From positions 3,405 to 67,404 of IMG/VR virus record IMGVR_UViG_3300047509_000106: a stretch of 64,000 nucleotides of DNA; one strand, given 5' to 3'. Position 1 is the stretch's first letter, and each line of letters opens with the position of its first letter. The notes below the pieces were generated by a model. The model saw nothing but the letters and a program-made list of their open reading frames with translations. It ran no database searches and was not told the DNA's origin. Below, in pieces: positions 1 through 64,000 of this stretch. This DNA is from a virus. Both the position numbers and the translations under genes were made by a program.

Positions 1-16
1 GGGGCAAATCCTGCGC

Positions 17-208
17 GTGTTCGAGTTGATGCGCGATGGGATGTGGCGGACGCTGGCGGAGATTGAGGCGGCTACGGGCGATCCGCAAGCGAGTGTGTCA
101 GCTCAGCTCCGACACTTGCGCAAGCGCCGCTGGGGTTCGCACACGGTCAACCGGCGGCACGTTGGCGACGGGTTGTACCTGTATCAGTTGGTGGTGAATA
201 ACGCATAA
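17..208 (+). CDS. Small winged-helix DNA-binding phage protein (5' end may lie outside window)
   Basis: WRTLAEIEAATGDPQASVSAQLRHLRK HTH pattern; frame open to window start. Confidence 0.6.
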   Translation: MFELMRDGMWRTLAEIEAATGDPQASVSAQLRHLRKRRWGSHTVNRRHVGDGLYLYQLVVNNA

Positions 209-490
209 ACGACGACCGATATGATAACTTATGTTAAGTTGCAATTTTCACGGGAGAGATGAAATGGCCGTCAAACCACTCACAAGACGAACCATGACGC
301 TGAGCGAGTTGCAACTGCGGACGGCGAACTTTCTCCGACTGGTCAAGTTCCAGCTTCGGCGAATGCCCCACCAGGACGGACTCAATGACGAGGAGTTCAT
401 CGCGCAGCAAGTAGAGCCGTTTGAGACCGACATCTATCAGGATCGGCAGATTTTGAAGATGGCACGCAAGGCGAAACGAGGAGAAAGAAA

Positions 491-775
491 ATGAGCGAAG
501 CTAAATGCGAAGGTTGCGGCGCTCGCGACGGTAACTTCAAAAAGATCAATGTGACGAACGGCGTTTTGAATCTTTGTCGGCAGTGTCTTGATGACGTGAA
601 CCGCAAGAATCCAGAGTTGATCGAAATAAGGGCGGCGCTCGCTAAGTGGTGGATTCGCCGCGAACGGCTATCGTCCGATTGCAAGGCCCTTGGAATTTCC
701 GGCGACAAGAAAGACAGCGGGCGTTGGGGCGAAGAGTTGGGCATTTACATACTTGACTCATCAAGGGGCGGATGA
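491..775 (+). CDS. Hypothetical zinc-finger protein
   Basis: CEGC...LCRQC; overlaps upstream stop (ATGA coupling). Confidence 0.5.
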   Translation: MSEAKCEGCGARDGNFKKINVTNGVLNLCRQCLDDVNRKNPELIEIRAALAKWWIRRERLSSDCKALGISGDKKDSGRWGEELGIYILDSSRGG

Positions 776-1033
776 ATGAAAGTTACTCATAAATTCCCGG
801 TCGTTTGTGCCTGCCCGGTTGATGCGCGGCAGGACGTTTACGACTGCACTGTCGAAACGAATCGAACCGTGAAAGTTGAGGACATTCTAGCTGCGGCTCA
901 GCGTGCAACTGCCAAGCCAGCTTTCCAAGAGGACATAACGGAGCGGCTTGCGGCCGATCTTGGCTGTCGAGTGATGACCATTGGACGGCACAGCAACGTC
1001 GAAACGACGGTGACAAGCGGAGACGATGAGTGA
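776..1033 (+). CDS. QueF-like/T-fold small protein
   Basis: CACPVD...D.Y and QEDITERLA motifs resemble QueF CP..D / E motifs; coupled to TGT-like gene. Confidence 0.5.
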   Translation: MKVTHKFPVVCACPVDARQDVYDCTVETNRTVKVEDILAAAQRATAKPAFQEDITERLAADLGCRVMTIGRHSNVETTVTSGDDE

Positions 1034-1650
1034 TGCTGCTTGTGAGCGGAGCAACGGCAGACATGCGGCGGATTGGCAGCAATCCGCACCTTGGCTATCT
1101 GTGCGTTCCCGGCGAGGACTTCCGAGCGAAGTTCCTAACCGAATCGGGCTTCGCCTACGCTGCCGACAACGGCTGTTTTGTGGCTCTGGATCGTCGCCGG
1201 TTCCTCAAAATGCTGGGAGAAATTGCGGAGTACCCACGCAAGCCGATTTTCGTGACTGCCCCTGACGTGGTAGCCGACGCGACGGAAACACTGAGACGAT
1301 TTGCCGTGTGGGGGCCGGTGATTCGAGAACTTGGCTTGCCGGTCGCACTCGTCGGACAGGACGGCTTGACTTCCGAGTCTGCACCGTGGGGCCAGTTCGA
1401 TGCGTTGTTCGTTGGTGGATCGACAGGATGGAAACTAGGTCGCGATGCAATGGCGCTGGTCGATGAAGCCAAGCAACGCGGGCTATGGGTTCACTTAGGA
1501 CGATGCAATTCGTTCCGGCGAGCCAAGTACGCGGAAGCAATCGGTTGCGATTCAATCGACGGCAGCAAATTTAGTCGGTTCGCCACAACGTACATCCCGA
1601 AGATGGTTCGGAAGCTAAACGACTACCGAACGGATGTGAGACTGTTCTGA
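1030..1650 (+). CDS. TGT/DpdA-like base-exchange (transglycosylase) family protein
   Basis: DNGCF, PDVV, QDG, FVGGSTGWK, VHLGR.NS, DSIDG motifs of the phage TGT-fold family. Confidence 0.6.
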   Translation: MMLLVSGATADMRRIGSNPHLGYLCVPGEDFRAKFLTESGFAYAADNGCFVALDRRRFLKMLGEIAEYPRKPIFVTAPDVVADATETLRRFAVWGPVIRELGLPVALVGQDGLTSESAPWGQFDALFVGGSTGWKLGRDAMALVDEAKQRGLWVHLGRCNSFRRAKYAEAIGCDSIDGSKFSRFATTYIPKMVRKLNDYRTDVRLF

Positions 1651-1823
1651 TGAGTCAAGTATGTAAGCGCCAAGAGTTGGCCCAGCGATGCGAACCACTG
1701 AGGGCATTTTGCTCGATCATCTTCGGCGATTTAGACCGGGCCGCGAAAGCAATTGAGGCAGAAGACAAGCTCAGATAACGTGGATTATGTCTCGTAAATG
1801 AGAGCAGTGAGGCGCGAAACACT

Positions 1824-2210
1824 ATGAGGCCAAAGATGAAAAGACTGCCGATCCTAATGGTTGATTTCCGTAAGCACGACCAAGCTCGCATTCGTGAGTT
1901 GTTGCGATCCGTCGGCCACGACTGCACAGACGAACAAGCGGAACAGCTACGCGCCATCATGGGGATATTGCCGGAAGACGACAACGAGGCTTTCGGTAAT
2001 CTCTGCAACTACGTCGCTCTCGACCTGGAAAAGTCAGATAGATCGCTTACCGAACGGCTAGCCGAACTGAAAGCCGAGTACGACGCGGCAGGCCCGCAAG
2101 TCAGGCAGATTGTCGAGCGCAAAATGCTAATAGCCACGAACACTCAACCCGAGCATCCGAAAGATTGGGATTATCCGTGCCTCTGTGACGAATGCCGTTC
2201 GTGCGGCTGA
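1824..2210 (+). CDS. Hypothetical protein, C-terminal CxCxxC
   Basis: ORF with RBS-like GAGG, YPCLCDECRSC tail. Confidence 0.5.
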   Translation: MRPKMKRLPILMVDFRKHDQARIRELLRSVGHDCTDEQAEQLRAIMGILPEDDNEAFGNLCNYVALDLEKSDRSLTERLAELKAEYDAAGPQVRQIVERKMLIATNTQPEHPKDWDYPCLCDECRSCG

Positions 2211-2591
2211 CCCCCGCACTAACCCCGCGAACTTTACGACGGAGGTATAGACGAAAATTGCTGTCGGGAATCCAATCGAACTGCCGGGAGTGTGGCCGGA
2301 AGCGTCAGAACGAATTGAAGCGGAAGCGTAGGCTTGCCGCGTAACTATGTGATGCTCGAATGAGAAGAATTTGCCACAAAATTACGCTCTCTGTTGAAGT
2401 GCCAATCGGCATGATGTTCGAGGACGGCACCGAAGGAACGACGCCGGACCTGACAGAGAGGGCGAACGGACAGTTCTTTGTTGACGTGCGAGGAGCGAAG
2501 CGGATTCGGGCAAAGACCATGAGGGAATTTGTTCGCAAGCTGGAAAAGGACGTTGAGGAGATGTTCTGGTAACTCCGAACTTGGAGAGGCA

Positions 2592-2990
2592 ATGAGTCCG
2601 ACCGATCAAGAGACCTTCTTCGCCGGCGCTGCCAAGTATGGCAATTTGGCGCTGGCGTTTTGGGAAGTGGCGACCGACGCCGATTCGATGCGCGGCGACC
2701 ACGAGCAGTACACAAAACTCGCATTCGAGCGGGCCGCAATTGCCGCACGAGAGCAATTGCGTGTCGAACTCGGCCGCGCTTACCGGGCCATTCGTGGTAT
2801 GTATACGGCACACGTTGCCGGCGAGAAGATTCCACAATCGACGCTCGCATACCACTCGCCGACGATTGCCGCCGCGATTCGATTTGTCGATGAAGGCGCG
2901 ATGGATGGATCGGAGTATTTCGTTGGCAAGCCGGTCGATGTTTTGCATGCGGCTCTGAAACTGGCTGAGGCCGGTAACAAGATCGAATAA
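2592..2990 (+). CDS. Hypothetical protein
   Basis: GGAGAGG RBS before ATG 2592. Confidence 0.5.
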   Translation: MSPTDQETFFAGAAKYGNLALAFWEVATDADSMRGDHEQYTKLAFERAAIAAREQLRVELGRAYRAIRGMYTAHVAGEKIPQSTLAYHSPTIAAAIRFVDEGAMDGSEYFVGKPVDVLHAALKLAEAGNKIE

Positions 2991-3251
2991 CCCCGCTAAC
3001 TTTGGGAGGATGGGCGATGAGCGACGACAATCAGGAAACACAGACGCGCTGGGTTTGTTTGGACGGGAGTGCGGCGAGCAAGCGCTGCCCAAACGGCAAC
3101 CTGATTACGAGCGAACACATGCTTTCGGACGACGGCAAACGATGCCTCGCGTGTGGCGCGAGGAGAGTCCCGAAAGTGCGAGACACGGTGAAGAGTCAGC
3201 CAGAGTAGGTCGGATACTCTTTACTATGTGCGGTAAATGAGAAGGTGACAC

Positions 3252-3473
3252 ATGAGAATTTTAGAGATCACGCATCAACACCGAAACGACTTCGAGGCCG
3301 TCATGCTCTGCGAGCATTGCGGACACAAGCAAAAACTCGGCTCGGGCTATCACGACCAGCATTATCACACAAAGGTCATCCCGGCAATGACGTGCGAGCA
3401 GTGCAAGCGAAACCGGGCCGGCGAGATTCCGGCCGAAGAGAATCCATACGGACAGGTTCCGGTGCCAGCATGA
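3252..3473 (+). CDS. Small zinc-ribbon phage protein
   Basis: RNDF...CEHCG...YH..VIP.M.C..C pattern. Confidence 0.55.
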   Translation: MRILEITHQHRNDFEAVMLCEHCGHKQKLGSGYHDQHYHTKVIPAMTCEQCKRNRAGEIPAEENPYGQVPVPA

Positions 3474-3762
3474 AGACCGAGAGACAGAGACAAGCGGCAA
3501 TCAGACGGAAAGACAATCTGCCCTACCGTTGCGAGTGCGGCGGCGTCATGGAGTACGCCGTTGACTTCGGACGAGTGTTCTCTGTCTGCAAGAAATGCAC
3601 GCCGGTCGTCAATTTGAACACTCGCGGTTGCAAGCCAATGAAGCCAGAGACGGCAGCGGCACTTGGCAAGATGTTCAAGGCCATGCATGAACAGCTTTCG
3701 CGCCTGCCACAATGACCGATAGTAAACCTTCCGTTAAGTCGCAAAACTGAGGCAACAGCCCA

Positions 3763-4830
3763 ATGCAATTCACTCTGCCGGCCAACACGCTCGCAAGCGC
3801 CCTCGCGACGATCGCGCCGGCGCTCGGCAAGTCCGATCTGCTCGCCTATGCCAAGCTGTCCTTGTCGGACGGCTTGACGCTCTCGGCTCAAGATGGCGAG
3901 TTATCCATCGTGCATCGCCTGCCCGATGTCACTGGCACGCGCGGCGAATGTCTGGTCGCGCCCGGCCGGCTCAAGGCGCTCGCGGACCTCGTTGGCGGCG
4001 ATGTGTCATTCGTGACAAGCAACGAACTGCTCGCCGTCGAAGCCGGCCCTGATCGCTTCCACCTGCCCATCGCCGATGTCAATGGCTGGCCGACAATTCC
4101 CATTTCTAAGAACACACCTACCTTCGCGATGCCTTCCGTTGACCTGAAAGCGGCCATTGCTCGCGTCTGCTTCGCCGCTGGCGGGGAATCGGAGCGTTAC
4201 ACGACAAGTGGAGTCCTTTTCGACCTGGACGCGGGAAAACTCAACCTAGTGGCCACAGATGGCAAACGGCTGGCGTGGTGGAAAGGCGATTCAGGCGGAA
4301 AGGCGAGCGCCATCGTACCACAGCGGGCGATCCGGGCGCTGGCAAGCGCTGAAGGCGAGATGTGCAGCGTGTGGATCACCAAGAACGGCGCTACGTTCGC
4401 CGTTGGCGACACGACGATTGTGACCAAGCTGCACGAAGGGCCATTCATGCCCTACCGTGACACGGTGCCGAAGCCGAAAGCGATCAAGGCGAGTGTGGTG
4501 CTTGTCGCCGGCGAGTTCCGATCCGCAGCCGAACGGGCGGCGCTGATGACTGACGATGAGACGAAGCGCGTAGACTTCACCTTTGCGAAAGAGTCTGTGA
4601 CGCTGCGGGCTCGGGGCGCAACGAGCGGCGATGCCACGGTCGTACATCCGCTGACGGGCGGGGCGGAATTCGGTATCTCATTCGACCCCGATGCGCTTGT
4701 AGGCAGGGCCGGGTTGATGCGAGTGCTGGACGGTGACGAGCGGATTACGTTGGACCTCATCGCGCCGGATAAGCCGGCGGTGTTTCGGAGTGGGAAGAAT
4801 TGGGTGTGTGCGGTCGTACCTTTGGCGTGA
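3763..4830 (+). CDS. dnaN: DNA polymerase III beta sliding clamp-like protein
   Basis: 355 aa; LVATDGKRLA, RY..SGVLF, TKL.EG.F..Y, C-terminal VVP(L) motifs. Confidence 0.85.
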   Translation: MQFTLPANTLASALATIAPALGKSDLLAYAKLSLSDGLTLSAQDGELSIVHRLPDVTGTRGECLVAPGRLKALADLVGGDVSFVTSNELLAVEAGPDRFHLPIADVNGWPTIPISKNTPTFAMPSVDLKAAIARVCFAAGGESERYTTSGVLFDLDAGKLNLVATDGKRLAWWKGDSGGKASAIVPQRAIRALASAEGEMCSVWITKNGATFAVGDTTIVTKLHEGPFMPYRDTVPKPKAIKASVVLVAGEFRSAAERAALMTDDETKRVDFTFAKESVTLRARGATSGDATVVHPLTGGAEFGISFDPDALVGRAGLMRVLDGDERITLDLIAPDKPAVFRSGKNWVCAVVPLA

Positions 4831-4860
4831 TAAGTAGGAATCAAAAATAGGGAGATTTGA

Positions 4861-5448
4861 ATGCCAACAGGATTCACTTGCGATGTTCAGAATGGCAAAA
4901 TCACCGAGTTGGGGGACTTCGTGCTGAGATGCGCCAGGGCATTCGGCGCTCTTATTACAATGCGAGATGACCGGATCGACACGCCGATCCCATTTCGATT
5001 TGACCCGGACTCCTACTACGTCAAGAGCGTCGAAGAAAAGAGGAGAGAGCTTGATCGGCTCTCCAAAGCCGCCAAGGTGACTCTTGAGCGCGAATGGGAA
5101 AGTGACTTCAAACAAGAGATGGACAGGTTCCAAGAGTCGAGCGAACGGCGAGCGTTAGAGAAACAGCGGTACGAATCCATGCTCGCCAAGGTCAAGGGCT
5201 GGGAGCCGCCGACGCCGGATTACGACGGACTGAAAAAGTTCATGCAAGAGCAGTTGGAGGAGAGTATCAAGTTCGATTGCTCTTGGGAAATGCCAATTCC
5301 GGAAAGGAAGACATTCGGAAAATGGTACGCGGACAAAAAGGAACGGGCGGCGTCTGACTTGGCCTATGCTGAGAAGTCACTTGCCGAAGAAGTCGAGCGA
5401 GCCAAGAGTCGCACGGAATGGATTCGCGCCCTGCGATCATCGCTGTAA
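4861..5448 (+). CDS. Conserved phage coiled-coil protein
   Basis: MPTGFT...CARAFGALITMRD N-terminus; GGGAG RBS. Confidence 0.6.
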   Translation: MPTGFTCDVQNGKITELGDFVLRCARAFGALITMRDDRIDTPIPFRFDPDSYYVKSVEEKRRELDRLSKAAKVTLEREWESDFKQEMDRFQESSERRALEKQRYESMLAKVKGWEPPTPDYDGLKKFMQEQLEESIKFDCSWEMPIPERKTFGKWYADKKERAASDLAYAEKSLAEEVERAKSRTEWIRALRSSL

Positions 5449-5460
5449 AACTGCGATTAT

Positions 5461-6255
5461 CTAGTCATCGTCATCCGCAAACATTCGCGCCAACATCCGC
5501 GCCTGCAATGCCGCCGCCGGCGCGAGCAAGTCAATCGTCAAGTCAGACAGCGGCGTACCCGACAGCTTTAACTGTGGCAGCGCCCGCTTGCGATTCTTGA
5601 GCCACCATGCAGCGAGCTTGTCCCACGCTTCCGCCTCGGTCGCGGCATAGCCGACGTGAACGTGTCCGCCCGCCCGTCCCAGTTCCGGCCGGTTCTCGTC
5701 AATCAGTGGCCCGCGCGTGAAGTCCCACGGCTGCACTCTGTAGGGGCTTGTGGGATCATCCGGCCGCACACGATGAATGCAATGAGCAGCATCCCTGAAC
5801 CCACTGTCGATGAGATAAAGCTGCCGTGCGAATCGGCCGATGTTGCTAAGACTCTCCACGTAGTCCGGCATCGTCTCGCAATCACCGCTCACTCGCAATG
5901 GCATCCGCCGTGCATGGCGCATGTGAAACACGGCTTGCTTGATGATCCGCGTGGCTTCGACGGTTTGGGACGTGCCGTTCTCGCCGATTGTCACTGTTGC
6001 CGGCACGCCTTCAGGCACGCGAATCGGCTCGCGGAACCGCGCCGCGCATATGCTGGCCGGCTCGCGAATCACGTCGGGAACGCCATCGACCGCGGCAGAG
6101 ACCTCTGAGGATGTAGCGGGTTGTAAGTCGCCCGAATAGAACTGAGGCTCGCTATAATCCTCCCAGTCTTTGCGACGGTGCTGCTGACGAGTCTTCGCCG
6201 TTCGTGGCGCAGCGGCGGGTTTGGGTCGAATGACCTCGCCGAATAAGTTTTGCAT
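5461..6255 (-). CDS. Hypothetical protein (264 aa)
   Basis: Long ORF filling the gap between + strand genes. Confidence 0.55.
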   Translation of the reverse strand: MQNLFGEVIRPKPAAAPRTAKTRQQHRRKDWEDYSEPQFYSGDLQPATSSEVSAAVDGVPDVIREPASICAARFREPIRVPEGVPATVTIGENGTSQTVEATRIIKQAVFHMRHARRMPLRVSGDCETMPDYVESLSNIGRFARQLYLIDSGFRDAAHCIHRVRPDDPTSPYRVQPWDFTRGPLIDENRPELGRAGGHVHVGYAATEAEAWDKLAAWWLKNRKRALPQLKLSGTPLSDLTIDLLAPAAALQARMLARMFADDDD

Positions 6256-6278
6256 GGAATCAGCTTAGCAATTCCCTT

Positions 6279-6301
6279 CCGCCCCAACCATGCCGCACGC
6301 T
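6279..6301 (+). promoter_or_regulatory. Putative late promoter CCGCCCC-N10-CACGCT, 6 nt before ATG 6308
   Basis: One of 8 copies with identical spacing. Confidence 0.65.
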
Positions 6302-6307
6302 CACGGT

Positions 6308-6892
6308 ATGGCTTCGCCGCCGCCAGTCCCGTCCCGCGCCACTCCGCCGCCTGTCCCCGGTCGTTCACCGGGCGGTACGTTCCGCGGTGCAAGTGAACGT
6401 CTGCCGACGCTACCGGAACGAATGTCGCCAGCGGCGAGTGATCGGCGCGTCGGGATGGAAGAGGGCGGGCTCGAGCCGGAAGCGCCGGTAAACACATGGA
6501 TCGACGTGATGAGCACGTGGCTAAGTCGTGTCAGGTTCTCGTGGGCACCAGTGCGAGGCGGACCACCGACGCAACCGACAAAAGACCCGAAGCAACGCAC
6601 GGGCTATTTGCAAGTCGAGTTCCTGTCAGGTGCCACAGTGGAGTACACGAATCCGCAACCATATAGCGTGTTCGATGACTTGATTAACTCATCAAGCAAG
6701 GGGTATTTTTTACATCACGCGCAAAGCCATTTGTACACACAACCATACACGTTACTTTCCCCACCGATCAGAAAAGTCACTGCCGAGATGCGAAAGCTGC
6801 GCGAACCCAAGAGTCGAATGCGCGGCGGTCATGTTGGCGGACTGAGGCACATTGGCAGAACCCGCCCGCCCCGATTGCCGGGCATCGCGTGA
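6308..6892 (+). CDS. Pro-rich protein with KTSC-like domain
   Basis: LQVEFLSGATVEY...VFDDLINSSSKGYFLH resembles KTSC. Confidence 0.55.
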   Translation: MASPPPVPSRATPPPVPGRSPGGTFRGASERLPTLPERMSPAASDRRVGMEEGGLEPEAPVNTWIDVMSTWLSRVRFSWAPVRGGPPTQPTKDPKQRTGYLQVEFLSGATVEYTNPQPYSVFDDLINSSSKGYFLHHAQSHLYTQPYTLLSPPIRKVTAEMRKLREPKSRMRGGHVGGLRHIGRTRPPRLPGIA

Positions 6893-7196
6893 CCTGTACA
6901 ATCGCGTCAGCTGCGCTACACCACGCGGCAAACACAACGCGAGGGGCACCCATGAGAATTCGCAATGATGCAGGCTGGGCACAGCATTCACCACCACCAC
7001 TGCCGACAACGCTGGAGCAACTGACGAAACATCCGTACTACGCGCCTGACCGCGTATTAATCCGCTGTCCTGATTGTCGCCGCAACCACCTCGCGGCCCT
7101 GACATGCCCGCCGCCAAATGCTCGGGCGATTCAACAATGCGGCATCGCCGTCGTTGACGAACCTGAGTGGCACGCGGAGAAGGTGGCGGCGTAACG

Positions 7197-7703
7197 ATGG
7201 CATTGAACGACCGACGACGCCGATTCATCGAAGAGTACCTGATAGATTGCAACGCCACTCAGGCGTACATCCGAGCCGGGTACAAGGGGAGAGGTCATTC
7301 GGCCGAATCCGGCGCTCGCCAATTAATGAGCAATAGTGAGGTTGCAGAAGCGCTAAAAATGGCCCAAGAAGAGCGAGCAGAAGAAGCTGAGATTGATGCC
7401 GCTTGGGTACTCGAAAGGCTGCGTATCGAGTCGCAGCGCACTGGGACAGGCGCTTCCCATTCTGCCCGTGTCCGGGCACTAGAATTGATCGGTAAGCATG
7501 TCGGGCCAGACATGTTCCCGGACACGGTGAGGTACAAAGACGCTACCGATGATGACCTCGACCGCACAATTGACGAGCGAGCTGAAAGCCTACGAAAGAG
7601 AAGAGAGAGAATACGAGAGCTTGCTGAGCGAGCGCGAGCGGAGACTAACGGTCACGCTGCCGCCTCCGCCCCTTTTTCAAGTAACGGACACGCCGCATCC
7701 TGA
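7197..7703 (+). CDS. terS: Terminase small subunit
   Basis: RRRFIEEYLIDCNATQAYIRAGY...ALELIGKH. Confidence 0.9.
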   Translation: MALNDRRRRFIEEYLIDCNATQAYIRAGYKGRGHSAESGARQLMSNSEVAEALKMAQEERAEEAEIDAAWVLERLRIESQRTGTGASHSARVRALELIGKHVGPDMFPDTVRYKDATDDDLDRTIDERAESLRKRRERIRELAERARAETNGHAAASAPFSSNGHAAS

Positions 7704-9150
7704 CAAGCAATTCATCTCGACTCACCCAGACGGGTACCCGCTCGTACATCTGCATCCCGGCCAGTGGCGAGCATGGCATTCGCCGGGCCGATTCGTTCTC
7801 ATCCTGTCCGGCGCTCAATCTGGCAAGACGGCCCTCATCCCGTGGTGGCTGCTGCGTGAGATGCAACACCCCGAACGCGGCGGACCCGGCAACTATCTCC
7901 TAGTCGCTCCCACGTTCCGCCTGCTCGACAAGCAAGCGGTGCCAACGCTAAATCGGGCGTTTCATGCGCTCTTGCAATTGGGCTCATTGGCAGGCGGATC
8001 GTCAGGCGAGTTTCGTATCTCAGAAGAAGGCCACAAGCGCATCTGGCCAAAGCTGCCCTACTCGCCGACGCGGATCGTGTTTGGCTATGCGGAGAACCCG
8101 GACAGCCTCGAATCAATCACCGCTAAAGCTGCGATCCTAGACGAGTGCGGGCAGCGTTCTTTCAAGTTGGAATCGCACGAGGCCATTCAATCGCGCCTCG
8201 CGATCCATCGCGGACGCATTCTCTATCTCACCACGCCTTACGAATTCAACTGGCTGAAGACGGATGTATATGACAGGGCCGAGCGCAATCGCACTGCGCA
8301 GCGCGACATTGAAATCGCAAAGACTGAGAACCGAGAACCATTGCCAGCGAATCCAGCCGACGCTGGCTATGACAGCGTGAGCTATGAATCGCGGATGAAC
8401 CCGGTGTTTTCACAGGAGGAATGGGACAGGCAAAAACGGGTGTTGCCAGGATGGCGATTTTCCATGCGCTACCGTGGTCTGTTCACTCGACCCGCAGGCG
8501 CTATCTACGATTGCTTTGTCGCTGAGTACGGCAGCGCTGAACGGTTTGGGCATTTGATGCGCGGCGACGGCTTTGTTCTGCCGGACAACTGGCCGATCCA
8601 CATAGGACAGGATTTCGGCGCTCCGAACTTCGCCGCCGTCTTCCTCTACGAAGTGATGGAGGAAGTGCCGGGACCGAGCGGCAACGGGCCAGTGCTGCGC
8701 CGGCTTACCAAGCCTCAATACGTCGCGTTCGCCGAATACCGTCCGGAAGTGGCAAAGAAAATGTCCGACCATGTAACCGCAATGCGTGCGGTTATTAAGC
8801 GCACATCGCCGGCTACCAGTGTCGGCGGGTCGAAGTCTGAAGGGCAATGGCGCAAGGAACTGGCAGCGGCTGGTTGGCCGACATTTGAGCCTGACCAGCC
8901 TGATGTTGAGATAGGCATTGGCCGCGTGTATGAACTTCTGGCCGAGTCGCCGCCTCGGTTGTACATCATGGACACGTGCCCTAAACTGATTGAGGAATTG
9001 AAGCGGTACTCTCGGCCGGTCGATGAGGACGGCGTGCCGTTGGAGGGCATCGTGGATAAAGACCTTTTCCACGGCGCGGACTCATTACGCTACGTGTGCT
9101 CGTGGCTGAATCGCAAGGCAACTGGCTATTACGTGGGAGTGTTCGGATGA
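7549..9150 (+). CDS. terL: Terminase large subunit
   Basis: Walker A GAQSGKT, Walker B ILDE, nuclease GQDFG and HGADSLRY. Confidence 0.9.
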   Translation: MMTSTAQLTSELKAYEREEREYESLLSERERRLTVTLPPPPLFQVTDTPHPDKQFISTHPDGYPLVHLHPGQWRAWHSPGRFVLILSGAQSGKTALIPWWLLREMQHPERGGPGNYLLVAPTFRLLDKQAVPTLNRAFHALLQLGSLAGGSSGEFRISEEGHKRIWPKLPYSPTRIVFGYAENPDSLESITAKAAILDECGQRSFKLESHEAIQSRLAIHRGRILYLTTPYEFNWLKTDVYDRAERNRTAQRDIEIAKTENREPLPANPADAGYDSVSYESRMNPVFSQEEWDRQKRVLPGWRFSMRYRGLFTRPAGAIYDCFVAEYGSAERFGHLMRGDGFVLPDNWPIHIGQDFGAPNFAAVFLYEVMEEVPGPSGNGPVLRRLTKPQYVAFAEYRPEVAKKMSDHVTAMRAVIKRTSPATSVGGSKSEGQWRKELAAAGWPTFEPDQPDVEIGIGRVYELLAESPPRLYIMDTCPKLIEELKRYSRPVDEDGVPLEGIVDKDLFHGADSLRYVCSWLNRKATGYYVGVFG

Positions 9151-9518
9151 GCGTAATCGCAGGCGAAGAAATTGACGCGATGGATTTCGTTTACATCGGA
9201 GCGGATGGCAAGGCGTACAAGTCAAACGGTGATCGGTATATGGGCCTTGAGCCGTTCGATCTCCAACAACTGCAACAGGCCGAAGTCGAGCCGGCGATTG
9301 TCGTGGAGGTGCCGAAGTGAGCAAAGAGCAAGCAGAACGAGCAGAACACCTGATTGAAGCGCTATGCACTTTAACAGCCAACGTTGCCGCAATAATGGAA
9401 TTGCTAATTGACAAAGGCGTGGTGACGGCCGAAGAAGTAGAGCGAAAGGTTCCAAAATTCACCGCTTTGCTCGATCAACGAATTGCCGAAGTGGTCGAGT
9501 CAAAGCCCTAACTTCCAC

Positions 9519-9541
9519 CCGCCCCTAGTCCACGTCATGCT
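9519..9541 (+). promoter_or_regulatory. Putative late promoter CCGCCCC-N10-CATGCT, 6 nt before portal ATG
   Basis: Motif copy. Confidence 0.65.
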
Positions 9542-9547
9542 CCGCAC

Positions 9548-11083
9548 ATGGGGCAATCCTCGTCGATGCAGTGGTATCTCGAACGCAAGGCCGAGCAAGC
9601 CGCCGACGAGATACGCAAGTCCGTTGCGCAACGAACCATCATTGGTACTCAGGCCGGTCGTGAAGCCACGCCGATGCAGCGAGCATGGGCGACTGGCCAC
9701 ACCGCGGGCTATCAACGCAGCAACAGCTTTGCGCAATTGGACCACGATAAGTCGTGGACCAATATCGGCACGAACACGAACGCCCGGCAGTGGATGCTGT
9801 CGAGCGTGTGCGCCTATGACCGCAGCATGGAGGTTCACAAGTCGGTTGCGCAGGATGCGCCGGCCGAACAGCGCAAGCCAATCCAGAATCACCCAGCGAT
9901 CAAGCTGCTCAAACACCCCAATCCCGTTGTCGGTTATCACGCATTCATGTGGCAAGTCGCCAAGCAATTCGGCCTGACGGGCGGCTGCGTCATTTGGGAA
10001 GTTCGGAACGAAGAAGGGATACCAGTCGAATTGTGGGTACTGCCACGGGCCTGGCTCACGTTCTGGCCACCTAGCGAGCGATGCCCACTTGGACGATGGC
10101 GCGTCGTCAACCCACGCGGCATCATGGGTTACTGGGGCGGGATGACTGTCAACGGCATCACGCTGGCTGGTGGGTTCGAGCTTGATGTACGCGATACGAT
10201 CAATGTCTATCTACCGCATTCTCTCTATCCCGGTGAGCCGTACAGTCAGCTTGAAGCGTGCGCCGAGATCATCGACATTGGCGAGAAGGCCGACAAGGCT
10301 ACTTGGTCATGTCTGGTAAATGCAATTCGGCCGGGGCTAATCCTCTCCGTCGAAAGCGAGAACCCGCTTGGACCGGAGCAGCTATCCGCGATTGAAAAGA
10401 CGCTCGCCGAATTGAAAGGCGGCGAGAACAACGCGGGCAAGACGCTGGTGCTGCAAAACGTCAAAAAGGATTCGCTCGGTACGCCGATGAGCGATCTCAA
10501 CAGCGTTGACCTACGCACGCAGAATCAGCAAATGATGCTTGCGGCTCACGGCGTACCGCCTATGGCCGCTGGCATCCGCACAGACGTGGGCAGCTATAGC
10601 GGCGATGCGGCGACGATCAATACCTACGTCGAGCAAGTTGTGCAGCCGATGCTCAACTTTTATGGCGGCGTTTTGACACATCGCTTTCAGCGCTATTGGG
10701 GCGACGATTTCGAGTTGGAGTATTCTGCGAAGCGGATGGACGATGTGATCATCGACGGGCAGCGACAAGAAAGGTATTTGAAAGGTTACGTGCAGGGTGT
10801 GTTCACCCTGAATCAAGTTCTCAAAGTATTCAAAGAACCGCCGGCTACAATCAATGGCGTTCCGGACCCAAGCGCTGACGAGAGAAAGCCGCCAGCGCCG
10901 CCGCCCGGTATGCCTGGTGCTATGCCCGGTCAGGACGCGGGCGGCACTCCAACGCATGACCTCAACGATGACGTACCCGACGACACCAGCACTGGCGTCA
11001 AGCGGCCGGAGCTTCAACAGGCTAGTGGAAATCGCCTGCCGTCGTTCCTGATGAACGGCAGCGCTAACGGAGTCGCACATTGA
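9548..11083 (+). CDS. Portal protein (HK97-like)
   Basis: HPAIKLLKHPNP, PVELWVLP, NAGKTLVL, AHGVPP motifs; position after TerL. Confidence 0.88.
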   Translation: MGQSSSMQWYLERKAEQAADEIRKSVAQRTIIGTQAGREATPMQRAWATGHTAGYQRSNSFAQLDHDKSWTNIGTNTNARQWMLSSVCAYDRSMEVHKSVAQDAPAEQRKPIQNHPAIKLLKHPNPVVGYHAFMWQVAKQFGLTGGCVIWEVRNEEGIPVELWVLPRAWLTFWPPSERCPLGRWRVVNPRGIMGYWGGMTVNGITLAGGFELDVRDTINVYLPHSLYPGEPYSQLEACAEIIDIGEKADKATWSCLVNAIRPGLILSVESENPLGPEQLSAIEKTLAELKGGENNAGKTLVLQNVKKDSLGTPMSDLNSVDLRTQNQQMMLAAHGVPPMAAGIRTDVGSYSGDAATINTYVEQVVQPMLNFYGGVLTHRFQRYWGDDFELEYSAKRMDDVIIDGQRQERYLKGYVQGVFTLNQVLKVFKEPPATINGVPDPSADERKPPAPPPGMPGAMPGQDAGGTPTHDLNDDVPDDTSTGVKRPELQQASGNRLPSFLMNGSANGVAH

Positions 11084-11527
11084 AAGACGACGAAATCCTC
11101 GCCGCGTTCCGACAACTCGCCGAAGCGCAGGCGAAAGAGTCGCAGGCCAAAAAGACGCTCGATGCGTTGGAGGCGAAGCGCGATCAGGCGATGACGGCGC
11201 ACGCCGAAGCGGTTCGGTATACCGCACGCTGCACGCAGCGGCTTGTCGAGCTTGGCAAGGTTACACCGCTGGAGATTCCGCCGGCAGCGCTTGTGGAACT
11301 CATCGGTCCGCAGAAGCCGGCAACAGCGCCGCCGCAAAAGCCCGCGAAGACGAAAGGATGAACATGGAACAAAGACGCCTGCTGTGTGAATTGGCCGTGG
11401 GCGATACATTCCAGATCGTTCAAGGTGGAATTATCTACAAGAAGCTATCTGAAACTGAATCAGAGGCACTGAACGGTCCCGAGCCAAACACAATCGCGAA
11501 ATGGATTCCCCAATCGAAGGTGATTCC

Positions 11528-12190
11528 ATGCTGACGACTACGCGGCATCCGTGGCTCCGCAAGTCAGCTCGCTTTGAGGAAGGGAAGCACAAGCGAGACC
11601 ACGGCAAGTTCTCGTCAACGCAAGGCGCACGAGGCCAGACGAAGCCGAGCGCACCGTCCTCGCGGCACAACCCGGACCTGGACGAAGCGATGGGCATGAC
11701 GCCGAATCGCGGCCAGTCCGCGAAGCCAGCCGCTGCTGACCCGTTCGCCGAATACCAGCCCGGCTCACAGGACATTCACAAGCCGGGACCGCCGCCGTTG
11801 CCACAGCGGGCACAAGGACAGCAACAGGCGCACGCGGCCGTCAAGAGTCTCGCCGCATCCGTGGGCAAACAATTCGCGTTTGGCAAGCCACACAAAGTGA
11901 AGGATTTCATCAACGCCATTCGCACGGCAATGCACGGCGTATCGCCTGAAGTACGCGATGCATTCGCGGAGAAAGCGGGCCTGACTCCGCAGGACACGCC
12001 GCGGCAGGTAGTCGAGAAGTTCTACGCGGCTTTTGGTGGGAAGGTGAAGGTGACGTGGAAGAGCAAGACGGCGCAGCCGCCGCCGTTGCCCTCGCAGCGT
12101 CAGCAGAGCGCCGGCACGCACCATCGCGGCGGCATCGCCGTTCCACGCGGGCGGTCGCGGCATCCGTGGCTACAGGGAGGCAAGCGATGA
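11528..12190 (+). CDS. Head-associated low-complexity protein
   Basis: FEEGKHKRDHGKF motif typical of phage head accessory proteins; RHPWL at both ends. Confidence 0.55.
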   Translation: MLTTTRHPWLRKSARFEEGKHKRDHGKFSSTQGARGQTKPSAPSSRHNPDLDEAMGMTPNRGQSAKPAAADPFAEYQPGSQDIHKPGPPPLPQRAQGQQQAHAAVKSLAASVGKQFAFGKPHKVKDFINAIRTAMHGVSPEVRDAFAEKAGLTPQDTPRQVVEKFYAAFGGKVKVTWKSKTAQPPPLPSQRQQSAGTHHRGGIAVPRGRSRHPWLQGGKR

Positions 12191-13902
12191 TCTACAAGGA
12201 TTTCGCGGGCGGCATCATCAAGCTGCATCACGGCGACAATCCGGCCGGGATGCTCGGCTTCGTTCTCCGCGATGCCAACCCGCAAACCAACGCCGGCAAG
12301 ATGAGCGCTCGCGTCGTCATCTCGACTGCTAGGCCGGACCGCTCCGATGATGTTGTTGAGACTAAGGGCATCGACTTGAGCGAACACAAGGGCAACCCGA
12401 TTGTGTTGCTCAATCACAATAAGGATTTCCCAATCGGTCACGCCGAAGATCGCATGGGTGCCTACACGGTCAAGCGCATCGGCGACGACCGGATGGAAGC
12501 AGAGACATTCTTCACGCAGGCCACGCAACTCGGTGAGCAAGCCTTTCAGCTTGTCGAGCGGAAGGTATTGCGTGGCGCTTCGATCGGTTTCCTGCCCGTA
12601 CTCGGCATGGTTGAGAAGCGCGTCCGCGGCGTGCATTACAAGGCCGCGAGGCTCGTGGAGTATTCGCACCTCGCAATTCCTGACAATGCGGACTGCTTGA
12701 TACTCGCCGTTGAGAAGGGCATCGGCGGCAAGGCGCTCTGCGATCCGCTCTTGCAAATGCTGCGGCCATTAGTGCCGGAACGTGCGCCGGTCGTCACAAG
12801 CGGCTGGGAAGAAAAGGGCGGCACCTACAAGATGCAGGAAGCAAAAGAGGTCGAGCCACAGACACGCTCCAGCATTTACTACACCTGTCCGCACTGCGGC
12901 AACGAGATGACGCATGAGAGCATCTTCAAGGAAGAAGACGGCACGACCCGGCATGGCCCATGTCGTGGCGCTGTCGTGTTGAAAGCGCCGAAAGAGCCGG
13001 ATGCTTCGCCAGCCGTCGGCGCGACGCCAGCCGATAAAGTCGTTCACGTCATCAATCCTGAACTTCCCAAGTCGTTCACCCCTACGCCGCGCTTCCTGCC
13101 CGGCCTAATGAAAGTCAAAGCCATGCAACCCTACGACGATCCCAACGCTACCGCTGTCGATCCCGGCGATGATGAAGAATTCATCCCCGGCGATGAAGAG
13201 GAAGAAGGGCCGGCGATGAAAGGCGGTGCGGAAGCGCACCACGGCGTCAACGATATTCTCATGCAGGCCATGCAGTTCATTCAGGACTCGCAGAACACCG
13301 TGGACAACGCCACGGCTAAGAAGACGCTCGACAAGGTGAGCAAGTGGATCGGCAAGGCGCTCGCGGCGCTCCACGCCGGTCATTCGTCCTACCTGGAAGA
13401 GCATCCCGATCAGCCGCCGTTGCCCGGTCAAGCGCCGGGCATGGATGGCGAAGGCGACGAAGACGAGGACGGCATTGACGACGATGAGGACATTGACGCG
13501 GACGGCGATGGCGAGCCAGACGACATGGAGGACGATACTGACGATGCCGATGACAAAGGCGCTGACGACAAGGACAAGAGCAAGGACAAGCCGAAGAAAA
13601 AGAAGCCGCCGTTCGGCAAGTCCTTTGATGCTTCACTGAGAAAGGCGCTGAACGATTACTGGGAATTCCTCAAGATGAAAGCCATCATCGGCGACGGGCC
13701 CATCATCGAGAAGGCCATCGCTGACCTCAAGGCGGACGTGGCCTACGAAAAGCGGACGGCCGTGCGGGAAACTGTGAAGTCGCTGTCGGGGTTGCTGGTA
13801 CACAAAGCCGATCAAGTCACGACTCCGCCGATTACAGTGGCCACTCCCGACGACTGGGATAAATACTTCGCCGAACTCAACGGCGAAGTCGCAGCGAACT
13901 GA
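12187..13902 (+). CDS. HK97-family prohead protease with zinc-ribbon and acidic C-terminal extension
   Basis: DRSDDVV, NPIVLLNHN..PIG, GASIGF, LVEYS...PDN motifs; GGGAGG RBS. Confidence 0.85.
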   Translation: MIYKDFAGGIIKLHHGDNPAGMLGFVLRDANPQTNAGKMSARVVISTARPDRSDDVVETKGIDLSEHKGNPIVLLNHNKDFPIGHAEDRMGAYTVKRIGDDRMEAETFFTQATQLGEQAFQLVERKVLRGASIGFLPVLGMVEKRVRGVHYKAARLVEYSHLAIPDNADCLILAVEKGIGGKALCDPLLQMLRPLVPERAPVVTSGWEEKGGTYKMQEAKEVEPQTRSSIYYTCPHCGNEMTHESIFKEEDGTTRHGPCRGAVVLKAPKEPDASPAVGATPADKVVHVINPELPKSFTPTPRFLPGLMKVKAMQPYDDPNATAVDPGDDEEFIPGDEEEEGPAMKGGAEAHHGVNDILMQAMQFIQDSQNTVDNATAKKTLDKVSKWIGKALAALHAGHSSYLEEHPDQPPLPGQAPGMDGEGDEDEDGIDDDEDIDADGDGEPDDMEDDTDDADDKGADDKDKSKDKPKKKKPPFGKSFDASLRKALNDYWEFLKMKAIIGDGPIIEKAIADLKADVAYEKRTAVRETVKSLSGLLVHKADQVTTPPITVATPDDWDKYFAELNGEVAAN

Positions 13903-13927
13903 GGCCGTGATGGGTGCCGGTCGCAGG

Positions 13928-13957
13928 AAAGCCAGCGTTAAACGCGCTGGCTTTTTT
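13928..13957 (+). terminator. Intrinsic terminator after protease gene
   Basis: AAAGCCAGCG-ttaaacg-CGCTGGCTTTTTT. Confidence 0.75.
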
Positions 13958-14067
13958 CGTATACTAGCAGTCCGTGGGTTGCCAAAGTCTTCGGTCAGGC
14001 AACATCTGGCCCGGTAGCCGTGGAGTGACCCCTGCCGGGGAATAACTGGTCACCTATCGAAGACAGG

Positions 14068-14099
14068 GCCGCTCTGTAGAAATACACAGCGGCTTTTTT
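14068..14099 (+). terminator. Intrinsic terminator
   Basis: GCCGCT...AGCGGC followed by T6. Confidence 0.65.
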
Positions 14100-14113
14100 C
14101 GTAGAATGACGGT

Positions 14114-14905
14114 ATGGCAATCGCCGTCACTTCGACATACATCAAGTCGATTGACTACGGCACCAAAGGGCTGTGTGTCGAGTTCAAACCGAAGCCGGGC
14201 GAGTCGCGCGGCAAAACGTATCACTATCCGCAAGTGACGCAGGAACAGTTCAACGAGATGCGGGACTCGGCGTCTGTGTCGCGATACTTTTGGCAACACT
14301 TCCAATTCCTATTGCCGATAGAACATCAACCAATGGACTCGACCGCCCGCGCACTGCTCAACGCGATTCTCGCCGCGCCAGACGACGACGCGCCGCGGCT
14401 GATCTACGCCGACTGGCTCGACGAGCACGGCGAAGCCGAGCGGGCGGAGTTCATTCGGGTGCAGTGCGAGTTGGCGCGGATCGGACCTAAACCTAATTGC
14501 GAATGGGTGCGGCGAGGCCGGGTGCGATGCGATGAAGCTATTCAGTATCGGTGCCGTTCGTGCATCCTAAATTTTCGTTCCCGCGAGTTGCTCAGGTTGT
14601 TATTCTGGCTTTCGACTGACGATCCGGTGCAATTGGCGTTCGACTCGCGCCAGAATCCATGCCCATACGTTCGCGGCTTCGCTGAACGAATCACGCTCAC
14701 CGCCGCTGACATGATTGCCAATCTCGACGCCATCCGCGAGCAACACCCGATACGTGACGTGTGGCTGACGACGTGGCCGACGGGCGAATTTGACCAAGAT
14801 CACCAGACCGCTTACACATTGTCAGAACGCTGGCCGGGCATCACGTTCCACCTACCGGAACAACAGACTCACGTAGAGCAATACGGTGATCTGCGTCTCC
14901 GGTAG
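14114..14905 (+). CDS. KTSC domain fused to TIGR02996-like domain
   Basis: STYIKSIDY...VEF...YHYPQV...SASVSRYF (KTSC), then AILAAPDDDAPRLIYADWLDEHGE..RAEFIRVQC. Confidence 0.75.
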   Translation: MAIAVTSTYIKSIDYGTKGLCVEFKPKPGESRGKTYHYPQVTQEQFNEMRDSASVSRYFWQHFQFLLPIEHQPMDSTARALLNAILAAPDDDAPRLIYADWLDEHGEAERAEFIRVQCELARIGPKPNCEWVRRGRVRCDEAIQYRCRSCILNFRSRELLRLLFWLSTDDPVQLAFDSRQNPCPYVRGFAERITLTAADMIANLDAIREQHPIRDVWLTTWPTGEFDQDHQTAYTLSERWPGITFHLPEQQTHVEQYGDLRLR

Positions 14906-14937
14906 TCGGCGCGACGCCAATCCCCTCTAATTACCCC

Positions 14938-14960
14938 CCGCCCCGTCCACCCACCACACT
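14938..14960 (+). promoter_or_regulatory. Putative late promoter CCGCCCC-N10-CACACT upstream of capsid gene
   Basis: Motif copy; here followed by a leader and AGGAG RBS. Confidence 0.6.
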
Positions 14961-15009
14961 GCTCTTTTCGCGTCTACGGCCCTCGCCGTGTCGTCACAGG
15001 AGCAGCAGC

Positions 15010-16464
15010 ATGTCGGCCACAGCCACGCCAGAGACTCCTCAGAAGCCGGCGGAGATTATCAAGGGTTTGCAGGACAAGACGACGGCGCAAGACGCCAAGC
15101 TCGCCGAACAAGACGCCACGATTGCCGAGTTGAAGACGACCGTGGGCGAGCTGAAGACGAAGCAAGCTCAGACGCCGATCTATGGCGGCGTTGGCGGCAT
15201 CGTCGGCGGGATTCCGGGTGACTCGGAAGGCTATTCGATCATCAAGGCCGCACGCTATGCCAGTGGTCGTATCGACTATGAGAAAGCCAAGTACGAGGTC
15301 GATACTTCGACCAAACTGGCAGAAATCTACAAATCGTGTGGCTGGCCTGGGTACTCAGACTTGCCTGCCGCTCGGCGCATGCTGATCCCGTTTGCGACCA
15401 AGCTGATTCCGCGCGAAACCAGCGAAGCGGATCGTCTCGTCGGCGAGTTGAAGACAAAGATGATCGCCGGTGCCGATAAGGTCGATCAAGATGAAGTCCG
15501 CTGGATTCAGAAAAAACTCGGCTTAGTAACGAAGGATTTGGGAACGCTCTCAGATACAGCCGGTGGTGTACTCGTCGGCTTTCCGACTCTTGGCGAATTA
15601 ATCGACATGCAGCGCAATGTCGAAGTGTTCGCCCAAGCAGGCGCAAGTGAAATCGGACTGCCGCCGAACGGCCGCATCCAATATCCGAAACTGACCAATT
15701 CGACCACGGCGTCCTGGATTCCTGAAGGGCAAATCCTCACCGAGTCAACTCCGAGCACTGGCTATCTGGACCTGCAAGCCAAAAAGCTCGGCATCTGGGT
15801 TGACCTCAACAACGAGTTGATTCGCTTCGGCACCATATCCGCCGAGGCAATGGTCCGCACTGACATGGCGAAGGTCGCAGCGCTCAAGATGGACCTCGCC
15901 CAGTTGGAAGGCACGGGCGGCTCGCAGATCAAGGGACTCATCACCTACCCGTCTGCTGCGTCATGGACGACTGGAACCGACCCACTGCTTGCCTACACGG
16001 TGACGGGCAACACAATCCAGATCAGTGACGCCGCCGATATGGAAGCGCTCATGCCCGACACGGCTGGCGAGCCGACGGCATGGGTCATGCGTCGAAATCT
16101 TTGGGCTAAGATTCGCAACCGTCGCGCGTCATCCGTCTCGTCAGCGGACAGCGCCGGCCAGTTCTTGGCGTCGGTCATCCGTGACGTATCGACACGGATA
16201 CCGCTCGAATGGGACGGCACTAAAGTTGTGCGCTCGACTCAGGTTAGCAACACACGCGGCACGGGCGCACAGACCTATGTGATTCTCGGCTACTTCCCCG
16301 ACTGGATCACGGCCCGCTTCGGCGCACTCGAATTCCTGTCCACGATGGTTTCGGATCAGGCGTTCAAAAACGACCAGACGCAGATTCGGTGCATCCAGCA
16401 TGTGGACGCCGGCCCACGCCACGCGAGCTCCTTCGTATTCGCGGATTCGATCACGATTCAGTGA
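15010..16464 (+). CDS. Major capsid protein (HK97 fold) with N-terminal coiled-coil delta-like domain
   Basis: GGVLV, ASWIPEG, KKLG...NELI, LEGTG..IKGL motifs. Confidence 0.9.
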   Translation: MSATATPETPQKPAEIIKGLQDKTTAQDAKLAEQDATIAELKTTVGELKTKQAQTPIYGGVGGIVGGIPGDSEGYSIIKAARYASGRIDYEKAKYEVDTSTKLAEIYKSCGWPGYSDLPAARRMLIPFATKLIPRETSEADRLVGELKTKMIAGADKVDQDEVRWIQKKLGLVTKDLGTLSDTAGGVLVGFPTLGELIDMQRNVEVFAQAGASEIGLPPNGRIQYPKLTNSTTASWIPEGQILTESTPSTGYLDLQAKKLGIWVDLNNELIRFGTISAEAMVRTDMAKVAALKMDLAQLEGTGGSQIKGLITYPSAASWTTGTDPLLAYTVTGNTIQISDAADMEALMPDTAGEPTAWVMRRNLWAKIRNRRASSVSSADSAGQFLASVIRDVSTRIPLEWDGTKVVRSTQVSNTRGTGAQTYVILGYFPDWITARFGALEFLSTMVSDQAFKNDQTQIRCIQHVDAGPRHASSFVFADSITIQ

Positions 16465-16514
16465 GTTGATGGCGGTGAGTCTTTGACCTTGTTTATTCTT
16501 TGGAGTTGATTTCA

Positions 16515-16910
16515 ATGTCGAGCAAACTCAACGACATCGCTGATCTGTACATCGTCGAAGCGAACACGCAGCCATCAAGCGCCGTCGTGACGAGCGTGAC
16601 CGGCGCGACGATTGACTTCGTGACCTGCGACAACAACTGCTTCGCAATCCAAGTCATCGGCACCGTTGGCGGGACCGCTCCGACGTTCATCGGCAAGATT
16701 CAGGAAGCGATCACGGCCACGGGCACGTATGCCGATGTGAGCGGTGCCGTCTTCCCGACCATCACCAGCACGACTGGCGCGAACATTATCCAGACGATCA
16801 ACTTCCAGCGCACGCTGCAATACCTGCGCTATATCGGCACGATCTCAGGCACCACGTCCAGCGTGGCTCTCGACGTGTTGATTCTGGGCCAGAAGAAACA
16901 AGTCAGCTAG
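16515..16910 (+). CDS. Putative capsid decoration/cement protein
   Basis: Thr-rich beta protein directly after MCP; KIQE...Y.DV.GA.F...RY pattern. Confidence 0.55.
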   Translation: MSSKLNDIADLYIVEANTQPSSAVVTSVTGATIDFVTCDNNCFAIQVIGTVGGTAPTFIGKIQEAITATGTYADVSGAVFPTITSTTGANIIQTINFQRTLQYLRYIGTISGTTSSVALDVLILGQKKQVS

Positions 16911-16955
16911 TCGGCTTTGGTTTGTCTACGGTAAGAACTTCAAGGGGCTGTCGTC

Positions 16956-17351
16956 ATGGCGGAATACATTGCGTTCGGCAAGAAGTCCATCAACACCGCG
17001 GCGATCACCGACGCCGAGTGGAAAGATGGCACCCTGGAGATTCATACCGCGGCCGGGCACGGTCTCAGTCTGCCATTCGCGGACCCCGACTGCGAGAAGG
17101 CCGCCAAAGCGGTCGGGCTTGGCGACTATTACGACGAATGGGCCGCGACGGCCAAAGCCGAGGTCAAAGCAAGGACACTTGCGCAGGCGCAGGTAGACGC
17201 CAAGGCAGCGGCCGAGGCCGAGATTGCGCGCAAGCACGAGGAAGAGGTCGCCAAGGCGAAGGCGAAGATTCTGGCGGACGCCGAGGCGGCTGCGGAAAAG
17301 GCCGAGAAGGCCGAACACAAAGCAGCGCATCCACACGCGGCGCACAAGTAA
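16956..17351 (+). CDS. Ala/Lys/Glu-rich hypothetical protein
   Basis: ORF with RBS, helical C-terminus. Confidence 0.55.
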   Translation: MAEYIAFGKKSINTAAITDAEWKDGTLEIHTAAGHGLSLPFADPDCEKAAKAVGLGDYYDEWAATAKAEVKARTLAQAQVDAKAAAEAEIARKHEEEVAKAKAKILADAEAAAEKAEKAEHKAAHPHAAHK

Positions 17352-17376
17352 TCGCCCATTTCTGTATACTGGCGGC

Positions 17377-17604
17377 ATGACCACTCTTCCCATATCCGAG
17401 CCGGTCGCCTCCATTCCAGCCAATCACGTCATCGTCAACTTCGGTTCCGCCATCACTGGCGACGTGCAGGGCAAAGCGCTGTTGCACCTAGAGCGATACA
17501 TGCGCGAGACGCTGGGCGTGAAGGCGGAATGCTATAAAGCGACTATGGCCGATGACAACAAGCGCCGGCGCGACATGACGCCCGAACAACGTGATCGTCT
17601 ATGA
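17377..17604 (+). CDS. Small protein heading the sugar-enzyme operon
   Basis: TATACT 6 nt before ATG (leaderless-type); coupled to methyltransferase. Confidence 0.55.
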   Translation: MTTLPISEPVASIPANHVIVNFGSAITGDVQGKALLHLERYMRETLGVKAECYKATMADDNKRRRDMTPEQRDRL

Positions 17605-18251
17605 CTGAGACCGAGCGATTACCGTCCGTTGGCGAGTCCGATGTCATCGACACGGCGAATGAGGCGTGGGACGATGGCAAGCAGTCGTGGTACGCCGCGG
17701 CCCTGGACTTCGCCGCCAAGAGTCTCGGACCGGGAGACAATCGCCGCGAGTGTCTCATCATCGGCTCGCCGATGCCGGAAGTGCAACATATCGCCGGCAT
17801 GGGTTGGCGCGTTACCTACGTTGATGTTCGCAAGCCGCCGGCGGACCTGGATCACTTCGTGGAATGCGACGCCACGCGACTCATGTTCCCCGATGAGTCC
17901 GTCGACGCCGTCTCGTCAACATGCGTCCTCTGTCACGCCGGGCTTGGCCGCTACGGCGATCCGGTGAAGCCGAACGGTGATTTGCTCATGTTACGCGAGA
18001 TCGCCCGCGTGTTGAAGCCGGGCGGCTCAGCGGCGATCATGGTCGGGCCGACGATTGCAGGCCACGAGATGAAATCGAGCGTCGTCTACGGCAACGTGCA
18101 TCGCATCTACCGGCCGGAAGATGTGGCGTCGATGCTCCGCGGCGTCCGGTTGGAGTTGCAAGAGTCGGCGATTTTCGAGACGCCGGAACCGCAGATGTAT
18201 GGGCATGTGAAGTATGCTTATATGTCTGTGCTAGTGAGGAAGCCGGGATGA
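17601..18251 (+). CDS. Class I SAM methyltransferase-like (DUF268-like)
   Basis: DATRLMFPDESVD, HAGLGRYGDP, EIARVLKPGG. Confidence 0.8.
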   Translation: MTETERLPSVGESDVIDTANEAWDDGKQSWYAAALDFAAKSLGPGDNRRECLIIGSPMPEVQHIAGMGWRVTYVDVRKPPADLDHFVECDATRLMFPDESVDAVSSTCVLCHAGLGRYGDPVKPNGDLLMLREIARVLKPGGSAAIMVGPTIAGHEMKSSVVYGNVHRIYRPEDVASMLRGVRLELQESAIFETPEPQMYGHVKYAYMSVLVRKPG

Positions 18252-18458
18252 GTGCCGTTGCTAAAGTCGTTGGACTCTTTGGCACATGGCCTTGGCATTT
18301 GCGGCCATCGCTGCGTGAAGTTGGTTTGCAGAGATCAATTGGCTGGCATTTGTTCTTTTTGGGCTGCTGGTATAGATGGCGATGGTTCGCCATGCACACC
18401 CATCGGCTTCGACATCTCGGGCTGAAGATGTGGTGTTCGCATTTGACAAAGGAAAAGC

Positions 18459-19589
18459 ATGAGCGCAGCACTGCCGGAATTCGTTGACAGCCTTGTGCTC
18501 GATGGTACGAAGGTCGGGTGGTATCCCGATAGAATCGCGGCTTGGCACCGTGGCGAGAAGGTTGCGCCGATAACCATTGACTGCGCTATGACAAGGAAGT
18601 GCCAAGCGGCCTGCCACTTTTGCTACGCGCAGCTTCAGTCCAGCGAATCGGACGAGCAGATCACGCAAATCAAGTTCATGGAATTTCTGTCCGACGCGGC
18701 GGAATTGGGGGTCAAAGGTGTCAGCTTCATCTCAGACGGAGAATCAACAGTCGTCCCCTGGTATGCCAATGCCGTCGAACATGCAGCCGGAGTTGGTCTT
18801 GCGGTGGGTGCGGGAAGTAATGGCATTAAACTTACCCGACCAGTCTTGGAAAGAATTCTGCCGCATCTTTCATATCTCCGATTCAATTTCTCGGCAGGCG
18901 AGCGAAAGCGCTACGCCGAAATAATGGGCGTTCCGCAGCACTGCTACGACGACGTGATTCAAAACATCAAAGACGGCATGGAGATCATCAACCGCGATTC
19001 GTTGCCTTGCACGCTCAACATGCAGATGGTGAGCGATCCAAGAGACTCAGATCAGATCATTCCGTTTGCCAATCTCGCCGCACAGTTGCGCCCCGTCTAC
19101 GCAATTGTTAAGCACTGCTCAGATTCGGTCGAAGGATCACTGGGAGTGGATTACGAAAAGTACGACGATCAATTCAAAAACTTGCTTGTTCGCGCCGAAG
19201 AGATCGGTCGTTTTAATGGAGTCCGCATCACAGCGAAATGGAACAAGATAGAGAGCAAACTTGCGAGGAACTATGACCGCTGTTTCGGCGCTCCGTTCAT
19301 CATGCAAATGAGCGGCAATGGTTTGGTCGCACCTTGTGGGATGCTCTTTAACGAGCGTTTCAAAGCATTTCACATTGGAAATATCAGCAAGCAACGATTC
19401 AAGGATATTTGGGCATCGGATCGATACAAGGAAGTGTTCGACTATTTGGCGGGCGACAATTTTGATCCTCGTGTCCGTTGCGGCGCAGGTTGCCTTCAAC
19501 ACAACACCAACGACTATCTATTCAAACTAGTCAACGGCAAGGTGTCTCTGCCAACAACGGCCGCGCCGCCACAACTGCAGTTTATTTGA
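18459..19589 (+). CDS. Radical SAM enzyme with SPASM/twitch-like C-terminus
   Basis: CQAACHFC (CxxxCxxC), DGES, C...G.V.PC...IGNI...F.DIW, CGAGC. Confidence 0.88.
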   Translation: MSAALPEFVDSLVLDGTKVGWYPDRIAAWHRGEKVAPITIDCAMTRKCQAACHFCYAQLQSSESDEQITQIKFMEFLSDAAELGVKGVSFISDGESTVVPWYANAVEHAAGVGLAVGAGSNGIKLTRPVLERILPHLSYLRFNFSAGERKRYAEIMGVPQHCYDDVIQNIKDGMEIINRDSLPCTLNMQMVSDPRDSDQIIPFANLAAQLRPVYAIVKHCSDSVEGSLGVDYEKYDDQFKNLLVRAEEIGRFNGVRITAKWNKIESKLARNYDRCFGAPFIMQMSGNGLVAPCGMLFNERFKAFHIGNISKQRFKDIWASDRYKEVFDYLAGDNFDPRVRCGAGCLQHNTNDYLFKLVNGKVSLPTTAAPPQLQFI

Positions 19590-19592
19590 TCG

Positions 19593-19958
19593 TCAAGTGT
19601 ACTCTTCAATTTCTCTGCCAGTTGCTTGTTCGATCACTTTTTTGAGTTCAAGAACCGATCGATACATCGGCTCGAATCGGCTGACCTTTGCCCATCCAAT
19701 CCAGCGGCATGTATCTTTGGCTTTCTCAATTATCGCCTGTCCCATGCCGTCAATCTTCTCGTCAATCTTGAGTCGTAGCTCGGCAGCTTCTTCTGACATT
19801 CTCTGCATGACCGCGATATACTCGCGGTTTTTCTTCTCGGCGAGCAAACATCTACTTCGCCAGCGCTCGGCGACAGTTCGCTCGTCTGGTGGCGTGTCGG
19901 CAGGTATTTCTGGAATGTCTGGTGGGACTGTTTCGGTGTCGGCCATTGACTCCTCCAT
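19593..19958 (-). CDS. Hypothetical coiled-coil protein inserted antisense
   Basis: Exactly fills the gap between radical SAM and GT genes. Confidence 0.55.
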   Translation of the reverse strand: MEESMADTETVPPDIPEIPADTPPDERTVAERWRSRCLLAEKKNREYIAVMQRMSEEAAELRLKIDEKIDGMGQAIIEKAKDTCRWIGWAKVSRFEPMYRSVLELKKVIEQATGREIEEYT

Positions 19959-19993
19959 ATCTTGTGCTTCGCTCTTTTTGTATCATTATTGCC

Positions 19994-21724
19994 ATGACGA
20001 TGCCGTACACGCTCCTCCCCGCGTCTGGGGCCGATCAGGTCAGCGAATGGATCAGGCTTGGCTCGGAAGCCTATGCACTCAATAACCTCAAATCGGCGCA
20101 AAAATACTACAACCGCGCCACGCGACTCGACCCGTCCCACGCCATCGCGATCAATAATCTCGGCATCGTCTTAGCTGCGTCCGGCAATGTGCCGGAAGCG
20201 CTGTTGACCATAGAGCGGGCTGCGCTATTCGATGGCGTCGAGCCGATCATCGCGGCGAATTGGGCGCTCGTCAATTTCGAGGCGGACCGGATCGAAGAGG
20301 CGCGGGCAGCGGCGGAGCACGCAATCAAGTTGGCAGGTGATGCGCCGTCTGACCCGGAAGCGAATGAGACAAAGACGGCCGGCTACGTGCGCTCGCGACT
20401 CGCGTTTGCCGTCATCGCGTCGGCATATGGACAGCCGGGCGATGCGATCCCGGCCTATCGTCAAATGCTCGCCGTAGAGCCGAAGAATCAGGCGGCTGGC
20501 CCGAACTGTTGCTTCAATCAGACTCTCGTTGACATCGCGCCGGCCGAATTGCTTGCTCAGCGCAAAGTCTGGTACGAGTCGAACCGCTGGAAAGGTCCGC
20601 TCTGGCCGCACAAGAACGACAAGACGCCGGGCCGGACATTGAAAGTCGGCTACATCGGCGGCGACTTCAAGAGCCACAGTGCGGCGATGATCTATGCGCA
20701 AGTGCTGCTCAACCACGACAAACAGCAAGTATCGCCGTACCTGTATTCGACGCTGCCCACCGACGCCGAAAAAGACGACATGACGCAGATGTTGCGCGAC
20801 TGCGGGCAATGGCGTGACGTGTTCGGCAAGTCGGATGAGGAAATCGAGGATCAAATCAGCAAGGACGAGATCGACATTCTCGTTGACCTCGCGGCGCATA
20901 CCAATGGCGGCAAGCTCGCCGTGTTCACGCGCAAGCCCGCGCCGATTCAGATTACAGCGTGGGGGTTCGCGCACGGCACCGGCCTGCCCGAGATGGATTA
21001 CTTCTTCGCTGATCCGATCGCGGTGCCAGTCGAGGAGCGAACGCCGGATAACTACAGCGAGAAGATTTACGACCTGCCGTGCATCGTCACCTATCGGCCA
21101 CCCGACGAGTACGCGATTCCGCCATCGTCACCGGCACCATGCCAGAAAAACGACTACTTCACGTTCGGCGCGTTCAGCCGGTTCGAGAAGTTGTCCAACG
21201 AGTATCTGGCCTGCATTCGCGAGATTCTTCTGCGCGTTCCCGACTCGCGACTCTACTTGAAAGACGCCGCCTATCGCCGGCCGTATGCGATTCGACGCAT
21301 TATGAAGGCGCTGGACGGAATCGACCGCGGCCGGTTGAAGTTTGGCCTGGCGACCTCGCACCCAGAGCACATTCTGGAATATCAGAAGCTCGACTTGCTG
21401 CTCGACCCGTGGCCGCATGGCGCGGGCAATGTGACTCTTGAGACGCTGTACGCCGGCGTGCCGCTGATTACGCGCTACGGCAGGCAACCGAGCGGCCGAA
21501 CGGCTAGTAGCGTGCTAACCGTCATGGGCCGGACGGACTGGATTGCCCGATCGGATGCCGAGTACGTCGCGAAGGCGGTCGAATGGGCAGGCCGGCGCGA
21601 CGAGTTGGCGAAGGCACGGGTCACGTTGCGGGAAGAGTTGGTTGGGTCGCCCGTCATCAAAGGGTACGCTGGCGAAGTTGAGAAGGCGTATCGGGCGATG
21701 TGGAAGGAGTGGTGTGCGAAATGA
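19994..21724 (+). CDS. TPR + GT41 (OGT/SPINDLY-like) protein glycosyltransferase 1
   Basis: N-terminal TPRs; LKVGYIGGDFKSHS, DILVDLAAHT, KPAPIQITAWG, GTGLPEMDYF, LDPWP, GVPLIT. Confidence 0.9.
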   Translation: MTMPYTLLPASGADQVSEWIRLGSEAYALNNLKSAQKYYNRATRLDPSHAIAINNLGIVLAASGNVPEALLTIERAALFDGVEPIIAANWALVNFEADRIEEARAAAEHAIKLAGDAPSDPEANETKTAGYVRSRLAFAVIASAYGQPGDAIPAYRQMLAVEPKNQAAGPNCCFNQTLVDIAPAELLAQRKVWYESNRWKGPLWPHKNDKTPGRTLKVGYIGGDFKSHSAAMIYAQVLLNHDKQQVSPYLYSTLPTDAEKDDMTQMLRDCGQWRDVFGKSDEEIEDQISKDEIDILVDLAAHTNGGKLAVFTRKPAPIQITAWGFAHGTGLPEMDYFFADPIAVPVEERTPDNYSEKIYDLPCIVTYRPPDEYAIPPSSPAPCQKNDYFTFGAFSRFEKLSNEYLACIREILLRVPDSRLYLKDAAYRRPYAIRRIMKALDGIDRGRLKFGLATSHPEHILEYQKLDLLLDPWPHGAGNVTLETLYAGVPLITRYGRQPSGRTASSVLTVMGRTDWIARSDAEYVAKAVEWAGRRDELAKARVTLREELVGSPVIKGYAGEVEKAYRAMWKEWCAK

Positions 21725-22077
21725 GCAGAGTAATCATTCAGTTGGCTGGCGGGCAATACATAAGCCACGCGACAACTAGCCGCGAAAAGGCGATTGAACT
21801 TGTTGAGGCATGGGTGTCTCGTTGCAAACATCGAATCGAAAACGGGCAAGTTAATGATGTCGAGACGACGATTGTGACATGGGGAAGTGCGCTTCCAGGC
21901 GAAGAAGGTCGAACAGTTACGGCCTCGATGATGCAATACATCATCGGCATGTACATTCCTGAAGAAACACCTCCATGTTCGGGATGCGAAAAACTGGCTA
22001 AGGCCCAAGAGCGCATCGCCAAGGTTCTCGAAAGAGAATCGCGCAAGGGCAACGAATGGCGAAGTGACGAGGAGTGA
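21721..22077 (+). CDS. Hypothetical protein
   Basis: Overlapping start/stop with neighbours. Confidence 0.5.
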   Translation: MSRVIIQLAGGQYISHATTSREKAIELVEAWVSRCKHRIENGQVNDVETTIVTWGSALPGEEGRTVTASMMQYIIGMYIPEETPPCSGCEKLAKAQERIAKVLERESRKGNEWRSDEE

Positions 22078-22569
22078 ATGCCGACCTGCCTCTACATCCG
22101 CGGCATTCCAGGGACGGGCAAGCGGACCGTCGCCGATATTCTCGAACGCGATCTACGCTGGCCGGTGCTGTGGGTCCATCACTTCGACGCGGTGTACAAG
22201 GCGATTGGCGAGTACAAGTGTCCCGCGTTGACGGATCGATTGATGGAGGACGTTGCCAAGTACATGTCACGAACAAAGCGTGATTTCATCATCGTTCGCC
22301 CCAGTCGCGACGGGGTTTCCATTCAGCACGTCCAGGATGCGCTTACCAACTATCGTTTCATCCCCATCCGCCTCACCGCCAGCTACAAGACGCTCTGCAC
22401 GCGCGTCACCCGCCGCTGGCACGAATCCGAGTTCCGCATCACCACGAAGGAAGCGCTAGACGAATATCTTGCTACCCGCCCCGAATCCGTGTTTCCATCG
22501 GAGCACGTAATCGACACGGACCATCTCACGCCCGAACAAGTGGCAGGGCGGATCAAGGAATTGCTGTGA
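22078..22569 (+). CDS. P-loop small-molecule kinase (NMP/sugar kinase-like)
   Basis: IRGIPGTGKRT Walker A; IDTDHLTPEQVA.RI C-terminus. Confidence 0.75.
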   Translation: MPTCLYIRGIPGTGKRTVADILERDLRWPVLWVHHFDAVYKAIGEYKCPALTDRLMEDVAKYMSRTKRDFIIVRPSRDGVSIQHVQDALTNYRFIPIRLTASYKTLCTRVTRRWHESEFRITTKEALDEYLATRPESVFPSEHVIDTDHLTPEQVAGRIKELL

Positions 22570-23021
22570 GCAAGATTCACACGCTCGATACGCTCGCCGA
22601 GGCGGTTGCGGAACACCGACGCGAAGGCGCGGTAGTCGTCATGGCTCATGGAACTTTTGATCTCCTCCACGTCGGCCACACCTCCCATCTCGAATCGGCC
22701 AAACGGCTTGGCAACGTCCTAATCGTCACCGTCACCGCCGACGCCTTTGTCAACAAGGGGCAGGGCCGGCCACGATTCCATCAGCAACTTCGCGCCAAGA
22801 TGATCGCCGCCCTACAGTGCGTCGATTATGTGGCCATTAACCACACCCAGACGGCCGCAGAGGCGATTGGACTGCTCAAGCCGCACATTTTCGTCAAGGG
22901 CGAGGAATACCGCGGCATTGAGGCGGAGAAAGACGCGCTGAGGCAATACGGCGGCGAGATGGAGTACGTGAGCGGGGAAGTGGTATTCAGCTCGACTGAG
23001 TTGCTGGGCGGAGTCAAATAG
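22566..23021 (+). CDS. Cytidylyl/adenylyltransferase (HldE/RfaE domain II-like)
   Basis: HGTFDLLHVGH (HxGH), VTAD..VNKG.GRP, VDYV, KG.EY, SST. Confidence 0.88.
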   Translation: MSKIHTLDTLAEAVAEHRREGAVVVMAHGTFDLLHVGHTSHLESAKRLGNVLIVTVTADAFVNKGQGRPRFHQQLRAKMIAALQCVDYVAINHTQTAAEAIGLLKPHIFVKGEEYRGIEAEKDALRQYGGEMEYVSGEVVFSSTELLGGVK

Positions 23022-23042
23022 ACACAACCTGGAGATGAAGTA

Positions 23043-23363
23043 ATGGCTACTGCTTTATACAGAGTCGCACGCCCTCCGACTGCAAACGCGACAGCAATGG
23101 GGCAGGAATTACTAGCTGCCATTGAACAGCTAAGCAACGGGTTTGCTTGGTATTTGAGATTGCGGGCGGCGATTATTCAGGAACAGGACGATGTTACGGG
23201 AACGGACACGGCGTTCGTGACCCCGGCCAAGCAGTTTGGGTTTGTGGATGCCGCTGGCGCTTTAAGCAGTGCGGTAGCACACGCCGCGTTCACCGAATTG
23301 GATGCATTCAACACTACTTGCGCTTCAGCCTTAACTCAACTGTGCGCGAGACTCAAGCAATAA
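23043..23363 (+). CDS. Hypothetical protein
   Basis: GGAG upstream; 106 aa. Confidence 0.55.
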   Translation: MATALYRVARPPTANATAMGQELLAAIEQLSNGFAWYLRLRAAIIQEQDDVTGTDTAFVTPAKQFGFVDAAGALSSAVAHAAFTELDAFNTTCASALTQLCARLKQ

Positions 23364-23386
23364 TTATGCTCCTGAGATTGCTGCTC

Positions 23387-24598
23387 ATGGCGTTCACGAT
23401 TTCATCGTCGGTCGGTACGGCGCAGGCGGCTCCGACCGGCCGCTCGACGCAAGGGCATCTCGTCTACGCTGTCAATCAAGGTGCATATTGGACTTTTTTC
23501 CTTAGCTCGACAAATGCGCTTTCGGCGCTCTATTCCACTAATAGCGGAGGCGCGTGGAATACGCCTACAGGCTCGCCGTTCACGTTAGCTAACGCGCACA
23601 ACTCGGAAGGGAGGAACTTCGGTTTTGCCTATGCAAACCTGTCGTCTACCGACATTTTGCACATGGCGTCGTCCTACGTTGTGGCGGCAAATGACAAGGT
23701 ATATCACACTCGCTTCACACTCGGCACAACTTTAAGCAATACGAACGCGGAGGCCCAATACGATGTGACCGGGGCCACTGGAAACGAGTTGTGTTCGGGC
23801 GCTGTTTGCGCCTTAGACTCCAACGGTAAACCGATTGATGCGAGCAATTTCCAGACTTGCGGTAGCGGCTCACAAGGCAACGGCAACATATCGCGGGCCA
23901 CAAATAATGATGCCGGGACGAGCTGGACGGCTGGCTACCCGAATGGAACCAACGTAGTCAACGGCGCGAGTGTAAACAAATCAAATTTCGTTTGTTCACT
24001 TGGATCAGGAAACGTTTTGTACGTCGCTGACGGTCAGGGTGACCCAACGACTTTCACGGATATTCAGTTTTCAAAATGGGTCAGTTCATGGTCGGTCACA
24101 ACGACTGCTTTAGCTGGAACGGTCACGGCAACCAATGGGAATAATTGGGGCGCATGCGCCGTCACAACGTCCGACGTTCATCTTGTTGTACTGTCCAATA
24201 ATTCCAACGCCTTCGTCCATCGCCGTTTCAACGGGACGAGTTGGTCGAATAGCAGCGGAGCGCCAGGGGCACTGACACTGAATACTTCGCCGTCGGGCAT
24301 CGCATTGGTTTCAGATAACACGAACCTTTATGCGGCGGCAATCGATTCGTCAAAGAACATCAAGGTCAACACCTGGACTTCGGCAGGCGGCTGGGCCGGC
24401 TGGACGACTCTTGAAACGGCAAGAACAAATACGCCGAGCTACATCACCGGCGTTTACAATCCGACCTCCAACGAAATCATGTGGGCGTGGACAGAGTTGA
24501 ACGGAACGCAGCACGATATCATCGGCAGCGTACAGACATTGACTGCTCCCACCGTGAACATCTGCCACTTGATAACTACTGCTGGCATGGCGTTTTAA
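23387..24598 (+). CDS. Ser/Thr/Asn/Gly-rich putative virion beta-propeller protein
   Basis: BNR-like YSTNSGGAW / NDAGTSW repeats; start could be 23366. Confidence 0.6.
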   Translation: MAFTISSSVGTAQAAPTGRSTQGHLVYAVNQGAYWTFFLSSTNALSALYSTNSGGAWNTPTGSPFTLANAHNSEGRNFGFAYANLSSTDILHMASSYVVAANDKVYHTRFTLGTTLSNTNAEAQYDVTGATGNELCSGAVCALDSNGKPIDASNFQTCGSGSQGNGNISRATNNDAGTSWTAGYPNGTNVVNGASVNKSNFVCSLGSGNVLYVADGQGDPTTFTDIQFSKWVSSWSVTTTALAGTVTATNGNNWGACAVTTSDVHLVVLSNNSNAFVHRRFNGTSWSNSSGAPGALTLNTSPSGIALVSDNTNLYAAAIDSSKNIKVNTWTSAGGWAGWTTLETARTNTPSYITGVYNPTSNEIMWAWTELNGTQHDIIGSVQTLTAPTVNICHLITTAGMAF

Positions 24599-24610
24599 CA
24601 GGACGGTGAA

Positions 24611-26926
24611 ATGGCCGCGACCGTCGTACCAGTCCAGACAACCGCGACCGGCTCGGGTGCTCCCGTAGCCGTCGATTCGGTTGGCGGCGCGGACTATCAG
24701 CAGGTCAAGCTGGTCGGCGGCGTCATCGGCGACACGACGCCGATCGGAGTGACGAGCGGAGTTCCAGGCGGCACGACTGCGGGCATGATCGTCGCCGTGG
24801 TCCCCGGTGTCTCGGTCAGCGCTCAAGTCTCAGGAACAGTCACGGCGAACGTCAGCGGCGCAGTCAGCGTCTCGGCGATGCCGGCAGTGAATATCTCCGG
24901 CATCACGCCAGTCACGACGGCCGCATCCGTGTCTGTGAGCGGTGTTCCGGTATGGCTAAACCCCACACAAGCGGTCAACGTCGGCAGCATCGTCAGCACG
25001 GTTTTGGTTAATGTCGTGGCGGGCGGGGCGGGTGGTGGGTCGGTAACAACTGCGCCGCCGTCCATTTCTCAATCGGGTCAAGCTGTTTGGATCGTCGGCG
25101 GGCAGGGCACGACAGCGAATCCGGTGGTAGTCACTGGCACTGTCGCGGCAGGCGCTGGCACAACTGTCGTCAGCATCCAGGGCATCGTCCCGGTTACGAC
25201 AGCGGCGAGCGTGTCCGTATCCGGCCTGCCAGTGTGGCTAAATCCTACCCAACAGGTTGTCGTCAGCGGGCTCGTCGGTCACAGCATCACGGGCAGCGTC
25301 AATATCGTTTCAACGGCCATCGTCAGTCTTGCAACGGGCGGAAGTGTGACGCTTGTGGGGACCGTCGGCGCTAGCATCATCGCGGCCGTGTCTCTTAGCG
25401 GCATCACGCCCGTTGCGACCCAAACCTCAGTGTCGATCAGTGGCGTGCCTGTGTGGTTTGCACCTGGAGCTTTGGTCGCTGTCAGCGGGACTGGAGTTGT
25501 GACGCTGGCGACGGGTGGGACACTGGCGACATTGCTAGGCACAGTCGCGGTGAATGTCGTGGCCGGAGGCGCTGCACCCGGAACTACGGCAACCACGCAA
25601 ACGAACGTTACGGCTCAGGTGGTGTGGTTGGCACCGACTCAGACGGTCAACGTGACTGTGTTGAGTACGGCCGTGGTGACGCTCGCGACGGGTGGTTCTG
25701 TTACTCTGGTTGGCTCGGTTGGCATTTCTCATGCGGCCATTGCAAGTGTTGCCGCCACGAGCGGCCCACCGCTGTTCAGTGCTTTTGGCGTTCCGGTTTG
25801 GATTGTGGGCGGCCAGAGTGTGACCGCAGCAGCGACACCTGTTCTTGTTACGGTCATAGCCGGTGCCCCAATAACAATCTCAGGAATCGTACCTGTCACG
25901 ACCGCCGCGAGCGTGAGCGTGACTGGACTTCCGGTGTGGCTCAATCCGACGCAAGCTGTCAATGTGGGCAGCATCGTCAGTACCGTACTCGTCAACGTAG
26001 TGGCTGGCGGAGCCGGTGGAGTCGTGAGTATTAGCGGCGTAGTTCCAGTGACAACCGCCGCGTCAGTCTCGGTTACGGGCTTGCCTGTCTGGCTCAACCC
26101 GACGCAAACGGTGATTGTCGGCAGCCAATTGGGAACGGCGGTTGTCACGCTGGCTACAGGCGGATCGGTAACACTGGTTGGTACGGTCGGCGCTTCGGTG
26201 ATTGCCGCGATTTCAATAAGCGGCATCGTTCCAGTTACAACTCAGGCCAGCGTCAGCGTCACCGGCCTGCCCGTCTGGCTAAACCCGTCGCAAAGCATCG
26301 TGATGGGGGCCATGTCCATCTCGGCCATCGTGCCCGTGACCACCGCCGCGAGCGTCAGTGTTACAGGGCTCCCTGTTTGGTTGAATCCTACACAAACCGT
26401 GGTCGTAAGCGGCGCGGTTGTCGCAGTGACGACACAATCGAGCGTCACTGGCGCGGCGATATGGCTCGCACCGACGCAAACCGTCGTCATGCAACCGAGC
26501 GCTGGCATTGCCTTCCTCATGCGCGTGACTTCGACCGCTGTAGCCGTCAGCGCCAATGCCTATCTCGCTACGGTCAACACGGGTGGAACTCTTGCTGTGG
26601 CCGGAACGAGCCTTTACGTCGTGCCGGCTGGTAAGAACTTGCGGATTGCCATGATTCAAGCTGCCTGGAATAGTTCGGCGGTGACGGGCGGATCGATTAT
26701 GTTCGTGCCGGTAGCCGCCGGGAATGCCGCATCCCTTGTTTCCGGGAGCATTCCGACGCAAGGCCAGCCGTTGCTCCTGTTGGGAATTGTTTCGGCTGGC
26801 GTGACGGCTGGGCTTATCATGGGCGCACAAGCAGACATAGGCGCTGGCTCGACGATAGCGCCGTTCATCATCGCCTCGACTGCCGGCCAGCTCGTATCAT
26901 TGGTCATATCCGGTTATCTGTTCTAG
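24611..26926 (+). CDS. Ser/Thr/Val-rich repeat fibre-like protein (putative glycoprotein)
   Basis: 6 near-exact PVTT(A/Q)ASVSV(S/T)G(L/V)PVWLNP(T/S)Q repeats plus degenerate copies; almost no charged residues. Confidence 0.8.
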   Translation: MAATVVPVQTTATGSGAPVAVDSVGGADYQQVKLVGGVIGDTTPIGVTSGVPGGTTAGMIVAVVPGVSVSAQVSGTVTANVSGAVSVSAMPAVNISGITPVTTAASVSVSGVPVWLNPTQAVNVGSIVSTVLVNVVAGGAGGGSVTTAPPSISQSGQAVWIVGGQGTTANPVVVTGTVAAGAGTTVVSIQGIVPVTTAASVSVSGLPVWLNPTQQVVVSGLVGHSITGSVNIVSTAIVSLATGGSVTLVGTVGASIIAAVSLSGITPVATQTSVSISGVPVWFAPGALVAVSGTGVVTLATGGTLATLLGTVAVNVVAGGAAPGTTATTQTNVTAQVVWLAPTQTVNVTVLSTAVVTLATGGSVTLVGSVGISHAAIASVAATSGPPLFSAFGVPVWIVGGQSVTAAATPVLVTVIAGAPITISGIVPVTTAASVSVTGLPVWLNPTQAVNVGSIVSTVLVNVVAGGAGGVVSISGVVPVTTAASVSVTGLPVWLNPTQTVIVGSQLGTAVVTLATGGSVTLVGTVGASVIAAISISGIVPVTTQASVSVTGLPVWLNPSQSIVMGAMSISAIVPVTTAASVSVTGLPVWLNPTQTVVVSGAVVAVTTQSSVTGAAIWLAPTQTVVMQPSAGIAFLMRVTSTAVAVSANAYLATVNTGGTLAVAGTSLYVVPAGKNLRIAMIQAAWNSSAVTGGSIMFVPVAAGNAASLVSGSIPTQGQPLLLLGIVSAGVTAGLIMGAQADIGAGSTIAPFIIASTAGQLVSLVISGYLF

Positions 26927-26935
26927 GAGACTCGT

Positions 26936-28723
26936 TTGCCAGTCATCCCCTACATGATCGTCCCTCAACAGGGTAGCGATCAAGCCGATGAATGGTTGCG
27001 CCTCGGCATGGCCGCGCAGCAAGCGAACAACCTGCCATTGGCTCAGCAAAACTACAACCAGGCGCTGCGACTCGATCCACGGCACGCACTGGCGATGAAC
27101 AATCTTGCCATTGTGTTCGCCCAATCGAATTTGCTGAACGAAGCGCTCTTGACCATCGAACGCGCGGCGATGTGCGACGGTGTGCACGGCGTCATTCAGA
27201 TGAATTGGGCGCTGATGGCAATGGACGCCGAGCGACCAGATGAAGCGGTCGATCACGCAAAGCGTGCTTGTGAAATTGCGCCCGATGATCCGAATGCACA
27301 ACTTGCCCTGGCGATGATCGGACCGGCAGCGGGACTGGCGGATGAGACAGTCGAGCTCTATCGCAAGATTCTCGACAAGGAGCCGGCCAATCCTTCGGCC
27401 GGCCCGAATATCTGCTTCGTGCAGACTCTCACCGATGCCACGCCGGCCGAGATGTTGGCGCAGCGAAAGAAATGGTACGAGGCGAACCGATTCAAGGGCA
27501 CAATCGAGCCGTATCGCAATGACCGCAATCTAGACCGACCGCTCCGCATCGGTTACGTCGGTGGCGACTTCAAATCACATTCCGCCTCTTTCATTTTCGG
27601 CCGCGTCGTGCTGCACCATTCGTCGGCGTGCGAGGTCTACCTGTACTCGTCGCTGCCGGTCGATCCAAATGCGGACGTGATGACGAAACGGTTCAGCGAA
27701 GCGGCAGGTCCGCGCTGGCGCGACATCGCCACGATGAACGACGAGGATGCCGCGGCACTCATTCGCAAGGATCGCATCGATATTTTGGTTGATCTCGCGG
27801 CGCACACCAACGGCGGACGACTGGCACTATTCACGCGCAAGCCCGCGCCAGTGCAAGTCACCGCCTGGGGGTTCGCTCATGGCACGGGCTTACCGGAAAT
27901 CGACTACTTCCTCGCCGACAAGGTAAGCGTTCCCGAAGACGAGCGGCAGCACTACGCCGAAAAGATCATCGACCTGCCGTGTCTGCTCACGATGGAAGAG
28001 CCGGCGCATTACAACCTCAAGGCGACTTCCCATCCACCTCTGCGCAAGAACGGCTATTTCACTTTCGGCGTCTACGCTCGGTACGAAAAGGTCAGCGACA
28101 AGTGCCTCGCGACGTTCGCGGAGATTCTGCGCCGCGTGCCGGACAGTAAGATCGAATTCAAGGACAATGCTTTTCGACGGCCGTATTCGTGCCGGCGTGT
28201 CATGGAGATAATGCAGTACAAAACGATTTGCAAAAGCTGCCGGGGGATCGGCTGCGATAATTGCGAGCGTGGCGTCAAAGGCGTAATGCAATGCAATAGC
28301 GAATTCCCGATCAACATCGCACCGGAGCGGTTTCTATTTTCGACGGCCACGAATCATCCGGATCACATGCTCGCCTATCAAATGGCTGACCTCATACTTG
28401 ATCCATTCCCTCATTGCGGCGGGATTGTGTCACTTGAGGCCATCTATATGGGATTGCCGATTCTGACCCTCTACGGCAACAAGCCAGCCGGTCGGAACAC
28501 GTCGAGCGTACTCACGGCGATGGGCCGTACCGAGTGGATCGCTCGCACACCAGAGGAGTACATTGAGAAGGCTGTGGACCTCGCCGAGAACGGCGTTCGC
28601 GAACTGGCGAAGGCACGTCAGTCGTTGCGGCAAGAACTATTGGAATCTCCGGTCGTGAAGGGGTATGTTGAGAAGGTCGAAGAGGCGTATCGCCAAGCAT
28701 GGCGGGAGTGGTGCGAGAAGTGA
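26936..28723 (+). CDS. TPR + GT41 (OGT/SPINDLY-like) protein glycosyltransferase 2
   Basis: Paralogue of 19994..21724 with the same motifs; TTG start after GGAGA; Cys-rich insertion. Confidence 0.9.
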   Translation: MPVIPYMIVPQQGSDQADEWLRLGMAAQQANNLPLAQQNYNQALRLDPRHALAMNNLAIVFAQSNLLNEALLTIERAAMCDGVHGVIQMNWALMAMDAERPDEAVDHAKRACEIAPDDPNAQLALAMIGPAAGLADETVELYRKILDKEPANPSAGPNICFVQTLTDATPAEMLAQRKKWYEANRFKGTIEPYRNDRNLDRPLRIGYVGGDFKSHSASFIFGRVVLHHSSACEVYLYSSLPVDPNADVMTKRFSEAAGPRWRDIATMNDEDAAALIRKDRIDILVDLAAHTNGGRLALFTRKPAPVQVTAWGFAHGTGLPEIDYFLADKVSVPEDERQHYAEKIIDLPCLLTMEEPAHYNLKATSHPPLRKNGYFTFGVYARYEKVSDKCLATFAEILRRVPDSKIEFKDNAFRRPYSCRRVMEIMQYKTICKSCRGIGCDNCERGVKGVMQCNSEFPINIAPERFLFSTATNHPDHMLAYQMADLILDPFPHCGGIVSLEAIYMGLPILTLYGNKPAGRNTSSVLTAMGRTEWIARTPEEYIEKAVDLAENGVRELAKARQSLRQELLESPVVKGYVEKVEEAYRQAWREWCEK

Positions 28724-29187
28724 TTCAACTCGAAGCGCGTTCACTGCCGTCTACCACGCTCGCCAACGGCATCCTGACCGTCAAACCGTCCGTATCGCTT
28801 CATCACAACATCTATCAAGCCGTCATAGAACAAGTGGGCAGCCAGTTGAAAGTGTCGGAGTTCGCGCTAGGCAATCATCAAGTTCCCATCGGTATCACGT
28901 TCGTCGCGTCTGCTGACGTGAAATTACTCGTTATGCACGGCAACATTCACGGATACAACATCCTGACCAATGATACGGGCAAGGCGTGCTGGCTCGTGGG
29001 AGGCAACTTGACCGACGCACTAACGGGCGGCAGTGGATACAACACCATCGATGGTCGTGGCGGCGAGGATCACGTCTTTCTGACGAATGGCGGCGTGTCG
29101 GTGCTGACTGGCGATAGAGACGTGGTTGTAGTCGGTGCGAAGGATATATGGAGCGGCGGGGCGCATGAGAAGGTGTATCCAGTATGA
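28720..29187 (+). CDS. Protein with RTX-like Gly-rich nonapeptides
   Basis: DALTGGSGYNTIDGRGGEDHVF. Confidence 0.55.
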   Translation: MIQLEARSLPSTTLANGILTVKPSVSLHHNIYQAVIEQVGSQLKVSEFALGNHQVPIGITFVASADVKLLVMHGNIHGYNILTNDTGKACWLVGGNLTDALTGGSGYNTIDGRGGEDHVFLTNGGVSVLTGDRDVVVVGAKDIWSGGAHEKVYPV

Positions 29188-29816
29188 CGAATCACACGCC
29201 CGAATCGCTCATCGCCTTCAGCAACCGCGTCCGCGATGCCTTTCTCGCCAAGCAAATTCGCTGCCCGGTCCACTTTTGCTCCGACACGCAGGCCGGTCCG
29301 CTCGTTGAAATCTTCAAGCACATCGCGCCAACCGACTGGGTATTCTGTACGTGGAGGAATTCTTTTCATGCCTTGCTTAAGGGCATCCCCAAAGACGAAC
29401 TGTTTCAGATGATCGTTGACGGCCGCTCCATGTTCATCATGTCGAAAGAGCATCGCTTCTTTTGCTCATCAATAGTCGGCGGGATATTGCCGATTGCGCT
29501 AGGTGTGGCGGCGGGGATCAAAAGGAATCGGGAAAACTACTATGGTGATTGGCCAGCGCCGGACAGGGAATGGGGACTGGTCCATGTGTTCGTGGGCGAC
29601 ATGTGCTCCACCACGGGCCTGTTTGCCGAATTCAGCCGATATGCAGAAGGTCACGATCTGCCCGTTAGAATTGTCATTGAGAACAACGATTTGAGTACGA
29701 ACGCACGGACGCGAGACGTATGGGGGCATGGACAATGGCAACCGGATCGGCATCACTACTACACGTACAAGCGGACACACCCGCACGTCGGTCTACTCGA
29801 AAAAGTCAGCTTCTAA
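29184..29816 (+). CDS. TPP-dependent enzyme, short E1-alpha-like subunit
   Basis: PVH, TWRNSFHALLKG, SSIVGG..PIALG.A, VGDM...ENN TPP motif variant. Confidence 0.82.
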   Translation: MTNHTPESLIAFSNRVRDAFLAKQIRCPVHFCSDTQAGPLVEIFKHIAPTDWVFCTWRNSFHALLKGIPKDELFQMIVDGRSMFIMSKEHRFFCSSIVGGILPIALGVAAGIKRNRENYYGDWPAPDREWGLVHVFVGDMCSTTGLFAEFSRYAEGHDLPVRIVIENNDLSTNARTRDVWGHGQWQPDRHHYYTYKRTHPHVGLLEKVSF

Positions 29817-29998
29817 TGGAGAAACCATGTCAGACGCAGTGGCAGTCGGCATCGTCGTTTGTGCTTTGTTTTTGCTTTCTACAATAGCTCGATTTTCAAT
29901 CGAGTACTTGAAAATGAAAGCGGCATACGAAATGGCCGCTAGGAATGGCGGGAGGTATCCAAATCCACCGCCACCGCGTTATTGGTACGATTGACTTT

Positions 29999-30502
29999 AT
30001 GAGACAACTCAATCAGGCGATGCTCATGCTCGCCGCCCAGCCGCGCAGCCTCTTCATCGGGCAAGGCGTAGCTGCCGATGGTGTTGCGACCTACGCCGAC
30101 TTTGAAGGCGTGCCGATGGAACAGCGGATCGAATTTCCAATCGCGGAAGAGTTGAACGTCGGCTACGCGATCGGCCTAGCGATGATGGGATACTTGCCCG
30201 TGGTTTGCATACCGCGAGTAGATTTTCTCTTACGAGCTGCCGACGCCATCATCAATCACTTGGATAAGATCGAGCAAATGAGCGTCGGCCAGTGGAACCC
30301 AAAAGTTATCATCCGAACGCGGGTGGGAAGCAAGACGCCGCTTGATGCCGGACCGCAGCACACGCAACGGCACACCGAGGCGTTCCGGCATATGCTGACC
30401 AATGTAAACGTGTGGGAGATACTTCGACCGTCTGAAATCTTGCCGACCTACGAATGCGTCACGCTCGGCACAAAATCTTCGATCATCGTGGAGGTGCTAT
30501 GA
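29999..30502 (+). CDS. TPP-dependent enzyme, E1-beta/transketolase pyrimidine-binding subunit (no C-terminal domain)
   Basis: FIGQGV, EFPIAEE...G.AIGLAM.G..PV, DFLL.A.D.IINH, GPQH. Confidence 0.82.
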   Translation: MRQLNQAMLMLAAQPRSLFIGQGVAADGVATYADFEGVPMEQRIEFPIAEELNVGYAIGLAMMGYLPVVCIPRVDFLLRAADAIINHLDKIEQMSVGQWNPKVIIRTRVGSKTPLDAGPQHTQRHTEAFRHMLTNVNVWEILRPSEILPTYECVTLGTKSSIIVEVL

Positions 30503-31312
30503 ACATGCATGGAACGGCGCCGTGGTGGGGATGTCTTATCATTGTCGGGTTGTTCCTCGCACTTGCGCAATGTGCAATCGGATATATGCTCTACTCGCGT
30601 GATCCTGTCGGCTTCAAAACACGATTCTGTTTTGTTTGGAGACGGAGAATCGGCCGATTTATGCCGATTTGGAAGTGGATAACCAACGAGCGGTAACTAT
30701 GCTTCTCCTCCTTTTCCACGGCGGTCAAGGCGGCCCACCCCCGCCCGGTCCAACCGACCAGGACAACCGCAACGCCACGGGCAACGATCCGTACAATCAG
30801 TCCACGACCGGCACGCCGCTACGTTCGCAAGGCGTCAGTGGGACGCCGATGCGGAATCAGGGCGTGACGGGGAGGACTCCGAATTGATGAGACACCTAAT
30901 TGTATCGCTGTTTAATGGCGCAATTGCGTTCTGCATCGGTGGTCTGATTATGTCAATTTGCTATGGAGGGACGTTGACTAAACCAGCCGAGCCGGCACCA
31001 TTTTGGACTTTGCTTTTAGTTCTCGGATTTTCACTTCTGATCGTTATTTTGTCGATGGTTTCTTTGCGGAAGACGCCGAAGTTGCCTTACTAAGCCCCGC
31101 CCGAACTAATTTGAGGATGACATGAACAGTGATGTATTTTTGGCGGAAAAACTTTGATTTCAGACATAGCCAAAGAACTAGACAAAATTGGACGCGAGCA
31201 GCGTGAGGAAGATCGCGAACAGCGACAAATTCGACGCGACAGGCCAAGATGTTGCGGTTGTCCAGAGGGATGCTCTGAATGTGATGCCGATATTGTTTAG
31301 ACCAACTAATCC

Positions 31313-31335
31313 CCGCCCCATTTCCACGCCATGCT
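31313..31335 (+). promoter_or_regulatory. Putative late promoter CCGCCCC-N10-CATGCT, 5 nt before ATG 31341
   Basis: Motif copy. Confidence 0.65.
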
Positions 31336-31340
31336 AGGGC

Positions 31341-32354
31341 ATGGCCATTGTTTCCCCCGCCCTAGTCTCATTCGAGACCGGGCAAGATTGCACGGTCACC
31401 GTTACGCTCAGTCCAGCCGAAGATGCGAGCGCCTGGACCGTCTCTGCAATTCTGCGCTCGTATAACGGCGGCCCGATTGTCGCCACGGGCAACGTGAGCG
31501 GCGCTACACTCACGACAACGCCAGTGTGGACGATCACCTGGACTGCGGCGCAGTTGACGCTGGCACCGGGCGGGTACGTGTGGGAGTTCACGCGGACCAA
31601 CGCCGGTTTCGTCTATCCGATTGTCGAACCGAGTGCGTTCATCATTCGCGCGTCGTCCGGCTCGGCCTATCCGATGCTAACGAATCTTTCTGAGTACATC
31701 GTTCATGCCCGGGTGTCCGTAACGCCAACGACGGCCGCGGCGAATCAGATCATCCAATTGCTCTCGTCATCGGAGGAGCAAGTCAAGCAATTCTGCGGGC
31801 GCGACTTCGCCTATCGCGCTCTCGTCACCGAATACTACGACTCGAACGGCCAGCGCCGGTTCCGGCTCAATCGCCGCCCCGTGGTGCCGACCAGCGTTGT
31901 GATCTACGAAGACTACGGCGGCAACTACGGGCAGACGACGAATTCATTCGACCCAACCAACTCCATCCTGACGCTTGGCACCGATTACAGCGTACCGATC
32001 GACAGCAAGTGGGCGGACGGGCTCAGCTACGGCGGCTGGGTGGAGCGGATCAATTCCGTATGGCCGTATGCCCGGCAGCGACCCATTGACTATCTCGGCA
32101 TTCAGCAAGCCACGTCACGCGGCTCGATCAAGGCGACCTACAGCGGCGGCTATCAGCTCATCCCCTATCCGATCAAGGAAGCGATCTGGAATCTGACGAC
32201 ATTGAAAGCGCGTCTGTCGATCTATGGTCAGTTGTTCCAATCGCAGAGCGGCGAAGGCTACAGCTATTCGATGGGACCGTACAAGGGCGGCATTCCTGAA
32301 GAAATCAAAGCAATTCTCAACCTCTACGCCGATGCTGGTTGCTTTGTTGGGTGA
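31341..32354 (+). CDS. Head-tail connector (adaptor) with N-terminal Ig-like domain
   Basis: VKQFCGRDF...TEYYD...LNRRPV, Y.GGY..IP..IKEA, SYS..IP..I..IL..Y. Confidence 0.75.
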   Translation: MAIVSPALVSFETGQDCTVTVTLSPAEDASAWTVSAILRSYNGGPIVATGNVSGATLTTTPVWTITWTAAQLTLAPGGYVWEFTRTNAGFVYPIVEPSAFIIRASSGSAYPMLTNLSEYIVHARVSVTPTTAAANQIIQLLSSSEEQVKQFCGRDFAYRALVTEYYDSNGQRRFRLNRRPVVPTSVVIYEDYGGNYGQTTNSFDPTNSILTLGTDYSVPIDSKWADGLSYGGWVERINSVWPYARQRPIDYLGIQQATSRGSIKATYSGGYQLIPYPIKEAIWNLTTLKARLSIYGQLFQSQSGEGYSYSMGPYKGGIPEEIKAILNLYADAGCFVG

Positions 32355-32692
32355 CGAGCGAGCCACGCTTCTACTGATTCGCTGATCGCGTTGCTTTTGG
32401 CTACGTATTGACGATCACTTTCAAGCATGGCACGAACCGCGTCAGCCTGGCTCAAATAGAATCTGTTATCCGAAAACAGGCTACAGGCTATCTTGACAAA
32501 ATTTGCTCCAATGTCACCGTCCGCAACGTAGCCATCTACCATTGTCACGGCGTATAGCTTATTCTTTACTTCGATAACAACATGTGCGGTGTCTATCTCC
32601 TCGTCCGCACTCCAAATCGAATCGCCGTTATCTGTCTCGCTGTAGACAATCATGCCGGGTCGAACATCGGCGTCTGTCAGCGCTTTGACCAT
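32324..32692 (-). CDS. Hypothetical protein inserted antisense
   Basis: Fills gap between connector genes; GAGGTGG RBS on minus strand. Confidence 0.55.
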   Translation of the reverse strand: MVKALTDADVRPGMIVYSETDNGDSIWSADEEIDTAHVVIEVKNKLYAVTMVDGYVADGDIGANFVKIACSLFSDNRFYLSQADAVRAMLESDRQYVAKSNAISESVEAWLARHPTKQPASA

Positions 32693-32747
32693 CTGCCACC
32701 TCTTGAGATTGGGAATGTGCTTCGACGCTTACTGTAGCAATTCCAAC

Positions 32748-32770
32748 CCGCCCCGCCCGCATCTTACGCT
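32748..32770 (+). promoter_or_regulatory. Putative late promoter CCGCCCC-N10-TACGCT, 6 nt before ATG 32777
   Basis: Motif copy. Confidence 0.65.
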
Positions 32771-32776
32771 CACGTC

Positions 32777-33136
32777 ATGCCAGGTTTTTTCGGCCGTGAG
32801 TCCGTCCAGGCGACGTGTGAAAAACAACGCGCTACTGGCAAGGTGACTACGGGCACGCTCAAGACACGCGGGGCGCTCGACGCGCTGACCGACGTGCCGT
32901 GGGGCAACCTCTACGTCTATCCGCTCCCGCAGATCACAGGCATCGGCGGCGACGGATACCCGAACGTAGCCGGTCGCGCCACGTTGTACCGCATGGGCGA
33001 GACAGTCGCGCCCGTCGCCGATGACAAGCTGGTCGATGGCAGCGGGCGGACGTGGCAGATCATCGGTGTCAATAGTCGCCTGAACGCGGACGAGGCGGAA
33101 GGCTTCGCGGTCTATGACTGCGACTTGACGGATTAG
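32777..33136 (+). CDS. Putative head-closure protein
   Basis: Size, synteny, P...DKL.D..G.TWQI..V pattern. Confidence 0.55.
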   Translation: MPGFFGRESVQATCEKQRATGKVTTGTLKTRGALDALTDVPWGNLYVYPLPQITGIGGDGYPNVAGRATLYRMGETVAPVADDKLVDGSGRTWQIIGVNSRLNADEAEGFAVYDCDLTD

Positions 33137-33141
33137 AGGCG

Positions 33142-33579
33142 ATGCCAAGCTATGCGAAGCCGATTGCCGATGCGGTCGTGAATGTGCTGGCTTCGCTGAC
33201 AGGAGCGCCGGCGACAGTGGTGTCTCGCAAAGATAATTCGATGGAAGGGCGAGACTCCAAGCCAATTGTCATTGTGAGCTGGGGCATAGAGCGGAAGACA
33301 GGCCGGACGACAGGCGGGACAGTCTTCAAGGAATACGAGATCGTTGTTGGCATATTCCGGTCGTGCCAGGCTGACATTGAGAGCAACAAGGACCTGTCGC
33401 CGACTTACATACTCACGGCGAAACAGGCGCTGGACAAAACGAGTTTGGCCGGCGTGCCAGTCGTGTGGGACATCGACCTCGTTGACGATCCCGAATGGGA
33501 GCATCAACCGTTCGGACAGGGCATGGAAGTGAGTCGCTTCGGATTGGTTGTGCGCACGAATGAGCCGCAAAACGGCTAG
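33142..33579 (+). CDS. Putative tail terminator/completion protein
   Basis: Size and synteny. Confidence 0.5.
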   Translation: MPSYAKPIADAVVNVLASLTGAPATVVSRKDNSMEGRDSKPIVIVSWGIERKTGRTTGGTVFKEYEIVVGIFRSCQADIESNKDLSPTYILTAKQALDKTSLAGVPVVWDIDLVDDPEWEHQPFGQGMEVSRFGLVVRTNEPQNG

Positions 33580-33590
33580 GAGCAAGTGAG

Positions 33591-34019
33591 ATGGCAACGA
33601 TTACTCCCGCCGCTGGCAAGGGTTCAGTCGTCAAGTGCAACGCGACGGTGCTGAAGCTGACGACTTGGGATCGAACCCGCGCCGCTGGTAAGTTGCCGTT
33701 CGCAACGACCGGAATGGCGGCGGATGCGGACGGGCAATATGAAACGCCGCACGCTTCAGGCTTGATCGAAACTACGATCCGACTCGAAGGTCCTTACGAC
33801 ACGGCTGCGCCATTCCATAACGCGCCTTACAACATTCGCACCGGCACGATTCAATCGTTTCAATTCGGGCAACTCGCTGCCGGTCCGTTCACGCCCGCCA
33901 GTTATTTTGTCGTTGTGCAATCGACAGATGGAAGTGATGCGTCGGCGTTGGGCAAATGGTCCGCCGAACTTGCGCCGTCAACGGATACCAGTGCCGGCTA
34001 CATGACGAGCGTGACGTAA
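33591..34019 (+). CDS. Putative major tail tube protein
   Basis: 142 aa, precedes chaperone pair and tape measure. Confidence 0.6.
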   Translation: MATITPAAGKGSVVKCNATVLKLTTWDRTRAAGKLPFATTGMAADADGQYETPHASGLIETTIRLEGPYDTAAPFHNAPYNIRTGTIQSFQFGQLAAGPFTPASYFVVVQSTDGSDASALGKWSAELAPSTDTSAGYMTSVT

Positions 34020-34035
34020 TCCAATTGAGGACAAG

Positions 34036-34482
34036 ATGGAATATCCAGTCGAGTGGAAGGGGAAGACCTACCCGCTTTCCGATCTCACCATCGGCAAGAA
34101 AAAGTCGTTCTGCGAATGGCTGATTAAGCATCTTCGCTCTGAAGCCATCGCCGACATGCGCCACGACCGCGACTTGCTCGACACATACCTGGACGGATTG
34201 CGTCGGCGCGTGTGGTGGGTCGAGAAAGAGATGTCGCCGGCCGTCGCCGATGCGCTTCGCTCTCCAGATGGTGGGTTGCAGTATAACCGCATTCTCTTCG
34301 GAGATTGCGTCAAGCCACTCTCGGACGATGAATTGCAGGCGCTTATCGACTCTAAGGATTCCGACGAGACCAGTGACTATTCAGTGGCGCTCCGTGCGAT
34401 CCACGAGGACGCTAACCCAAAAGTATATACGCCGGCAAGTGGTTCGGGGCCGAGCGCGACCACACCGACCGAACCCTCTTGA
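34036..34482 (+). CDS. Tail assembly chaperone (gpG-like)
   Basis: Synteny; slippery C CCA AAA at 34416-34422. Confidence 0.7.
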   Translation: MEYPVEWKGKTYPLSDLTIGKKKSFCEWLIKHLRSEAIADMRHDRDLLDTYLDGLRRRVWWVEKEMSPAVADALRSPDGGLQYNRILFGDCVKPLSDDELQALIDSKDSDETSDYSVALRAIHEDANPKVYTPASGSGPSATTPTEPS

Positions 34483-34730
34483 ACGATCCATTTTGGCTAG
34501 AGCAAGAGCGGATTGACAAACTGACGGACCGCGAGGCTTATGATCTTTACTTCCGCAAGTACGACAAGGAATCGGAAGCGGCGGAGGAGATCGATCGGAT
34601 GAATGCGGAAGGCGAGGCTAAGACCTTAGAGCAACGCAAAGCCGAGTTCATTGAGATGTGCCAATCGTTCGGTCATTCTCTGCAAGCGGCCGAGCAACAG
34701 TGGCAAGAGTGGCTGAAAGAACAAGGGTGA
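34416..34730 (+). CDS. -1 frameshift extension of tail assembly chaperone (gpGT-like)
   Basis: -1 frame open from the slippery site to the stop at 34730. Confidence 0.7.
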   Translation, partial: PKSIYAGKWFGAERDHTDRTLLNDPFWLEQERIDKLTDREAYDLYFRKYDKESEAAEEIDRMNAEGEAKTLEQRKAEFIEMCQSFGHSLQAAEQQWQEWLKEQG

Positions 34731-34731
34731 A

Positions 34732-35703
34732 ATGGCGTTACCGGCTATTATCGCGGCATTCGCTGGGCGCACAGCCGCTGTATCGGCTACTGCTGCTGGC
34801 GGCGAGGCCGCGGCGGGTGCGGCTGCTAGTAGCGCCGCTGCGTCTTCGGCTGGGAACATGGCGAAGGGATTGCAGGCCGCGAATCAGGCAATGGGACAGG
34901 TAACAAACAGTCTCGGTAACGTCACGAGTAAGTTCACGATATTTCAGAATCTCGTTACCGGCTTAGCTGGCGAAGTTGGCGGGGCGCTAGTCAAGAATCT
35001 GACGACCGCTCTCGATATGCTCAAGTCGTTCTCCGATCCAATCGCTCAGCTAGTTGCTCTGCACAATCCCGGCCGGATGCTGTTGTTTCAACGCGCCTTG
35101 ATGGACGCCTACGCGACGATAGGTCGGATGTTGGTGCCCGTGCTCGACGCAGTGACGCGATCATTCCGAAAAGTCGGCGATTTGCTCGCCGGCATGGAAC
35201 CAGTGCTTTCACCGCTCATCGATGCCATCTCTGAATTCATCGACAAGGCAGTTGGAGCCTGGATCGGCTACATGAAAACCAACATGGGCGCGATCGAAAT
35301 GATGATCGACGCGCTTGTTGTCGTGGTCAAGGTAGTCGGCATGGCGGTTGAGGCATTTTTAAAACTCGCCAAAGTAATGACGACATTCGTTCGCTCGATC
35401 GCATCTCTGCTCGGTTATTCTGCGGAAGAATCACGCTTTGATAAATCGCGCACGTCCCGCGGCGCAGCCTCGGTCAATGCCCGCTTCGTCGGCGCGAAAG
35501 AGATCAGCGACGAGGCGATCAAGAATGCGTTGATGCAAGGCGCGGAAGGCGGCAAGAAAAAGAAGCCAGAGGAATTCCTGTCGTCAATCGACAAGACGGC
35601 GAAGAGCATCTTGGAATGGCTGACAAAGAAGAAAGAGCAAGTCGATCAAGGCGCGAGAGTCATCAACCCCGCCTATGGCGCATACCGGACACTCACGGGG
35701 TGA
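34732..35703 (+). CDS. Tape measure protein (short, 323 aa)
   Basis: Ala-rich amphipathic helical protein right after chaperones; L..IDK near C-terminus. Confidence 0.7.
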   Translation: MALPAIIAAFAGRTAAVSATAAGGEAAAGAAASSAAASSAGNMAKGLQAANQAMGQVTNSLGNVTSKFTIFQNLVTGLAGEVGGALVKNLTTALDMLKSFSDPIAQLVALHNPGRMLLFQRALMDAYATIGRMLVPVLDAVTRSFRKVGDLLAGMEPVLSPLIDAISEFIDKAVGAWIGYMKTNMGAIEMMIDALVVVVKVVGMAVEAFLKLAKVMTTFVRSIASLLGYSAEESRFDKSRTSRGAASVNARFVGAKEISDEAIKNALMQGAEGGKKKKPEEFLSSIDKTAKSILEWLTKKKEQVDQGARVINPAYGAYRTLTG

Positions 35704-35706
35704 CGC

Positions 35707-36765
35707 ATGGCAGGTCGTATCACCCCCGAATGGCCACCGGACAACAATCCGTTTGATCCTGCCAATCGGCTTATGTGGGAAGAGTACGTTCAGGACTACG
35801 GTCCGCGACAAGACACAGTAACACACGGCGAATGTCTTTCCACGCTGCGCGGTTATGTACTCAGTCACGATTGGTTGTTGCCGGCCATCGGCTACTGGCT
35901 CGGCTACGCCTGGGTGGATTACTCGGTCACACCGCCCATCATGCGACGAAAGTTACCGGCCGCGCATCCAGAACTCGATCAGACATTTGCACGCCGCGTG
36001 GCGATTAGCGGTTTCAGCTATGACAAGCGCATCGAACCACTCCCGCCGAACGGCGACAATCCGTATCCGCCGAAAGTGCCGTGGGCGCGATATAAGAAGT
36101 ATCTGCTTGAAATCGACTTTCAAATGGTCGATTACAAGGTTCTCCCCGATGGGTACATCATCACCGATCCAATCGTAGGCGACCGCGTTATCACCGACTG
36201 GGATCGGTTTGTATCTATTGAAACGGAAGACGATACGGAAATGGTTGCCGTCGAAGGGGGCACCTATGTCTACCGCGGCGGCGCTGCCGCATCGCAACCG
36301 ATCATTGTTCCCGGCGCTCAACTCAAGAAGTATGTCGAGCGTTCCATTCTGACATTGACGGCGCACCAACTCCCTTATGACCTCGTTTACAATCCTTTCG
36401 ACATTCCGATCAAGTTGATGCAGGCACGCGGGAAGGTAAACTCAACGCTATTTCGTGGCTGCAATTCGCAGACGATGGTTTTGCTTGGATCGAAGCAAAA
36501 GAAATACCCACAACCTGTAGCAACCGCGACATGGACCGTACTCCAGTTCGGTGTGGATATCGAATTCAAGTTTGGATTTCAGGACCCAACGAAGGCGGTA
36601 GCAACCGAGACTCAAGCCGGCTGGAATCTCTGGCCTCTTGTTGGGCAAGCGTGGTCGGATGGATGGTACGGAGCGCAAAGCAACGACGCGGCGGCACTGC
36701 CACTCTATCCGTCCAAAGACATGAACAAATTGCTGACGCACTGGAGCGATACTAACCTTTTCTAA
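35707..36765 (+). CDS. Putative tail tip/hub protein
   Basis: Follows tape measure; HP...A, G.VNS..F.G, GWN pattern. Confidence 0.55.
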   Translation: MAGRITPEWPPDNNPFDPANRLMWEEYVQDYGPRQDTVTHGECLSTLRGYVLSHDWLLPAIGYWLGYAWVDYSVTPPIMRRKLPAAHPELDQTFARRVAISGFSYDKRIEPLPPNGDNPYPPKVPWARYKKYLLEIDFQMVDYKVLPDGYIITDPIVGDRVITDWDRFVSIETEDDTEMVAVEGGTYVYRGGAAASQPIIVPGAQLKKYVERSILTLTAHQLPYDLVYNPFDIPIKLMQARGKVNSTLFRGCNSQTMVLLGSKQKKYPQPVATATWTVLQFGVDIEFKFGFQDPTKAVATETQAGWNLWPLVGQAWSDGWYGAQSNDAAALPLYPSKDMNKLLTHWSDTNLF

Positions 36766-36775
36766 GGAGAATGAC

Positions 36776-37213
36776 ATGGCCGCTTTGACTATCACCGCTT
36801 CCGCAATCTCAAGCAACTCAAGCATCTCCGGCATCCTTCCGTCGATAACGACGGGAACGGCGGGGGCAACGATCACACAGGGGATGTCCGTCTACAAGAA
36901 GTTAGCGGACGGGCTGATCTATCCGACCGATTCCAATTCCAGCGATGCAGAGGCCGCGGCGGTCGGCATCTCACTGTCCAGTGCGCTAACTGGCCAGCCG
37001 ATTGTTTTCCAGAACGCTGGTCCGATTAACTTCGGGGCAATTCTGTTGGCCGGCAAATGGTACGTAGCCGGGGCGACCGTGGCTGGGGATATTAACCCGA
37101 TAGCCGATTTGACCACGGGCTGGCGGTCCACGTTGCTCTTTTACGGCTACTCAACGAGCATCGGTGTTATCCCGACGCAGGGGCCGATTGTGACCGGCAT
37201 CACTTGCGCGTAA
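36776..37213 (+). CDS. Ser/Thr-rich virion accessory protein
   Basis: AGATITQG..VY...A.GI.L..A..GQP pattern. Confidence 0.55.
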   Translation: MAALTITASAISSNSSISGILPSITTGTAGATITQGMSVYKKLADGLIYPTDSNSSDAEAAAVGISLSSALTGQPIVFQNAGPINFGAILLAGKWYVAGATVAGDINPIADLTTGWRSTLLFYGYSTSIGVIPTQGPIVTGITCA

Positions 37214-37727
37214 TTGCTTTGGCCGATTTGATGGCGGTTCCGGGGATGACGTAGGAGGATTCTGCGGGACTGCCAGATTGCGCTTTCTTTTCGGGAGCGA
37301 TTGTCAGCGCCACGGCGTCACCCGGCTTCAATTCCCGGATGACCGCCTTGACATCGGCGCTCATTCCATCGAACAGAAGTTGCCAGCTAATCGTGCTGCG
37401 GTAGTGACAACGAAGTGAACGGTAGTCCGATTCATCGTAGATCATTACCCACTCGGCGAACCCCTTCGACTGCCATTGCTTAGTCAGATCGGTAACGAGC
37501 GCCTTCGCTTTCTCATTCCGCGTCCGCTCCAGTTCAAATTTCTTCAGCCCGTTCGATTCGATTTGCGCCTTGTCGAACAACTCAACTACCTCGTCAGCCT
37601 TCTCCACGAAAGGCAGCTGCTCCTTCGGCATCAACTTCCTCGTGGCTGGCCAATCGGGCTTGGGGAGCACTTGGCCAGATGCGACAAACGTGCAGGCGAG
37701 CACGACTAGGAACGCTTTGGCGGGCAT
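37200..37727 (-). CDS. Secreted moron protein
   Basis: Signal-peptide-like N-terminus; GGAGG RBS; antisense to tail operon. Confidence 0.6.
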   Translation of the reverse strand: MPAKAFLVVLACTFVASGQVLPKPDWPATRKLMPKEQLPFVEKADEVVELFDKAQIESNGLKKFELERTRNEKAKALVTDLTKQWQSKGFAEWVMIYDESDYRSLRCHYRSTISWQLLFDGMSADVKAVIRELKPGDAVALTIAPEKKAQSGSPAESSYVIPGTAIKSAKAITRK

Positions 37728-37965
37728 GATCGGCCTCCGTGGGGTATTTCGCTACCGGGGAGACGTTATCGCCGGAAATGGGACGGTAGGCAAGAGAAAT
37801 CCGTCCCGCCCCGCCCATACCGCAAGCTATCCCTGCTCGGTTACGAGTCCCGAGCGCCATCACTGACCGAAAGGCGGTGACATATCTCTTCGGGCCGGCT
37901 TCTCACAGCGGGAGCCGGCCCGATGTCATTTCCCACCCGCCCCGGTTGTGCGTCACCATTGGCCT

Positions 37966-38883
37966 ATGCGTCCTGTTCTGCCGGGTGAATCGCTGCGGAT
38001 CGCGGAAGCGGTCAACGACACGGCTGCGCTCGCGGAAGACTGCCGGCGGCGGCTTGACGCGATGACTCGCAAGCCAGATGAGCTGATACCGGCGAAGATC
38101 ACGAACGGCGCGACCGCCTTGCACGCCTGGACGGAGCAAGGCATCGCGGCGGATGGAACGCGATACGCGAAGGTTGCGCCGCTCTTCGGCACTGTGAACG
38201 GATTGGACGGGGCCACGGTGACGTACCGGCCGGCGCGGATGCCAGACGGATCGACGCTGACATCGTTTCCTGTTTACGGCTACGTCCGCGACATCGGGCA
38301 CGGCAAAGTAGCATCCACAAACACCGGCCCGAACTACGAAATTATCGGCGCTAGCACATCGACAGGAAGCTCTCTCGTCAGTTACGGCACTCTCAACAGC
38401 ATCAATCCGCTCACGTGGGGGCCTGGATCGCCTGGCGGCGTGAACTACCCGCCGCCATTTGACAGCGCTCACAGCGCTGGCACATTGACATTCCCATCGG
38501 CAGGGAAATACTTCTTTTTCTTCAACAGCTTTTGCACGGCCAATCCATCGACGGGAATTTTCAATCCCAGCGGCGCATGGTCGGTTTACGGCACGTTCGC
38601 CAACTTCTCTAATCTCGGTCTAGTAACGACTGCATTATTTCATCAAGGCGCTGGCGTCGGCGCGCCAAGTTGGGCGGCACTGGCGACCGGCATAGGAGCC
38701 GCGCAGACTCTTAACGCATACATGCCGTTCCCGATCAACTACACCGGGGAAATAACCGTAACGGCGGCGTTCACGATGGACTTCTACGTGTGGCCGGCAG
38801 TCAACGGCACCTTCACCTTCAACACGCAAATCCCCAACAACTCCGCCGTGAATAGCGTTGGGATTTATGGGATCAAATTATGA
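37966..38883 (+). CDS. Putative tail fibre/spike protein
   Basis: Start 6 nt after motif copy 37937-37959; Thr/Gly-rich beta C-terminus. Confidence 0.55.
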   Translation: MRPVLPGESLRIAEAVNDTAALAEDCRRRLDAMTRKPDELIPAKITNGATALHAWTEQGIAADGTRYAKVAPLFGTVNGLDGATVTYRPARMPDGSTLTSFPVYGYVRDIGHGKVASTNTGPNYEIIGASTSTGSSLVSYGTLNSINPLTWGPGSPGGVNYPPPFDSAHSAGTLTFPSAGKYFFFFNSFCTANPSTGIFNPSGAWSVYGTFANFSNLGLVTTALFHQGAGVGAPSWAALATGIGAAQTLNAYMPFPINYTGEITVTAAFTMDFYVWPAVNGTFTFNTQIPNNSAVNSVGIYGIKL

Positions 38884-39260
38884 ATCCGTACTACTACGGT
38901 ACGCCGACGATTGGCAATCCCGTACAGATTTCGACAGCCAACACCAATCGCGATGGCACTGGCACGCTCGGCACGATCTACACGGGAACCACGAATGGAA
39001 CCGTGATCGTATCGGTCAACATCCATTCTCCGGTCACGACGACGGCCGGCATGATCCGTTTTTATATCGCTGACGGAACGCACACCTATCTCTTCGATGA
39101 AGTCCCTGTGACCGCCATAACGGTCTCGGCCTCGGTAGCCGGATTCCAGGCAACTTGGCAGCCTCAAATTCCGCTCGTGCTGCCGAACACCTGGATACTC
39201 AAAGCGAGTACCCACAACGGCGAAGCGTTTAACCTTACTCCGGCAGTGGGGAATTATTAA
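38880..39260 (+). CDS. Virion structural protein
   Basis: ISTANTNRDGTGT...TTAGMIRFYI phage pattern. Confidence 0.55.
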   Translation: MNPYYYGTPTIGNPVQISTANTNRDGTGTLGTIYTGTTNGTVIVSVNIHSPVTTTAGMIRFYIADGTHTYLFDEVPVTAITVSASVAGFQATWQPQIPLVLPNTWILKASTHNGEAFNLTPAVGNY

Positions 39261-39955
39261 TGGCAGGAAGCGGGTTATTTTTCGGCGCACAACCATTGCC
39301 TACATCGGCCGTATGGGGCACGCACGCGCAGCGCCCGACGGCGCATGGTCAGTACCTCAGTTGGATTTATTACGAGACGGATACGGGAGTTACGTTTCTC
39401 TGCACTAAGGAGGCATCATCGACTTACGCATGGACTCAGATCGTTCCGGCAACGATAGGAGTTGAGGTGGTCGTTCTCGATCACATTGCAGATGCCAATA
39501 ACACGGGCACGAGTGAGACAATACTTTACTCGGATGGGCTTAGCGCGGGCCGATTGACGACGAATAAGGATAAGGTATTCGCTAAGTACGGCGGGTCGTT
39601 TTCCGGTGGAGTTTCGGAGACGCAGCAGTTGCGCGTTTATTTCGGTCCGAACGGCAGCAACGCGGATACGTTGATCTTTGATAGTGGCGCGTTGTCGATT
39701 GGTGCTACTCCAATCGGCGGCAGCTCGTGGGCAATGGACATTATTGGTATCCGAGAGTCGTCCAGCATCGTTAGATTCACTTGTACGGTGCTGTCCGGCA
39801 GCTTCTTTTACGACACCGTTTATACAAAAGTCACTGGCCTTACTCTGAGTAACAACCAATTCGTTACACTGACTGGGACGGCGGGGGGAGCATTTGGCGG
39901 CTCGAATCAGATTACCGCTTCGATGGGCACAATATGGTATAAGCCGTCGTCCTAA
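39260..39955 (+). CDS. Putative tail fibre protein
   Basis: GT.AQRP...YYETDTG fibre motif. Confidence 0.55.
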   Translation: MAGSGLFFGAQPLPTSAVWGTHAQRPTAHGQYLSWIYYETDTGVTFLCTKEASSTYAWTQIVPATIGVEVVVLDHIADANNTGTSETILYSDGLSAGRLTTNKDKVFAKYGGSFSGGVSETQQLRVYFGPNGSNADTLIFDSGALSIGATPIGGSSWAMDIIGIRESSSIVRFTCTVLSGSFFYDTVYTKVTGLTLSNNQFVTLTGTAGGAFGGSNQITASMGTIWYKPSS

Positions 39956-40141
39956 TTCCCTTCCGCCCCGCCCGCGTGTCATGCTCCCGCATAGTAGCCC
40001 GACCCCGCGCGGCCCGCGCCGGTGAGCCTGTGAAAGCTGTTGGTGTCATCATCCTGTTCGCCCTGTTCTTCGCTCAGGCGATTTACAACCGCGAGGAACA
40101 ACGACAGGAAGCGGCGATGCGATTGCGGGAGATGAATGAGA

Positions 40142-40549
40142 TCAAGGCGCTCGTGTATTGGGCGGCGGCACGAGCCGACAGTCGGTGATGACGATGTGAA
40201 AATCGTATCCCGGCAGTTCGCGGCGAACGCCGTCGCGAACGCGGCCGGCGCAAATGCCTGAGACCCAAACGAGTTGGCCGGACTCTGGCGGGGCAGCGAA
40301 GTGGCAGACGACGGTAGCGGCAATCGTATCAGCGCCCAAGTGCCAGTGAAGCTCATTACCGCGAGCGACGGCACCAGTGAGTAGCACGGTGATCCGCTGG
40401 CCGGTATAGGCATCGTTGGCGGCTTCGCTTGAGACCGCGAACGATTGTACGAGGTCCGAAGCGCGGACGATGGGCGGTTGGGCCGGTTGTGGGATTGGCT
40501 GATGGCAGGATGCGAACAGGACCACGAAGAGTAAGGCGAGGTAACGCAT
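40142..40549 (-). CDS. OB-fold lipoprotein (tRNA_anti-like)
   Basis: MRYLALLFVVLFASC lipobox-like; ASDLV..F.....AN..Y.GQ.ITV..G pattern. Confidence 0.6.
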   Translation of the reverse strand: MRYLALLFVVLFASCHQPIPQPAQPPIVRASDLVQSFAVSSEAANDAYTGQRITVLLTGAVARGNELHWHLGADTIAATVVCHFAAPPESGQLVWVSGICAGRVRDGVRRELPGYDFHIVITDCRLVPPPNTRAP

Positions 40550-40766
40550 GGCGACTCCTAATCCAGTTCCACAAGGTTCATCGAAACCGCTCGATCTGAC
40601 GCCGTGTACGGTCCCCGTTGGAATGTCATTCGTTCCGATTGGAACGCACAACGGCGACATGCTCTATTGGGACGGGTTCAACTGGCACATTTTGCCGTAT
40701 CCGACGAATCCCAATGGTCAGTATTTGCGAGCGGGACAAGACGGGCCGTTCTGGGCGAACCCGTAG
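40548..40766 (+). CDS. Small fibre-repeat-like protein
   Basis: GDMLYWDG.NW..LP...GQYL....P.W; GAGG RBS. Confidence 0.5.
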   Translation: MATPNPVPQGSSKPLDLTPCTVPVGMSFVPIGTHNGDMLYWDGFNWHILPYPTNPNGQYLRAGQDGPFWANP

Positions 40767-40945
40767 ATACCTTAACAGTCGAAATTTCGAGCACGAAAAC
40801 GTCACCAAACTGCCCAGAATCGAAAAAAAGATGAGGTTTTTATCGCATCAGTATGGAGCACATGCTTTGATCGCCGCCGCTGCCGGGGCCTGTGGATTGG
40901 TGATTTACGAGATAGCGAAGTGGATTTTCGGTTGAGGGCATCGCC

Positions 40946-41284
40946 GTGGGCTGGCCCGAAGTCGCTGCGACCATTGTGCCGGCCCTCGCGACGTTCCTGG
41001 CGCTCCGCGACCGACGCGGCCGGAAGCAATTGCACGAAAGGGTCAAGCAGTTAGAGGAAGCGACCAAGGCCCTGATGGCAGAACTGGAGCGTAAGGATGC
41101 ACTGCTCGAGCGCTGCCACGAGGATAAACGGCTCCGAGACGACACGATCAGCCGCATGGAAAGACAGCGCGACGACGAGCGCGAAGAACTGCGAACGGCG
41201 CAGGCCGATTTGATCGAATCGCAGAAAGAGAATCGGCGGCTGGCGGACGAACTGGATCGAAGGAATCACCGGGGTGGACGATGA
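40946..41284 (+). CDS. N-terminal membrane anchor + coiled coil (holin/spanin-like)
   Basis: Hydrophobic N-terminus, heptads, position after tail genes. Confidence 0.5.
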   Translation: MGWPEVAATIVPALATFLALRDRRGRKQLHERVKQLEEATKALMAELERKDALLERCHEDKRLRDDTISRMERQRDDEREELRTAQADLIESQKENRRLADELDRRNHRGGR

Positions 41285-41835
41285 GCGAGCCAGCCCGTTG
41301 CGACAAGACAGGGAAAGCATGGACGCTCGAAACGCTGCATACGCATTTGGCGGCATTGATTGAGTCTCAGAAGGCGATCATTGACGAGCGAGATCGTCTT
41401 TACAAGGAACGCGACGAATCGCGGCGAACGGCGGTAGACGCGGCGCTGATGGCTCAGAAGGAACAAACGAAGGCATCGTTTGAAGCGTCGGAGAAGGCCA
41501 TCGTCAAAGCGGAAGACGCCCAGCGCGAGTACAACGTGCGGTCGAATGAGTTTCGGGGCCAGTTGGACGACCAGGCCAAAACACTCATGCCGCGGCTTGA
41601 GATGGCGACGACATTCAGGGCCATCGAAGACAAGCTGGAAGTCTACAAGGTAGACACTGACAGCAAGGTAGATCGGTTGCTAAAGGAAATCGGCGTTTTG
41701 CGAGAGAAGCAAAGTCAATGGGTCGGCAAGGAAGCAGGCGGCGACCGCAGTTGGGGCAATGTCGGCGTGATTGCCGGCTTAGTGATCGGTGCGGCCGGCG
41801 TAGCGATGATGGTTCTTGCATTCATGCACAAGTGA
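41281..41835 (+). CDS. Coiled-coil protein with C-terminal TM helix
   Basis: Sequence composition; lysis-region position. Confidence 0.55.
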   Translation: MSEPARCDKTGKAWTLETLHTHLAALIESQKAIIDERDRLYKERDESRRTAVDAALMAQKEQTKASFEASEKAIVKAEDAQREYNVRSNEFRGQLDDQAKTLMPRLEMATTFRAIEDKLEVYKVDTDSKVDRLLKEIGVLREKQSQWVGKEAGGDRSWGNVGVIAGLVIGAAGVAMMVLAFMHK

Positions 41836-41857
41836 CGCCCGTGAAAGTTGGTGCAAC

Positions 41858-42088
41858 GTGAACATCGGACTAGCGGACCTAGTTTGGTACGTCATCTATC
41901 TGCTCATTGCGGCGGTGATAATCGGCCTGCTCTGGTTTCTAATCAACTACATCGAGAAGCAGTTTACCGACCCTGGCTTCCCGGTGATGTTCAAGGTGAT
42001 TCGGGTGATCTTCGTTGTTCTGGTCGTGTTGTTCGCGATTGGACTGCTACTAAGCTTCGCGGGCTTCCCGATCGTGCGTTTTCATTGA
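41858..42088 (+). CDS. Two-TM holin-like membrane protein
   Basis: Two long hydrophobic segments in ~76 aa. Confidence 0.55.
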   Translation: MNIGLADLVWYVIYLLIAAVIIGLLWFLINYIEKQFTDPGFPVMFKVIRVIFVVLVVLFAIGLLLSFAGFPIVRFH

Positions 42089-42098
42089 CGTGTCTTAG

Positions 42099-42602
42099 GT
42101 GCGTGACGTGACAGGCATAGGGCATTTCATCGGCGAGTATACGCTGCACGAGCCGGGCGACGGCGACGGCATCAAGGCCGACGATTTCCTACTCGTCGCG
42201 AACAAGTTAGAACCGTTCGCCTTCGTTGATACCGATGGAAAAGTCATCATCACCATTGACGAGTCGTTCATCACCGACGGCGCGACAACGCCGTGGTTCC
42301 TACAGTCGGTGCCGTGGCTCAGGCGCTACGGGCGGATCAGGCGAGCGGCGTTCTGTCACGATTGGGCTTGGACTTTACACCACCTGGGACGCGAGTTGTT
42401 CGGGTTCTGGAAATCGAACGCGATGTTCTACCGTGCCTGTCGCGTTTGTGGATTGTCGGTCTTTGAAGCCGGTACATGCTGGCTGGCCGTCACCCTGTTT
42501 GGCTGGCCGATGTGGATGGGGAAAGAAAGGTGCCAAGCTAAGGCACGGGCAAAAGTCAATATCGCTGGTGTCGTCATGCGACAGAAAGGCATAGTCAGAT
42601 GA
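42099..42602 (+). CDS. DUF1353-like protein
   Basis: FITDGATTP, RAA..HDW, SNAMFY..C, AV.LFGW. Confidence 0.7.
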   Translation: MRDVTGIGHFIGEYTLHEPGDGDGIKADDFLLVANKLEPFAFVDTDGKVIITIDESFITDGATTPWFLQSVPWLRRYGRIRRAAFCHDWAWTLHHLGRELFGFWKSNAMFYRACRVCGLSVFEAGTCWLAVTLFGWPMWMGKERCQAKARAKVNIAGVVMRQKGIVR

Positions 42603-43831
42603 TCGAAGCACACACGGCTTTCACCGGATTCGCTCGACCGTACTTCCATATTCTCGACACTCATTTCCGCCTGCCGCGGTCGGTGACGATCAGCTACACG
42701 CCGGACCAGCTAGCCGGCCTCTACTCATTCCCGGTCAACGTCAAGGGACCGGACATGACCATCGGCATCATCGAACTTGGCGGCGGCTACAAGCCATCAG
42801 ATATTCAGGCGGCGTTCAGTAATTGGCGTATGCCGATGCCGACTCTCCATGACGTGAGTGTGCAGGGCGGCTCGAACTCGCCGGGCGATCCGGCCGACAT
42901 CGAAGTGATCCTCGACATTGAAATCGCCGCCGCGTGCTACTCCTACTGCACCGACAAAGCGGCCAATGTGCGAGTCTATTTCGCGCCGAACTCGGACGCC
43001 GGCTTCGGTCAAGCAGTGGCGCAAGCGGCGATGGACGGATGTGCCACGATCTCGATAAGCTGGGGATCGGCCGAAGAGAATTGGGGGAAGACAATTTGTA
43101 CTGCGTTCGATGCGATTTGCAAATCGGCGCTGGCAAGTGGTTCAACCGTCTTCGCGGCCTCGGGCGACAACCTAAGCGACGACGGCATGGGCAGCGGCGT
43201 ACACGTCGATTTCCCGGCCGCGTCCCCGCATGTCGTTGGCACTGGCGGCACCGCCAAGATGTCGAACTCCGAAACAGTGTGGAACGAAGGTGGCGGCGGG
43301 ACGGGCGGCGGCTTTTCTACTTTCTTCCCGTCGCAAGTATGGCAGATTGGCGCTCCATCATCGCAAGGCCGGATGGTTCCCGACGTGGCCGGCGATGGGG
43401 CTCCATCAACAGGTTGGAAGGTTTATGCGAACGGTAACTGGATGGTAGTCGGCGGAACATCGTGCGTTGCGCCGATGTACGCCGGCTTATTCGCAGCGCT
43501 GGCTAGTGCAGCCGGAAAGAAGCTCGGGAACGTGCTGCCGATCTTGTGGCAGAATCCAGCGGCTTTTCAGGACATCGTTGCGGGCAACAATGGCAAATGG
43601 AGAGCCACGGCCGGCCCTGACCCATGTACCGGCCTGGGCGTGCCGATCGGGACGGCGCTGCAAACGATATTCGCTGTGCCGCCACCACCGGTGCCTCCTC
43701 CTCCGGTTCCGCCGCCAGTACCTCCGCCAGTTCCGCCGCCCCCGGTTCCACCGCCGACGACATTCGACAAAACAATCAGCGTCCATGTACAGTCGTCTGA
43801 CCCCAACACCAAAGTCACGGTTCATAACTGA
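42599..43831 (+). CDS. S53 (sedolisin/kumamolisin) serine protease, no prodomain, Pro-rich tail
   Basis: IGIIELGGG, EVILDIE (Glu/Asp), SISWG, ASGD, RMVPDVA, GGTS (Ser), DPCTGLG. Confidence 0.9.
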   Translation: MIEAHTAFTGFARPYFHILDTHFRLPRSVTISYTPDQLAGLYSFPVNVKGPDMTIGIIELGGGYKPSDIQAAFSNWRMPMPTLHDVSVQGGSNSPGDPADIEVILDIEIAAACYSYCTDKAANVRVYFAPNSDAGFGQAVAQAAMDGCATISISWGSAEENWGKTICTAFDAICKSALASGSTVFAASGDNLSDDGMGSGVHVDFPAASPHVVGTGGTAKMSNSETVWNEGGGGTGGGFSTFFPSQVWQIGAPSSQGRMVPDVAGDGAPSTGWKVYANGNWMVVGGTSCVAPMYAGLFAALASAAGKKLGNVLPILWQNPAAFQDIVAGNNGKWRATAGPDPCTGLGVPIGTALQTIFAVPPPPVPPPPVPPPVPPPVPPPPVPPPTTFDKTISVHVQSSDPNTKVTVHN

Positions 43832-44045
43832 TGAAGGCTACCGTTCTTCAGCGCAGGGAAGACATAGCCCCTCAAAACGAAGGATGGACCGAGATTGCAG
43901 CGCATGAGGCATTGGGGTTCTATGTGGCTCTTGGAGAGGCTGATGGCGCACAGAGAATCGTTCTGTCGCCAGTAGGAAACACAGAGAAGGCAAACGTGCC
44001 ACTCTATTACCCGGTTGCTGGCTACAGAATTTTACTGACGGTGAA

Positions 44046-44516
44046 TTGATGCAACTCGACACGTTTGAAGTCCTCGTGATTCAGTGGCTTCGCCACATCG
44101 ACCACCGGCTTGAGGTTCTTGACCACAAGATCGGCGGTGGAAGCGATGGTCCGATGCTGCAATTTCTCACGGATCAGTTGCAGAAAAGCTCCAACGAATT
44201 GCAGATCGCACTCGCCCCGTACCTGCCTCAATTGTCGCCCGCTAACTCGAAAGGTATTACCGTGAATCCGATTCTCCAGTCTCTTGCCGATCAGGTGACA
44301 GCCACGACAAGCGCGGAAGCGTCCGCCGTCACGCTTATCAACGGCATCGCCCAGCGCATCGCTGATGCCGTCGCCGCGGCTATTGCTGGCGGAGCTACAG
44401 CCGCACAGTTGCAGCCAGTGACCGACGAAGTAACGGCACTCAAGGCGAGCGCCGATGCCCTGTCAGCGGCAATTGCGGCAAACACGCCAAGCGCTCCGTC
44501 GTTCAAGAAGAAGTAA
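44046..44516 (+). CDS. Coiled-coil phage protein
   Basis: Ala-rich heptads ending AANTP. Confidence 0.5.
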   Translation: MMQLDTFEVLVIQWLRHIDHRLEVLDHKIGGGSDGPMLQFLTDQLQKSSNELQIALAPYLPQLSPANSKGITVNPILQSLADQVTATTSAEASAVTLINGIAQRIADAVAAAIAGGATAAQLQPVTDEVTALKASADALSAAIAANTPSAPSFKKK

Positions 44517-44752
44517 GCCCATCGCCTTCCGTGCCGGTTCGCGAATTGTGGTCATGCGTCGGCTTGTTGCCGGCGATGTTGGAGAGAGGCGAAGCGGACC
44601 GGCACGAAGGGCCGAATGAAACTCTCGGTCCGGTGGGCGAGTTTAAGTGCGTTAGCCCGCGCTGGCTTGTTGCCGAGCGAACCGCTCGCTTTTCAATGCG
44701 GGCGAGCGCCGGACCGGAGATTATCCGGAATTTCTTGTGAAAGGAAACTGAA

Positions 44753-44971
44753 ATGGTAGTCCGTGCAAAAGTTCGCTGCAACCACAAGGGTGCTAGCGAT
44801 GTCAGCTTCAACACTGTCTACGAACCGGACGGGACGAAGAACGACGAGAACGCCCGGTTCACCAAGGCAACGCCGTGGGGCGACATCAAGATGGGAATTG
44901 ACAACCCGGCAGCGTTGGAACAGTTTGAAGTCGGCAAGGAATACTACGTCGATTTCACACCGGCGGGATAG
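44753..44971 (+). CDS. Conserved small hypothetical protein
   Basis: VRAK...EN..F.KATP.G.I.M.IDNP.A..QF..GKEYYVDF; AAGGA RBS. Confidence 0.65.
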   Translation: MVVRAKVRCNHKGASDVSFNTVYEPDGTKNDENARFTKATPWGDIKMGIDNPAALEQFEVGKEYYVDFTPAG

Positions 44972-45099
44972 TTCGCCCGAGATTGTGAGAAGTTCGCCCG
45001 CGTGGTGCGTCACGGGGCCTGCGACAGCCCCGGCCGGTCAGGCCGGTCTATGCCGCCGGCGCTACGACGCACCGTGGCAAACCGGCCGGGGTTTTGACA

Positions 45100-45444
45100 A
45101 TGAGCGAAGCAAACGCCTACTACTTCGGATGCCTTGCGAGAGTAGGCCACTACCTCTACACGCAATCAGGCGAGGTGCTTTGGAAGGACGCGCCGTTTCC
45201 GTTTCCAATCTCAAAACTTGACGGCGGGTTTTTACCCACAGGCGAGCAGGTGGAGGGAATCGTTCATCACGAAATTATCGGCGGATGGACCGTAATCGCG
45301 TTCTATGACCGTTCGGTGGATAGTCGGCTGAACAGCAACAGCGCCTTTGTGATTCGTGGCGAAAAGACGAAAGAGGAAGCAATCGCGGCGGCTCGTTCGC
45401 TGTTCTCCGGCATCTTCGCCCGGTTCCGGTTCGAGGTTTGTTGA
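45100..45444 (+). CDS. Hypothetical phage protein
   Basis: YFGC...GHYL, GWT.IAF.DRSVDSR..SNSAF. Confidence 0.55.
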   Translation: MSEANAYYFGCLARVGHYLYTQSGEVLWKDAPFPFPISKLDGGFLPTGEQVEGIVHHEIIGGWTVIAFYDRSVDSRLNSNSAFVIRGEKTKEEAIAAARSLFSGIFARFRFEVC

Positions 45445-45612
45445 AAGGTAAAGCGTGCGTGCTTTCGCGTGGGCTTTGATGACTGTCCTGAGTCTGTGCG
45501 GACTCGGGTTGTTGCTTTTCGGTTGGCGATACAACGAAACGCTCGCATCCGTTTTCGGAATCGGGCTGTTGGTTGTGGCGCTGGCCGTCAAGCCGAGCAG
45601 GGGAGGTTGATC

Positions 45613-47532
45613 TTGCAACGGCATACCCTAGTCGGCCTGTTGGTATTCGCAGCGATGGCCGCAATTCTGGACGACAAGGCAAGCGCCTTCCCCACGACTG
45701 GCAAGCAACGGCCCGTTTACACAAAAACCATTCAGCATCCCGATGTGGCGCTTCAGTCGATAATCTACCATCTCACGAACGTCGTGCGCGCCGACGACCG
45801 GCCGTTTGTGCGCTACTTCTGGTGGGGGAGCACACCCGATGATCGTCTCGTACACGATGTCACAAACTTCTCCGTCTATCTCAACACGACAAATTCGCAG
45901 GTTCGGATCGTCTTGCCGACGCCGATTTCGGGCACTGACTTTCGCCTTTGGGCGGTCGATATTCGTGATTTGGGTTGGACAGTCAATGCTTTCGCATCTG
46001 TGGCTCATCGTGACCGTGTTTTCACCGAACCGAACGTCGATCATTACCTTGCGGAGAAGGCGCGTCGTCTCATTGGCGTGGCGCAAGATGCTAAGTTTTT
46101 CCACGCTGAAGCTGTCGTCCCCGGCGCATGGTTCACCTGGACGGTGATGAATCCCGGTGAGTCTCAGACGGACAACTACTACGACCTCTTGTATGCCCGC
46201 GAACGATTCGGCGATGACATCATCGGCCCGCAAGTCGATATTCCTACGGCGGTCACGGCCGCGAACGTCCTCACTCCCGAGCCAGTCAAGCCAACGGGCA
46301 AGCCGTGGCCGGGCGGCGTGTGGAAAGACGACGGCAAGTATTACGCGCCTGGCTCGTTCACCTGGATTCCCATTGACGAACTGAAGCAGTGGGAAAAGGA
46401 TCATGCGGCGTGGGAGCAAGCGAAGGCCAACCCGACTGCGCCGCCCGCGAAAGCGCCGGCGATTGTGCTGCCGATTGGGACGCGGTTCGACGGGAAGGCA
46501 AAGAAGAATTTCCCCGAGAACTTGCAACAGTTCCAAGATCGTTGGGGGCGCACTGCAAACCGGGCATTTCTCGATGGTCAGAAGATATTCGTTGACAAGG
46601 GAGCCGTTGTCGCGGGCAGCTACAACAACAAAACGCGAGGTTCTTTTGTCGCTTACAACGACCGCGTGATCCGCATTCAAAACGGCGAGTTCAACAATGG
46701 CGGCGGCAACATGGACACTCAGGACTTCGACCGCACAAGCGGCCGGAAGAATCCTGCCAATCTTCCTCTCGAAACATCGCTGGGCCAATTGCTCGAAGAT
46801 GCTGGCGAAAACCTCTACACGCTGCCGAACGGACTGCAAGCTGCATTGATCCACGGGGCTGCGCCGGAACGCAAGCGCGTTGACCACGCCGACAGCAAGT
46901 TCGTTCACTCTTCGCTCGACCCGCGCGATGTCACGATCTGGGACGGATATAGCTCTTGTTGTCTATGCCATGCTCGTTCTCACGGTGTTCTCGCGCCGTC
47001 GAACAACAGAGTCAACGAAGCGAAGGCAAAGGGGCTACGGCTCAACTTCCTCAACAAGAACGATGAGCTTGTAGTTAATGGATTTTTCAAACTGGAAGAT
47101 TACCGGCTTGAACAGATTCGGATGCCGTTCAAGGAAGCTCTTAAAGAGGCGACGACGCTGACAGAGGCACCGCCCTGGAACGGGACGCAGTGGGCCGAAG
47201 CGACAGTGAACTTCATTTCGTGGTTCAACGACGGAATCGACATCTATCAGGCAAGCGCCGAACTTGGCGTTCCCCCGCTTGTCACTTTGATTGCCTGTGC
47301 TCAACTGCTCGGCAAAGACAATGTTGGGAACTTCGGATCGAAAGCGATCTTTGTCAACTTCCCAATCGGTCGCGCTGAGTGGACGGACGACGTGCAGCCC
47401 GAATTGCAGAACGTGATTGCGTTAATGAGGGACATAGAGAACCCCAACCCGATACTGGCGATTTTCGCGCCCGAGTTGCTTCGCCAGATTCAATACAGCG
47501 GCGTCGGCACAACGGAGAAAAAGAAGAAGTGA
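45613..47532 (+). CDS. Large secreted protein with one c-type haem motif
   Basis: GGAGG + TTG, signal-like N-terminus, SC-CL-CH (CxxCH). Confidence 0.6.
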   Translation: MQRHTLVGLLVFAAMAAILDDKASAFPTTGKQRPVYTKTIQHPDVALQSIIYHLTNVVRADDRPFVRYFWWGSTPDDRLVHDVTNFSVYLNTTNSQVRIVLPTPISGTDFRLWAVDIRDLGWTVNAFASVAHRDRVFTEPNVDHYLAEKARRLIGVAQDAKFFHAEAVVPGAWFTWTVMNPGESQTDNYYDLLYARERFGDDIIGPQVDIPTAVTAANVLTPEPVKPTGKPWPGGVWKDDGKYYAPGSFTWIPIDELKQWEKDHAAWEQAKANPTAPPAKAPAIVLPIGTRFDGKAKKNFPENLQQFQDRWGRTANRAFLDGQKIFVDKGAVVAGSYNNKTRGSFVAYNDRVIRIQNGEFNNGGGNMDTQDFDRTSGRKNPANLPLETSLGQLLEDAGENLYTLPNGLQAALIHGAAPERKRVDHADSKFVHSSLDPRDVTIWDGYSSCCLCHARSHGVLAPSNNRVNEAKAKGLRLNFLNKNDELVVNGFFKLEDYRLEQIRMPFKEALKEATTLTEAPPWNGTQWAEATVNFISWFNDGIDIYQASAELGVPPLVTLIACAQLLGKDNVGNFGSKAIFVNFPIGRAEWTDDVQPELQNVIALMRDIENPNPILAIFAPELLRQIQYSGVGTTEKKKK

Positions 47533-47662
47533 GTCCATCCCAGCGGATGCTGCGATACGTGCAATACCTGCGGGTGTTATCGCAGCCGGCGTTTCCGCTG
47601 TCGATGCCGCGGCTGGACCGGCTGGAGTCGTACCTGATGCAGCGGATTATGAGGACCAGAAA

Positions 47663-48046
47663 ATGAACAACATCCCTACGGTCGTCATCGTCATTATCGC
47701 GGTCCTGCTCGTCGGCATCTTCGTGCTGTTGCTGCCGACCTACGCTACCGCCGACCTAAAGGCAGTCGTGGACGTGGAGGACAAGCGGATCGCTGAGCGG
47801 AAGGTCTACCTGCGCTACGAATGGAGTGAAAGCGAACTGACGACGTGCGAGGCGTACCTGCCGAAAGGCGAAGTGCCGACGGAGCAATCGTGGGAGTTGC
47901 TATTCGAGAACACCGAGGTCATGCGCCAAGCGTTCCAGGTCGCGAAGCACAATCCGAACGGGCAGAAGATCACCGTGCGGGCTCGCGAGGTGCAGACGCT
48001 TCGCGGACGGGGGTTGTTGATTGAGTCGATTAGGAGTTCGTGGTGA
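47663..48046 (+). CDS. Membrane-anchored hypothetical protein
   Basis: N-terminal TM helix; GAGGA RBS. Confidence 0.55.
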   Translation: MNNIPTVVIVIIAVLLVGIFVLLLPTYATADLKAVVDVEDKRIAERKVYLRYEWSESELTTCEAYLPKGEVPTEQSWELLFENTEVMRQAFQVAKHNPNGQKITVRAREVQTLRGRGLLIESIRSSW

Positions 48047-48309
48047 GGCGTCTTCGTGGCTGGCTTGCGAGACGGTTTTACCGGGCCGCGTTCATGTGCG
48101 ATGTTGAACGCGAGATAGAAGTTCGCGTCGTGCGCCAGACGGACGGGATGGTGGAATTGCGACTGGAAATCGCTTCGCTCTGGCTGGCGATTCCGTTGGG
48201 TGAAGATGAGCGCCAAGAAATCGGCAACGCTCTGTTGCTGCCTGGCGAACGGTTGACGGTGGATTTTGGAGATTGAAAGCGGTGCCAAACGCTTTTGTCG
48301 GAGTCTGAC

Positions 48310-49086
48310 ATGCGAGTCTTTGTAATCGCCGTGGCGCTGGCCATACTGGCGCTGCCTATCGTTGCTCTTTCGGCGTTCGGCCAGTGCCGAACCGCCTACG
48401 CGCCACAATACTATCAGCCGACTTACCAGCAGAGCTACGCGAACTATCAGATCGTGCAGCCCGTGGCGGTCGCGACGTTCCTAGTACCGAACACTTACTA
48501 CAGCGTGCAGCCCGATCTCGCCGCTGCTCGCATCCAACAGCAAATTGCCGACGACGCTGCGGAGCGTGCGTTAGGGAAGATGTTGCAATTACTCAAGCAA
48601 CAGCAACCGGTACCGGGCGCTATCCCGCCGGCCGCTGGGCAGGGAGCGCTGGCCGCGCCGCACGATCACGCGACGAGCTTGGCAACGAAGGTGCAAGCGG
48701 TCGTCGCGGCCCATTGCATCGCTTGTCACGGTGCGGGCAACAAGAACGGAATCGACCTGACCGACGTGTCGCGGCTCGATGACCGGCAGGCAATGGCCGT
48801 GCATCTCCGCACGTCGCTCGATCCGGTTGACCCGGGCTACATGCCAAAAAACAAGGCTGGTGAGAAGACGCCGGCTCTCGGTCAGCAAGAGTACGACGAC
48901 ATCACGCATTGGGCCTTTGAAGTGGCGAGCAAGTTCCGCAAGGCAGCGCCGCTCGCCAAGCCGGCCGTGCCCGATAAAGCCGTCGATCCGAAGCCACCGA
49001 TTCCGCCCGCCGTCGATCCGAAGAAACCGGGCGACGATGACAATGAAGTGGCGAAGCGGAAGAAGAAAGGCCGACCAATCGGTTGA
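48310..49086 (+). CDS. Secreted planctomycete-type cytochrome c domain protein
   Basis: Signal peptide; HCIACHG...G.DL...MP...L...E...I..W. Confidence 0.75.
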   Translation: MRVFVIAVALAILALPIVALSAFGQCRTAYAPQYYQPTYQQSYANYQIVQPVAVATFLVPNTYYSVQPDLAAARIQQQIADDAAERALGKMLQLLKQQQPVPGAIPPAAGQGALAAPHDHATSLATKVQAVVAAHCIACHGAGNKNGIDLTDVSRLDDRQAMAVHLRTSLDPVDPGYMPKNKAGEKTPALGQQEYDDITHWAFEVASKFRKAAPLAKPAVPDKAVDPKPPIPPAVDPKKPGDDDNEVAKRKKKGRPIG

Positions 49087-49357
49087 GAACTGTAGAGCGG
49101 ACTGCGCTGTCGGTGCCAATCATAAAGGCGGCGCAGGAAGCTCTACACGAAATGGGCCGGGGCGTTCTACTAAGGACGTTGGGCTGATCGTCGGTCCCGG
49201 AATTGCTTGGCACCGCGTTTCGCCGGCCCTATAATATAAATGCCACACCAGACGTTCGGCGGTCCTGCTTGTGGGGACCGCTAATTTTGATGCAAGCCCC
49301 TGCGGTGCCAACGTTCCGTTAATATAAGCGGTGCCAAAACGCTTTCGGGAGTTGGTA

Positions 49358-49828
49358 ATGTTTCGTCTCACTTCTTTGTTTTTGGCCGCTCTGTCGATCG
49401 GTCTCTTGGCAACGGATGCAAAAGCCTGCAATCGGGTTTGCGCCGCCGTCGCAGTGCAACAAGTCAGCTACGCTCAGCCTGTAGCAGTGCAGCAAGTCGC
49501 CCTGGTCCCCCAAGTCCAGTCCTACGCCGTGATGCCGTCCTTCGCTCAGGTCCAGGCCGTCAGCTACGCGGCACCAGTCCAGTCGTTCGCCGTCCAGTCC
49601 TACGCGATGCCGGCCTTCGCGGCTAACGTCGGCTACGGCGGGTTCTCTGGCCGTGCCTTCCCGGTCGCCGGGTTCAATGGCGGCTTCGGGGGCGGCGCTG
49701 GCTTCCGCGCTGGTGGTGGAGGCGGTGGGCTCGGGCTCGGCGGGCTGGTGAATGCAGTGGGCAACGTGGCGAACTCGCCGGCAGGTCTTGCGGCCCTCGG
49801 GTTCCTCGCCGGTCGCGCTGGTCGCTAA
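49358..49828 (+). CDS. Secreted low-complexity Gln/Val/Gly-rich protein
   Basis: Signal peptide (AKA-C), VAVQQV and VQSYA repeats, Gly-rich tail. Confidence 0.65.
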   Translation: MFRLTSLFLAALSIGLLATDAKACNRVCAAVAVQQVSYAQPVAVQQVALVPQVQSYAVMPSFAQVQAVSYAAPVQSFAVQSYAMPAFAANVGYGGFSGRAFPVAGFNGGFGGGAGFRAGGGGGGLGLGGLVNAVGNVANSPAGLAALGFLAGRAGR

Positions 49829-49844
49829 TTTGAGTTGATGCTGA

Positions 49845-49874
49845 CGCTCCGGCCGAAAGGCCGGAGCGCTCTTC
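49845..49874 (+). terminator. Terminator-like hairpin
   Basis: CGCTCCGGCC-GAAA-GGCCGGAGCG, weak U tract. Confidence 0.55.
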
Positions 49875-50099
49875 TATGTCAGGGCTCTTACCAGCTTGGC
49901 AAACCTGTCCGCACGATTTCCCAATCCTGCATGAGCTACGCTACCCCGACGGCGAGAAGTACGGCGTACTGGCCGTCTGCTTCCACTGTCGATGCCGGCG
50001 CGTGACCGATTGGGACGGATGGACGACGCGGTACATGCCGCCGATCCCGCGGCGAAGCGAGTTCAAGGGCGGCATGTTGCGCTGGCTGATTGGGCTGCG

Positions 50100-51134
50100 T
50101 TAGGAAACGCGGTTGGCGGCTTCGCGCAACGCCTGCGCGTGAGCGCCGACGTGTGCATAGACCTGATCTATCATCGCCGTGCTTTTGTGACCTAGCAGCT
50201 CCGCGAGCATTTTCGGGTGAATCCCTGACAGAACGCCACGGGTACAAAAACCATGCCGGTAGCCGTAAGCGAAAGTTCGCCGTCCTAAGTGTTTCTTCGA
50301 CATCTTCCACAACCGCATTTGGATTGCATGGGGCGTGAGCTGCCTATCACGATTGCCGCGGAATAGCGCCCCTTCCTTATGCTTCTCCCGTTGCTCGGTC
50401 ATGATCGTCAGCGCCTCTTGCGACAGGTAGAGGATGCGAGATTGCCCCTTGTGCCGCGTTTTGTGCTTCTGAAGGGCAATCACTCCGTTGGCCCAATCGG
50501 TCCCCTCTACGGTCAATCCTGCCGCTTCCCCGGGCCGACAGCCCATGCACCAACAAAACCGACAAAGTTGCCTGAAATCGCCCTTCGTTAGTTCCAATAT
50601 CCGAAGGTGGGTTTTCTCGTCGATCGTTGCCTCTGCGCCACGGGCCTCTTTCGGGGGTAGGCGTAGCTTGAAATCCTTCCGTCCGGCCCACCGGATGAGG
50701 TTTTGGGCCTGACTGAGGTACATCCGCCTGTAGCTATTTGACCATGGCTGGGATGCAGCCTGACGCTCGATTGCGAGCGGATCGGCTGTCTGTGCTGTCG
50801 AATCGGGGAAATGCCGTCCAAACGCGTTTAAGACAATCCCCATCCACCGTAACGCCCCGGTCCCGAATCGGTGCTTGAACGTGTCGAGGTACACGGTGAT
50901 CAACTCGGCCAGCGGTTCCGGTCGATAGCCTGACTGCCCAGAATTGGCCGCTGCGACGGCCTCGGTGATCATCCCCTTCAGTTTGTCGAGGTCCTGAAGT
51001 GCTGCCCACGCCCCCGCCTCATCCGACGGATCGTGAACGCCTAGACTCTTCTGTTTTCCATTGCGTGTCACTGTCCAGACTCCCGCGGTTCGCTTTCGAT
51101 TCCATCTGAACCACGGGCGGCTTTTCCTTGCCAT
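50100..51134 (-). CDS. int: Tyrosine integrase
   Basis: GCRPGE (R), HKT (K), YGYRH, LLGH, VYAH (Y); N-terminal arm-binding-like segment. Confidence 0.9.
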   Translation of the reverse strand: MARKSRPWFRWNRKRTAGVWTVTRNGKQKSLGVHDPSDEAGAWAALQDLDKLKGMITEAVAAANSGQSGYRPEPLAELITVYLDTFKHRFGTGALRWMGIVLNAFGRHFPDSTAQTADPLAIERQAASQPWSNSYRRMYLSQAQNLIRWAGRKDFKLRLPPKEARGAEATIDEKTHLRILELTKGDFRQLCRFCWCMGCRPGEAAGLTVEGTDWANGVIALQKHKTRHKGQSRILYLSQEALTIMTEQREKHKEGALFRGNRDRQLTPHAIQMRLWKMSKKHLGRRTFAYGYRHGFCTRGVLSGIHPKMLAELLGHKSTAMIDQVYAHVGAHAQALREAANRVS

Positions 51135-51567
51135 GTTCAGCCCCTTTTTTGGAGCCGAACGGTGCGGATGCGTGCTTCGCCGGGTGGGACCTACTACGTA
51201 AGTCCATACACTGCCATTGTATCAGACAAAGGAGATGTATGTCCGAACGGTACATCTCCTTTTCACCGGCACGCCAAACACCGTCAAAACAAGCGAGTTT
51301 TGCACCGTCCGGCCGAGTCGGGCGGGGTGATAGCGTCCGTTTTGGGGCGTGTAAAGGGGGATTAGTGCGTCGGGGAGTGCGAGACGCACGGATCAATCTT
51401 TCAACTCGTCAGCGAACGCCAACAGGATCGGCGGGGAATTGTGGGCTAGGCGAGCAATGATCATCGCCGCGTTTTGAAGGTCGTGCCCGGTCGTATTCTG
51501 TCTGCCAGCAATTTCGGCCAGTGCCATCGCTATCACTTCGCGGGCCTTTACCCATTGCTTAGCCGTC

Positions 51568-52107
51568 TCAATCATCCCCTCGCCTCTCCTTCGCACCCGG
51601 CTCCGACTGCCGTAATTCCTTCAGCAGCAAGTTGCCGACGAATGCGATGGTCTTGCAGATTTCCACAGTTTCGGCCGAGTATTGAGATGGCCAGTCAACC
51701 ATCACGCCAAGATAGGTTGCCGAGCAGATGGCGCATAGCATCGTCTTCTGGCCGGCGAAGTGGCTGCCATCGGATCGTGTGAACTCTTTGACTCTGACGC
51801 CGCGTGACCGGCAGCAGTCACATTCGGACTCGTCAATCTCAGCCATCCCTCTCTCCTCCGTCGGCTTGGCGAGCAGGGCGGCGGCCTTTTCCACCGCATC
51901 CGACATAACCGATCCGTTTGGCGAATCTCCGGCGCGAAGCCTGACTACGGCTCGGTGCAAGTACGATAGACCGTCCCGCAGCCGGTCGCACTCGGCGCGA
52001 AGCGATTCGTGGCTGTCAAGTAGTTCAAGCCACTCGCTAGTTTCGTTCGGAAACCAGAGGCGGGCATTCGCGATCTGCTCGGCGGACAGGATGTTGTCAG
52101 TCGGCAT
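51568..52107 (-). CDS. Hypothetical protein with Cys-rich C-terminal half
   Basis: Internal GAGAGGG-ATG suggests a second start. Confidence 0.45.
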   Translation of the reverse strand: MPTDNILSAEQIANARLWFPNETSEWLELLDSHESLRAECDRLRDGLSYLHRAVVRLRAGDSPNGSVMSDAVEKAAALLAKPTEERGMAEIDESECDCCRSRGVRVKEFTRSDGSHFAGQKTMLCAICSATYLGVMVDWPSQYSAETVEICKTIAFVGNLLLKELRQSEPGAKERRGDD

Positions 52108-52139
52108 TTGCCTTTGCCAGCTCTTCTCGCGTCATATCG

Positions 52140-52490
52140 CTACCGACCTTCCCCGCGCCCGATCAGCGCGGCACAATGCGGCTTGATGACTTCCATGTAG
52201 CCGACCAGATGCTTCCAAGCTGCCTCAGACAAGTCCTCTGGCGTCTCAACTAGAACGTACTCGCCGTGATCAACGAACGAAAGCGCACATCGGCCTTTTG
52301 GGCGCTCCGGCTCAGGCGGCTTTTTCTTCGGTAGCAACACGTCTCGAATCCAATCGCTCAGCTTCATGCCGGATCGCTTCGCCGCTTCGTTGAATAGCTT
52401 CCGCTCTTCCTTCGTGGCCCGCAATGCGATGATTGCCGACTTCTGTTTGCCACGTTGGAATTTCGGCCGACCGCCTTTGTTCTTTCCCAC
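52140..52490 (-). CDS. Ribbon-helix-helix-like regulator
   Basis: GGRPK...IALRAT.EE...F.EAA...GM.LSDWIR..L. Confidence 0.7.
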   Translation of the reverse strand: MGKNKGGRPKFQRGKQKSAIIALRATKEERKLFNEAAKRSGMKLSDWIRDVLLPKKKPPEPERPKGRCALSFVDHGEYVLVETPEDLSEAAWKHLVGYMEVIKPHCAALIGRGEGR

Positions 52491-52556
52491 GATCGCTACT
52501 GACCTCCAATCGCTCCCGCGAATTTGTCAAACTCTACGCAGTGCAGCCGGGGGGAC

Positions 52557-52829
52557 TCACTCGCGGCCCGTTCGTTCACAATTCTTTTCCGGCGGCTCGG
52601 TCGGCGGCGACAACGGCAGCCAATGCGTAGCGCGGGCGAAATTATCGAATCCATCCCATTCGTATCCAGTTTCCTTTTCTCTCCGGTACAGGCCGTCACT
52701 AACCTCGACATATCGGTCATACAGATTCGGGTTGTACCGTCCGACCTCGTATTCATCGTCAACGAAAATTACGAACCACGTTCCGTCGCGCGGCGCGGTC
52801 TCAATCGGTTGCCAGACTTTGTTCTTCAT
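52557..52829 (-). CDS. DUF551-like phage protein
   Basis: WQPIETAPRDGT...THWLPL..P. Confidence 0.7.
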   Translation of the reverse strand: MKNKVWQPIETAPRDGTWFVIFVDDEYEVGRYNPNLYDRYVEVSDGLYRREKETGYEWDGFDNFARATHWLPLSPPTEPPEKNCERTGRE

Positions 52830-53044
52830 CGCAATCTCCTACTGACATTTTCAACCAGTCGCGATTCGCTCACAATCGTTGCAGTGCAGCCACGGACCGC
52901 AGGCATTTTTCCCTTTACAAAATCGGCGCTCGACAATACAGGGTAGTCGTCAGGACGAGATAGGCATCACGTCCGCCCCAGCTTCCGGCCGAATGCACAA
53001 CGGCCGAACGGGCGCAGCAAGTTCTCTCGCAGAATCCCACTCCG

Positions 53045-53356
53045 ATGAACACCGAAACCGTTTCACCGCGGGCCGCTGCCGCTGCGCGCGTCCGCGCCGA
53101 AGGACCAATCACTCTCGACCAAGCTGCTACCGTTTTCGATGCTCCGAACCGCAAGGGGCGCGTCAGTTGGCGCACGTTAGAGCGGTGGATTATCAGCGGC
53201 AAGCGGGGCGTCCGGTTGGACGGAGCGCGTGTGGCTGGTCGTTGGTGTACCAGCCTCAGCGCCCTCCTGAGATTCAGGCAGCAACTCGGACTTGAAAAAA
53301 CCTCACCCGACCAAACCCTGCCACACCAGACCGCAACGCGCCAGACCGAGCCGTAG
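53045..53356 (+). CDS. DUF1580-like excisionase-type HTH protein
   Basis: ITLDQAA...TLERWI..G.RGVRL...RVAGRWCTS..AL.RF. Confidence 0.7.
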   Translation: MNTETVSPRAAAAARVRAEGPITLDQAATVFDAPNRKGRVSWRTLERWIISGKRGVRLDGARVAGRWCTSLSALLRFRQQLGLEKTSPDQTLPHQTATRQTEP

Positions 53357-53385
53357 CTGGCCCAACCTCGCCCCGGACCACACCA
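53306..53385 (-). repeat. 5-nt periodic (GGNNN)n tract
   Basis: CC every 5 nt on + strand, about 15 units. Confidence 0.7.
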
Positions 53386-53704
53386 AATGCTCACGCAACC
53401 GCCATCGTCGCCGCCACATTGCGGCGCACGAGCGCCGCATCCTGTTGGATCGACCGGGCGTTGCGCCGGATGCGCGACACGGCCAGCGCCGTCTCGCGAT
53501 TGGCACGTGGCAAGCTGCCGGCGAGTTCGTCGGCCATCGTCTCGATCTTCGATGCGATCTCTTCGGCTTGTAGCAGTTCGTCCATTATTTGCCTGTGGGG
53601 GCGCGAACATGGGACATAACCATTGTAATGTAGGGACGTTGGGGCGCGGTATGGGTTCACGCACTCTTCACGGCTCACTCCGACCCGCCACCGGGGCGAC
53701 GGGG

Positions 53705-53977
53705 CTAGGCGTCTGCGTCCGGTCTACGCTCGGCTTTCAATTGGTCGAGTTCGGCGGTCCACTTGCCCGCCGCGCGCAATTCATCCTCAGCGTCGAGGAT
53801 CAAGTCCTCAGCGGCCATCCCGACTTCCGCCGAAACGGATCGGCGGCGAATCTTGGCCAAATCTTGAAGTGCGGACGTAACCGCAATCCAGGCGCGTCCA
53901 TAGAAGGGATCGGTTGGACGGTCGTTTTTAGGCCGACCGGGGCCTTTCTTTTTTGCTTTTGCCACAACCGTAGTCAT
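53705..53977 (-). CDS. Putative repressor (GRPK + RHH-like)
   Basis: GPGRPK...ALQDLAK..RRSVSAEV; divergent from a strong promoter. Confidence 0.55.
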   Translation of the reverse strand: MTTVVAKAKKKGPGRPKNDRPTDPFYGRAWIAVTSALQDLAKIRRRSVSAEVGMAAEDLILDAEDELRAAGKWTAELDQLKAERRPDADA

Positions 53978-54070
53978 ATCGACCGCCTCACTTTCATTAT
54001 GCAGTATACACACGAAAAGTGCAAGGGAATACTGATTTTGAATAATTCTGTCTTTTTTTGTCAATTCTTA

Positions 54071-54099
54071 TTGACAACAATCGAATAGCCTGTTAGATT
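54071..54099 (+). promoter_or_regulatory. Sigma70-type early promoter
   Basis: TTGACA-17 nt-TAGATT with extended TG in an AT-rich divergent intergenic region. Confidence 0.75.
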
Positions 54100-54351
54100 A
54101 AGGGTGTAGTGAAGATGAAAGTCAACCAAAGGAGAACGCAATGTGCCAAACGCTTCAAACCCTGATCCACCCGACGACGATGAAGCGGGCCGAGATCGCC
54201 CTGTGGCAAACGCTGGACGGCCCCAGATTCGTCGTTCGGCTGGCAACGGGCTGTCGGACCGGCCGGCGCTTCCTGGCGTTGCGGCAGGCCGTGCGGTTCG
54301 CGGAGAAGTCGATTGCGTAGACCCCCACCCTTCGCCCCAGAGGAAAAAGTG

Positions 54352-54753
54352 ATGGCAAACGAGCAATACAAGACAGTCGATAAATTCGACCGGGCGCTTG
54401 GAAGCCTTGCCGGGCTTCCCGACGTGACGAAAACTCCGCCCTCGACCGTGACCGCGTTCACTCCGCTAATCGGAGCGGCGCAGACATTCATCATTCAGAC
54501 GTTCCGGCAAACAGAGCGCGACACGTTGCCAAACGGGGACACCGTTAGCCGTAGCCGGGACACTTTGTTTTTGCAGTACGTCGATGACACTGGAGCGGTG
54601 CGGATGGTGATACCACACGGGGCGATTGACGCGATCATTCGCCAGCGAGACTCGTTGACAACGCGAGTGCGGAAGCGTGTTGGGAAAGAATCGGCCGCTG
54701 CCCGCAAGGCGCGAGGCGAACTGCCGGGATTCATGAAATCAAAGAAGAAGTAA
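54352..54753 (+). CDS. Early hypothetical protein
   Basis: AGAGGA RBS; basic C-terminus. Confidence 0.55.
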   Translation: MANEQYKTVDKFDRALGSLAGLPDVTKTPPSTVTAFTPLIGAAQTFIIQTFRQTERDTLPNGDTVSRSRDTLFLQYVDDTGAVRMVIPHGAIDAIIRQRDSLTTRVRKRVGKESAAARKARGELPGFMKSKKK

Positions 54754-55311
54754 CTCGCCCCCACCCTTCGCCCGCAAAGGTGCCCAGATGACCGCGACAA
54801 TGACCCACGAAACGATGCACCCGTTCTGGCTCGCCGGCTACAAGGCTGTGTGCCAGGGCGAGACGTTGGCCGAGCTGGTCGAAAAGGTGGCCAACGACCC
54901 CCGCAAACTGCGATTATCGGTTGAGCAATGGCAAGCTATTTTGGACGGTTTTAACCGCGTAGGCGCTGACGAGTAATCACCAAAACCCTTCGCCCGCAAA
55001 GGCCCAGCCATGTACGAAGTGCAACCCGCCAACGAGACCGCCCGCCAGCAATGGGAACACGAGATGGGCTACCATTCAGCAGAACGCGCGGCCCACGACG
55101 ACGCGGCCGAATTGGAATGGCTGGTATCGCTTGGCTGGTGTCCATTCTCCGGCGTCCTTCCGTCAGAGTTTTTGGACGCGCACAATATGGCAGAGGTCTA
55201 ATGAGTCCTGCCGCGGTCTGGTGCGGTCTGGTGGGGCTTGCTGAGGCCCGGTTTGGCATGGTTCGATTTCTTCGCCCGCGTGCAGACGCCCGAACTGGAA
55301 CTGGTGTGACC

Positions 55312-55989
55312 ATGACCGAAGAAAACGCATTCGCGCGAGCGATCATGTCGGCGCTAGATGACGCCGCCCCGCAGTTGGTCTACTCGGACTGGCTTGAGGA
55401 GCGCGGGCAGGAGAAATTGGCGATTGACCTTCGGCGCGGCTCAATTGTTCGCAACAATCTTTTCGACGGCTGCGGCGGCGACGGCGGCGGCGGCGGCGGC
55501 GACGGCTACGGCGGCGGCGACGGCTACGGCTGCGGCGGCGGCGGCGACGGCGGCGGCGGCGACGGCTACGGCGGCGGCGGCGGCTGCGGCGGCGACGGCG
55601 GCGGCGGCGGCGGCGGCTACGGCGACGGCGGCGGCGACAGCTACGGCTACGGCGACGACGGCGACGGCGGCGGCGGCTTAAAACTCAAGGAGTTAATCAT
55701 CATGCAAGACGGCCTCTACATCCTCAGCATTCCGAGCGGCTATTACCCGTATGTGATCGTGGGTTGGGTAAATGTGAAGGGGCTTGAGGTAGAGGTCCGT
55801 CACGGTCGGATCATCAAGCGATTCGGCCAAAACAAATCGCTCTCCGAGTTAGCCAAAAACGGGCCGGCTACTGACACGCAATTACTCCCGGCTTCCGAAC
55901 TGGAAGAATTCTGGCGAACAGCAATCAGCCGCGCCATCCCCGCCAACGAAAAGGCATGGCGAAAGCACGTGCCGAAGATTGAGGCTTGA
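55312..55989 (+). CDS. TIGR02996-like domain + Gly/Asp repeat + C-terminal phage domain (own RBS/ATG near 55702)
   Basis: AF..AI....DD.APQLVYSDWLEERG; (GGC)n linker; IKRFG...LSELA.NGP. Confidence 0.65.
   Translation: MTEENAFARAIMSALDDAAPQLVYSDWLEERGQEKLAIDLRRGSIVRNNLFDGCGGDGGGGGGDGYGGGDGYGCGGGGDGGGGDGYGGGGGCGGDGGGGGGGYGDGGGDSYGYGDDGDGGGGLKLKELIIMQDGLYILSIPSGYYPYVIVGWVNVKGLEVEVRHGRIIKRFGQNKSLSELAKNGPATDTQLLPASELEEFWRTAISRAIPANEKAWRKHVPKIEA
55466..55677 (+). repeat. GGC-based triplet microsatellite encoding Gly/Asp/Tyr/Cys
   Basis: About 70 codons, nearly all GGC/GAC/TAC/TGC. Confidence 0.9.
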
Positions 55990-57014
55990 ACATGGACACA
56001 TACCCCGAACTGCTCGGCGACGAGGAAGTCTGGCCCTGCCCCGTGTGCGGCACGTTCGAGTTGTGCGACTGCAAGCAAGAGTTAGCCGCAGAGGCGTGGG
56101 CGAATCGGTGCGGGCAGGTGATGCCGGAGTATAGCGACGACGAGACACCTTTTTAGGAGATGTGATGTTTAGCATTCGGTTTGGCGGCGTCGAGTTGACC
56201 CGAGCGGACTTCGACAAGTCGTTCCGCGATTACGTCGCGTTCTCGATTGCCTTCGCAGCCAATACGGGTTGCCGAGACAAAGAGGCCGCGCTGGAATTGC
56301 TGCGATATGAGGCGGACAGCCTTATTGAAAAGTCGCGGGCCGACTTGCTCGCGGCGTGCCAAACATTGCTCGACAGATTCATCGCCGTCTGTGCTGACGA
56401 CAACGGCATCGACCCGGCAGACCAAAAGAGGATCGACGCCGCCCGTGCCGCAATCCAGAAAGCCAAGCAACAGCCCGCATGACGCCGCCCGCACGCCAAG
56501 CCAACAACCGCCGCGTCAAGCGCGGCCAAGGAGAGAGCACATGGCAGAGAAGAAACAACTAGATCACGCCAAAATCGCTGGGATTCTTGGAGCCAGCAGC
56601 GTCAAGTTCAAAGGCTACACCGCTGAGGAACAGACGGGCGGGTCGTGGGCCGTTTGGGGCGACAATCCAGACGTGCCGATTTGTCGAGTTTCAGCGGGCA
56701 AGGAATTCCACACCCCCGAAGAGGCACGGGCTATCGCTGTTCGGATCGCTCAGGCATTGAACGACTACGGATCGAACCAGGAAACGGGATCAGCCATGGA
56801 GAACGACGCATGAAGGATTTGCCGTTTGCTATTTGGCGTAAGGTGCTCGAAAAGCGCCGCGATGAAGTCGCCAAGGTGCGCGACAAGTTGGAGAAGGACC
56901 TGGACGAAATGAGCGGTCTTCTCGATTCATGCCAACGCGCCCATGAGGACATCGAATCGGCCATAGCTGCGCTCAGTGAATTGGCTTGAGGAAACGGAAC
57001 CAGGAGTCTCGGCA

Positions 57015-57596
57015 ATGCCAAGGAAGCGTCGATCACCGGATTTGTGTGCATGGTGCGATAAGCCATCGTTCAAAGCAACAGGTAGCATTTGGCTTTGTGA
57101 TGTGCATACGCGATTCGCAATGATGCGGCGAGCCGCAAAGAGGGACGGCAAGGCCATTCCGTCAATGGATGATCTGTTTCAAATGCTCGCGGCTCTGGAC
57201 GATATGAAGTGCCCGGTTTGCTTGCGAAAAATGAACTGGTTCGCGAAGGACGGGCAAGCGACCGTGATGACCCTTCAACATGATCGCTCTGGAAAGATGC
57301 GCTTTCTCTGTCGGTCATGCAATTGCAGGCATTGGAGATTCGATGGCGATTCGTTTTACGACGAGATCGGCCCCGACAAAATGCGTTGCTTTTGTTGCAA
57401 AACCGTGCTGTCGATTGAAGAGTTTCCGCCGACTTCTCAATCAGGCAAATGGCGCGGAAGAAAATCGACGTGCAGGCCGTGCGTCAACAAACTCTGGCGT
57501 GAGCGAAATGCAAGAAATCGTGAGCGTTACAACGAGCGGCGGCGCAAAGATGCAGCAGAACGAAGGAAAAGGAAACTGCAAGACGCAGCGGGGTAA
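57015..57596 (+). CDS. Zinc-binding HNH/endonuclease VII-like protein
   Basis: CPVC...LQHDRSG..RFLCRSCN plus further CxxC pairs; AGGAG RBS. Confidence 0.6.
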   Translation: MPRKRRSPDLCAWCDKPSFKATGSIWLCDVHTRFAMMRRAAKRDGKAIPSMDDLFQMLAALDDMKCPVCLRKMNWFAKDGQATVMTLQHDRSGKMRFLCRSCNCRHWRFDGDSFYDEIGPDKMRCFCCKTVLSIEEFPPTSQSGKWRGRKSTCRPCVNKLWRERNARNRERYNERRRKDAAERRKRKLQDAAG

Positions 57597-57599
57597 TGG

Positions 57600-57896
57600 A
57601 TGCACGACTGGCCAGACGACAAGCTGCTCACAGCAAAGGAAGTCGCCGCGTATCTCGGCGTCAAGGGTACAGGATTCCGCGAAGCGCGACGAGCCGGGGA
57701 GATACCCGAGCCCATTTACATCGGCACTAGCCCGCGATGGCGCTGGGGGGATTTGAAGGAATGGACACGAGCGCTGACGATTGTACTCCAAAAAACCCCT
57801 GCCGTTTTTCGACGGAAAGCGACGGAAAACGACTCTTTTCAACCTTCCGCAACGGACAGCAATTTGCCCCCTTCCGAAAAGAAAAAGGGGCATTAG
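57600..57896 (+). CDS. AlpA/excisionase-like HTH regulator
   Basis: LLTAKEVAAYLGV...GEIPEPI.IG..PRW...L.EW. Confidence 0.75.
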   Translation: MHDWPDDKLLTAKEVAAYLGVKGTGFREARRAGEIPEPIYIGTSPRWRWGDLKEWTRALTIVLQKTPAVFRRKATENDSFQPSATDSNLPPSEKKKGH

Positions 57897-58339
57897 CATC
57901 GTTTCAGCCGCAAACCCGGCACGGACCCGCCCATACTCAGGGATTCGATCATGTTCGCACTCGTGATATTCGCGCTGCTCGTCTGTTTCTTCGCGGCGTA
58001 CTGGCTCGGTCGCCGGGACAGGGGCCGGGCGCTGGAGATTGAACGCGATCGGCACCGGGCGAACGTGCGGCACGTTGGGCGGAATTGAGGCGAGCATGGA
58101 CGGGAAGGCAACATGAAGCAACTCGAAGACATGAACGAAGTCGAATTGCGGGAACTGACAACCGCGATTCTGAGAGACATCGAGGCTGCGTTGCCGCCGA
58201 TGACTGCCTTCACGGTCCTGTTCTGGCCGTTCGGCACGCACGGCATCGCTCAGTACGGATCGAATTGTCACCGGGGCGACATGATTAAGGCGCTTCGCGA
58301 GACGGCGGATCGGTTGGAGCGAAGAGAGGACGTATCGCG

Positions 58340-58546
58340 ATGAGCGCCAGCAACTACGTCCACCTGGACAACTGCGACGTAATCCGTGAGACGGAGAACG
58401 CCTTTTTGATCCGCTACGAAGGCGAAGAGATTTGGATTCCGCGCTCGCAACTAGCGGACGCCGACGATTACGCGGCTGGCGATGAGGACGTGACGCTCAG
58501 CGTTACGGAGTGGATCGCGAAGCAAAAGGGAATTGAGGTCGATTGA
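58340..58546 (+). CDS. Conserved small phage protein
   Basis: RETENAFLI...EIWIPRSQ...EWIA..KG. Confidence 0.6.
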   Translation: MSASNYVHLDNCDVIRETENAFLIRYEGEEIWIPRSQLADADDYAAGDEDVTLSVTEWIAKQKGIEVD

Positions 58547-61284
58547 ACATGGCCGATCAAACGAAATTATCGACCGGCTATGGCATCTGCCCGCAATGCG
58601 ACGTGCATTGCTGGCTTGATGTGGCGAGCGGTGCCGAGCCGAACCTGTTGCGAGTCGAGAATTCGCATCATGTCTCGACCGATTACGGACCGGGTGAGTC
58701 GTGGGATGAGATTTGGAAGTGTCCGGCGTGCGGGCACGAATTCACAGAAAGAAACGGCTATCCATGACCAATGAACACGGCTACCACGTCTGCACGAAAG
58801 ACGATCCGTGGACGCCAGCGAAAGGCGAGCGGGCGATTCATCCCGATGCCGTATCGGGCGAAGATCGAGACTTCGGCGGCGGCGAGTATTGTGCCTCCTA
58901 TACCTGCCCGAACTGCGGGAAGTTCTTCTATGTGGAGTTGGCACAGTGAAACAGACAGCTTGCAAACTTTGTGGCAAGTCGTTCGTCTGCGACAACGGCA
59001 TGTGGTCAACGACCTGCACTTGTGCTCGGGATCGGCCGGAACAATTGCGAGTCGCTCAGGAAATACGGCCGGGGTTCTATTGGGCATTATGGCTGACGGC
59101 GGCAAATGGAACGCACGAAGGCGATGAGTTGACTCCCTCGCATGATTGGGAAGTTGTCGAGGTTTGGGAGAACTTCATCGGGGATAGGTGTGAAGCCGAT
59201 GCCGCTGAGAAATTCGGCGTGAGTGTTCCAGGCGTGCGCGAATCGCAATGGCTTGAAAACTTCAAGTGGGGCGAACGAGTAAAAGACAAGGCGTGAGCGA
59301 TGTATGGACGCCGACGTTCACAAGCTGCCGAGCGGCTACGTCATTGTTGAGGTGAACGGCGAGAAGGACGACGGGCACAGCCCGGCATGGTATCGGGCGG
59401 TGATGCACGATCCGAGGTTACGAGAGTTGATTCGGCGGGAGATTCGACCGGAGGAAGGCGATGGTCCTCGAACTGATTGATCCCATCGCCGGCGACACGG
59501 TAGAAACGGTTCATTACGTCTCGTGTGACTTCTGCTTCGAGACGGCGTGCGAGGACATTTGGGCCGGCAAGCGCGACGAAAAGGACTGGCGGGAGTTCTA
59601 CCGGCTGCATCCGGGCCTGGAGGTTTGCTGTGGAAATTGTCTCGACGGCTTGGATATGAGCGAAGGTAAACCAACGGAGGGTTAGCCCATGACCGACGAC
59701 TACACACGCGGCGTAGCCGACACGCTGCAAAAGATCGCCCGCCACTTCGCCGACGTGCCATTCGTCCGCTACGAACTGTGCAAGCTGTTCCGCGAGCGTG
59801 ACGATGACGACGAGACGGTGCAGCTAGGAACGCTGCCGACAGAAGATGAACGAGCGACTGCCAAAATGTGCAAAACGTGAAAGGACACCAATGCAAAAGG
59901 TTTTGAAGCATCCGGCTTGCGACGACGAGTGGAAAGTCAGTCTCCGCAATTTCTCCATGAAGGTCGGCTTTCATCTGAGCCTATCGACATCGATGCTCGA
60001 AATGCTCTGTGCAGTGTCGGACGACGTGAAGTGGGACCGGGCGCTCTACTATCGCGAGCGATGCGTCGGAGAGAATTGGATTAGTTCGCAAAACTCGCTC
60101 GTCAAGCGCGGACTGATCCGTCGCAAGAGCGAAGACGAAATGATGAAAGAAAAGAAGCGTCGCATCATCATGGAAGGCACGACGGCGGACTTCTGCCAAT
60201 GGTCGAACTACGAACTGACCCCGGCTGGCGAGTTGGTCGTTGCTCTAATCGCGATGGCCGGACTGTTTGTTGAGGCCGACGCCGCAATCGAGAAGAAGGC
60301 AAAAAAAGCATGAATACCGCTGACCCACCCGCCCTGGAACCCGGCCAGCTCGTGCAGATCACCGACGGCCCGCACGCGGGCAAGAGCGGGCGTGTGGCGG
60401 AGGTCCGCCTGGACGCAGTGACTGGCGATGTAATCGTGGCCGTGCAGACGAGCCGCGGCATGTGTTGGACTTTGCGGGCAAACGTGAAGCATTAGGAGCT
60501 ACGCGATGAAAGCCAACGAGGTAGTCGAGTCGATTTGCGAGATTCTCAACGAGAACTGCGAGAACCCGGCGCTTGAGTTAATCAAGCACGGCAAGGTACT
60601 TCAGTCGATTGGCTCGGCGCTGAAAGGCTTCTCGCTGGAAGAAGCGCGCACCGTTTTGAAATGTGTCGCGGATATGAACAGGATTCAGAAAACTTAGGAG
60701 CCACGGCCGGCGGCGTACCGCGTTTTGGGCACCGCAGGGAAACTGGCCGGCCGTGATTTGAACTTGGCCGGGCCTGTGAACTGGTTGCGTCAGGGTGATA
60801 GGTTCGACTGCCGGCTCGGCCATTTTGGAGACGGGAACTCGAACGCCGGAGAGATGTCACGAAAGCGGGGAAGGCTCAACGGCCGAAGAAACCGCGAGTA
60901 TGTGCGCGGGGCATGCGACCCAAGATTGCGAAGGCGTGACAGCTCGGAGAGACGAGCATTACTTCGGAGCTTTGACATGCTACACGCCGACACCACCGTC
61001 CACTTCGTCGAACGTCTCCGCCTAGCCGCCCCGTGCGTCGGCCCGGTCACTGGCCGCGCCTACCGCGTGTTGACCTGCTTTGGCGCTGACGGATCGCAGC
61101 ATCGGATCGCCCTACACGCGGACGTTGCCGACAAGCTGCTGATCGAAGGCTATGACGCGCCGGTTGAGGATGAGGACGACGAGGAGCCGCACGATGGCGA
61201 CACGGCGAAGCCCGTCGGCGAATCGGTCAGCGGCGAGCAGGTGTTTGCGGGGGATGCGCCGTGTCGAACATTGCCCGACGAGTT

Positions 61285-61512
61285 TTAGGAGTTCTTTTCG
61301 CGGGTCATTTTCGGCAATTCGGACATTGCCCGCTCAAAGTCTTTTCGGGACGGCGCGTCCATGACTTTGATGATGTAGTCCGGGACGGAGATGTCCTGGT
61401 GAGTTGCGATCGTGCGGAATCGCCGCATGAGCCACTTGGGAAGGCGAGTTGATTCCGTTCCGTCGTCGTGCTTTTTCGGACGCCCCATGATTGGGGCAAG
61501 TGTAGCGGACAA
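61285..61512 (-). CDS. Small RHH-like regulator divergent from replication gene
   Basis: MGRPKK...TRLP..L...F..IA....SV.DYI. Confidence 0.6.
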   Translation of the reverse strand: MSATLAPIMGRPKKHDDGTESTRLPKWLMRRFRTIATHQDISVPDYIIKVMDAPSRKDFERAMSELPKMTREKNS

Positions 61513-61553
61513 GGACGCTCCAACAAAAGGGTTACTAGCGACGGTCGTAAATG

Positions 61554-61619
61554 ATTCTATCCGGCTAGTACGCTATTTGTCAATTACTCTTGACGCTAAG
61601 CGTATTAGACGCATAAAAT
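61554..61619. promoter_or_regulatory. Back-to-back sigma70-type promoters
   Basis: Minus: TTGACA-18-TAGAAT; plus: TTGACG-18-TAAAAT. Confidence 0.6.
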
Positions 61620-63737
61620 ATGACGGTATCCAGGGCAGGAAAAAAAGTGTCGAATGCTTGGACGCTGCGGGCCGAAGGAAGCACGCTCGGCATGGTTGCC
61701 GATGCCGAAGAAGTGCGCCGGGCGCTCAAGCTGTTTGCCGATCCGACCTCGGGTTGTCAGTTGCTTGGATTGACAAAGAACCGGGAAGGCCGAGTAATCG
61801 GGATTCCGAAGACACTGGCCGGGTCGAACATCGACGGGCTTTGCGAGGCCGCAGCATCGTTGCCGTCCGGTTCGGGGATTTACTACCGGATCAATCCGGT
61901 GCCGGAGAACCTGAGCCGATCGGCGAACGCTGGCGACGTGTTCAAACGTCGCTGGGTTTACATCGACATTGACCCGGTGAAGCCGGATGAACAGAAGGAT
62001 GATCCGGCCACGGATAACGAAAAGGATGGGACGATCAGCGTGTGTGATGCGGTAAACGACTACCTACAGGACATCGGTTGGCCGGCTCCAGTGATTGTGG
62101 ATTCAGGCAACGGACACGGGCTGCATTACCCATGCGATCTTCCTAACGACCAGGACACTCAGGATCGAATACGCGACCTGCTGAAGGTTCTGGCTGCGAA
62201 GTTCTCGGGGCCGAAAGGCAAGGTCGATAAGAGCGTACACAACGCCGATCGATTGGCGAAGCTGCCCGGCACTTGGGCTAGGAAAGGAACCGAATACCAT
62301 GACCGGCCATATCGTCCGGCGAAGTTAGTGTTTGTTCCTCAATCGCTTGGATGCGTCACACTGGCGCAGTTGCCAGAAAAGAACGCGATTCCGCAACCGT
62401 CCAAGAATGGGAAACACCGAGAACCGTTCAAGTGTCGAGCAACGACGGGCGACGGCGACACTGCTTATGCACAAGCAGCGTTGGAAGGGGAATGCTCTCG
62501 CGTCGTCCTCGCCAAGCCCGGGCCTGATGAGGGTAGAAACAACGCCTTATTTCGGGCCGCTTGTAATCTTGGCGAGCTGGTGAATGGCGGAGTTCTCGAC
62601 AGGTCAGTCGTTACGCAGCGATTGACCGATTCAGCATTCAGAACGGGCTTGGACGCACACGAAATAGCATCGTGTATTGCGAGTGGATTTAAGAAGGTTG
62701 AGGGTAAATCGCGCAACATCCCGGAGAACCAAAAGCCGCTCGAAGAGAAGCGATGGTCGATTCCGGTTGAACCGAAACGCAACAAAGATGATGCCGAGAT
62801 TTACCCGTTGCCGGATTTGCTGGCGATGGAACTGCCGGCTCCACGGTGGGCGATACCGGGCTTACTGTCTGAGGGCCTAACGATCCTGGCCGGCAAGCCA
62901 AAACTCGGGAAGTCGTGGATGGCGCTCAATCTCGCCATGACCGTTGCGGCCGGGGGAATGGCTCTCGGATCGATCAAGGTACATCCCGGCGACGTTTTGT
63001 ACTTGGCGCTTGAGGATCGATTGCGGCGCATCCGTGACCGGGCCGCTAAGGTGCTGGGCGGATTGAAATTGCAAGCGCCTGGACGGCTCGGAATCGCCGT
63101 GGAGTGGAAACGACAGGACAAGGGCGGCGTGTTCGATTTGGCCAAATGGCTAGCCCAAGCCAACGATCCGCGGCTGATCGTGATTGACGTTTGGGCGAAG
63201 TTCCGCTCGCCGGCAAAGATGAAGGGCTCGGCATACGAGCAGGACTACGACCAACTGACCGAAGTGAAGTCGGTGGCCGATCATTACGGCGCTTCCGTGC
63301 TGGCGATTCACCATACGCGCAAGGGCGCGGCTGAAGACGTGTTTGACGAGATCAGCGGGACACTTGGGATCGCTGGCGCTGCCGATGGGTCGATGGTGCT
63401 CACCCGATCGCGGGGAAAGAACGAAGGCACCCTCGCAATGACCGGGCGCGACATCGAAGAGCAAACAATAGCGGTCGAGTTCGACCCGAACGCGTTTACT
63501 TGGCGGTCGCTGGGATCGGCAGAGGACCGCGTAGGCGGCGAACTGCAAAAGCGAGTTCTCGCCTACCTGAAGCTGATGAACGGTCGCGCAGTGTTCACGT
63601 CGGACATAGCCGAACATCTGGAAGAATCTCAGGACAAGGTGCGGCCGACGCTGCACAAGCTGCTCGAAAAGCTGATCATCAAGCACGTCGGCAACACATG
63701 GAGTTACCCGGGGGAAGGCGATGAAATCCCGACGTAA
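61620..63737 (+). CDS. Primase-helicase (AEP-like N-terminus, RepA/AAA_25 helicase, C-terminal wHTH); start may be GTG 61647
   Basis: YIDID, DSGNGHGLH, RLAKLPGT, GRNNALF; Walker A GKPKLGKS, YLALED, LIVID, IHHTRK. Confidence 0.85.
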   Translation: MTVSRAGKKVSNAWTLRAEGSTLGMVADAEEVRRALKLFADPTSGCQLLGLTKNREGRVIGIPKTLAGSNIDGLCEAAASLPSGSGIYYRINPVPENLSRSANAGDVFKRRWVYIDIDPVKPDEQKDDPATDNEKDGTISVCDAVNDYLQDIGWPAPVIVDSGNGHGLHYPCDLPNDQDTQDRIRDLLKVLAAKFSGPKGKVDKSVHNADRLAKLPGTWARKGTEYHDRPYRPAKLVFVPQSLGCVTLAQLPEKNAIPQPSKNGKHREPFKCRATTGDGDTAYAQAALEGECSRVVLAKPGPDEGRNNALFRAACNLGELVNGGVLDRSVVTQRLTDSAFRTGLDAHEIASCIASGFKKVEGKSRNIPENQKPLEEKRWSIPVEPKRNKDDAEIYPLPDLLAMELPAPRWAIPGLLSEGLTILAGKPKLGKSWMALNLAMTVAAGGMALGSIKVHPGDVLYLALEDRLRRIRDRAAKVLGGLKLQAPGRLGIAVEWKRQDKGGVFDLAKWLAQANDPRLIVIDVWAKFRSPAKMKGSAYEQDYDQLTEVKSVADHYGASVLAIHHTRKGAAEDVFDEISGTLGIAGAADGSMVLTRSRGKNEGTLAMTGRDIEEQTIAVEFDPNAFTWRSLGSAEDRVGGELQKRVLAYLKLMNGRAVFTSDIAEHLEESQDKVRPTLHKLLEKLIIKHVGNTWSYPGEGDEIPT

Positions 63738-63747
63738 TGATCGTCTG

Positions 63748-63958
63748 CCGTTACGGTCCGTTACGCCGTTACGGTGTGAACGCAAGTTGTTAATTGTTAG
63801 CAACTTAACCCCGTAACGGCAGCATAGGTCTCTCCGTTACGGTCCGTTACGCCCCGTAACGACCGTAATGGCACCGTAACGACAGGCCGTTACGGGGTTA
63901 AGTTTGCGTGTGTCAAGTGTTTAGGCGATGACCGTAACGACCGTAACGGACCGTAACG
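63748..63958. repeat. Iteron array / putative replication origin
   Basis: About 13 CCGT(T/A)ACG copies directly after the primase-helicase stop; 19-bp inverted repeat 63802-63820 / 63886-63904. Confidence 0.75.
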
Positions 63959-64000
63959 CTTGACGAGTGTGAAATTCCCCGGCTCGAACGTATCGACCGG

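What the first reader, a model, noticed from the sequence alone, without database searches (positions are those of the whole stretch)
17377..30502. Phage-encoded protein glycosylation system: two GT41 (OGT/SPINDLY-like) enzymes, a sugar pathway and candidate substrates inside the virion operon
Seen: ~13 kb between capsid and head-tail genes encodes two paralogous TPR-GT41 enzymes (19994, 26936), a methyltransferase, radical SAM enzyme, P-loop kinase, HxGH nucleotidyltransferase and split TPP enzyme. The two GTs bracket two Ser/Thr-rich structural-looking proteins (23387, 24611). Established: GT41 enzymes (OGT, SPINDLY, HMW1C) glycosylate proteins; some mycobacteriophages glycosylate virion proteins with their own GTs; bacterial serine-rich repeat adhesins are encoded beside dedicated GTs. 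Inference: this phage makes an unusual nucleotide-sugar and coats a fibre and/or the capsid with it, for host-surface mimicry, shielding, solubility or adsorption. I know of no described phage with a GT41 pair plus donor pathway plus substrate, but could not search.
Basis: partly seen in the sequence, partly recalled or inferred. Interest (0 to 1): 0.92.

Follow-up and report, generated by a model that had tools for sequence, protein, structure and literature searches.

The report
Phage fibre glycosylation cassette with GT41
An uncultured soil phage and at least 22 related viral contigs carry a conserved gene set (SPINDLY/OGT-like protein glycosyltransferases, a pathway for an unusual heptose-type activated sugar, and a nearly charge-free Ser/Thr-rich fibre with a TNF/C1q-like tip) that most likely builds a sugar-coated virion fibre, something not described for phages and so far untested at the bench.

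Summary
The window is a complete 67.4-kb phage with terminal repeats. Between its major capsid gene and its head-tail adaptor lie two TPR-GT41 paralogues, a methyltransferase, a radical SAM/SPASM enzyme, a P-loop kinase, an HxGH nucleotidyltransferase and a split TPP enzyme.

- The 771-aa repeat protein is a fibre. It has a conserved N-terminus, a variable uncharged shaft and a TNF/C1q-like C-terminal knob predicted to trimerise. It lies upstream of the GT41 gene in every related locus that is not cut short.
- The other "substrate" is a 7-bladed beta-propeller resembling lectins and glycan lyases.
- The donor pathway looks heptose-based. Relatives add GmhA-like and PfkB-like genes. The TPP enzyme is E1-like, and one relative replaces it with an AHAS-type TPP enzyme beside the radical SAM gene. 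This points to a two-carbon-branched sugar.

The GT41s form a phage-only clade. They keep the SPINDLY catalytic Lys and His but differ at four positions aligning with SPINDLY's GDP- and fucose-contacting residues. GT41b, the fibre and the fibre knob had no tblastn match in 50,697 GenBank phages, and I found no paper describing the system. No chemistry has been done. The scan reported the same cassette earlier on another genome (e1-5947703).

The parts
15010..16464 (+). Major capsid protein (context; upstream boundary of the cassette)
   Evidence: PF05065 8.2e-28. Best GenBank phage match is 29% identity.
16500..16910 (+). 136-aa Thr/Ser-rich protein directly after the capsid gene; possible head accessory protein and possible extra acceptor
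   Evidence: phrog_5707, unknown function, 6.3e-13. Present twice upstream of the cassette in L025. Composition.
17377..17604 (+). 75-aa conserved small protein that travels with the radical SAM gene; function unknown
   Evidence: tblastn matches just upstream of the rSAM gene in L005, L007, L008, L011, L025 and L028. No Pfam or NCBIfam match.
17601..18251 (+). SAM-dependent methyltransferase (accessory tailoring step)
   Evidence: PF08241 5.2e-10. Homologues in L023 and L025. A methyltransferase follows the rSAM gene in G003.
18459..19589 (+). Radical SAM enzyme with a SPASM/twitch-like C-terminal Cys domain; universal partner of the GT41/fibre pair
   Evidence: PF04055 + PF13186. CxxxCxxC plus five further invariant Cys. 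Present in all 14 related contigs of 15 kb or more. Lies between the two TPP halves in a 735-kb phage.
19994..21724 (+). TPR-GT41 glycosyltransferase a
   Evidence: PF13844 1.6e-33 plus TPR. 50% identical to GT41b. Carries all invariant residues of alignment A1. Member of the phage clade.
21700..22077 (+). 125-aa ORF, unknown
   Evidence: No family match.
22078..22569 (+). P-loop (AAA_18-like) small kinase; sits where relatives have a PfkB sugar kinase
   Evidence: PF13238 5.2e-5, below cut-off. 62% identical homologue in L024.
22566..23021 (+). HxGH nucleotidyltransferase, closest to heptose-1-phosphate adenylyltransferase (RfaE domain II / HldC)
   Evidence: TIGR02199 1.2e-32, 112.7 bits against an equivalog cut-off of 181.5. 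phrog_7878 4e-21. PDB 5x9q 3e-18. Fused to PfkB in G003 and G005.
23043..23363 (+). 106-aa ORF, unknown
   Evidence: No family match.
23408..24598 (+). 7-bladed beta-propeller, lectin/glycan-lyase/sialidase-like; probable carbohydrate-binding or carbohydrate-cleaving virion protein
   Evidence: AF2 pLDDT 88.6, pTM 0.89. VIA Z 28.4 to BP39L lectin, 28.1 to rhamnose-glucuronate lyase, 27.4 to PLL lectin. Foldseek 1e-10 to 7esl. 38 homologues, all unnamed.
24611..26926 (+). REP: 771-aa fibre protein (conserved N-terminus, uncharged Ser/Thr/Val-rich repeat shaft, TNF/C1q-like C-terminal knob); proposed acceptor
   Evidence: Composition: 182 Ser+Thr and 8 Asp+Lys+Arg (no Glu) of 771 residues. Family of 17 members next to GT41. 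C-terminal domain model pLDDT 79.9. Z 11.9 to 4-1BBL and 10.7-11.0 to cyanophage tail-fibre domains. Trimer score 0.53 against 0.00.
26936..28723 (+). TPR-GT41 glycosyltransferase b, with a Cys-rich insertion at about residues 427-460
   Evidence: PF13844 1.9e-35. SPINDLY 7y4i 1.3e-77. Residue mapping. Insertion visible.
28699..29187 (+). 162-aa ORF, unknown
   Evidence: Only a weak calcium-repeat hit. No Pfam match.
29184..29816 (+). TPP enzyme, PP-domain half (E1-alpha-like)
   Evidence: PF00676 2.1e-8. Family profile hits human PDH E1-alpha at 1.2e-13, against 3.3e-4 or worse for transketolases. GDM...N TPP motif invariant.
29827..29994 (+). Small hydrophobic ORF (about 55 aa) inserted between the TPP halves; absent in relatives, may not be part of the system
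   Evidence: Translation. The TPP halves abut in L005 and L011.
29945..30502 (+). TPP enzyme, Pyr-domain half (E1-beta-like)
   Evidence: PF02779 4.5e-10. phrog_34187 positions 239-400.
31341..32354 (+). Head-tail adaptor (context; downstream boundary)
   Evidence: phrog_442 2.4e-11.

Best explanation
This is a late-expressed phage module that makes a glycosylated virion fibre.

Step 1, the donor (inferred). A nucleotide-activated heptose is made or captured. The HldC-like nucleotidyltransferase and a kinase do this in the window phage. Relatives add a GmhA-like isomerase and a PfkB kinase, and the phosphatase step is left to the host. The sugar is then tailored. The radical SAM/SPASM enzyme is proposed to oxidise or otherwise activate it. 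The E1-like TPP enzyme then adds a two-carbon unit from a 2-oxoacid, as in branched-sugar pathways. The methyltransferase adds a methyl group.

Step 2, the transfer (inferred from family and gene linkage). The cytoplasmic TPR-GT41 enzymes bind the extended, uncharged Ser/Thr-rich shaft of the fibre protein REP through their TPR domains and O-glycosylate many hydroxyls before or during assembly.

Step 3, the product (fold predicted, location inferred). REP trimerises through its TNF/C1q-like C-terminal knob and is mounted on the particle by its conserved N-terminus. The neighbouring propeller protein serves as a glycan-binding or glycan-cutting partner.

Shown here: gene content, conservation of the linkage, the folds, and retention of the GT41 catalytic residues.
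Not shown: any sugar, any modified residue, or the position of the fibre on the virion.
For: The enzymes:
- Both GT41s pass the Pfam cut-off several-fold.
- GT41b aligns with SPINDLY at 1.3e-77 and with bacterial and human OGTs.
- The SPINDLY residues D491, H495, S496, K665 (essential) and H728, taken from passages of PMC9715652, align with D211, H215, S216, K385 and H477. All are invariant in 25 of 25 sequences, including both paralogues.

Linkage to the fibre:
- The profile scan returned 24 loci on 22 viral contigs.
- 16 of the 24 loci, plus the window, have a REP homologue upstream of the GT41 gene. In 5 of those loci and in the window it abuts the GT41 gene.
- The 8 loci without REP are either cut within 4.4 kb upstream of GT41 or hold the second GT41 of a contig whose other GT41 has a REP.

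Linkage to the pathway:
- The rSAM gene is in 7 loci, in 5 of 5 further records and in 2 of 5 more, the 3 misses being fragments of 8-9 kb.
- The nucleotidyltransferase is in 5 of 5 records and the TPP beta half in 4 of 5.

Heptose reading:
- The nucleotidyltransferase's best family is rfaE domain II.
- Relatives carry PfkB (best hit rfaE domain I) and SIS_2 (best hit GmhA), and nucleotidyltransferase-PfkB fusions followed by SIS_2.
- In cyanophages P-TIM68 and S-SM2 the fused TPP homologue sits among genes annotated as carbohydrate kinase, nucleotidyltransferase and phosphoheptose isomerase.

Branching reading:
- The TPP profile is far closer to PDH E1-alpha than to transketolase.
- G005 lacks the split enzyme and has an AHAS-type TPP enzyme next to the rSAM gene.
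- A 735-kb phage has the gene order TPPb-rSAM-TPPa.
- E1 alpha/beta-like pairs and a TPP flavoprotein attach two-carbon branches to NDP-ketosugars (passages of PMC4802897).

Fibre reading:
- The REP family has 24-32% Ser+Thr and 0.5-3.6% charged residues in 17 of 17 members.
- The C-terminal domain is a TNF/C1q-like jelly roll.
- The homotrimer prediction scored 0.53 against a best control of 0.00. That mark was reached by 20 of 30 proteins solved as pairs and 1 of 23 solved as single chains. The runs agree in at least 75% of contacts and pLDDT is 70-72. TNF/C1q trimers are well represented among solved structures, so this pass may partly reflect likeness.
Against: - No chemical evidence exists for any sugar on any protein.
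- Four positions that align with SPINDLY's GDP- or fucose-contacting residues differ: N661 to A381, A664 to E384, Y744 to H493, and T747/T748/T749 to G496/I497/V498. The T748A mutant of SPINDLY is strongly impaired. Activity therefore cannot be assumed, although strict conservation across the family argues for a working but different pocket.
- In the window phage the GmhA-like and PfkB-like genes are missing. The kinase is a weak AAA_18 match below cut-off.
- The nucleotidyltransferase and all the heptose-family hits in relatives are below the NCBIfam equivalog cut-offs.
- The rSAM enzyme cannot be assigned. Its best PDB and NCBIfam hits are peptide and cofactor maturases at 20-40 bits, and BtrN appears only at E 0.004. 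SPASM enzymes often act on peptides.
- Whether REP sits on the head or the tail, or is in the virion at all, is not shown.
- A reverse-strand ORF splits the cassette.
- No late-promoter motif lies at the cassette itself.
Confidence: 0.6

Rival explanations
1. The GT41 enzymes glycosylate something other than REP: other virion proteins (the small Thr-rich protein at 16500, the propeller, the capsid) or host proteins such as flagellin or regulators. On this reading REP is simply a neighbouring structural gene.
For: TPR-GT41 and FlmG-type enzymes have broad or non-adjacent substrates. FlmG is a 596-residue TPR plus GT-B flagellin glycosyltransferase (passage of PMC7591256). In 10 of the 17 REP-containing sources one to four genes separate REP from GT41. 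The window has two GT41s, which could serve two acceptors.
Against: REP accompanies GT41 in every locus that is not cut short, across lineages whose flanking structural genes differ: capsid-side in the window and L005, terminase-side in L021. REP has an extreme acceptor-like composition. Flagellin genes were not next to the nearest bacterial GT41 genes where this could be judged (inconclusive).
Confidence: 0.15
2. The sugar genes are auxiliary metabolic genes that remodel the host envelope during infection (LPS or capsule heptose, for example to block superinfection). The product is not put on the virion.
For: The homologous TPP, kinase, nucleotidyltransferase and isomerase genes of cyanophages P-TIM68 and S-SM2 lie in clusters with ordinary glycosyltransferases and a 'capsular polysaccharide biosynthesis protein'. 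Functional heptose enzymes with no known role occur in viruses (PMC11461863 passages).
Against: In this phage group the pathway travels with a cytoplasmic protein-type glycosyltransferase (TPR-GT41) and a fibre, inside the structural gene block. No membrane-embedded polysaccharide export, polymerase or lipid-carrier genes were seen among the proteins scanned.
Confidence: 0.1
3. The radical SAM/SPASM enzyme, with its small partner protein, modifies the fibre protein itself (cross-links, epimerisation or oxidation of Ser/Thr) rather than a sugar. This can hold together with glycosylation.
For: The SPASM domain is present. The best named relatives are peptide maturases SkfB and PqqE. A conserved small protein lies upstream of the rSAM gene. 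The rSAM gene is as universal as REP and GT41.
Against: The rSAM gene is physically coupled to the TPP enzyme. It lies between the two TPP halves in a 735-kb phage where none of the other cassette genes used as tblastn queries, including REP and GT41, matched within 12 kb on either side. It also sits beside the AHAS-type TPP enzyme in G005. REP proteins have 0-2 Cys. The W-x-N motif that might suit a cyclophane-forming enzyme is repeated only in the window, L005 and L025 and occurs once in three further members, out of 17. It is absent from four other rSAM-linked members: L007, L008, L011 and L018.
Confidence: 0.1
4. The cassette hypermodifies phage DNA with a sugar, as many phage glycosyltransferases do.
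For: Phage glycosyltransferases that decorate DNA bases are common (search listing). Another note on this genome reports a possible DpdA-like gene at 776-1650, which I did not test.
Against: GT41 enzymes with TPR domains are protein-directed in every characterised case cited here. The genes sit in the structural block and are tied to a fibre gene. No base-modifying enzyme is in the cassette.
Confidence: 0.03

Closest known systems
SPINDLY (Arabidopsis protein O-fucosyltransferase) and OGT (CAZy GT41; PDB 7Y4I, 8DTF, 5DJS, 3PE3, 2JLB)
   Same: N-terminal TPRs plus a GT41 GT-B catalytic domain. Full-length similarity of 1.3e-77. The Asp/His/Ser trio, the essential Lys and the base-stacking His are conserved. 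Soluble cytoplasmic enzymes that act on Ser/Thr of extended peptides.
   Different: Only about 4-5 TPRs and 560-610 residues. Four positions aligning with SPINDLY's GDP- or fucose-contacting residues are replaced (T748 to I/V, Y744 to H, N661 to A, A664 to E), so the donor is probably neither UDP-GlcNAc nor GDP-fucose. Encoded by phages beside a dedicated acceptor and donor pathway. Forms a separate clade with 100/100 support.
FlmG flagellin O-glycosyltransferase of Caulobacter (PMC7591256)
   Same: About 600 residues with an N-terminal TPR substrate-binding domain and a C-terminal GT-B domain. Cytoplasmic glycosylation of a filament subunit with an unusual sugar made by a dedicated pathway (passage).
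   Different: The substrate is flagellin and the donor a nonulosonic acid (abstracts listed). Direct homology to the phage enzymes was not tested here. The nearest bacterial relatives are 32-40% identical, and flagellin genes were not clearly adjacent to them.
Mycobacteriophage virion glycosylation (recalled: Freeman et al. 2023; seen here only as citations and in the abstract of PMC11256854)
   Same: Phage-encoded glycosyltransferases modify virion structural proteins in the cytoplasm.
   Different: From recall, those systems modify capsid and tail-tube subunits. They have no GT41, no dedicated fibre acceptor, and no rSAM/TPP/heptose pathway. GT41b has no tblastn match in 50,697 GenBank phage records.
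BclA / F-BclA exosporium and endospore-appendage glycoproteins of the Bacillus cereus group
   Same: Same overall design: N-terminal anchor, long repetitive Thr-rich shaft, and C-terminal TNF/C1q-like trimeric knob. The knob model matches the F-BclA C-terminal domain at Z 9.6 and BclA at Z 8.5-9.0. That BclA is heavily O-glycosylated is recalled.
   Different: The REP shaft has no collagen G-X-Y repeats. There is no sequence similarity. The glycosyltransferases differ. It is a phage protein, not a spore protein.
AIDA-I/TibA autotransporters and their heptosyltransferases Aah/TibC (BAHT family; PMC4358343, abstract seen)
   Same: Hyper-O-glycosylation of a repetitive beta-rich adhesin with heptose from a nucleotide-heptose donor in the cytoplasm.
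   Different: BAHTs are dodecameric enzymes, not TPR-GT41. The acceptor is an autotransporter passenger. Use of heptose by the phage GT41s is only inferred.
Branched-chain sugar pathways with TPP enzymes (Plm8/Plm9, AviB1/AviB2, YerE; PMC4802897 passages)
   Same: E1 alpha/beta-like pairs or an AHAS-like TPP flavoprotein add a two-carbon unit from pyruvate to an NDP-ketosugar. The phage group uses either an E1-like split enzyme or, in G005, an AHAS-type enzyme.
   Different: The phage halves are about 200 aa each, much shorter than E1 subunits. They are coupled to a radical SAM enzyme and to heptose-type rather than 6-deoxyhexose genes. The substrate is unknown.
Virus-encoded NDP-heptose biosynthetic enzymes (Tang et al. 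2024, as summarised in PMC11461863)
   Same: Viruses encode working isomerase, kinase and nucleotidyltransferase enzymes for NDP-heptose and lack the phosphatase, as this cassette does.
   Different: No role was known for the viral enzymes. Here they are linked to a protein glycosyltransferase and a fibre.

Membership tests
CAZy GT41 / Pfam PF13844 (OGT, SPINDLY) | Match to the family profile above the curated cut-off | tested here: met
   116.2 and 122.6 bits against a cut-off of 25. Own-genome scan finds both genes.
CAZy GT41 / Pfam PF13844 (OGT, SPINDLY) | N-terminal TPR array joined to the catalytic domain | tested here: met
   TPR_1/2/16 and others in residues about 17-160 of both proteins.
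CAZy GT41 / Pfam PF13844 (OGT, SPINDLY) | Essential phosphate-binding Lys (SPINDLY K665) and active-site His (H495) | tested here: met
   K385 and H215 align with them and are invariant in 25 of 25 sequences.
CAZy GT41 / Pfam PF13844 (OGT, SPINDLY) | Thr-rich phosphate-binding loop (SPINDLY T747-T749) and sugar-side Tyr (Y744) | tested here: not met
   Replaced by G496/I497/V498 and H493. This is read as a different donor pocket, not as proof of inactivity.
CAZy GT41 / Pfam PF13844 (OGT, SPINDLY) | Glycosyl transfer to protein Ser/Thr | not testable with these tools
   Needs an enzyme assay or glycoproteomics.
NDP-heptose pathway (GmhA, HldA/HldE kinase, GmhB, HldC/HldE nucleotidyltransferase) | HldC-type nucleotidyltransferase | tested here: inconclusive
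   Best family is TIGR02199 at 112.7 bits, below the equivalog cut-off of 181.5. The next family, g3p cytidylyltransferase, scores 47.8 bits. HxGH is present.
NDP-heptose pathway (GmhA, HldA/HldE kinase, GmhB, HldC/HldE nucleotidyltransferase) | GmhA-type isomerase and PfkB-type heptose kinase | tested here: not met
   Absent from the window cassette. Present in relatives L011, L018, L028, G003 and G005, but below the equivalog cut-offs. The window has a P-loop kinase instead.
Two-carbon branching TPP enzymes of sugar pathways (E1 alpha/beta-like) | TPP-binding motif and E1-type PP and Pyr domains | tested here: met
   GDM...N is invariant. E1_dh and Transket_pyr matches. PDH E1-alpha at 1.2e-13 against 3.3e-4 or worse for transketolases.
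Two-carbon branching TPP enzymes of sugar pathways (E1 alpha/beta-like) | Acts on an NDP-ketosugar with a 2-oxoacid donor | not testable with these tools
   Inferred from gene neighbours only.
TNF/C1q-like trimeric fibre knobs | Ten-strand jelly-roll fold at the C-terminus | tested here: met
   Model pLDDT 79.9. Z 11.9 (rmsd 2.9, 122 aligned) to 4-1BBL, 11.0 and 10.7 to cyanophage A4 and A-1(L) tail-fibre domains, 9.4 to C1q. 71 BFVD hits at E<=1e-3, led by collagen/C1q proteins.
TNF/C1q-like trimeric fibre knobs | Homotrimer | tested here: met
   Prediction only: score 0.53 against a best control of 0.00. The mark was reached by 20 of 30 solved pairs and 1 of 23 single chains. May reflect likeness to solved trimers.
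Radical SAM/SPASM maturases | CxxxCxxC cluster plus a C-terminal auxiliary-cluster Cys domain | tested here: met
   C48/C52/C55 and C220, C275, C293, C341, C345 are invariant in 10 of 10 sequences. PF04055 + PF13186. Substrate class is not assignable.

The most novel reading that the evidence does not exclude
This phage clade makes a mucin-like, almost charge-free virion fibre whose many Ser/Thr residues carry a two-carbon-branched, methylated heptose. The sugar is built by a previously unknown radical-SAM plus E1-like TPP route, and it is transferred by the first GT41 enzymes to use a nucleotide-heptose donor. That would make these enzymes protein O-heptosyltransferases of the OGT/SPINDLY family. 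It would also give virus-encoded NDP-heptose enzymes their first assigned function.
Probability: 0.25. Interest if true: 0.9.

Novelty: new variant of a known kind. Interest (0 to 1): 0.8.

Why it matters
Glycosylation of phage particles is known from only a few systems and is usually ignored in phage biology, in phage therapy and in structural work.

This module would be a self-contained, portable protein-glycosylation system with donor pathway, transferase and acceptor together. That is useful as a model for how GT41 enzymes choose donors and acceptors, and as a possible glyco-engineering tool.

It would also:
- give a function to the NDP-heptose enzymes recently found in viruses;
- point to a new sugar-tailoring chemistry (radical SAM plus TPP);
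- suggest that glycan-coated fibres are a widespread adsorption or shielding device among uncultured soil and freshwater phages.

Every step is directly testable by heterologous co-expression.

Tried and rejected
- Near-identity and single-protein searches found nothing. Megablast of 14000-31000 against GenBank phages gave no match. Single-protein pattern scans of viral contigs gave none. tblastn of GT41b, REP and the REP knob against GenBank phages gave none. The low-complexity filter may have hidden REP shaft matches, which is why I repeated the search with the knob alone.
- A word-based search with the REP C-terminus returned one weak hit. The profile search replaced it.
- PHROGs had no family for the GT41s, REP, the propeller, the rSAM enzyme, the methyltransferase or the kinase.
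- The idea that the repeated V-W-L-N-P-T-Q unit marks three-residue cyclophane formation by the rSAM enzyme is not supported. W-x-N is repeated only in the window, L005 and L025, occurs once in three further members of the 17, and is absent from four rSAM-linked members.
- An apparent signal peptide on the propeller is an artefact of the upstream ATG. Its homologues start at the second Met.
- Reading the TPP enzyme as a transketolase that supplies sedoheptulose-7-phosphate is rejected in favour of an E1-like carboligase.
- The sigma-70 promoter and terminator scan of 13500-32500 gave counts no different from shuffles.
- The CCGCCCC-N10 motif is enriched in the window (14 against 3.08 expected). 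On the + strand it lies before the portal, capsid and adaptor genes. Within the cassette there is only one one-mismatch copy, inside the kinase gene.
- Flagellin genes near the closest bacterial GT41 genes: no clear adjacency, and contig numbering is uncertain. Inconclusive.
- The protein-atlas look-up of the propeller gave only sub-threshold leads. The fold then settled the question.
- Sequencing runs: one DNA holder, which may be the source, and no RNA holder listed.
- The genome-contig scan found only 8 loci at 32-40% identity, so no prophage copy or host was identified.
- Supplementary files of papers were not consulted. The residue tables of PMC9715652 and the virus list of Tang et al. 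could refine the residue mapping and the heptose-enzyme comparison.
- Paper searches found no description of a phage GT41 system. This covers only the held library.

Full report
**What the window is.** The window is bases 3405-67404 of a 67,404-bp IMG/VR virus record with direct terminal repeats and a CheckV completeness of 100. Genes run almost entirely on the + strand. The structural block reads as follows:
- large terminase, 7549-9150;
- portal, 9548-11083;
- protease-containing protein, 12055-13902;
- major capsid protein, 15010-16464;
- head-tail adaptor, 31341-32354.

No long tape-measure-sized ORF follows the adaptor, which would fit a short-tailed phage. That last point is my inference only. 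The capsid protein is at most 29% identical to that of any GenBank phage, so the phage is distant from cultured ones.

**The observation.** The genes abut or overlap, with one exception. A gap of about 400 nt at 19589-19994 holds a 121-aa ORF on the opposite strand.

**The glycosyltransferases.**
- GT41b matches Arabidopsis SPINDLY at 1.3e-77, a Thermobaculum OGT-like protein at 2.9e-52, and human and Xanthomonas OGTs.
- GT41a and GT41b are 50% identical along their whole length.
- I read passages of the SPINDLY structure paper (PMC9715652) and laid its residues on the alignment. D491, H495 and S496 correspond to D211, H215 and S216. The essential K665 corresponds to K385. The base-stacking H728 corresponds to H477.
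- All five are invariant in an alignment of 25 family members that includes both paralogues.
- Four positions aligning with SPINDLY's GDP- and fucose-contacting residues differ consistently. N661 is A381, A664 is an invariant E384, Y744 is an invariant H493, and the T747-T749 loop is G496-I497-V498.
- I read this as a conserved, working enzyme with a different donor. It is not proof of activity.
- GT41b also carries a Cys-rich insertion of about 35 residues (CxxC-x4-CxxC) that GT41a lacks. Most relatives are 553-585 aa, shorter than its 595 aa.

**Distribution.**
- The family is large in metagenomes. There were 1,983 hits at E<=1e-10 among 8,000 scored candidates, and the best 120 were 55-71% identical and about 560 aa.
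- A profile scan of IMG/VR returned 24 loci on 22 contigs.
- GenBank's 50,697 phage records gave no tblastn match.
- A scan of one genome for each of 185,579 species gave only 8 loci at 32-40% identity, all Alphaproteobacteria.
- In a maximum-likelihood tree of 26 rows, 19 phage GT41s, including both window paralogues, form a clade with 100/100 support. This clade is separate from the bacterial rows and from a second viral type (L026-L028). Inside the clade the two paralogues are not resolved as sisters.
- Two other contigs also carry two GT41 genes.

**The fibre (REP).** The 771-aa protein has 182 Ser+Thr, 153 Val and only 8 Asp+Lys+Arg, with no Glu.

Local tblastn and clustering of all ORFs in the 24 loci show a REP homologue upstream of the GT41 gene in 16 loci plus the window. 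In L005, L009, L011, L013, L014 and the window it abuts the GT41 gene. The eight loci without one fall into two groups: those cut within 4.4 kb upstream of GT41 (L016, L017, L022, L024, L026, L027), and those holding the second GT41 of a contig whose first GT41 has a REP (L015, L028).

The 17 REP proteins share these features:
- lengths from 365 to 1,855 aa;
- 24-32% Ser+Thr, 0.5-3.6% charged residues and 0-2 Cys;
- a conserved N-terminus and several kinds of shaft repeat in variable numbers;
- a conserved C-terminal domain of about 135 aa ending in GYLF.

A profile of that C-terminal domain finds 185 cluster representatives in 1.84 billion proteins at E<=1e-3, and 109 at E<=1e-10. In nearly every listed hit the match lies at the C-terminal end of the protein.

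The AlphaFold model (55-sequence alignment, pLDDT 79.9, pTM 0.72) is a TNF/C1q-type jelly roll:
- VIA-align gives Z 11.9 (rmsd 2.9 over 122 residues) to 4-1BB ligand, Z 11.0 and 10.7 to tail-fibre domains of cyanophages A4 and A-1(L), 9.6 to the F-BclA C-terminal domain, 9.4 to C1q and 8.5-9.0 to BclA.
- Foldseek against PDB is weaker but consistent.
- Against viral models the top hits are collagen-repeat/C1q proteins of giant viruses and phages, with 71 hits at E<=1e-3.

Three copies are predicted to bind. The score was 0.53 against a best control of 0.00. That mark was reached by 20 of 30 proteins solved as pairs and 1 of 23 solved as single chains. The runs agree in at least 75% of contacts, and pLDDT is 70-72. 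Because TNF/C1q trimers are well known, the pass may reflect likeness. REP therefore has the standard layout of a trimeric fibre: anchor, shaft and knob.

**The second "substrate".** The protein at 23408-24598 has 38 unnamed homologues. It folds with high confidence (pLDDT 88.6, pTM 0.89) into a 7-bladed propeller. The best matches are bacterial lectins BP39L (Z 28.4) and PLL (27.4), a rhamnose-glucuronate lyase (28.1) and GH145 hydrolases. Sialidases appear in Foldseek. WD40 propellers score only a few Z units lower, so the carbohydrate reading rests on rank and context.

In related phages the slot between REP and GT41 holds a right-handed beta-helix protein, a pectate-lyase-like protein or a concanavalin-like lectin domain. 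All of these are carbohydrate-binding or carbohydrate-cleaving folds typical of phage receptor-binding proteins. This gene is better described as part of the adsorption apparatus than as a mucin-like acceptor, although it could also be glycosylated.

**The donor pathway: conservation.**
- The rSAM gene is in 7 loci, in 5 of 5 further whole records and in 2 of 5 more. The 3 misses are fragments of 8-9 kb. All 14 contigs of 15 kb or more therefore have it.
- The nucleotidyltransferase is in 5 of 5 records.
- The TPP beta half is in 4 of 5 records.

**The donor pathway: the heptose signal.**
- The window nucleotidyltransferase's best family is RfaE domain II, at 112.7 bits. This is below the equivalog cut-off of 181.5 but far above glycerol-3-phosphate cytidylyltransferase at 47.8 bits.
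- L011, L018 and L028 add a PfkB kinase whose best hit is RfaE domain I and a SIS_2 protein whose best hit is GmhA.
- G003 and G005 have nucleotidyltransferase-PfkB fusions followed by SIS_2.
- The fused TPP homologues of cyanophages P-TIM68 (39% identity) and S-SM2 (34%) lie among genes their depositors annotated as carbohydrate kinase, nucleotide-sugar epimerase, nucleotidyltransferase and phosphoheptose isomerase.
- No phosphatase is present. A commentary on Tang et al. reports the same for virus-encoded NDP-heptose enzymes (PMC11461863 passages).

**The donor pathway: the tailoring signal.**
- The TPP alpha profile hits human pyruvate dehydrogenase E1-alpha at 1.2e-13, against 3.3e-4 or worse for transketolases.
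- Its GDM...N cofactor motif is invariant.
- In G005 the split enzyme is missing, and an AHAS-type TPP enzyme sits next to the rSAM gene.
- In a 735-kb uncultured phage the rSAM gene lies between the TPPb and TPPa genes.
- E1 alpha/beta-like pairs (Plm8/9, AviB1/2) and the TPP flavoprotein YerE attach two-carbon branches from pyruvate to NDP-ketosugars (PMC4802897 passages).

My reading is that the rSAM enzyme prepares the sugar, possibly by oxidising it as BtrN-type enzymes do. That step is inference. BtrN appears only at E 0.004, in the auxiliary-cluster region. The TPP enzyme then adds a C2 unit and the methyltransferase finishes the sugar. The window phage lacks the GmhA-like and PfkB-like genes and has a P-loop kinase instead. 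It would depend more on host heptose intermediates, or its sugar may differ.

**Mechanism and rivals.** The best-supported model is cytoplasmic O-glycosylation of the REP shaft by the TPR-GT41 enzymes, using a phage-tailored nucleotide-heptose, to give a glycan-coated trimeric fibre with a TNF-like tip. I put the core claim (GT41 acts on REP) at about 0.6 and the donor details at about 0.35. The four rivals are set out, with evidence for and against each, under Rival explanations. The peptide-maturase rival is weakened by the tight coupling of the rSAM gene to the TPP genes even where none of the other cassette genes used as queries, including REP and GT41, matched nearby. Whether REP is a head fibre or a tail fibre cannot be decided. 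It lies between capsid and adaptor genes in the window and in L010, L012 and L014 (adaptors identified), but just upstream of terminase and portal genes in L021.

**Comparison with what is known.** The enzymes are members of GT41 by profile, architecture and catalytic core, but they fail the Thr-loop feature. The system works like FlmG-type flagellin glycosylation, BclA-type glycoprotein fibres and AIDA/TibC hyper-heptosylation without belonging to any of those families. Phage virion glycosylation itself is known from mycobacteriophages. I saw this only as citations and one abstract, and the details I give are recalled. I found no paper on a phage GT41 system in five searches of the held library. 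An earlier report of this scan (e1-5947703) described the same kind of cassette on another genome and reached a similar reading. My analysis was made independently on this window and agrees with it.

**Verdict.** This is a new variant of a known kind, phage virion glycosylation, with an unprecedented enzyme family, a dedicated acceptor fibre and a probably novel sugar pathway. Interest is high, but all functional statements await biochemistry.

Noticed in passing
window 19593-19958 (- strand): A 121-aa charged, helix-looking ORF on the opposite strand. It fills the only gap in the cassette, in a stretch of lower G+C (0.52 for 18001-20000). A promoter-like and terminator-like site lies at 19793-19829. 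It may be an inserted moron or a regulator.
   Followed up: partly
window about 28214-28315 (GT41b residues about 427-460): A Cys-rich insertion (CxxC-x4-CxxC plus one more Cys) that is absent from GT41a. Judging by length, it is also absent from most relatives. Possibly a zinc knuckle.
   Followed up: partly
window 29827-29994: A small hydrophobic ORF of about 55 aa wedged between the two TPP half-genes. In L005 and L011 the halves abut, and in cyanophages they are fused.
   Followed up: partly
window 6279, 9519, 14938, 31313, 32748, 37806, 37937, 39963 (+ strand): A CCGCCCC-N10-TAnnnT-like motif occurs 14 times with up to one mismatch, against 3.08 expected. It mostly lies just upstream of structural genes. 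Within the cassette there is only one one-mismatch copy, inside the kinase gene. This suggests the cassette is read through from the capsid promoter or uses another signal.
   Followed up: partly
L039 (LR756501.1, 735-kb uncultured phage) 10376-12567: The gene order TPPb - radical SAM - TPPa occurs in a huge phage. None of the other cassette genes used as tblastn queries (GT41, REP, nucleotidyltransferase and others) matched within 12 kb on either side. The rSAM/TPP trio looks like a mobile unit in its own right.
   Followed up: partly
L040 (G005) 1975-3696 (- strand): An AHAS/POX-type TPP enzyme of 573 aa (TPP_enzyme_N/M/C) lies beside the rSAM gene in a 96-kb relative that lacks the split E1-like enzyme. 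This is an apparent non-orthologous replacement. A Glyco_trans_1_2 gene lies on the other side.
   Followed up: partly
L037 and L038 (cyanophages P-TIM68 and S-SM2): Cultured T4-like cyanophages carry the fused TPP homologue inside a sugar gene island (kinase, nucleotidyltransferases, phosphoheptose isomerase, epimerases, Zn-dependent dehydrogenase, glycosyltransferases). These could serve as an experimental entry point to the pathway.
   Followed up: no
P0038: One 62%-identical GT41 homologue is named by its source as coming from a Pyrinomonadaceae (Acidobacteriota) metagenome-assembled genome. This is a weak hint to the host range of this phage group. It contrasts with another note's guess of a planctomycete host, which I did not test.
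   Followed up: no
window 16500-16910; L025 73-933: A small Thr/Ser-rich protein (phrog_5707, function unknown) lies directly after the capsid gene. It is duplicated in tandem in the relative L025. Possibly a head decoration protein.
   Followed up: no
window 14114-14905: A KTSC-domain protein (PF13619, 27.6 bits) is encoded between the protease and capsid genes. Its role is unknown.
   Followed up: no
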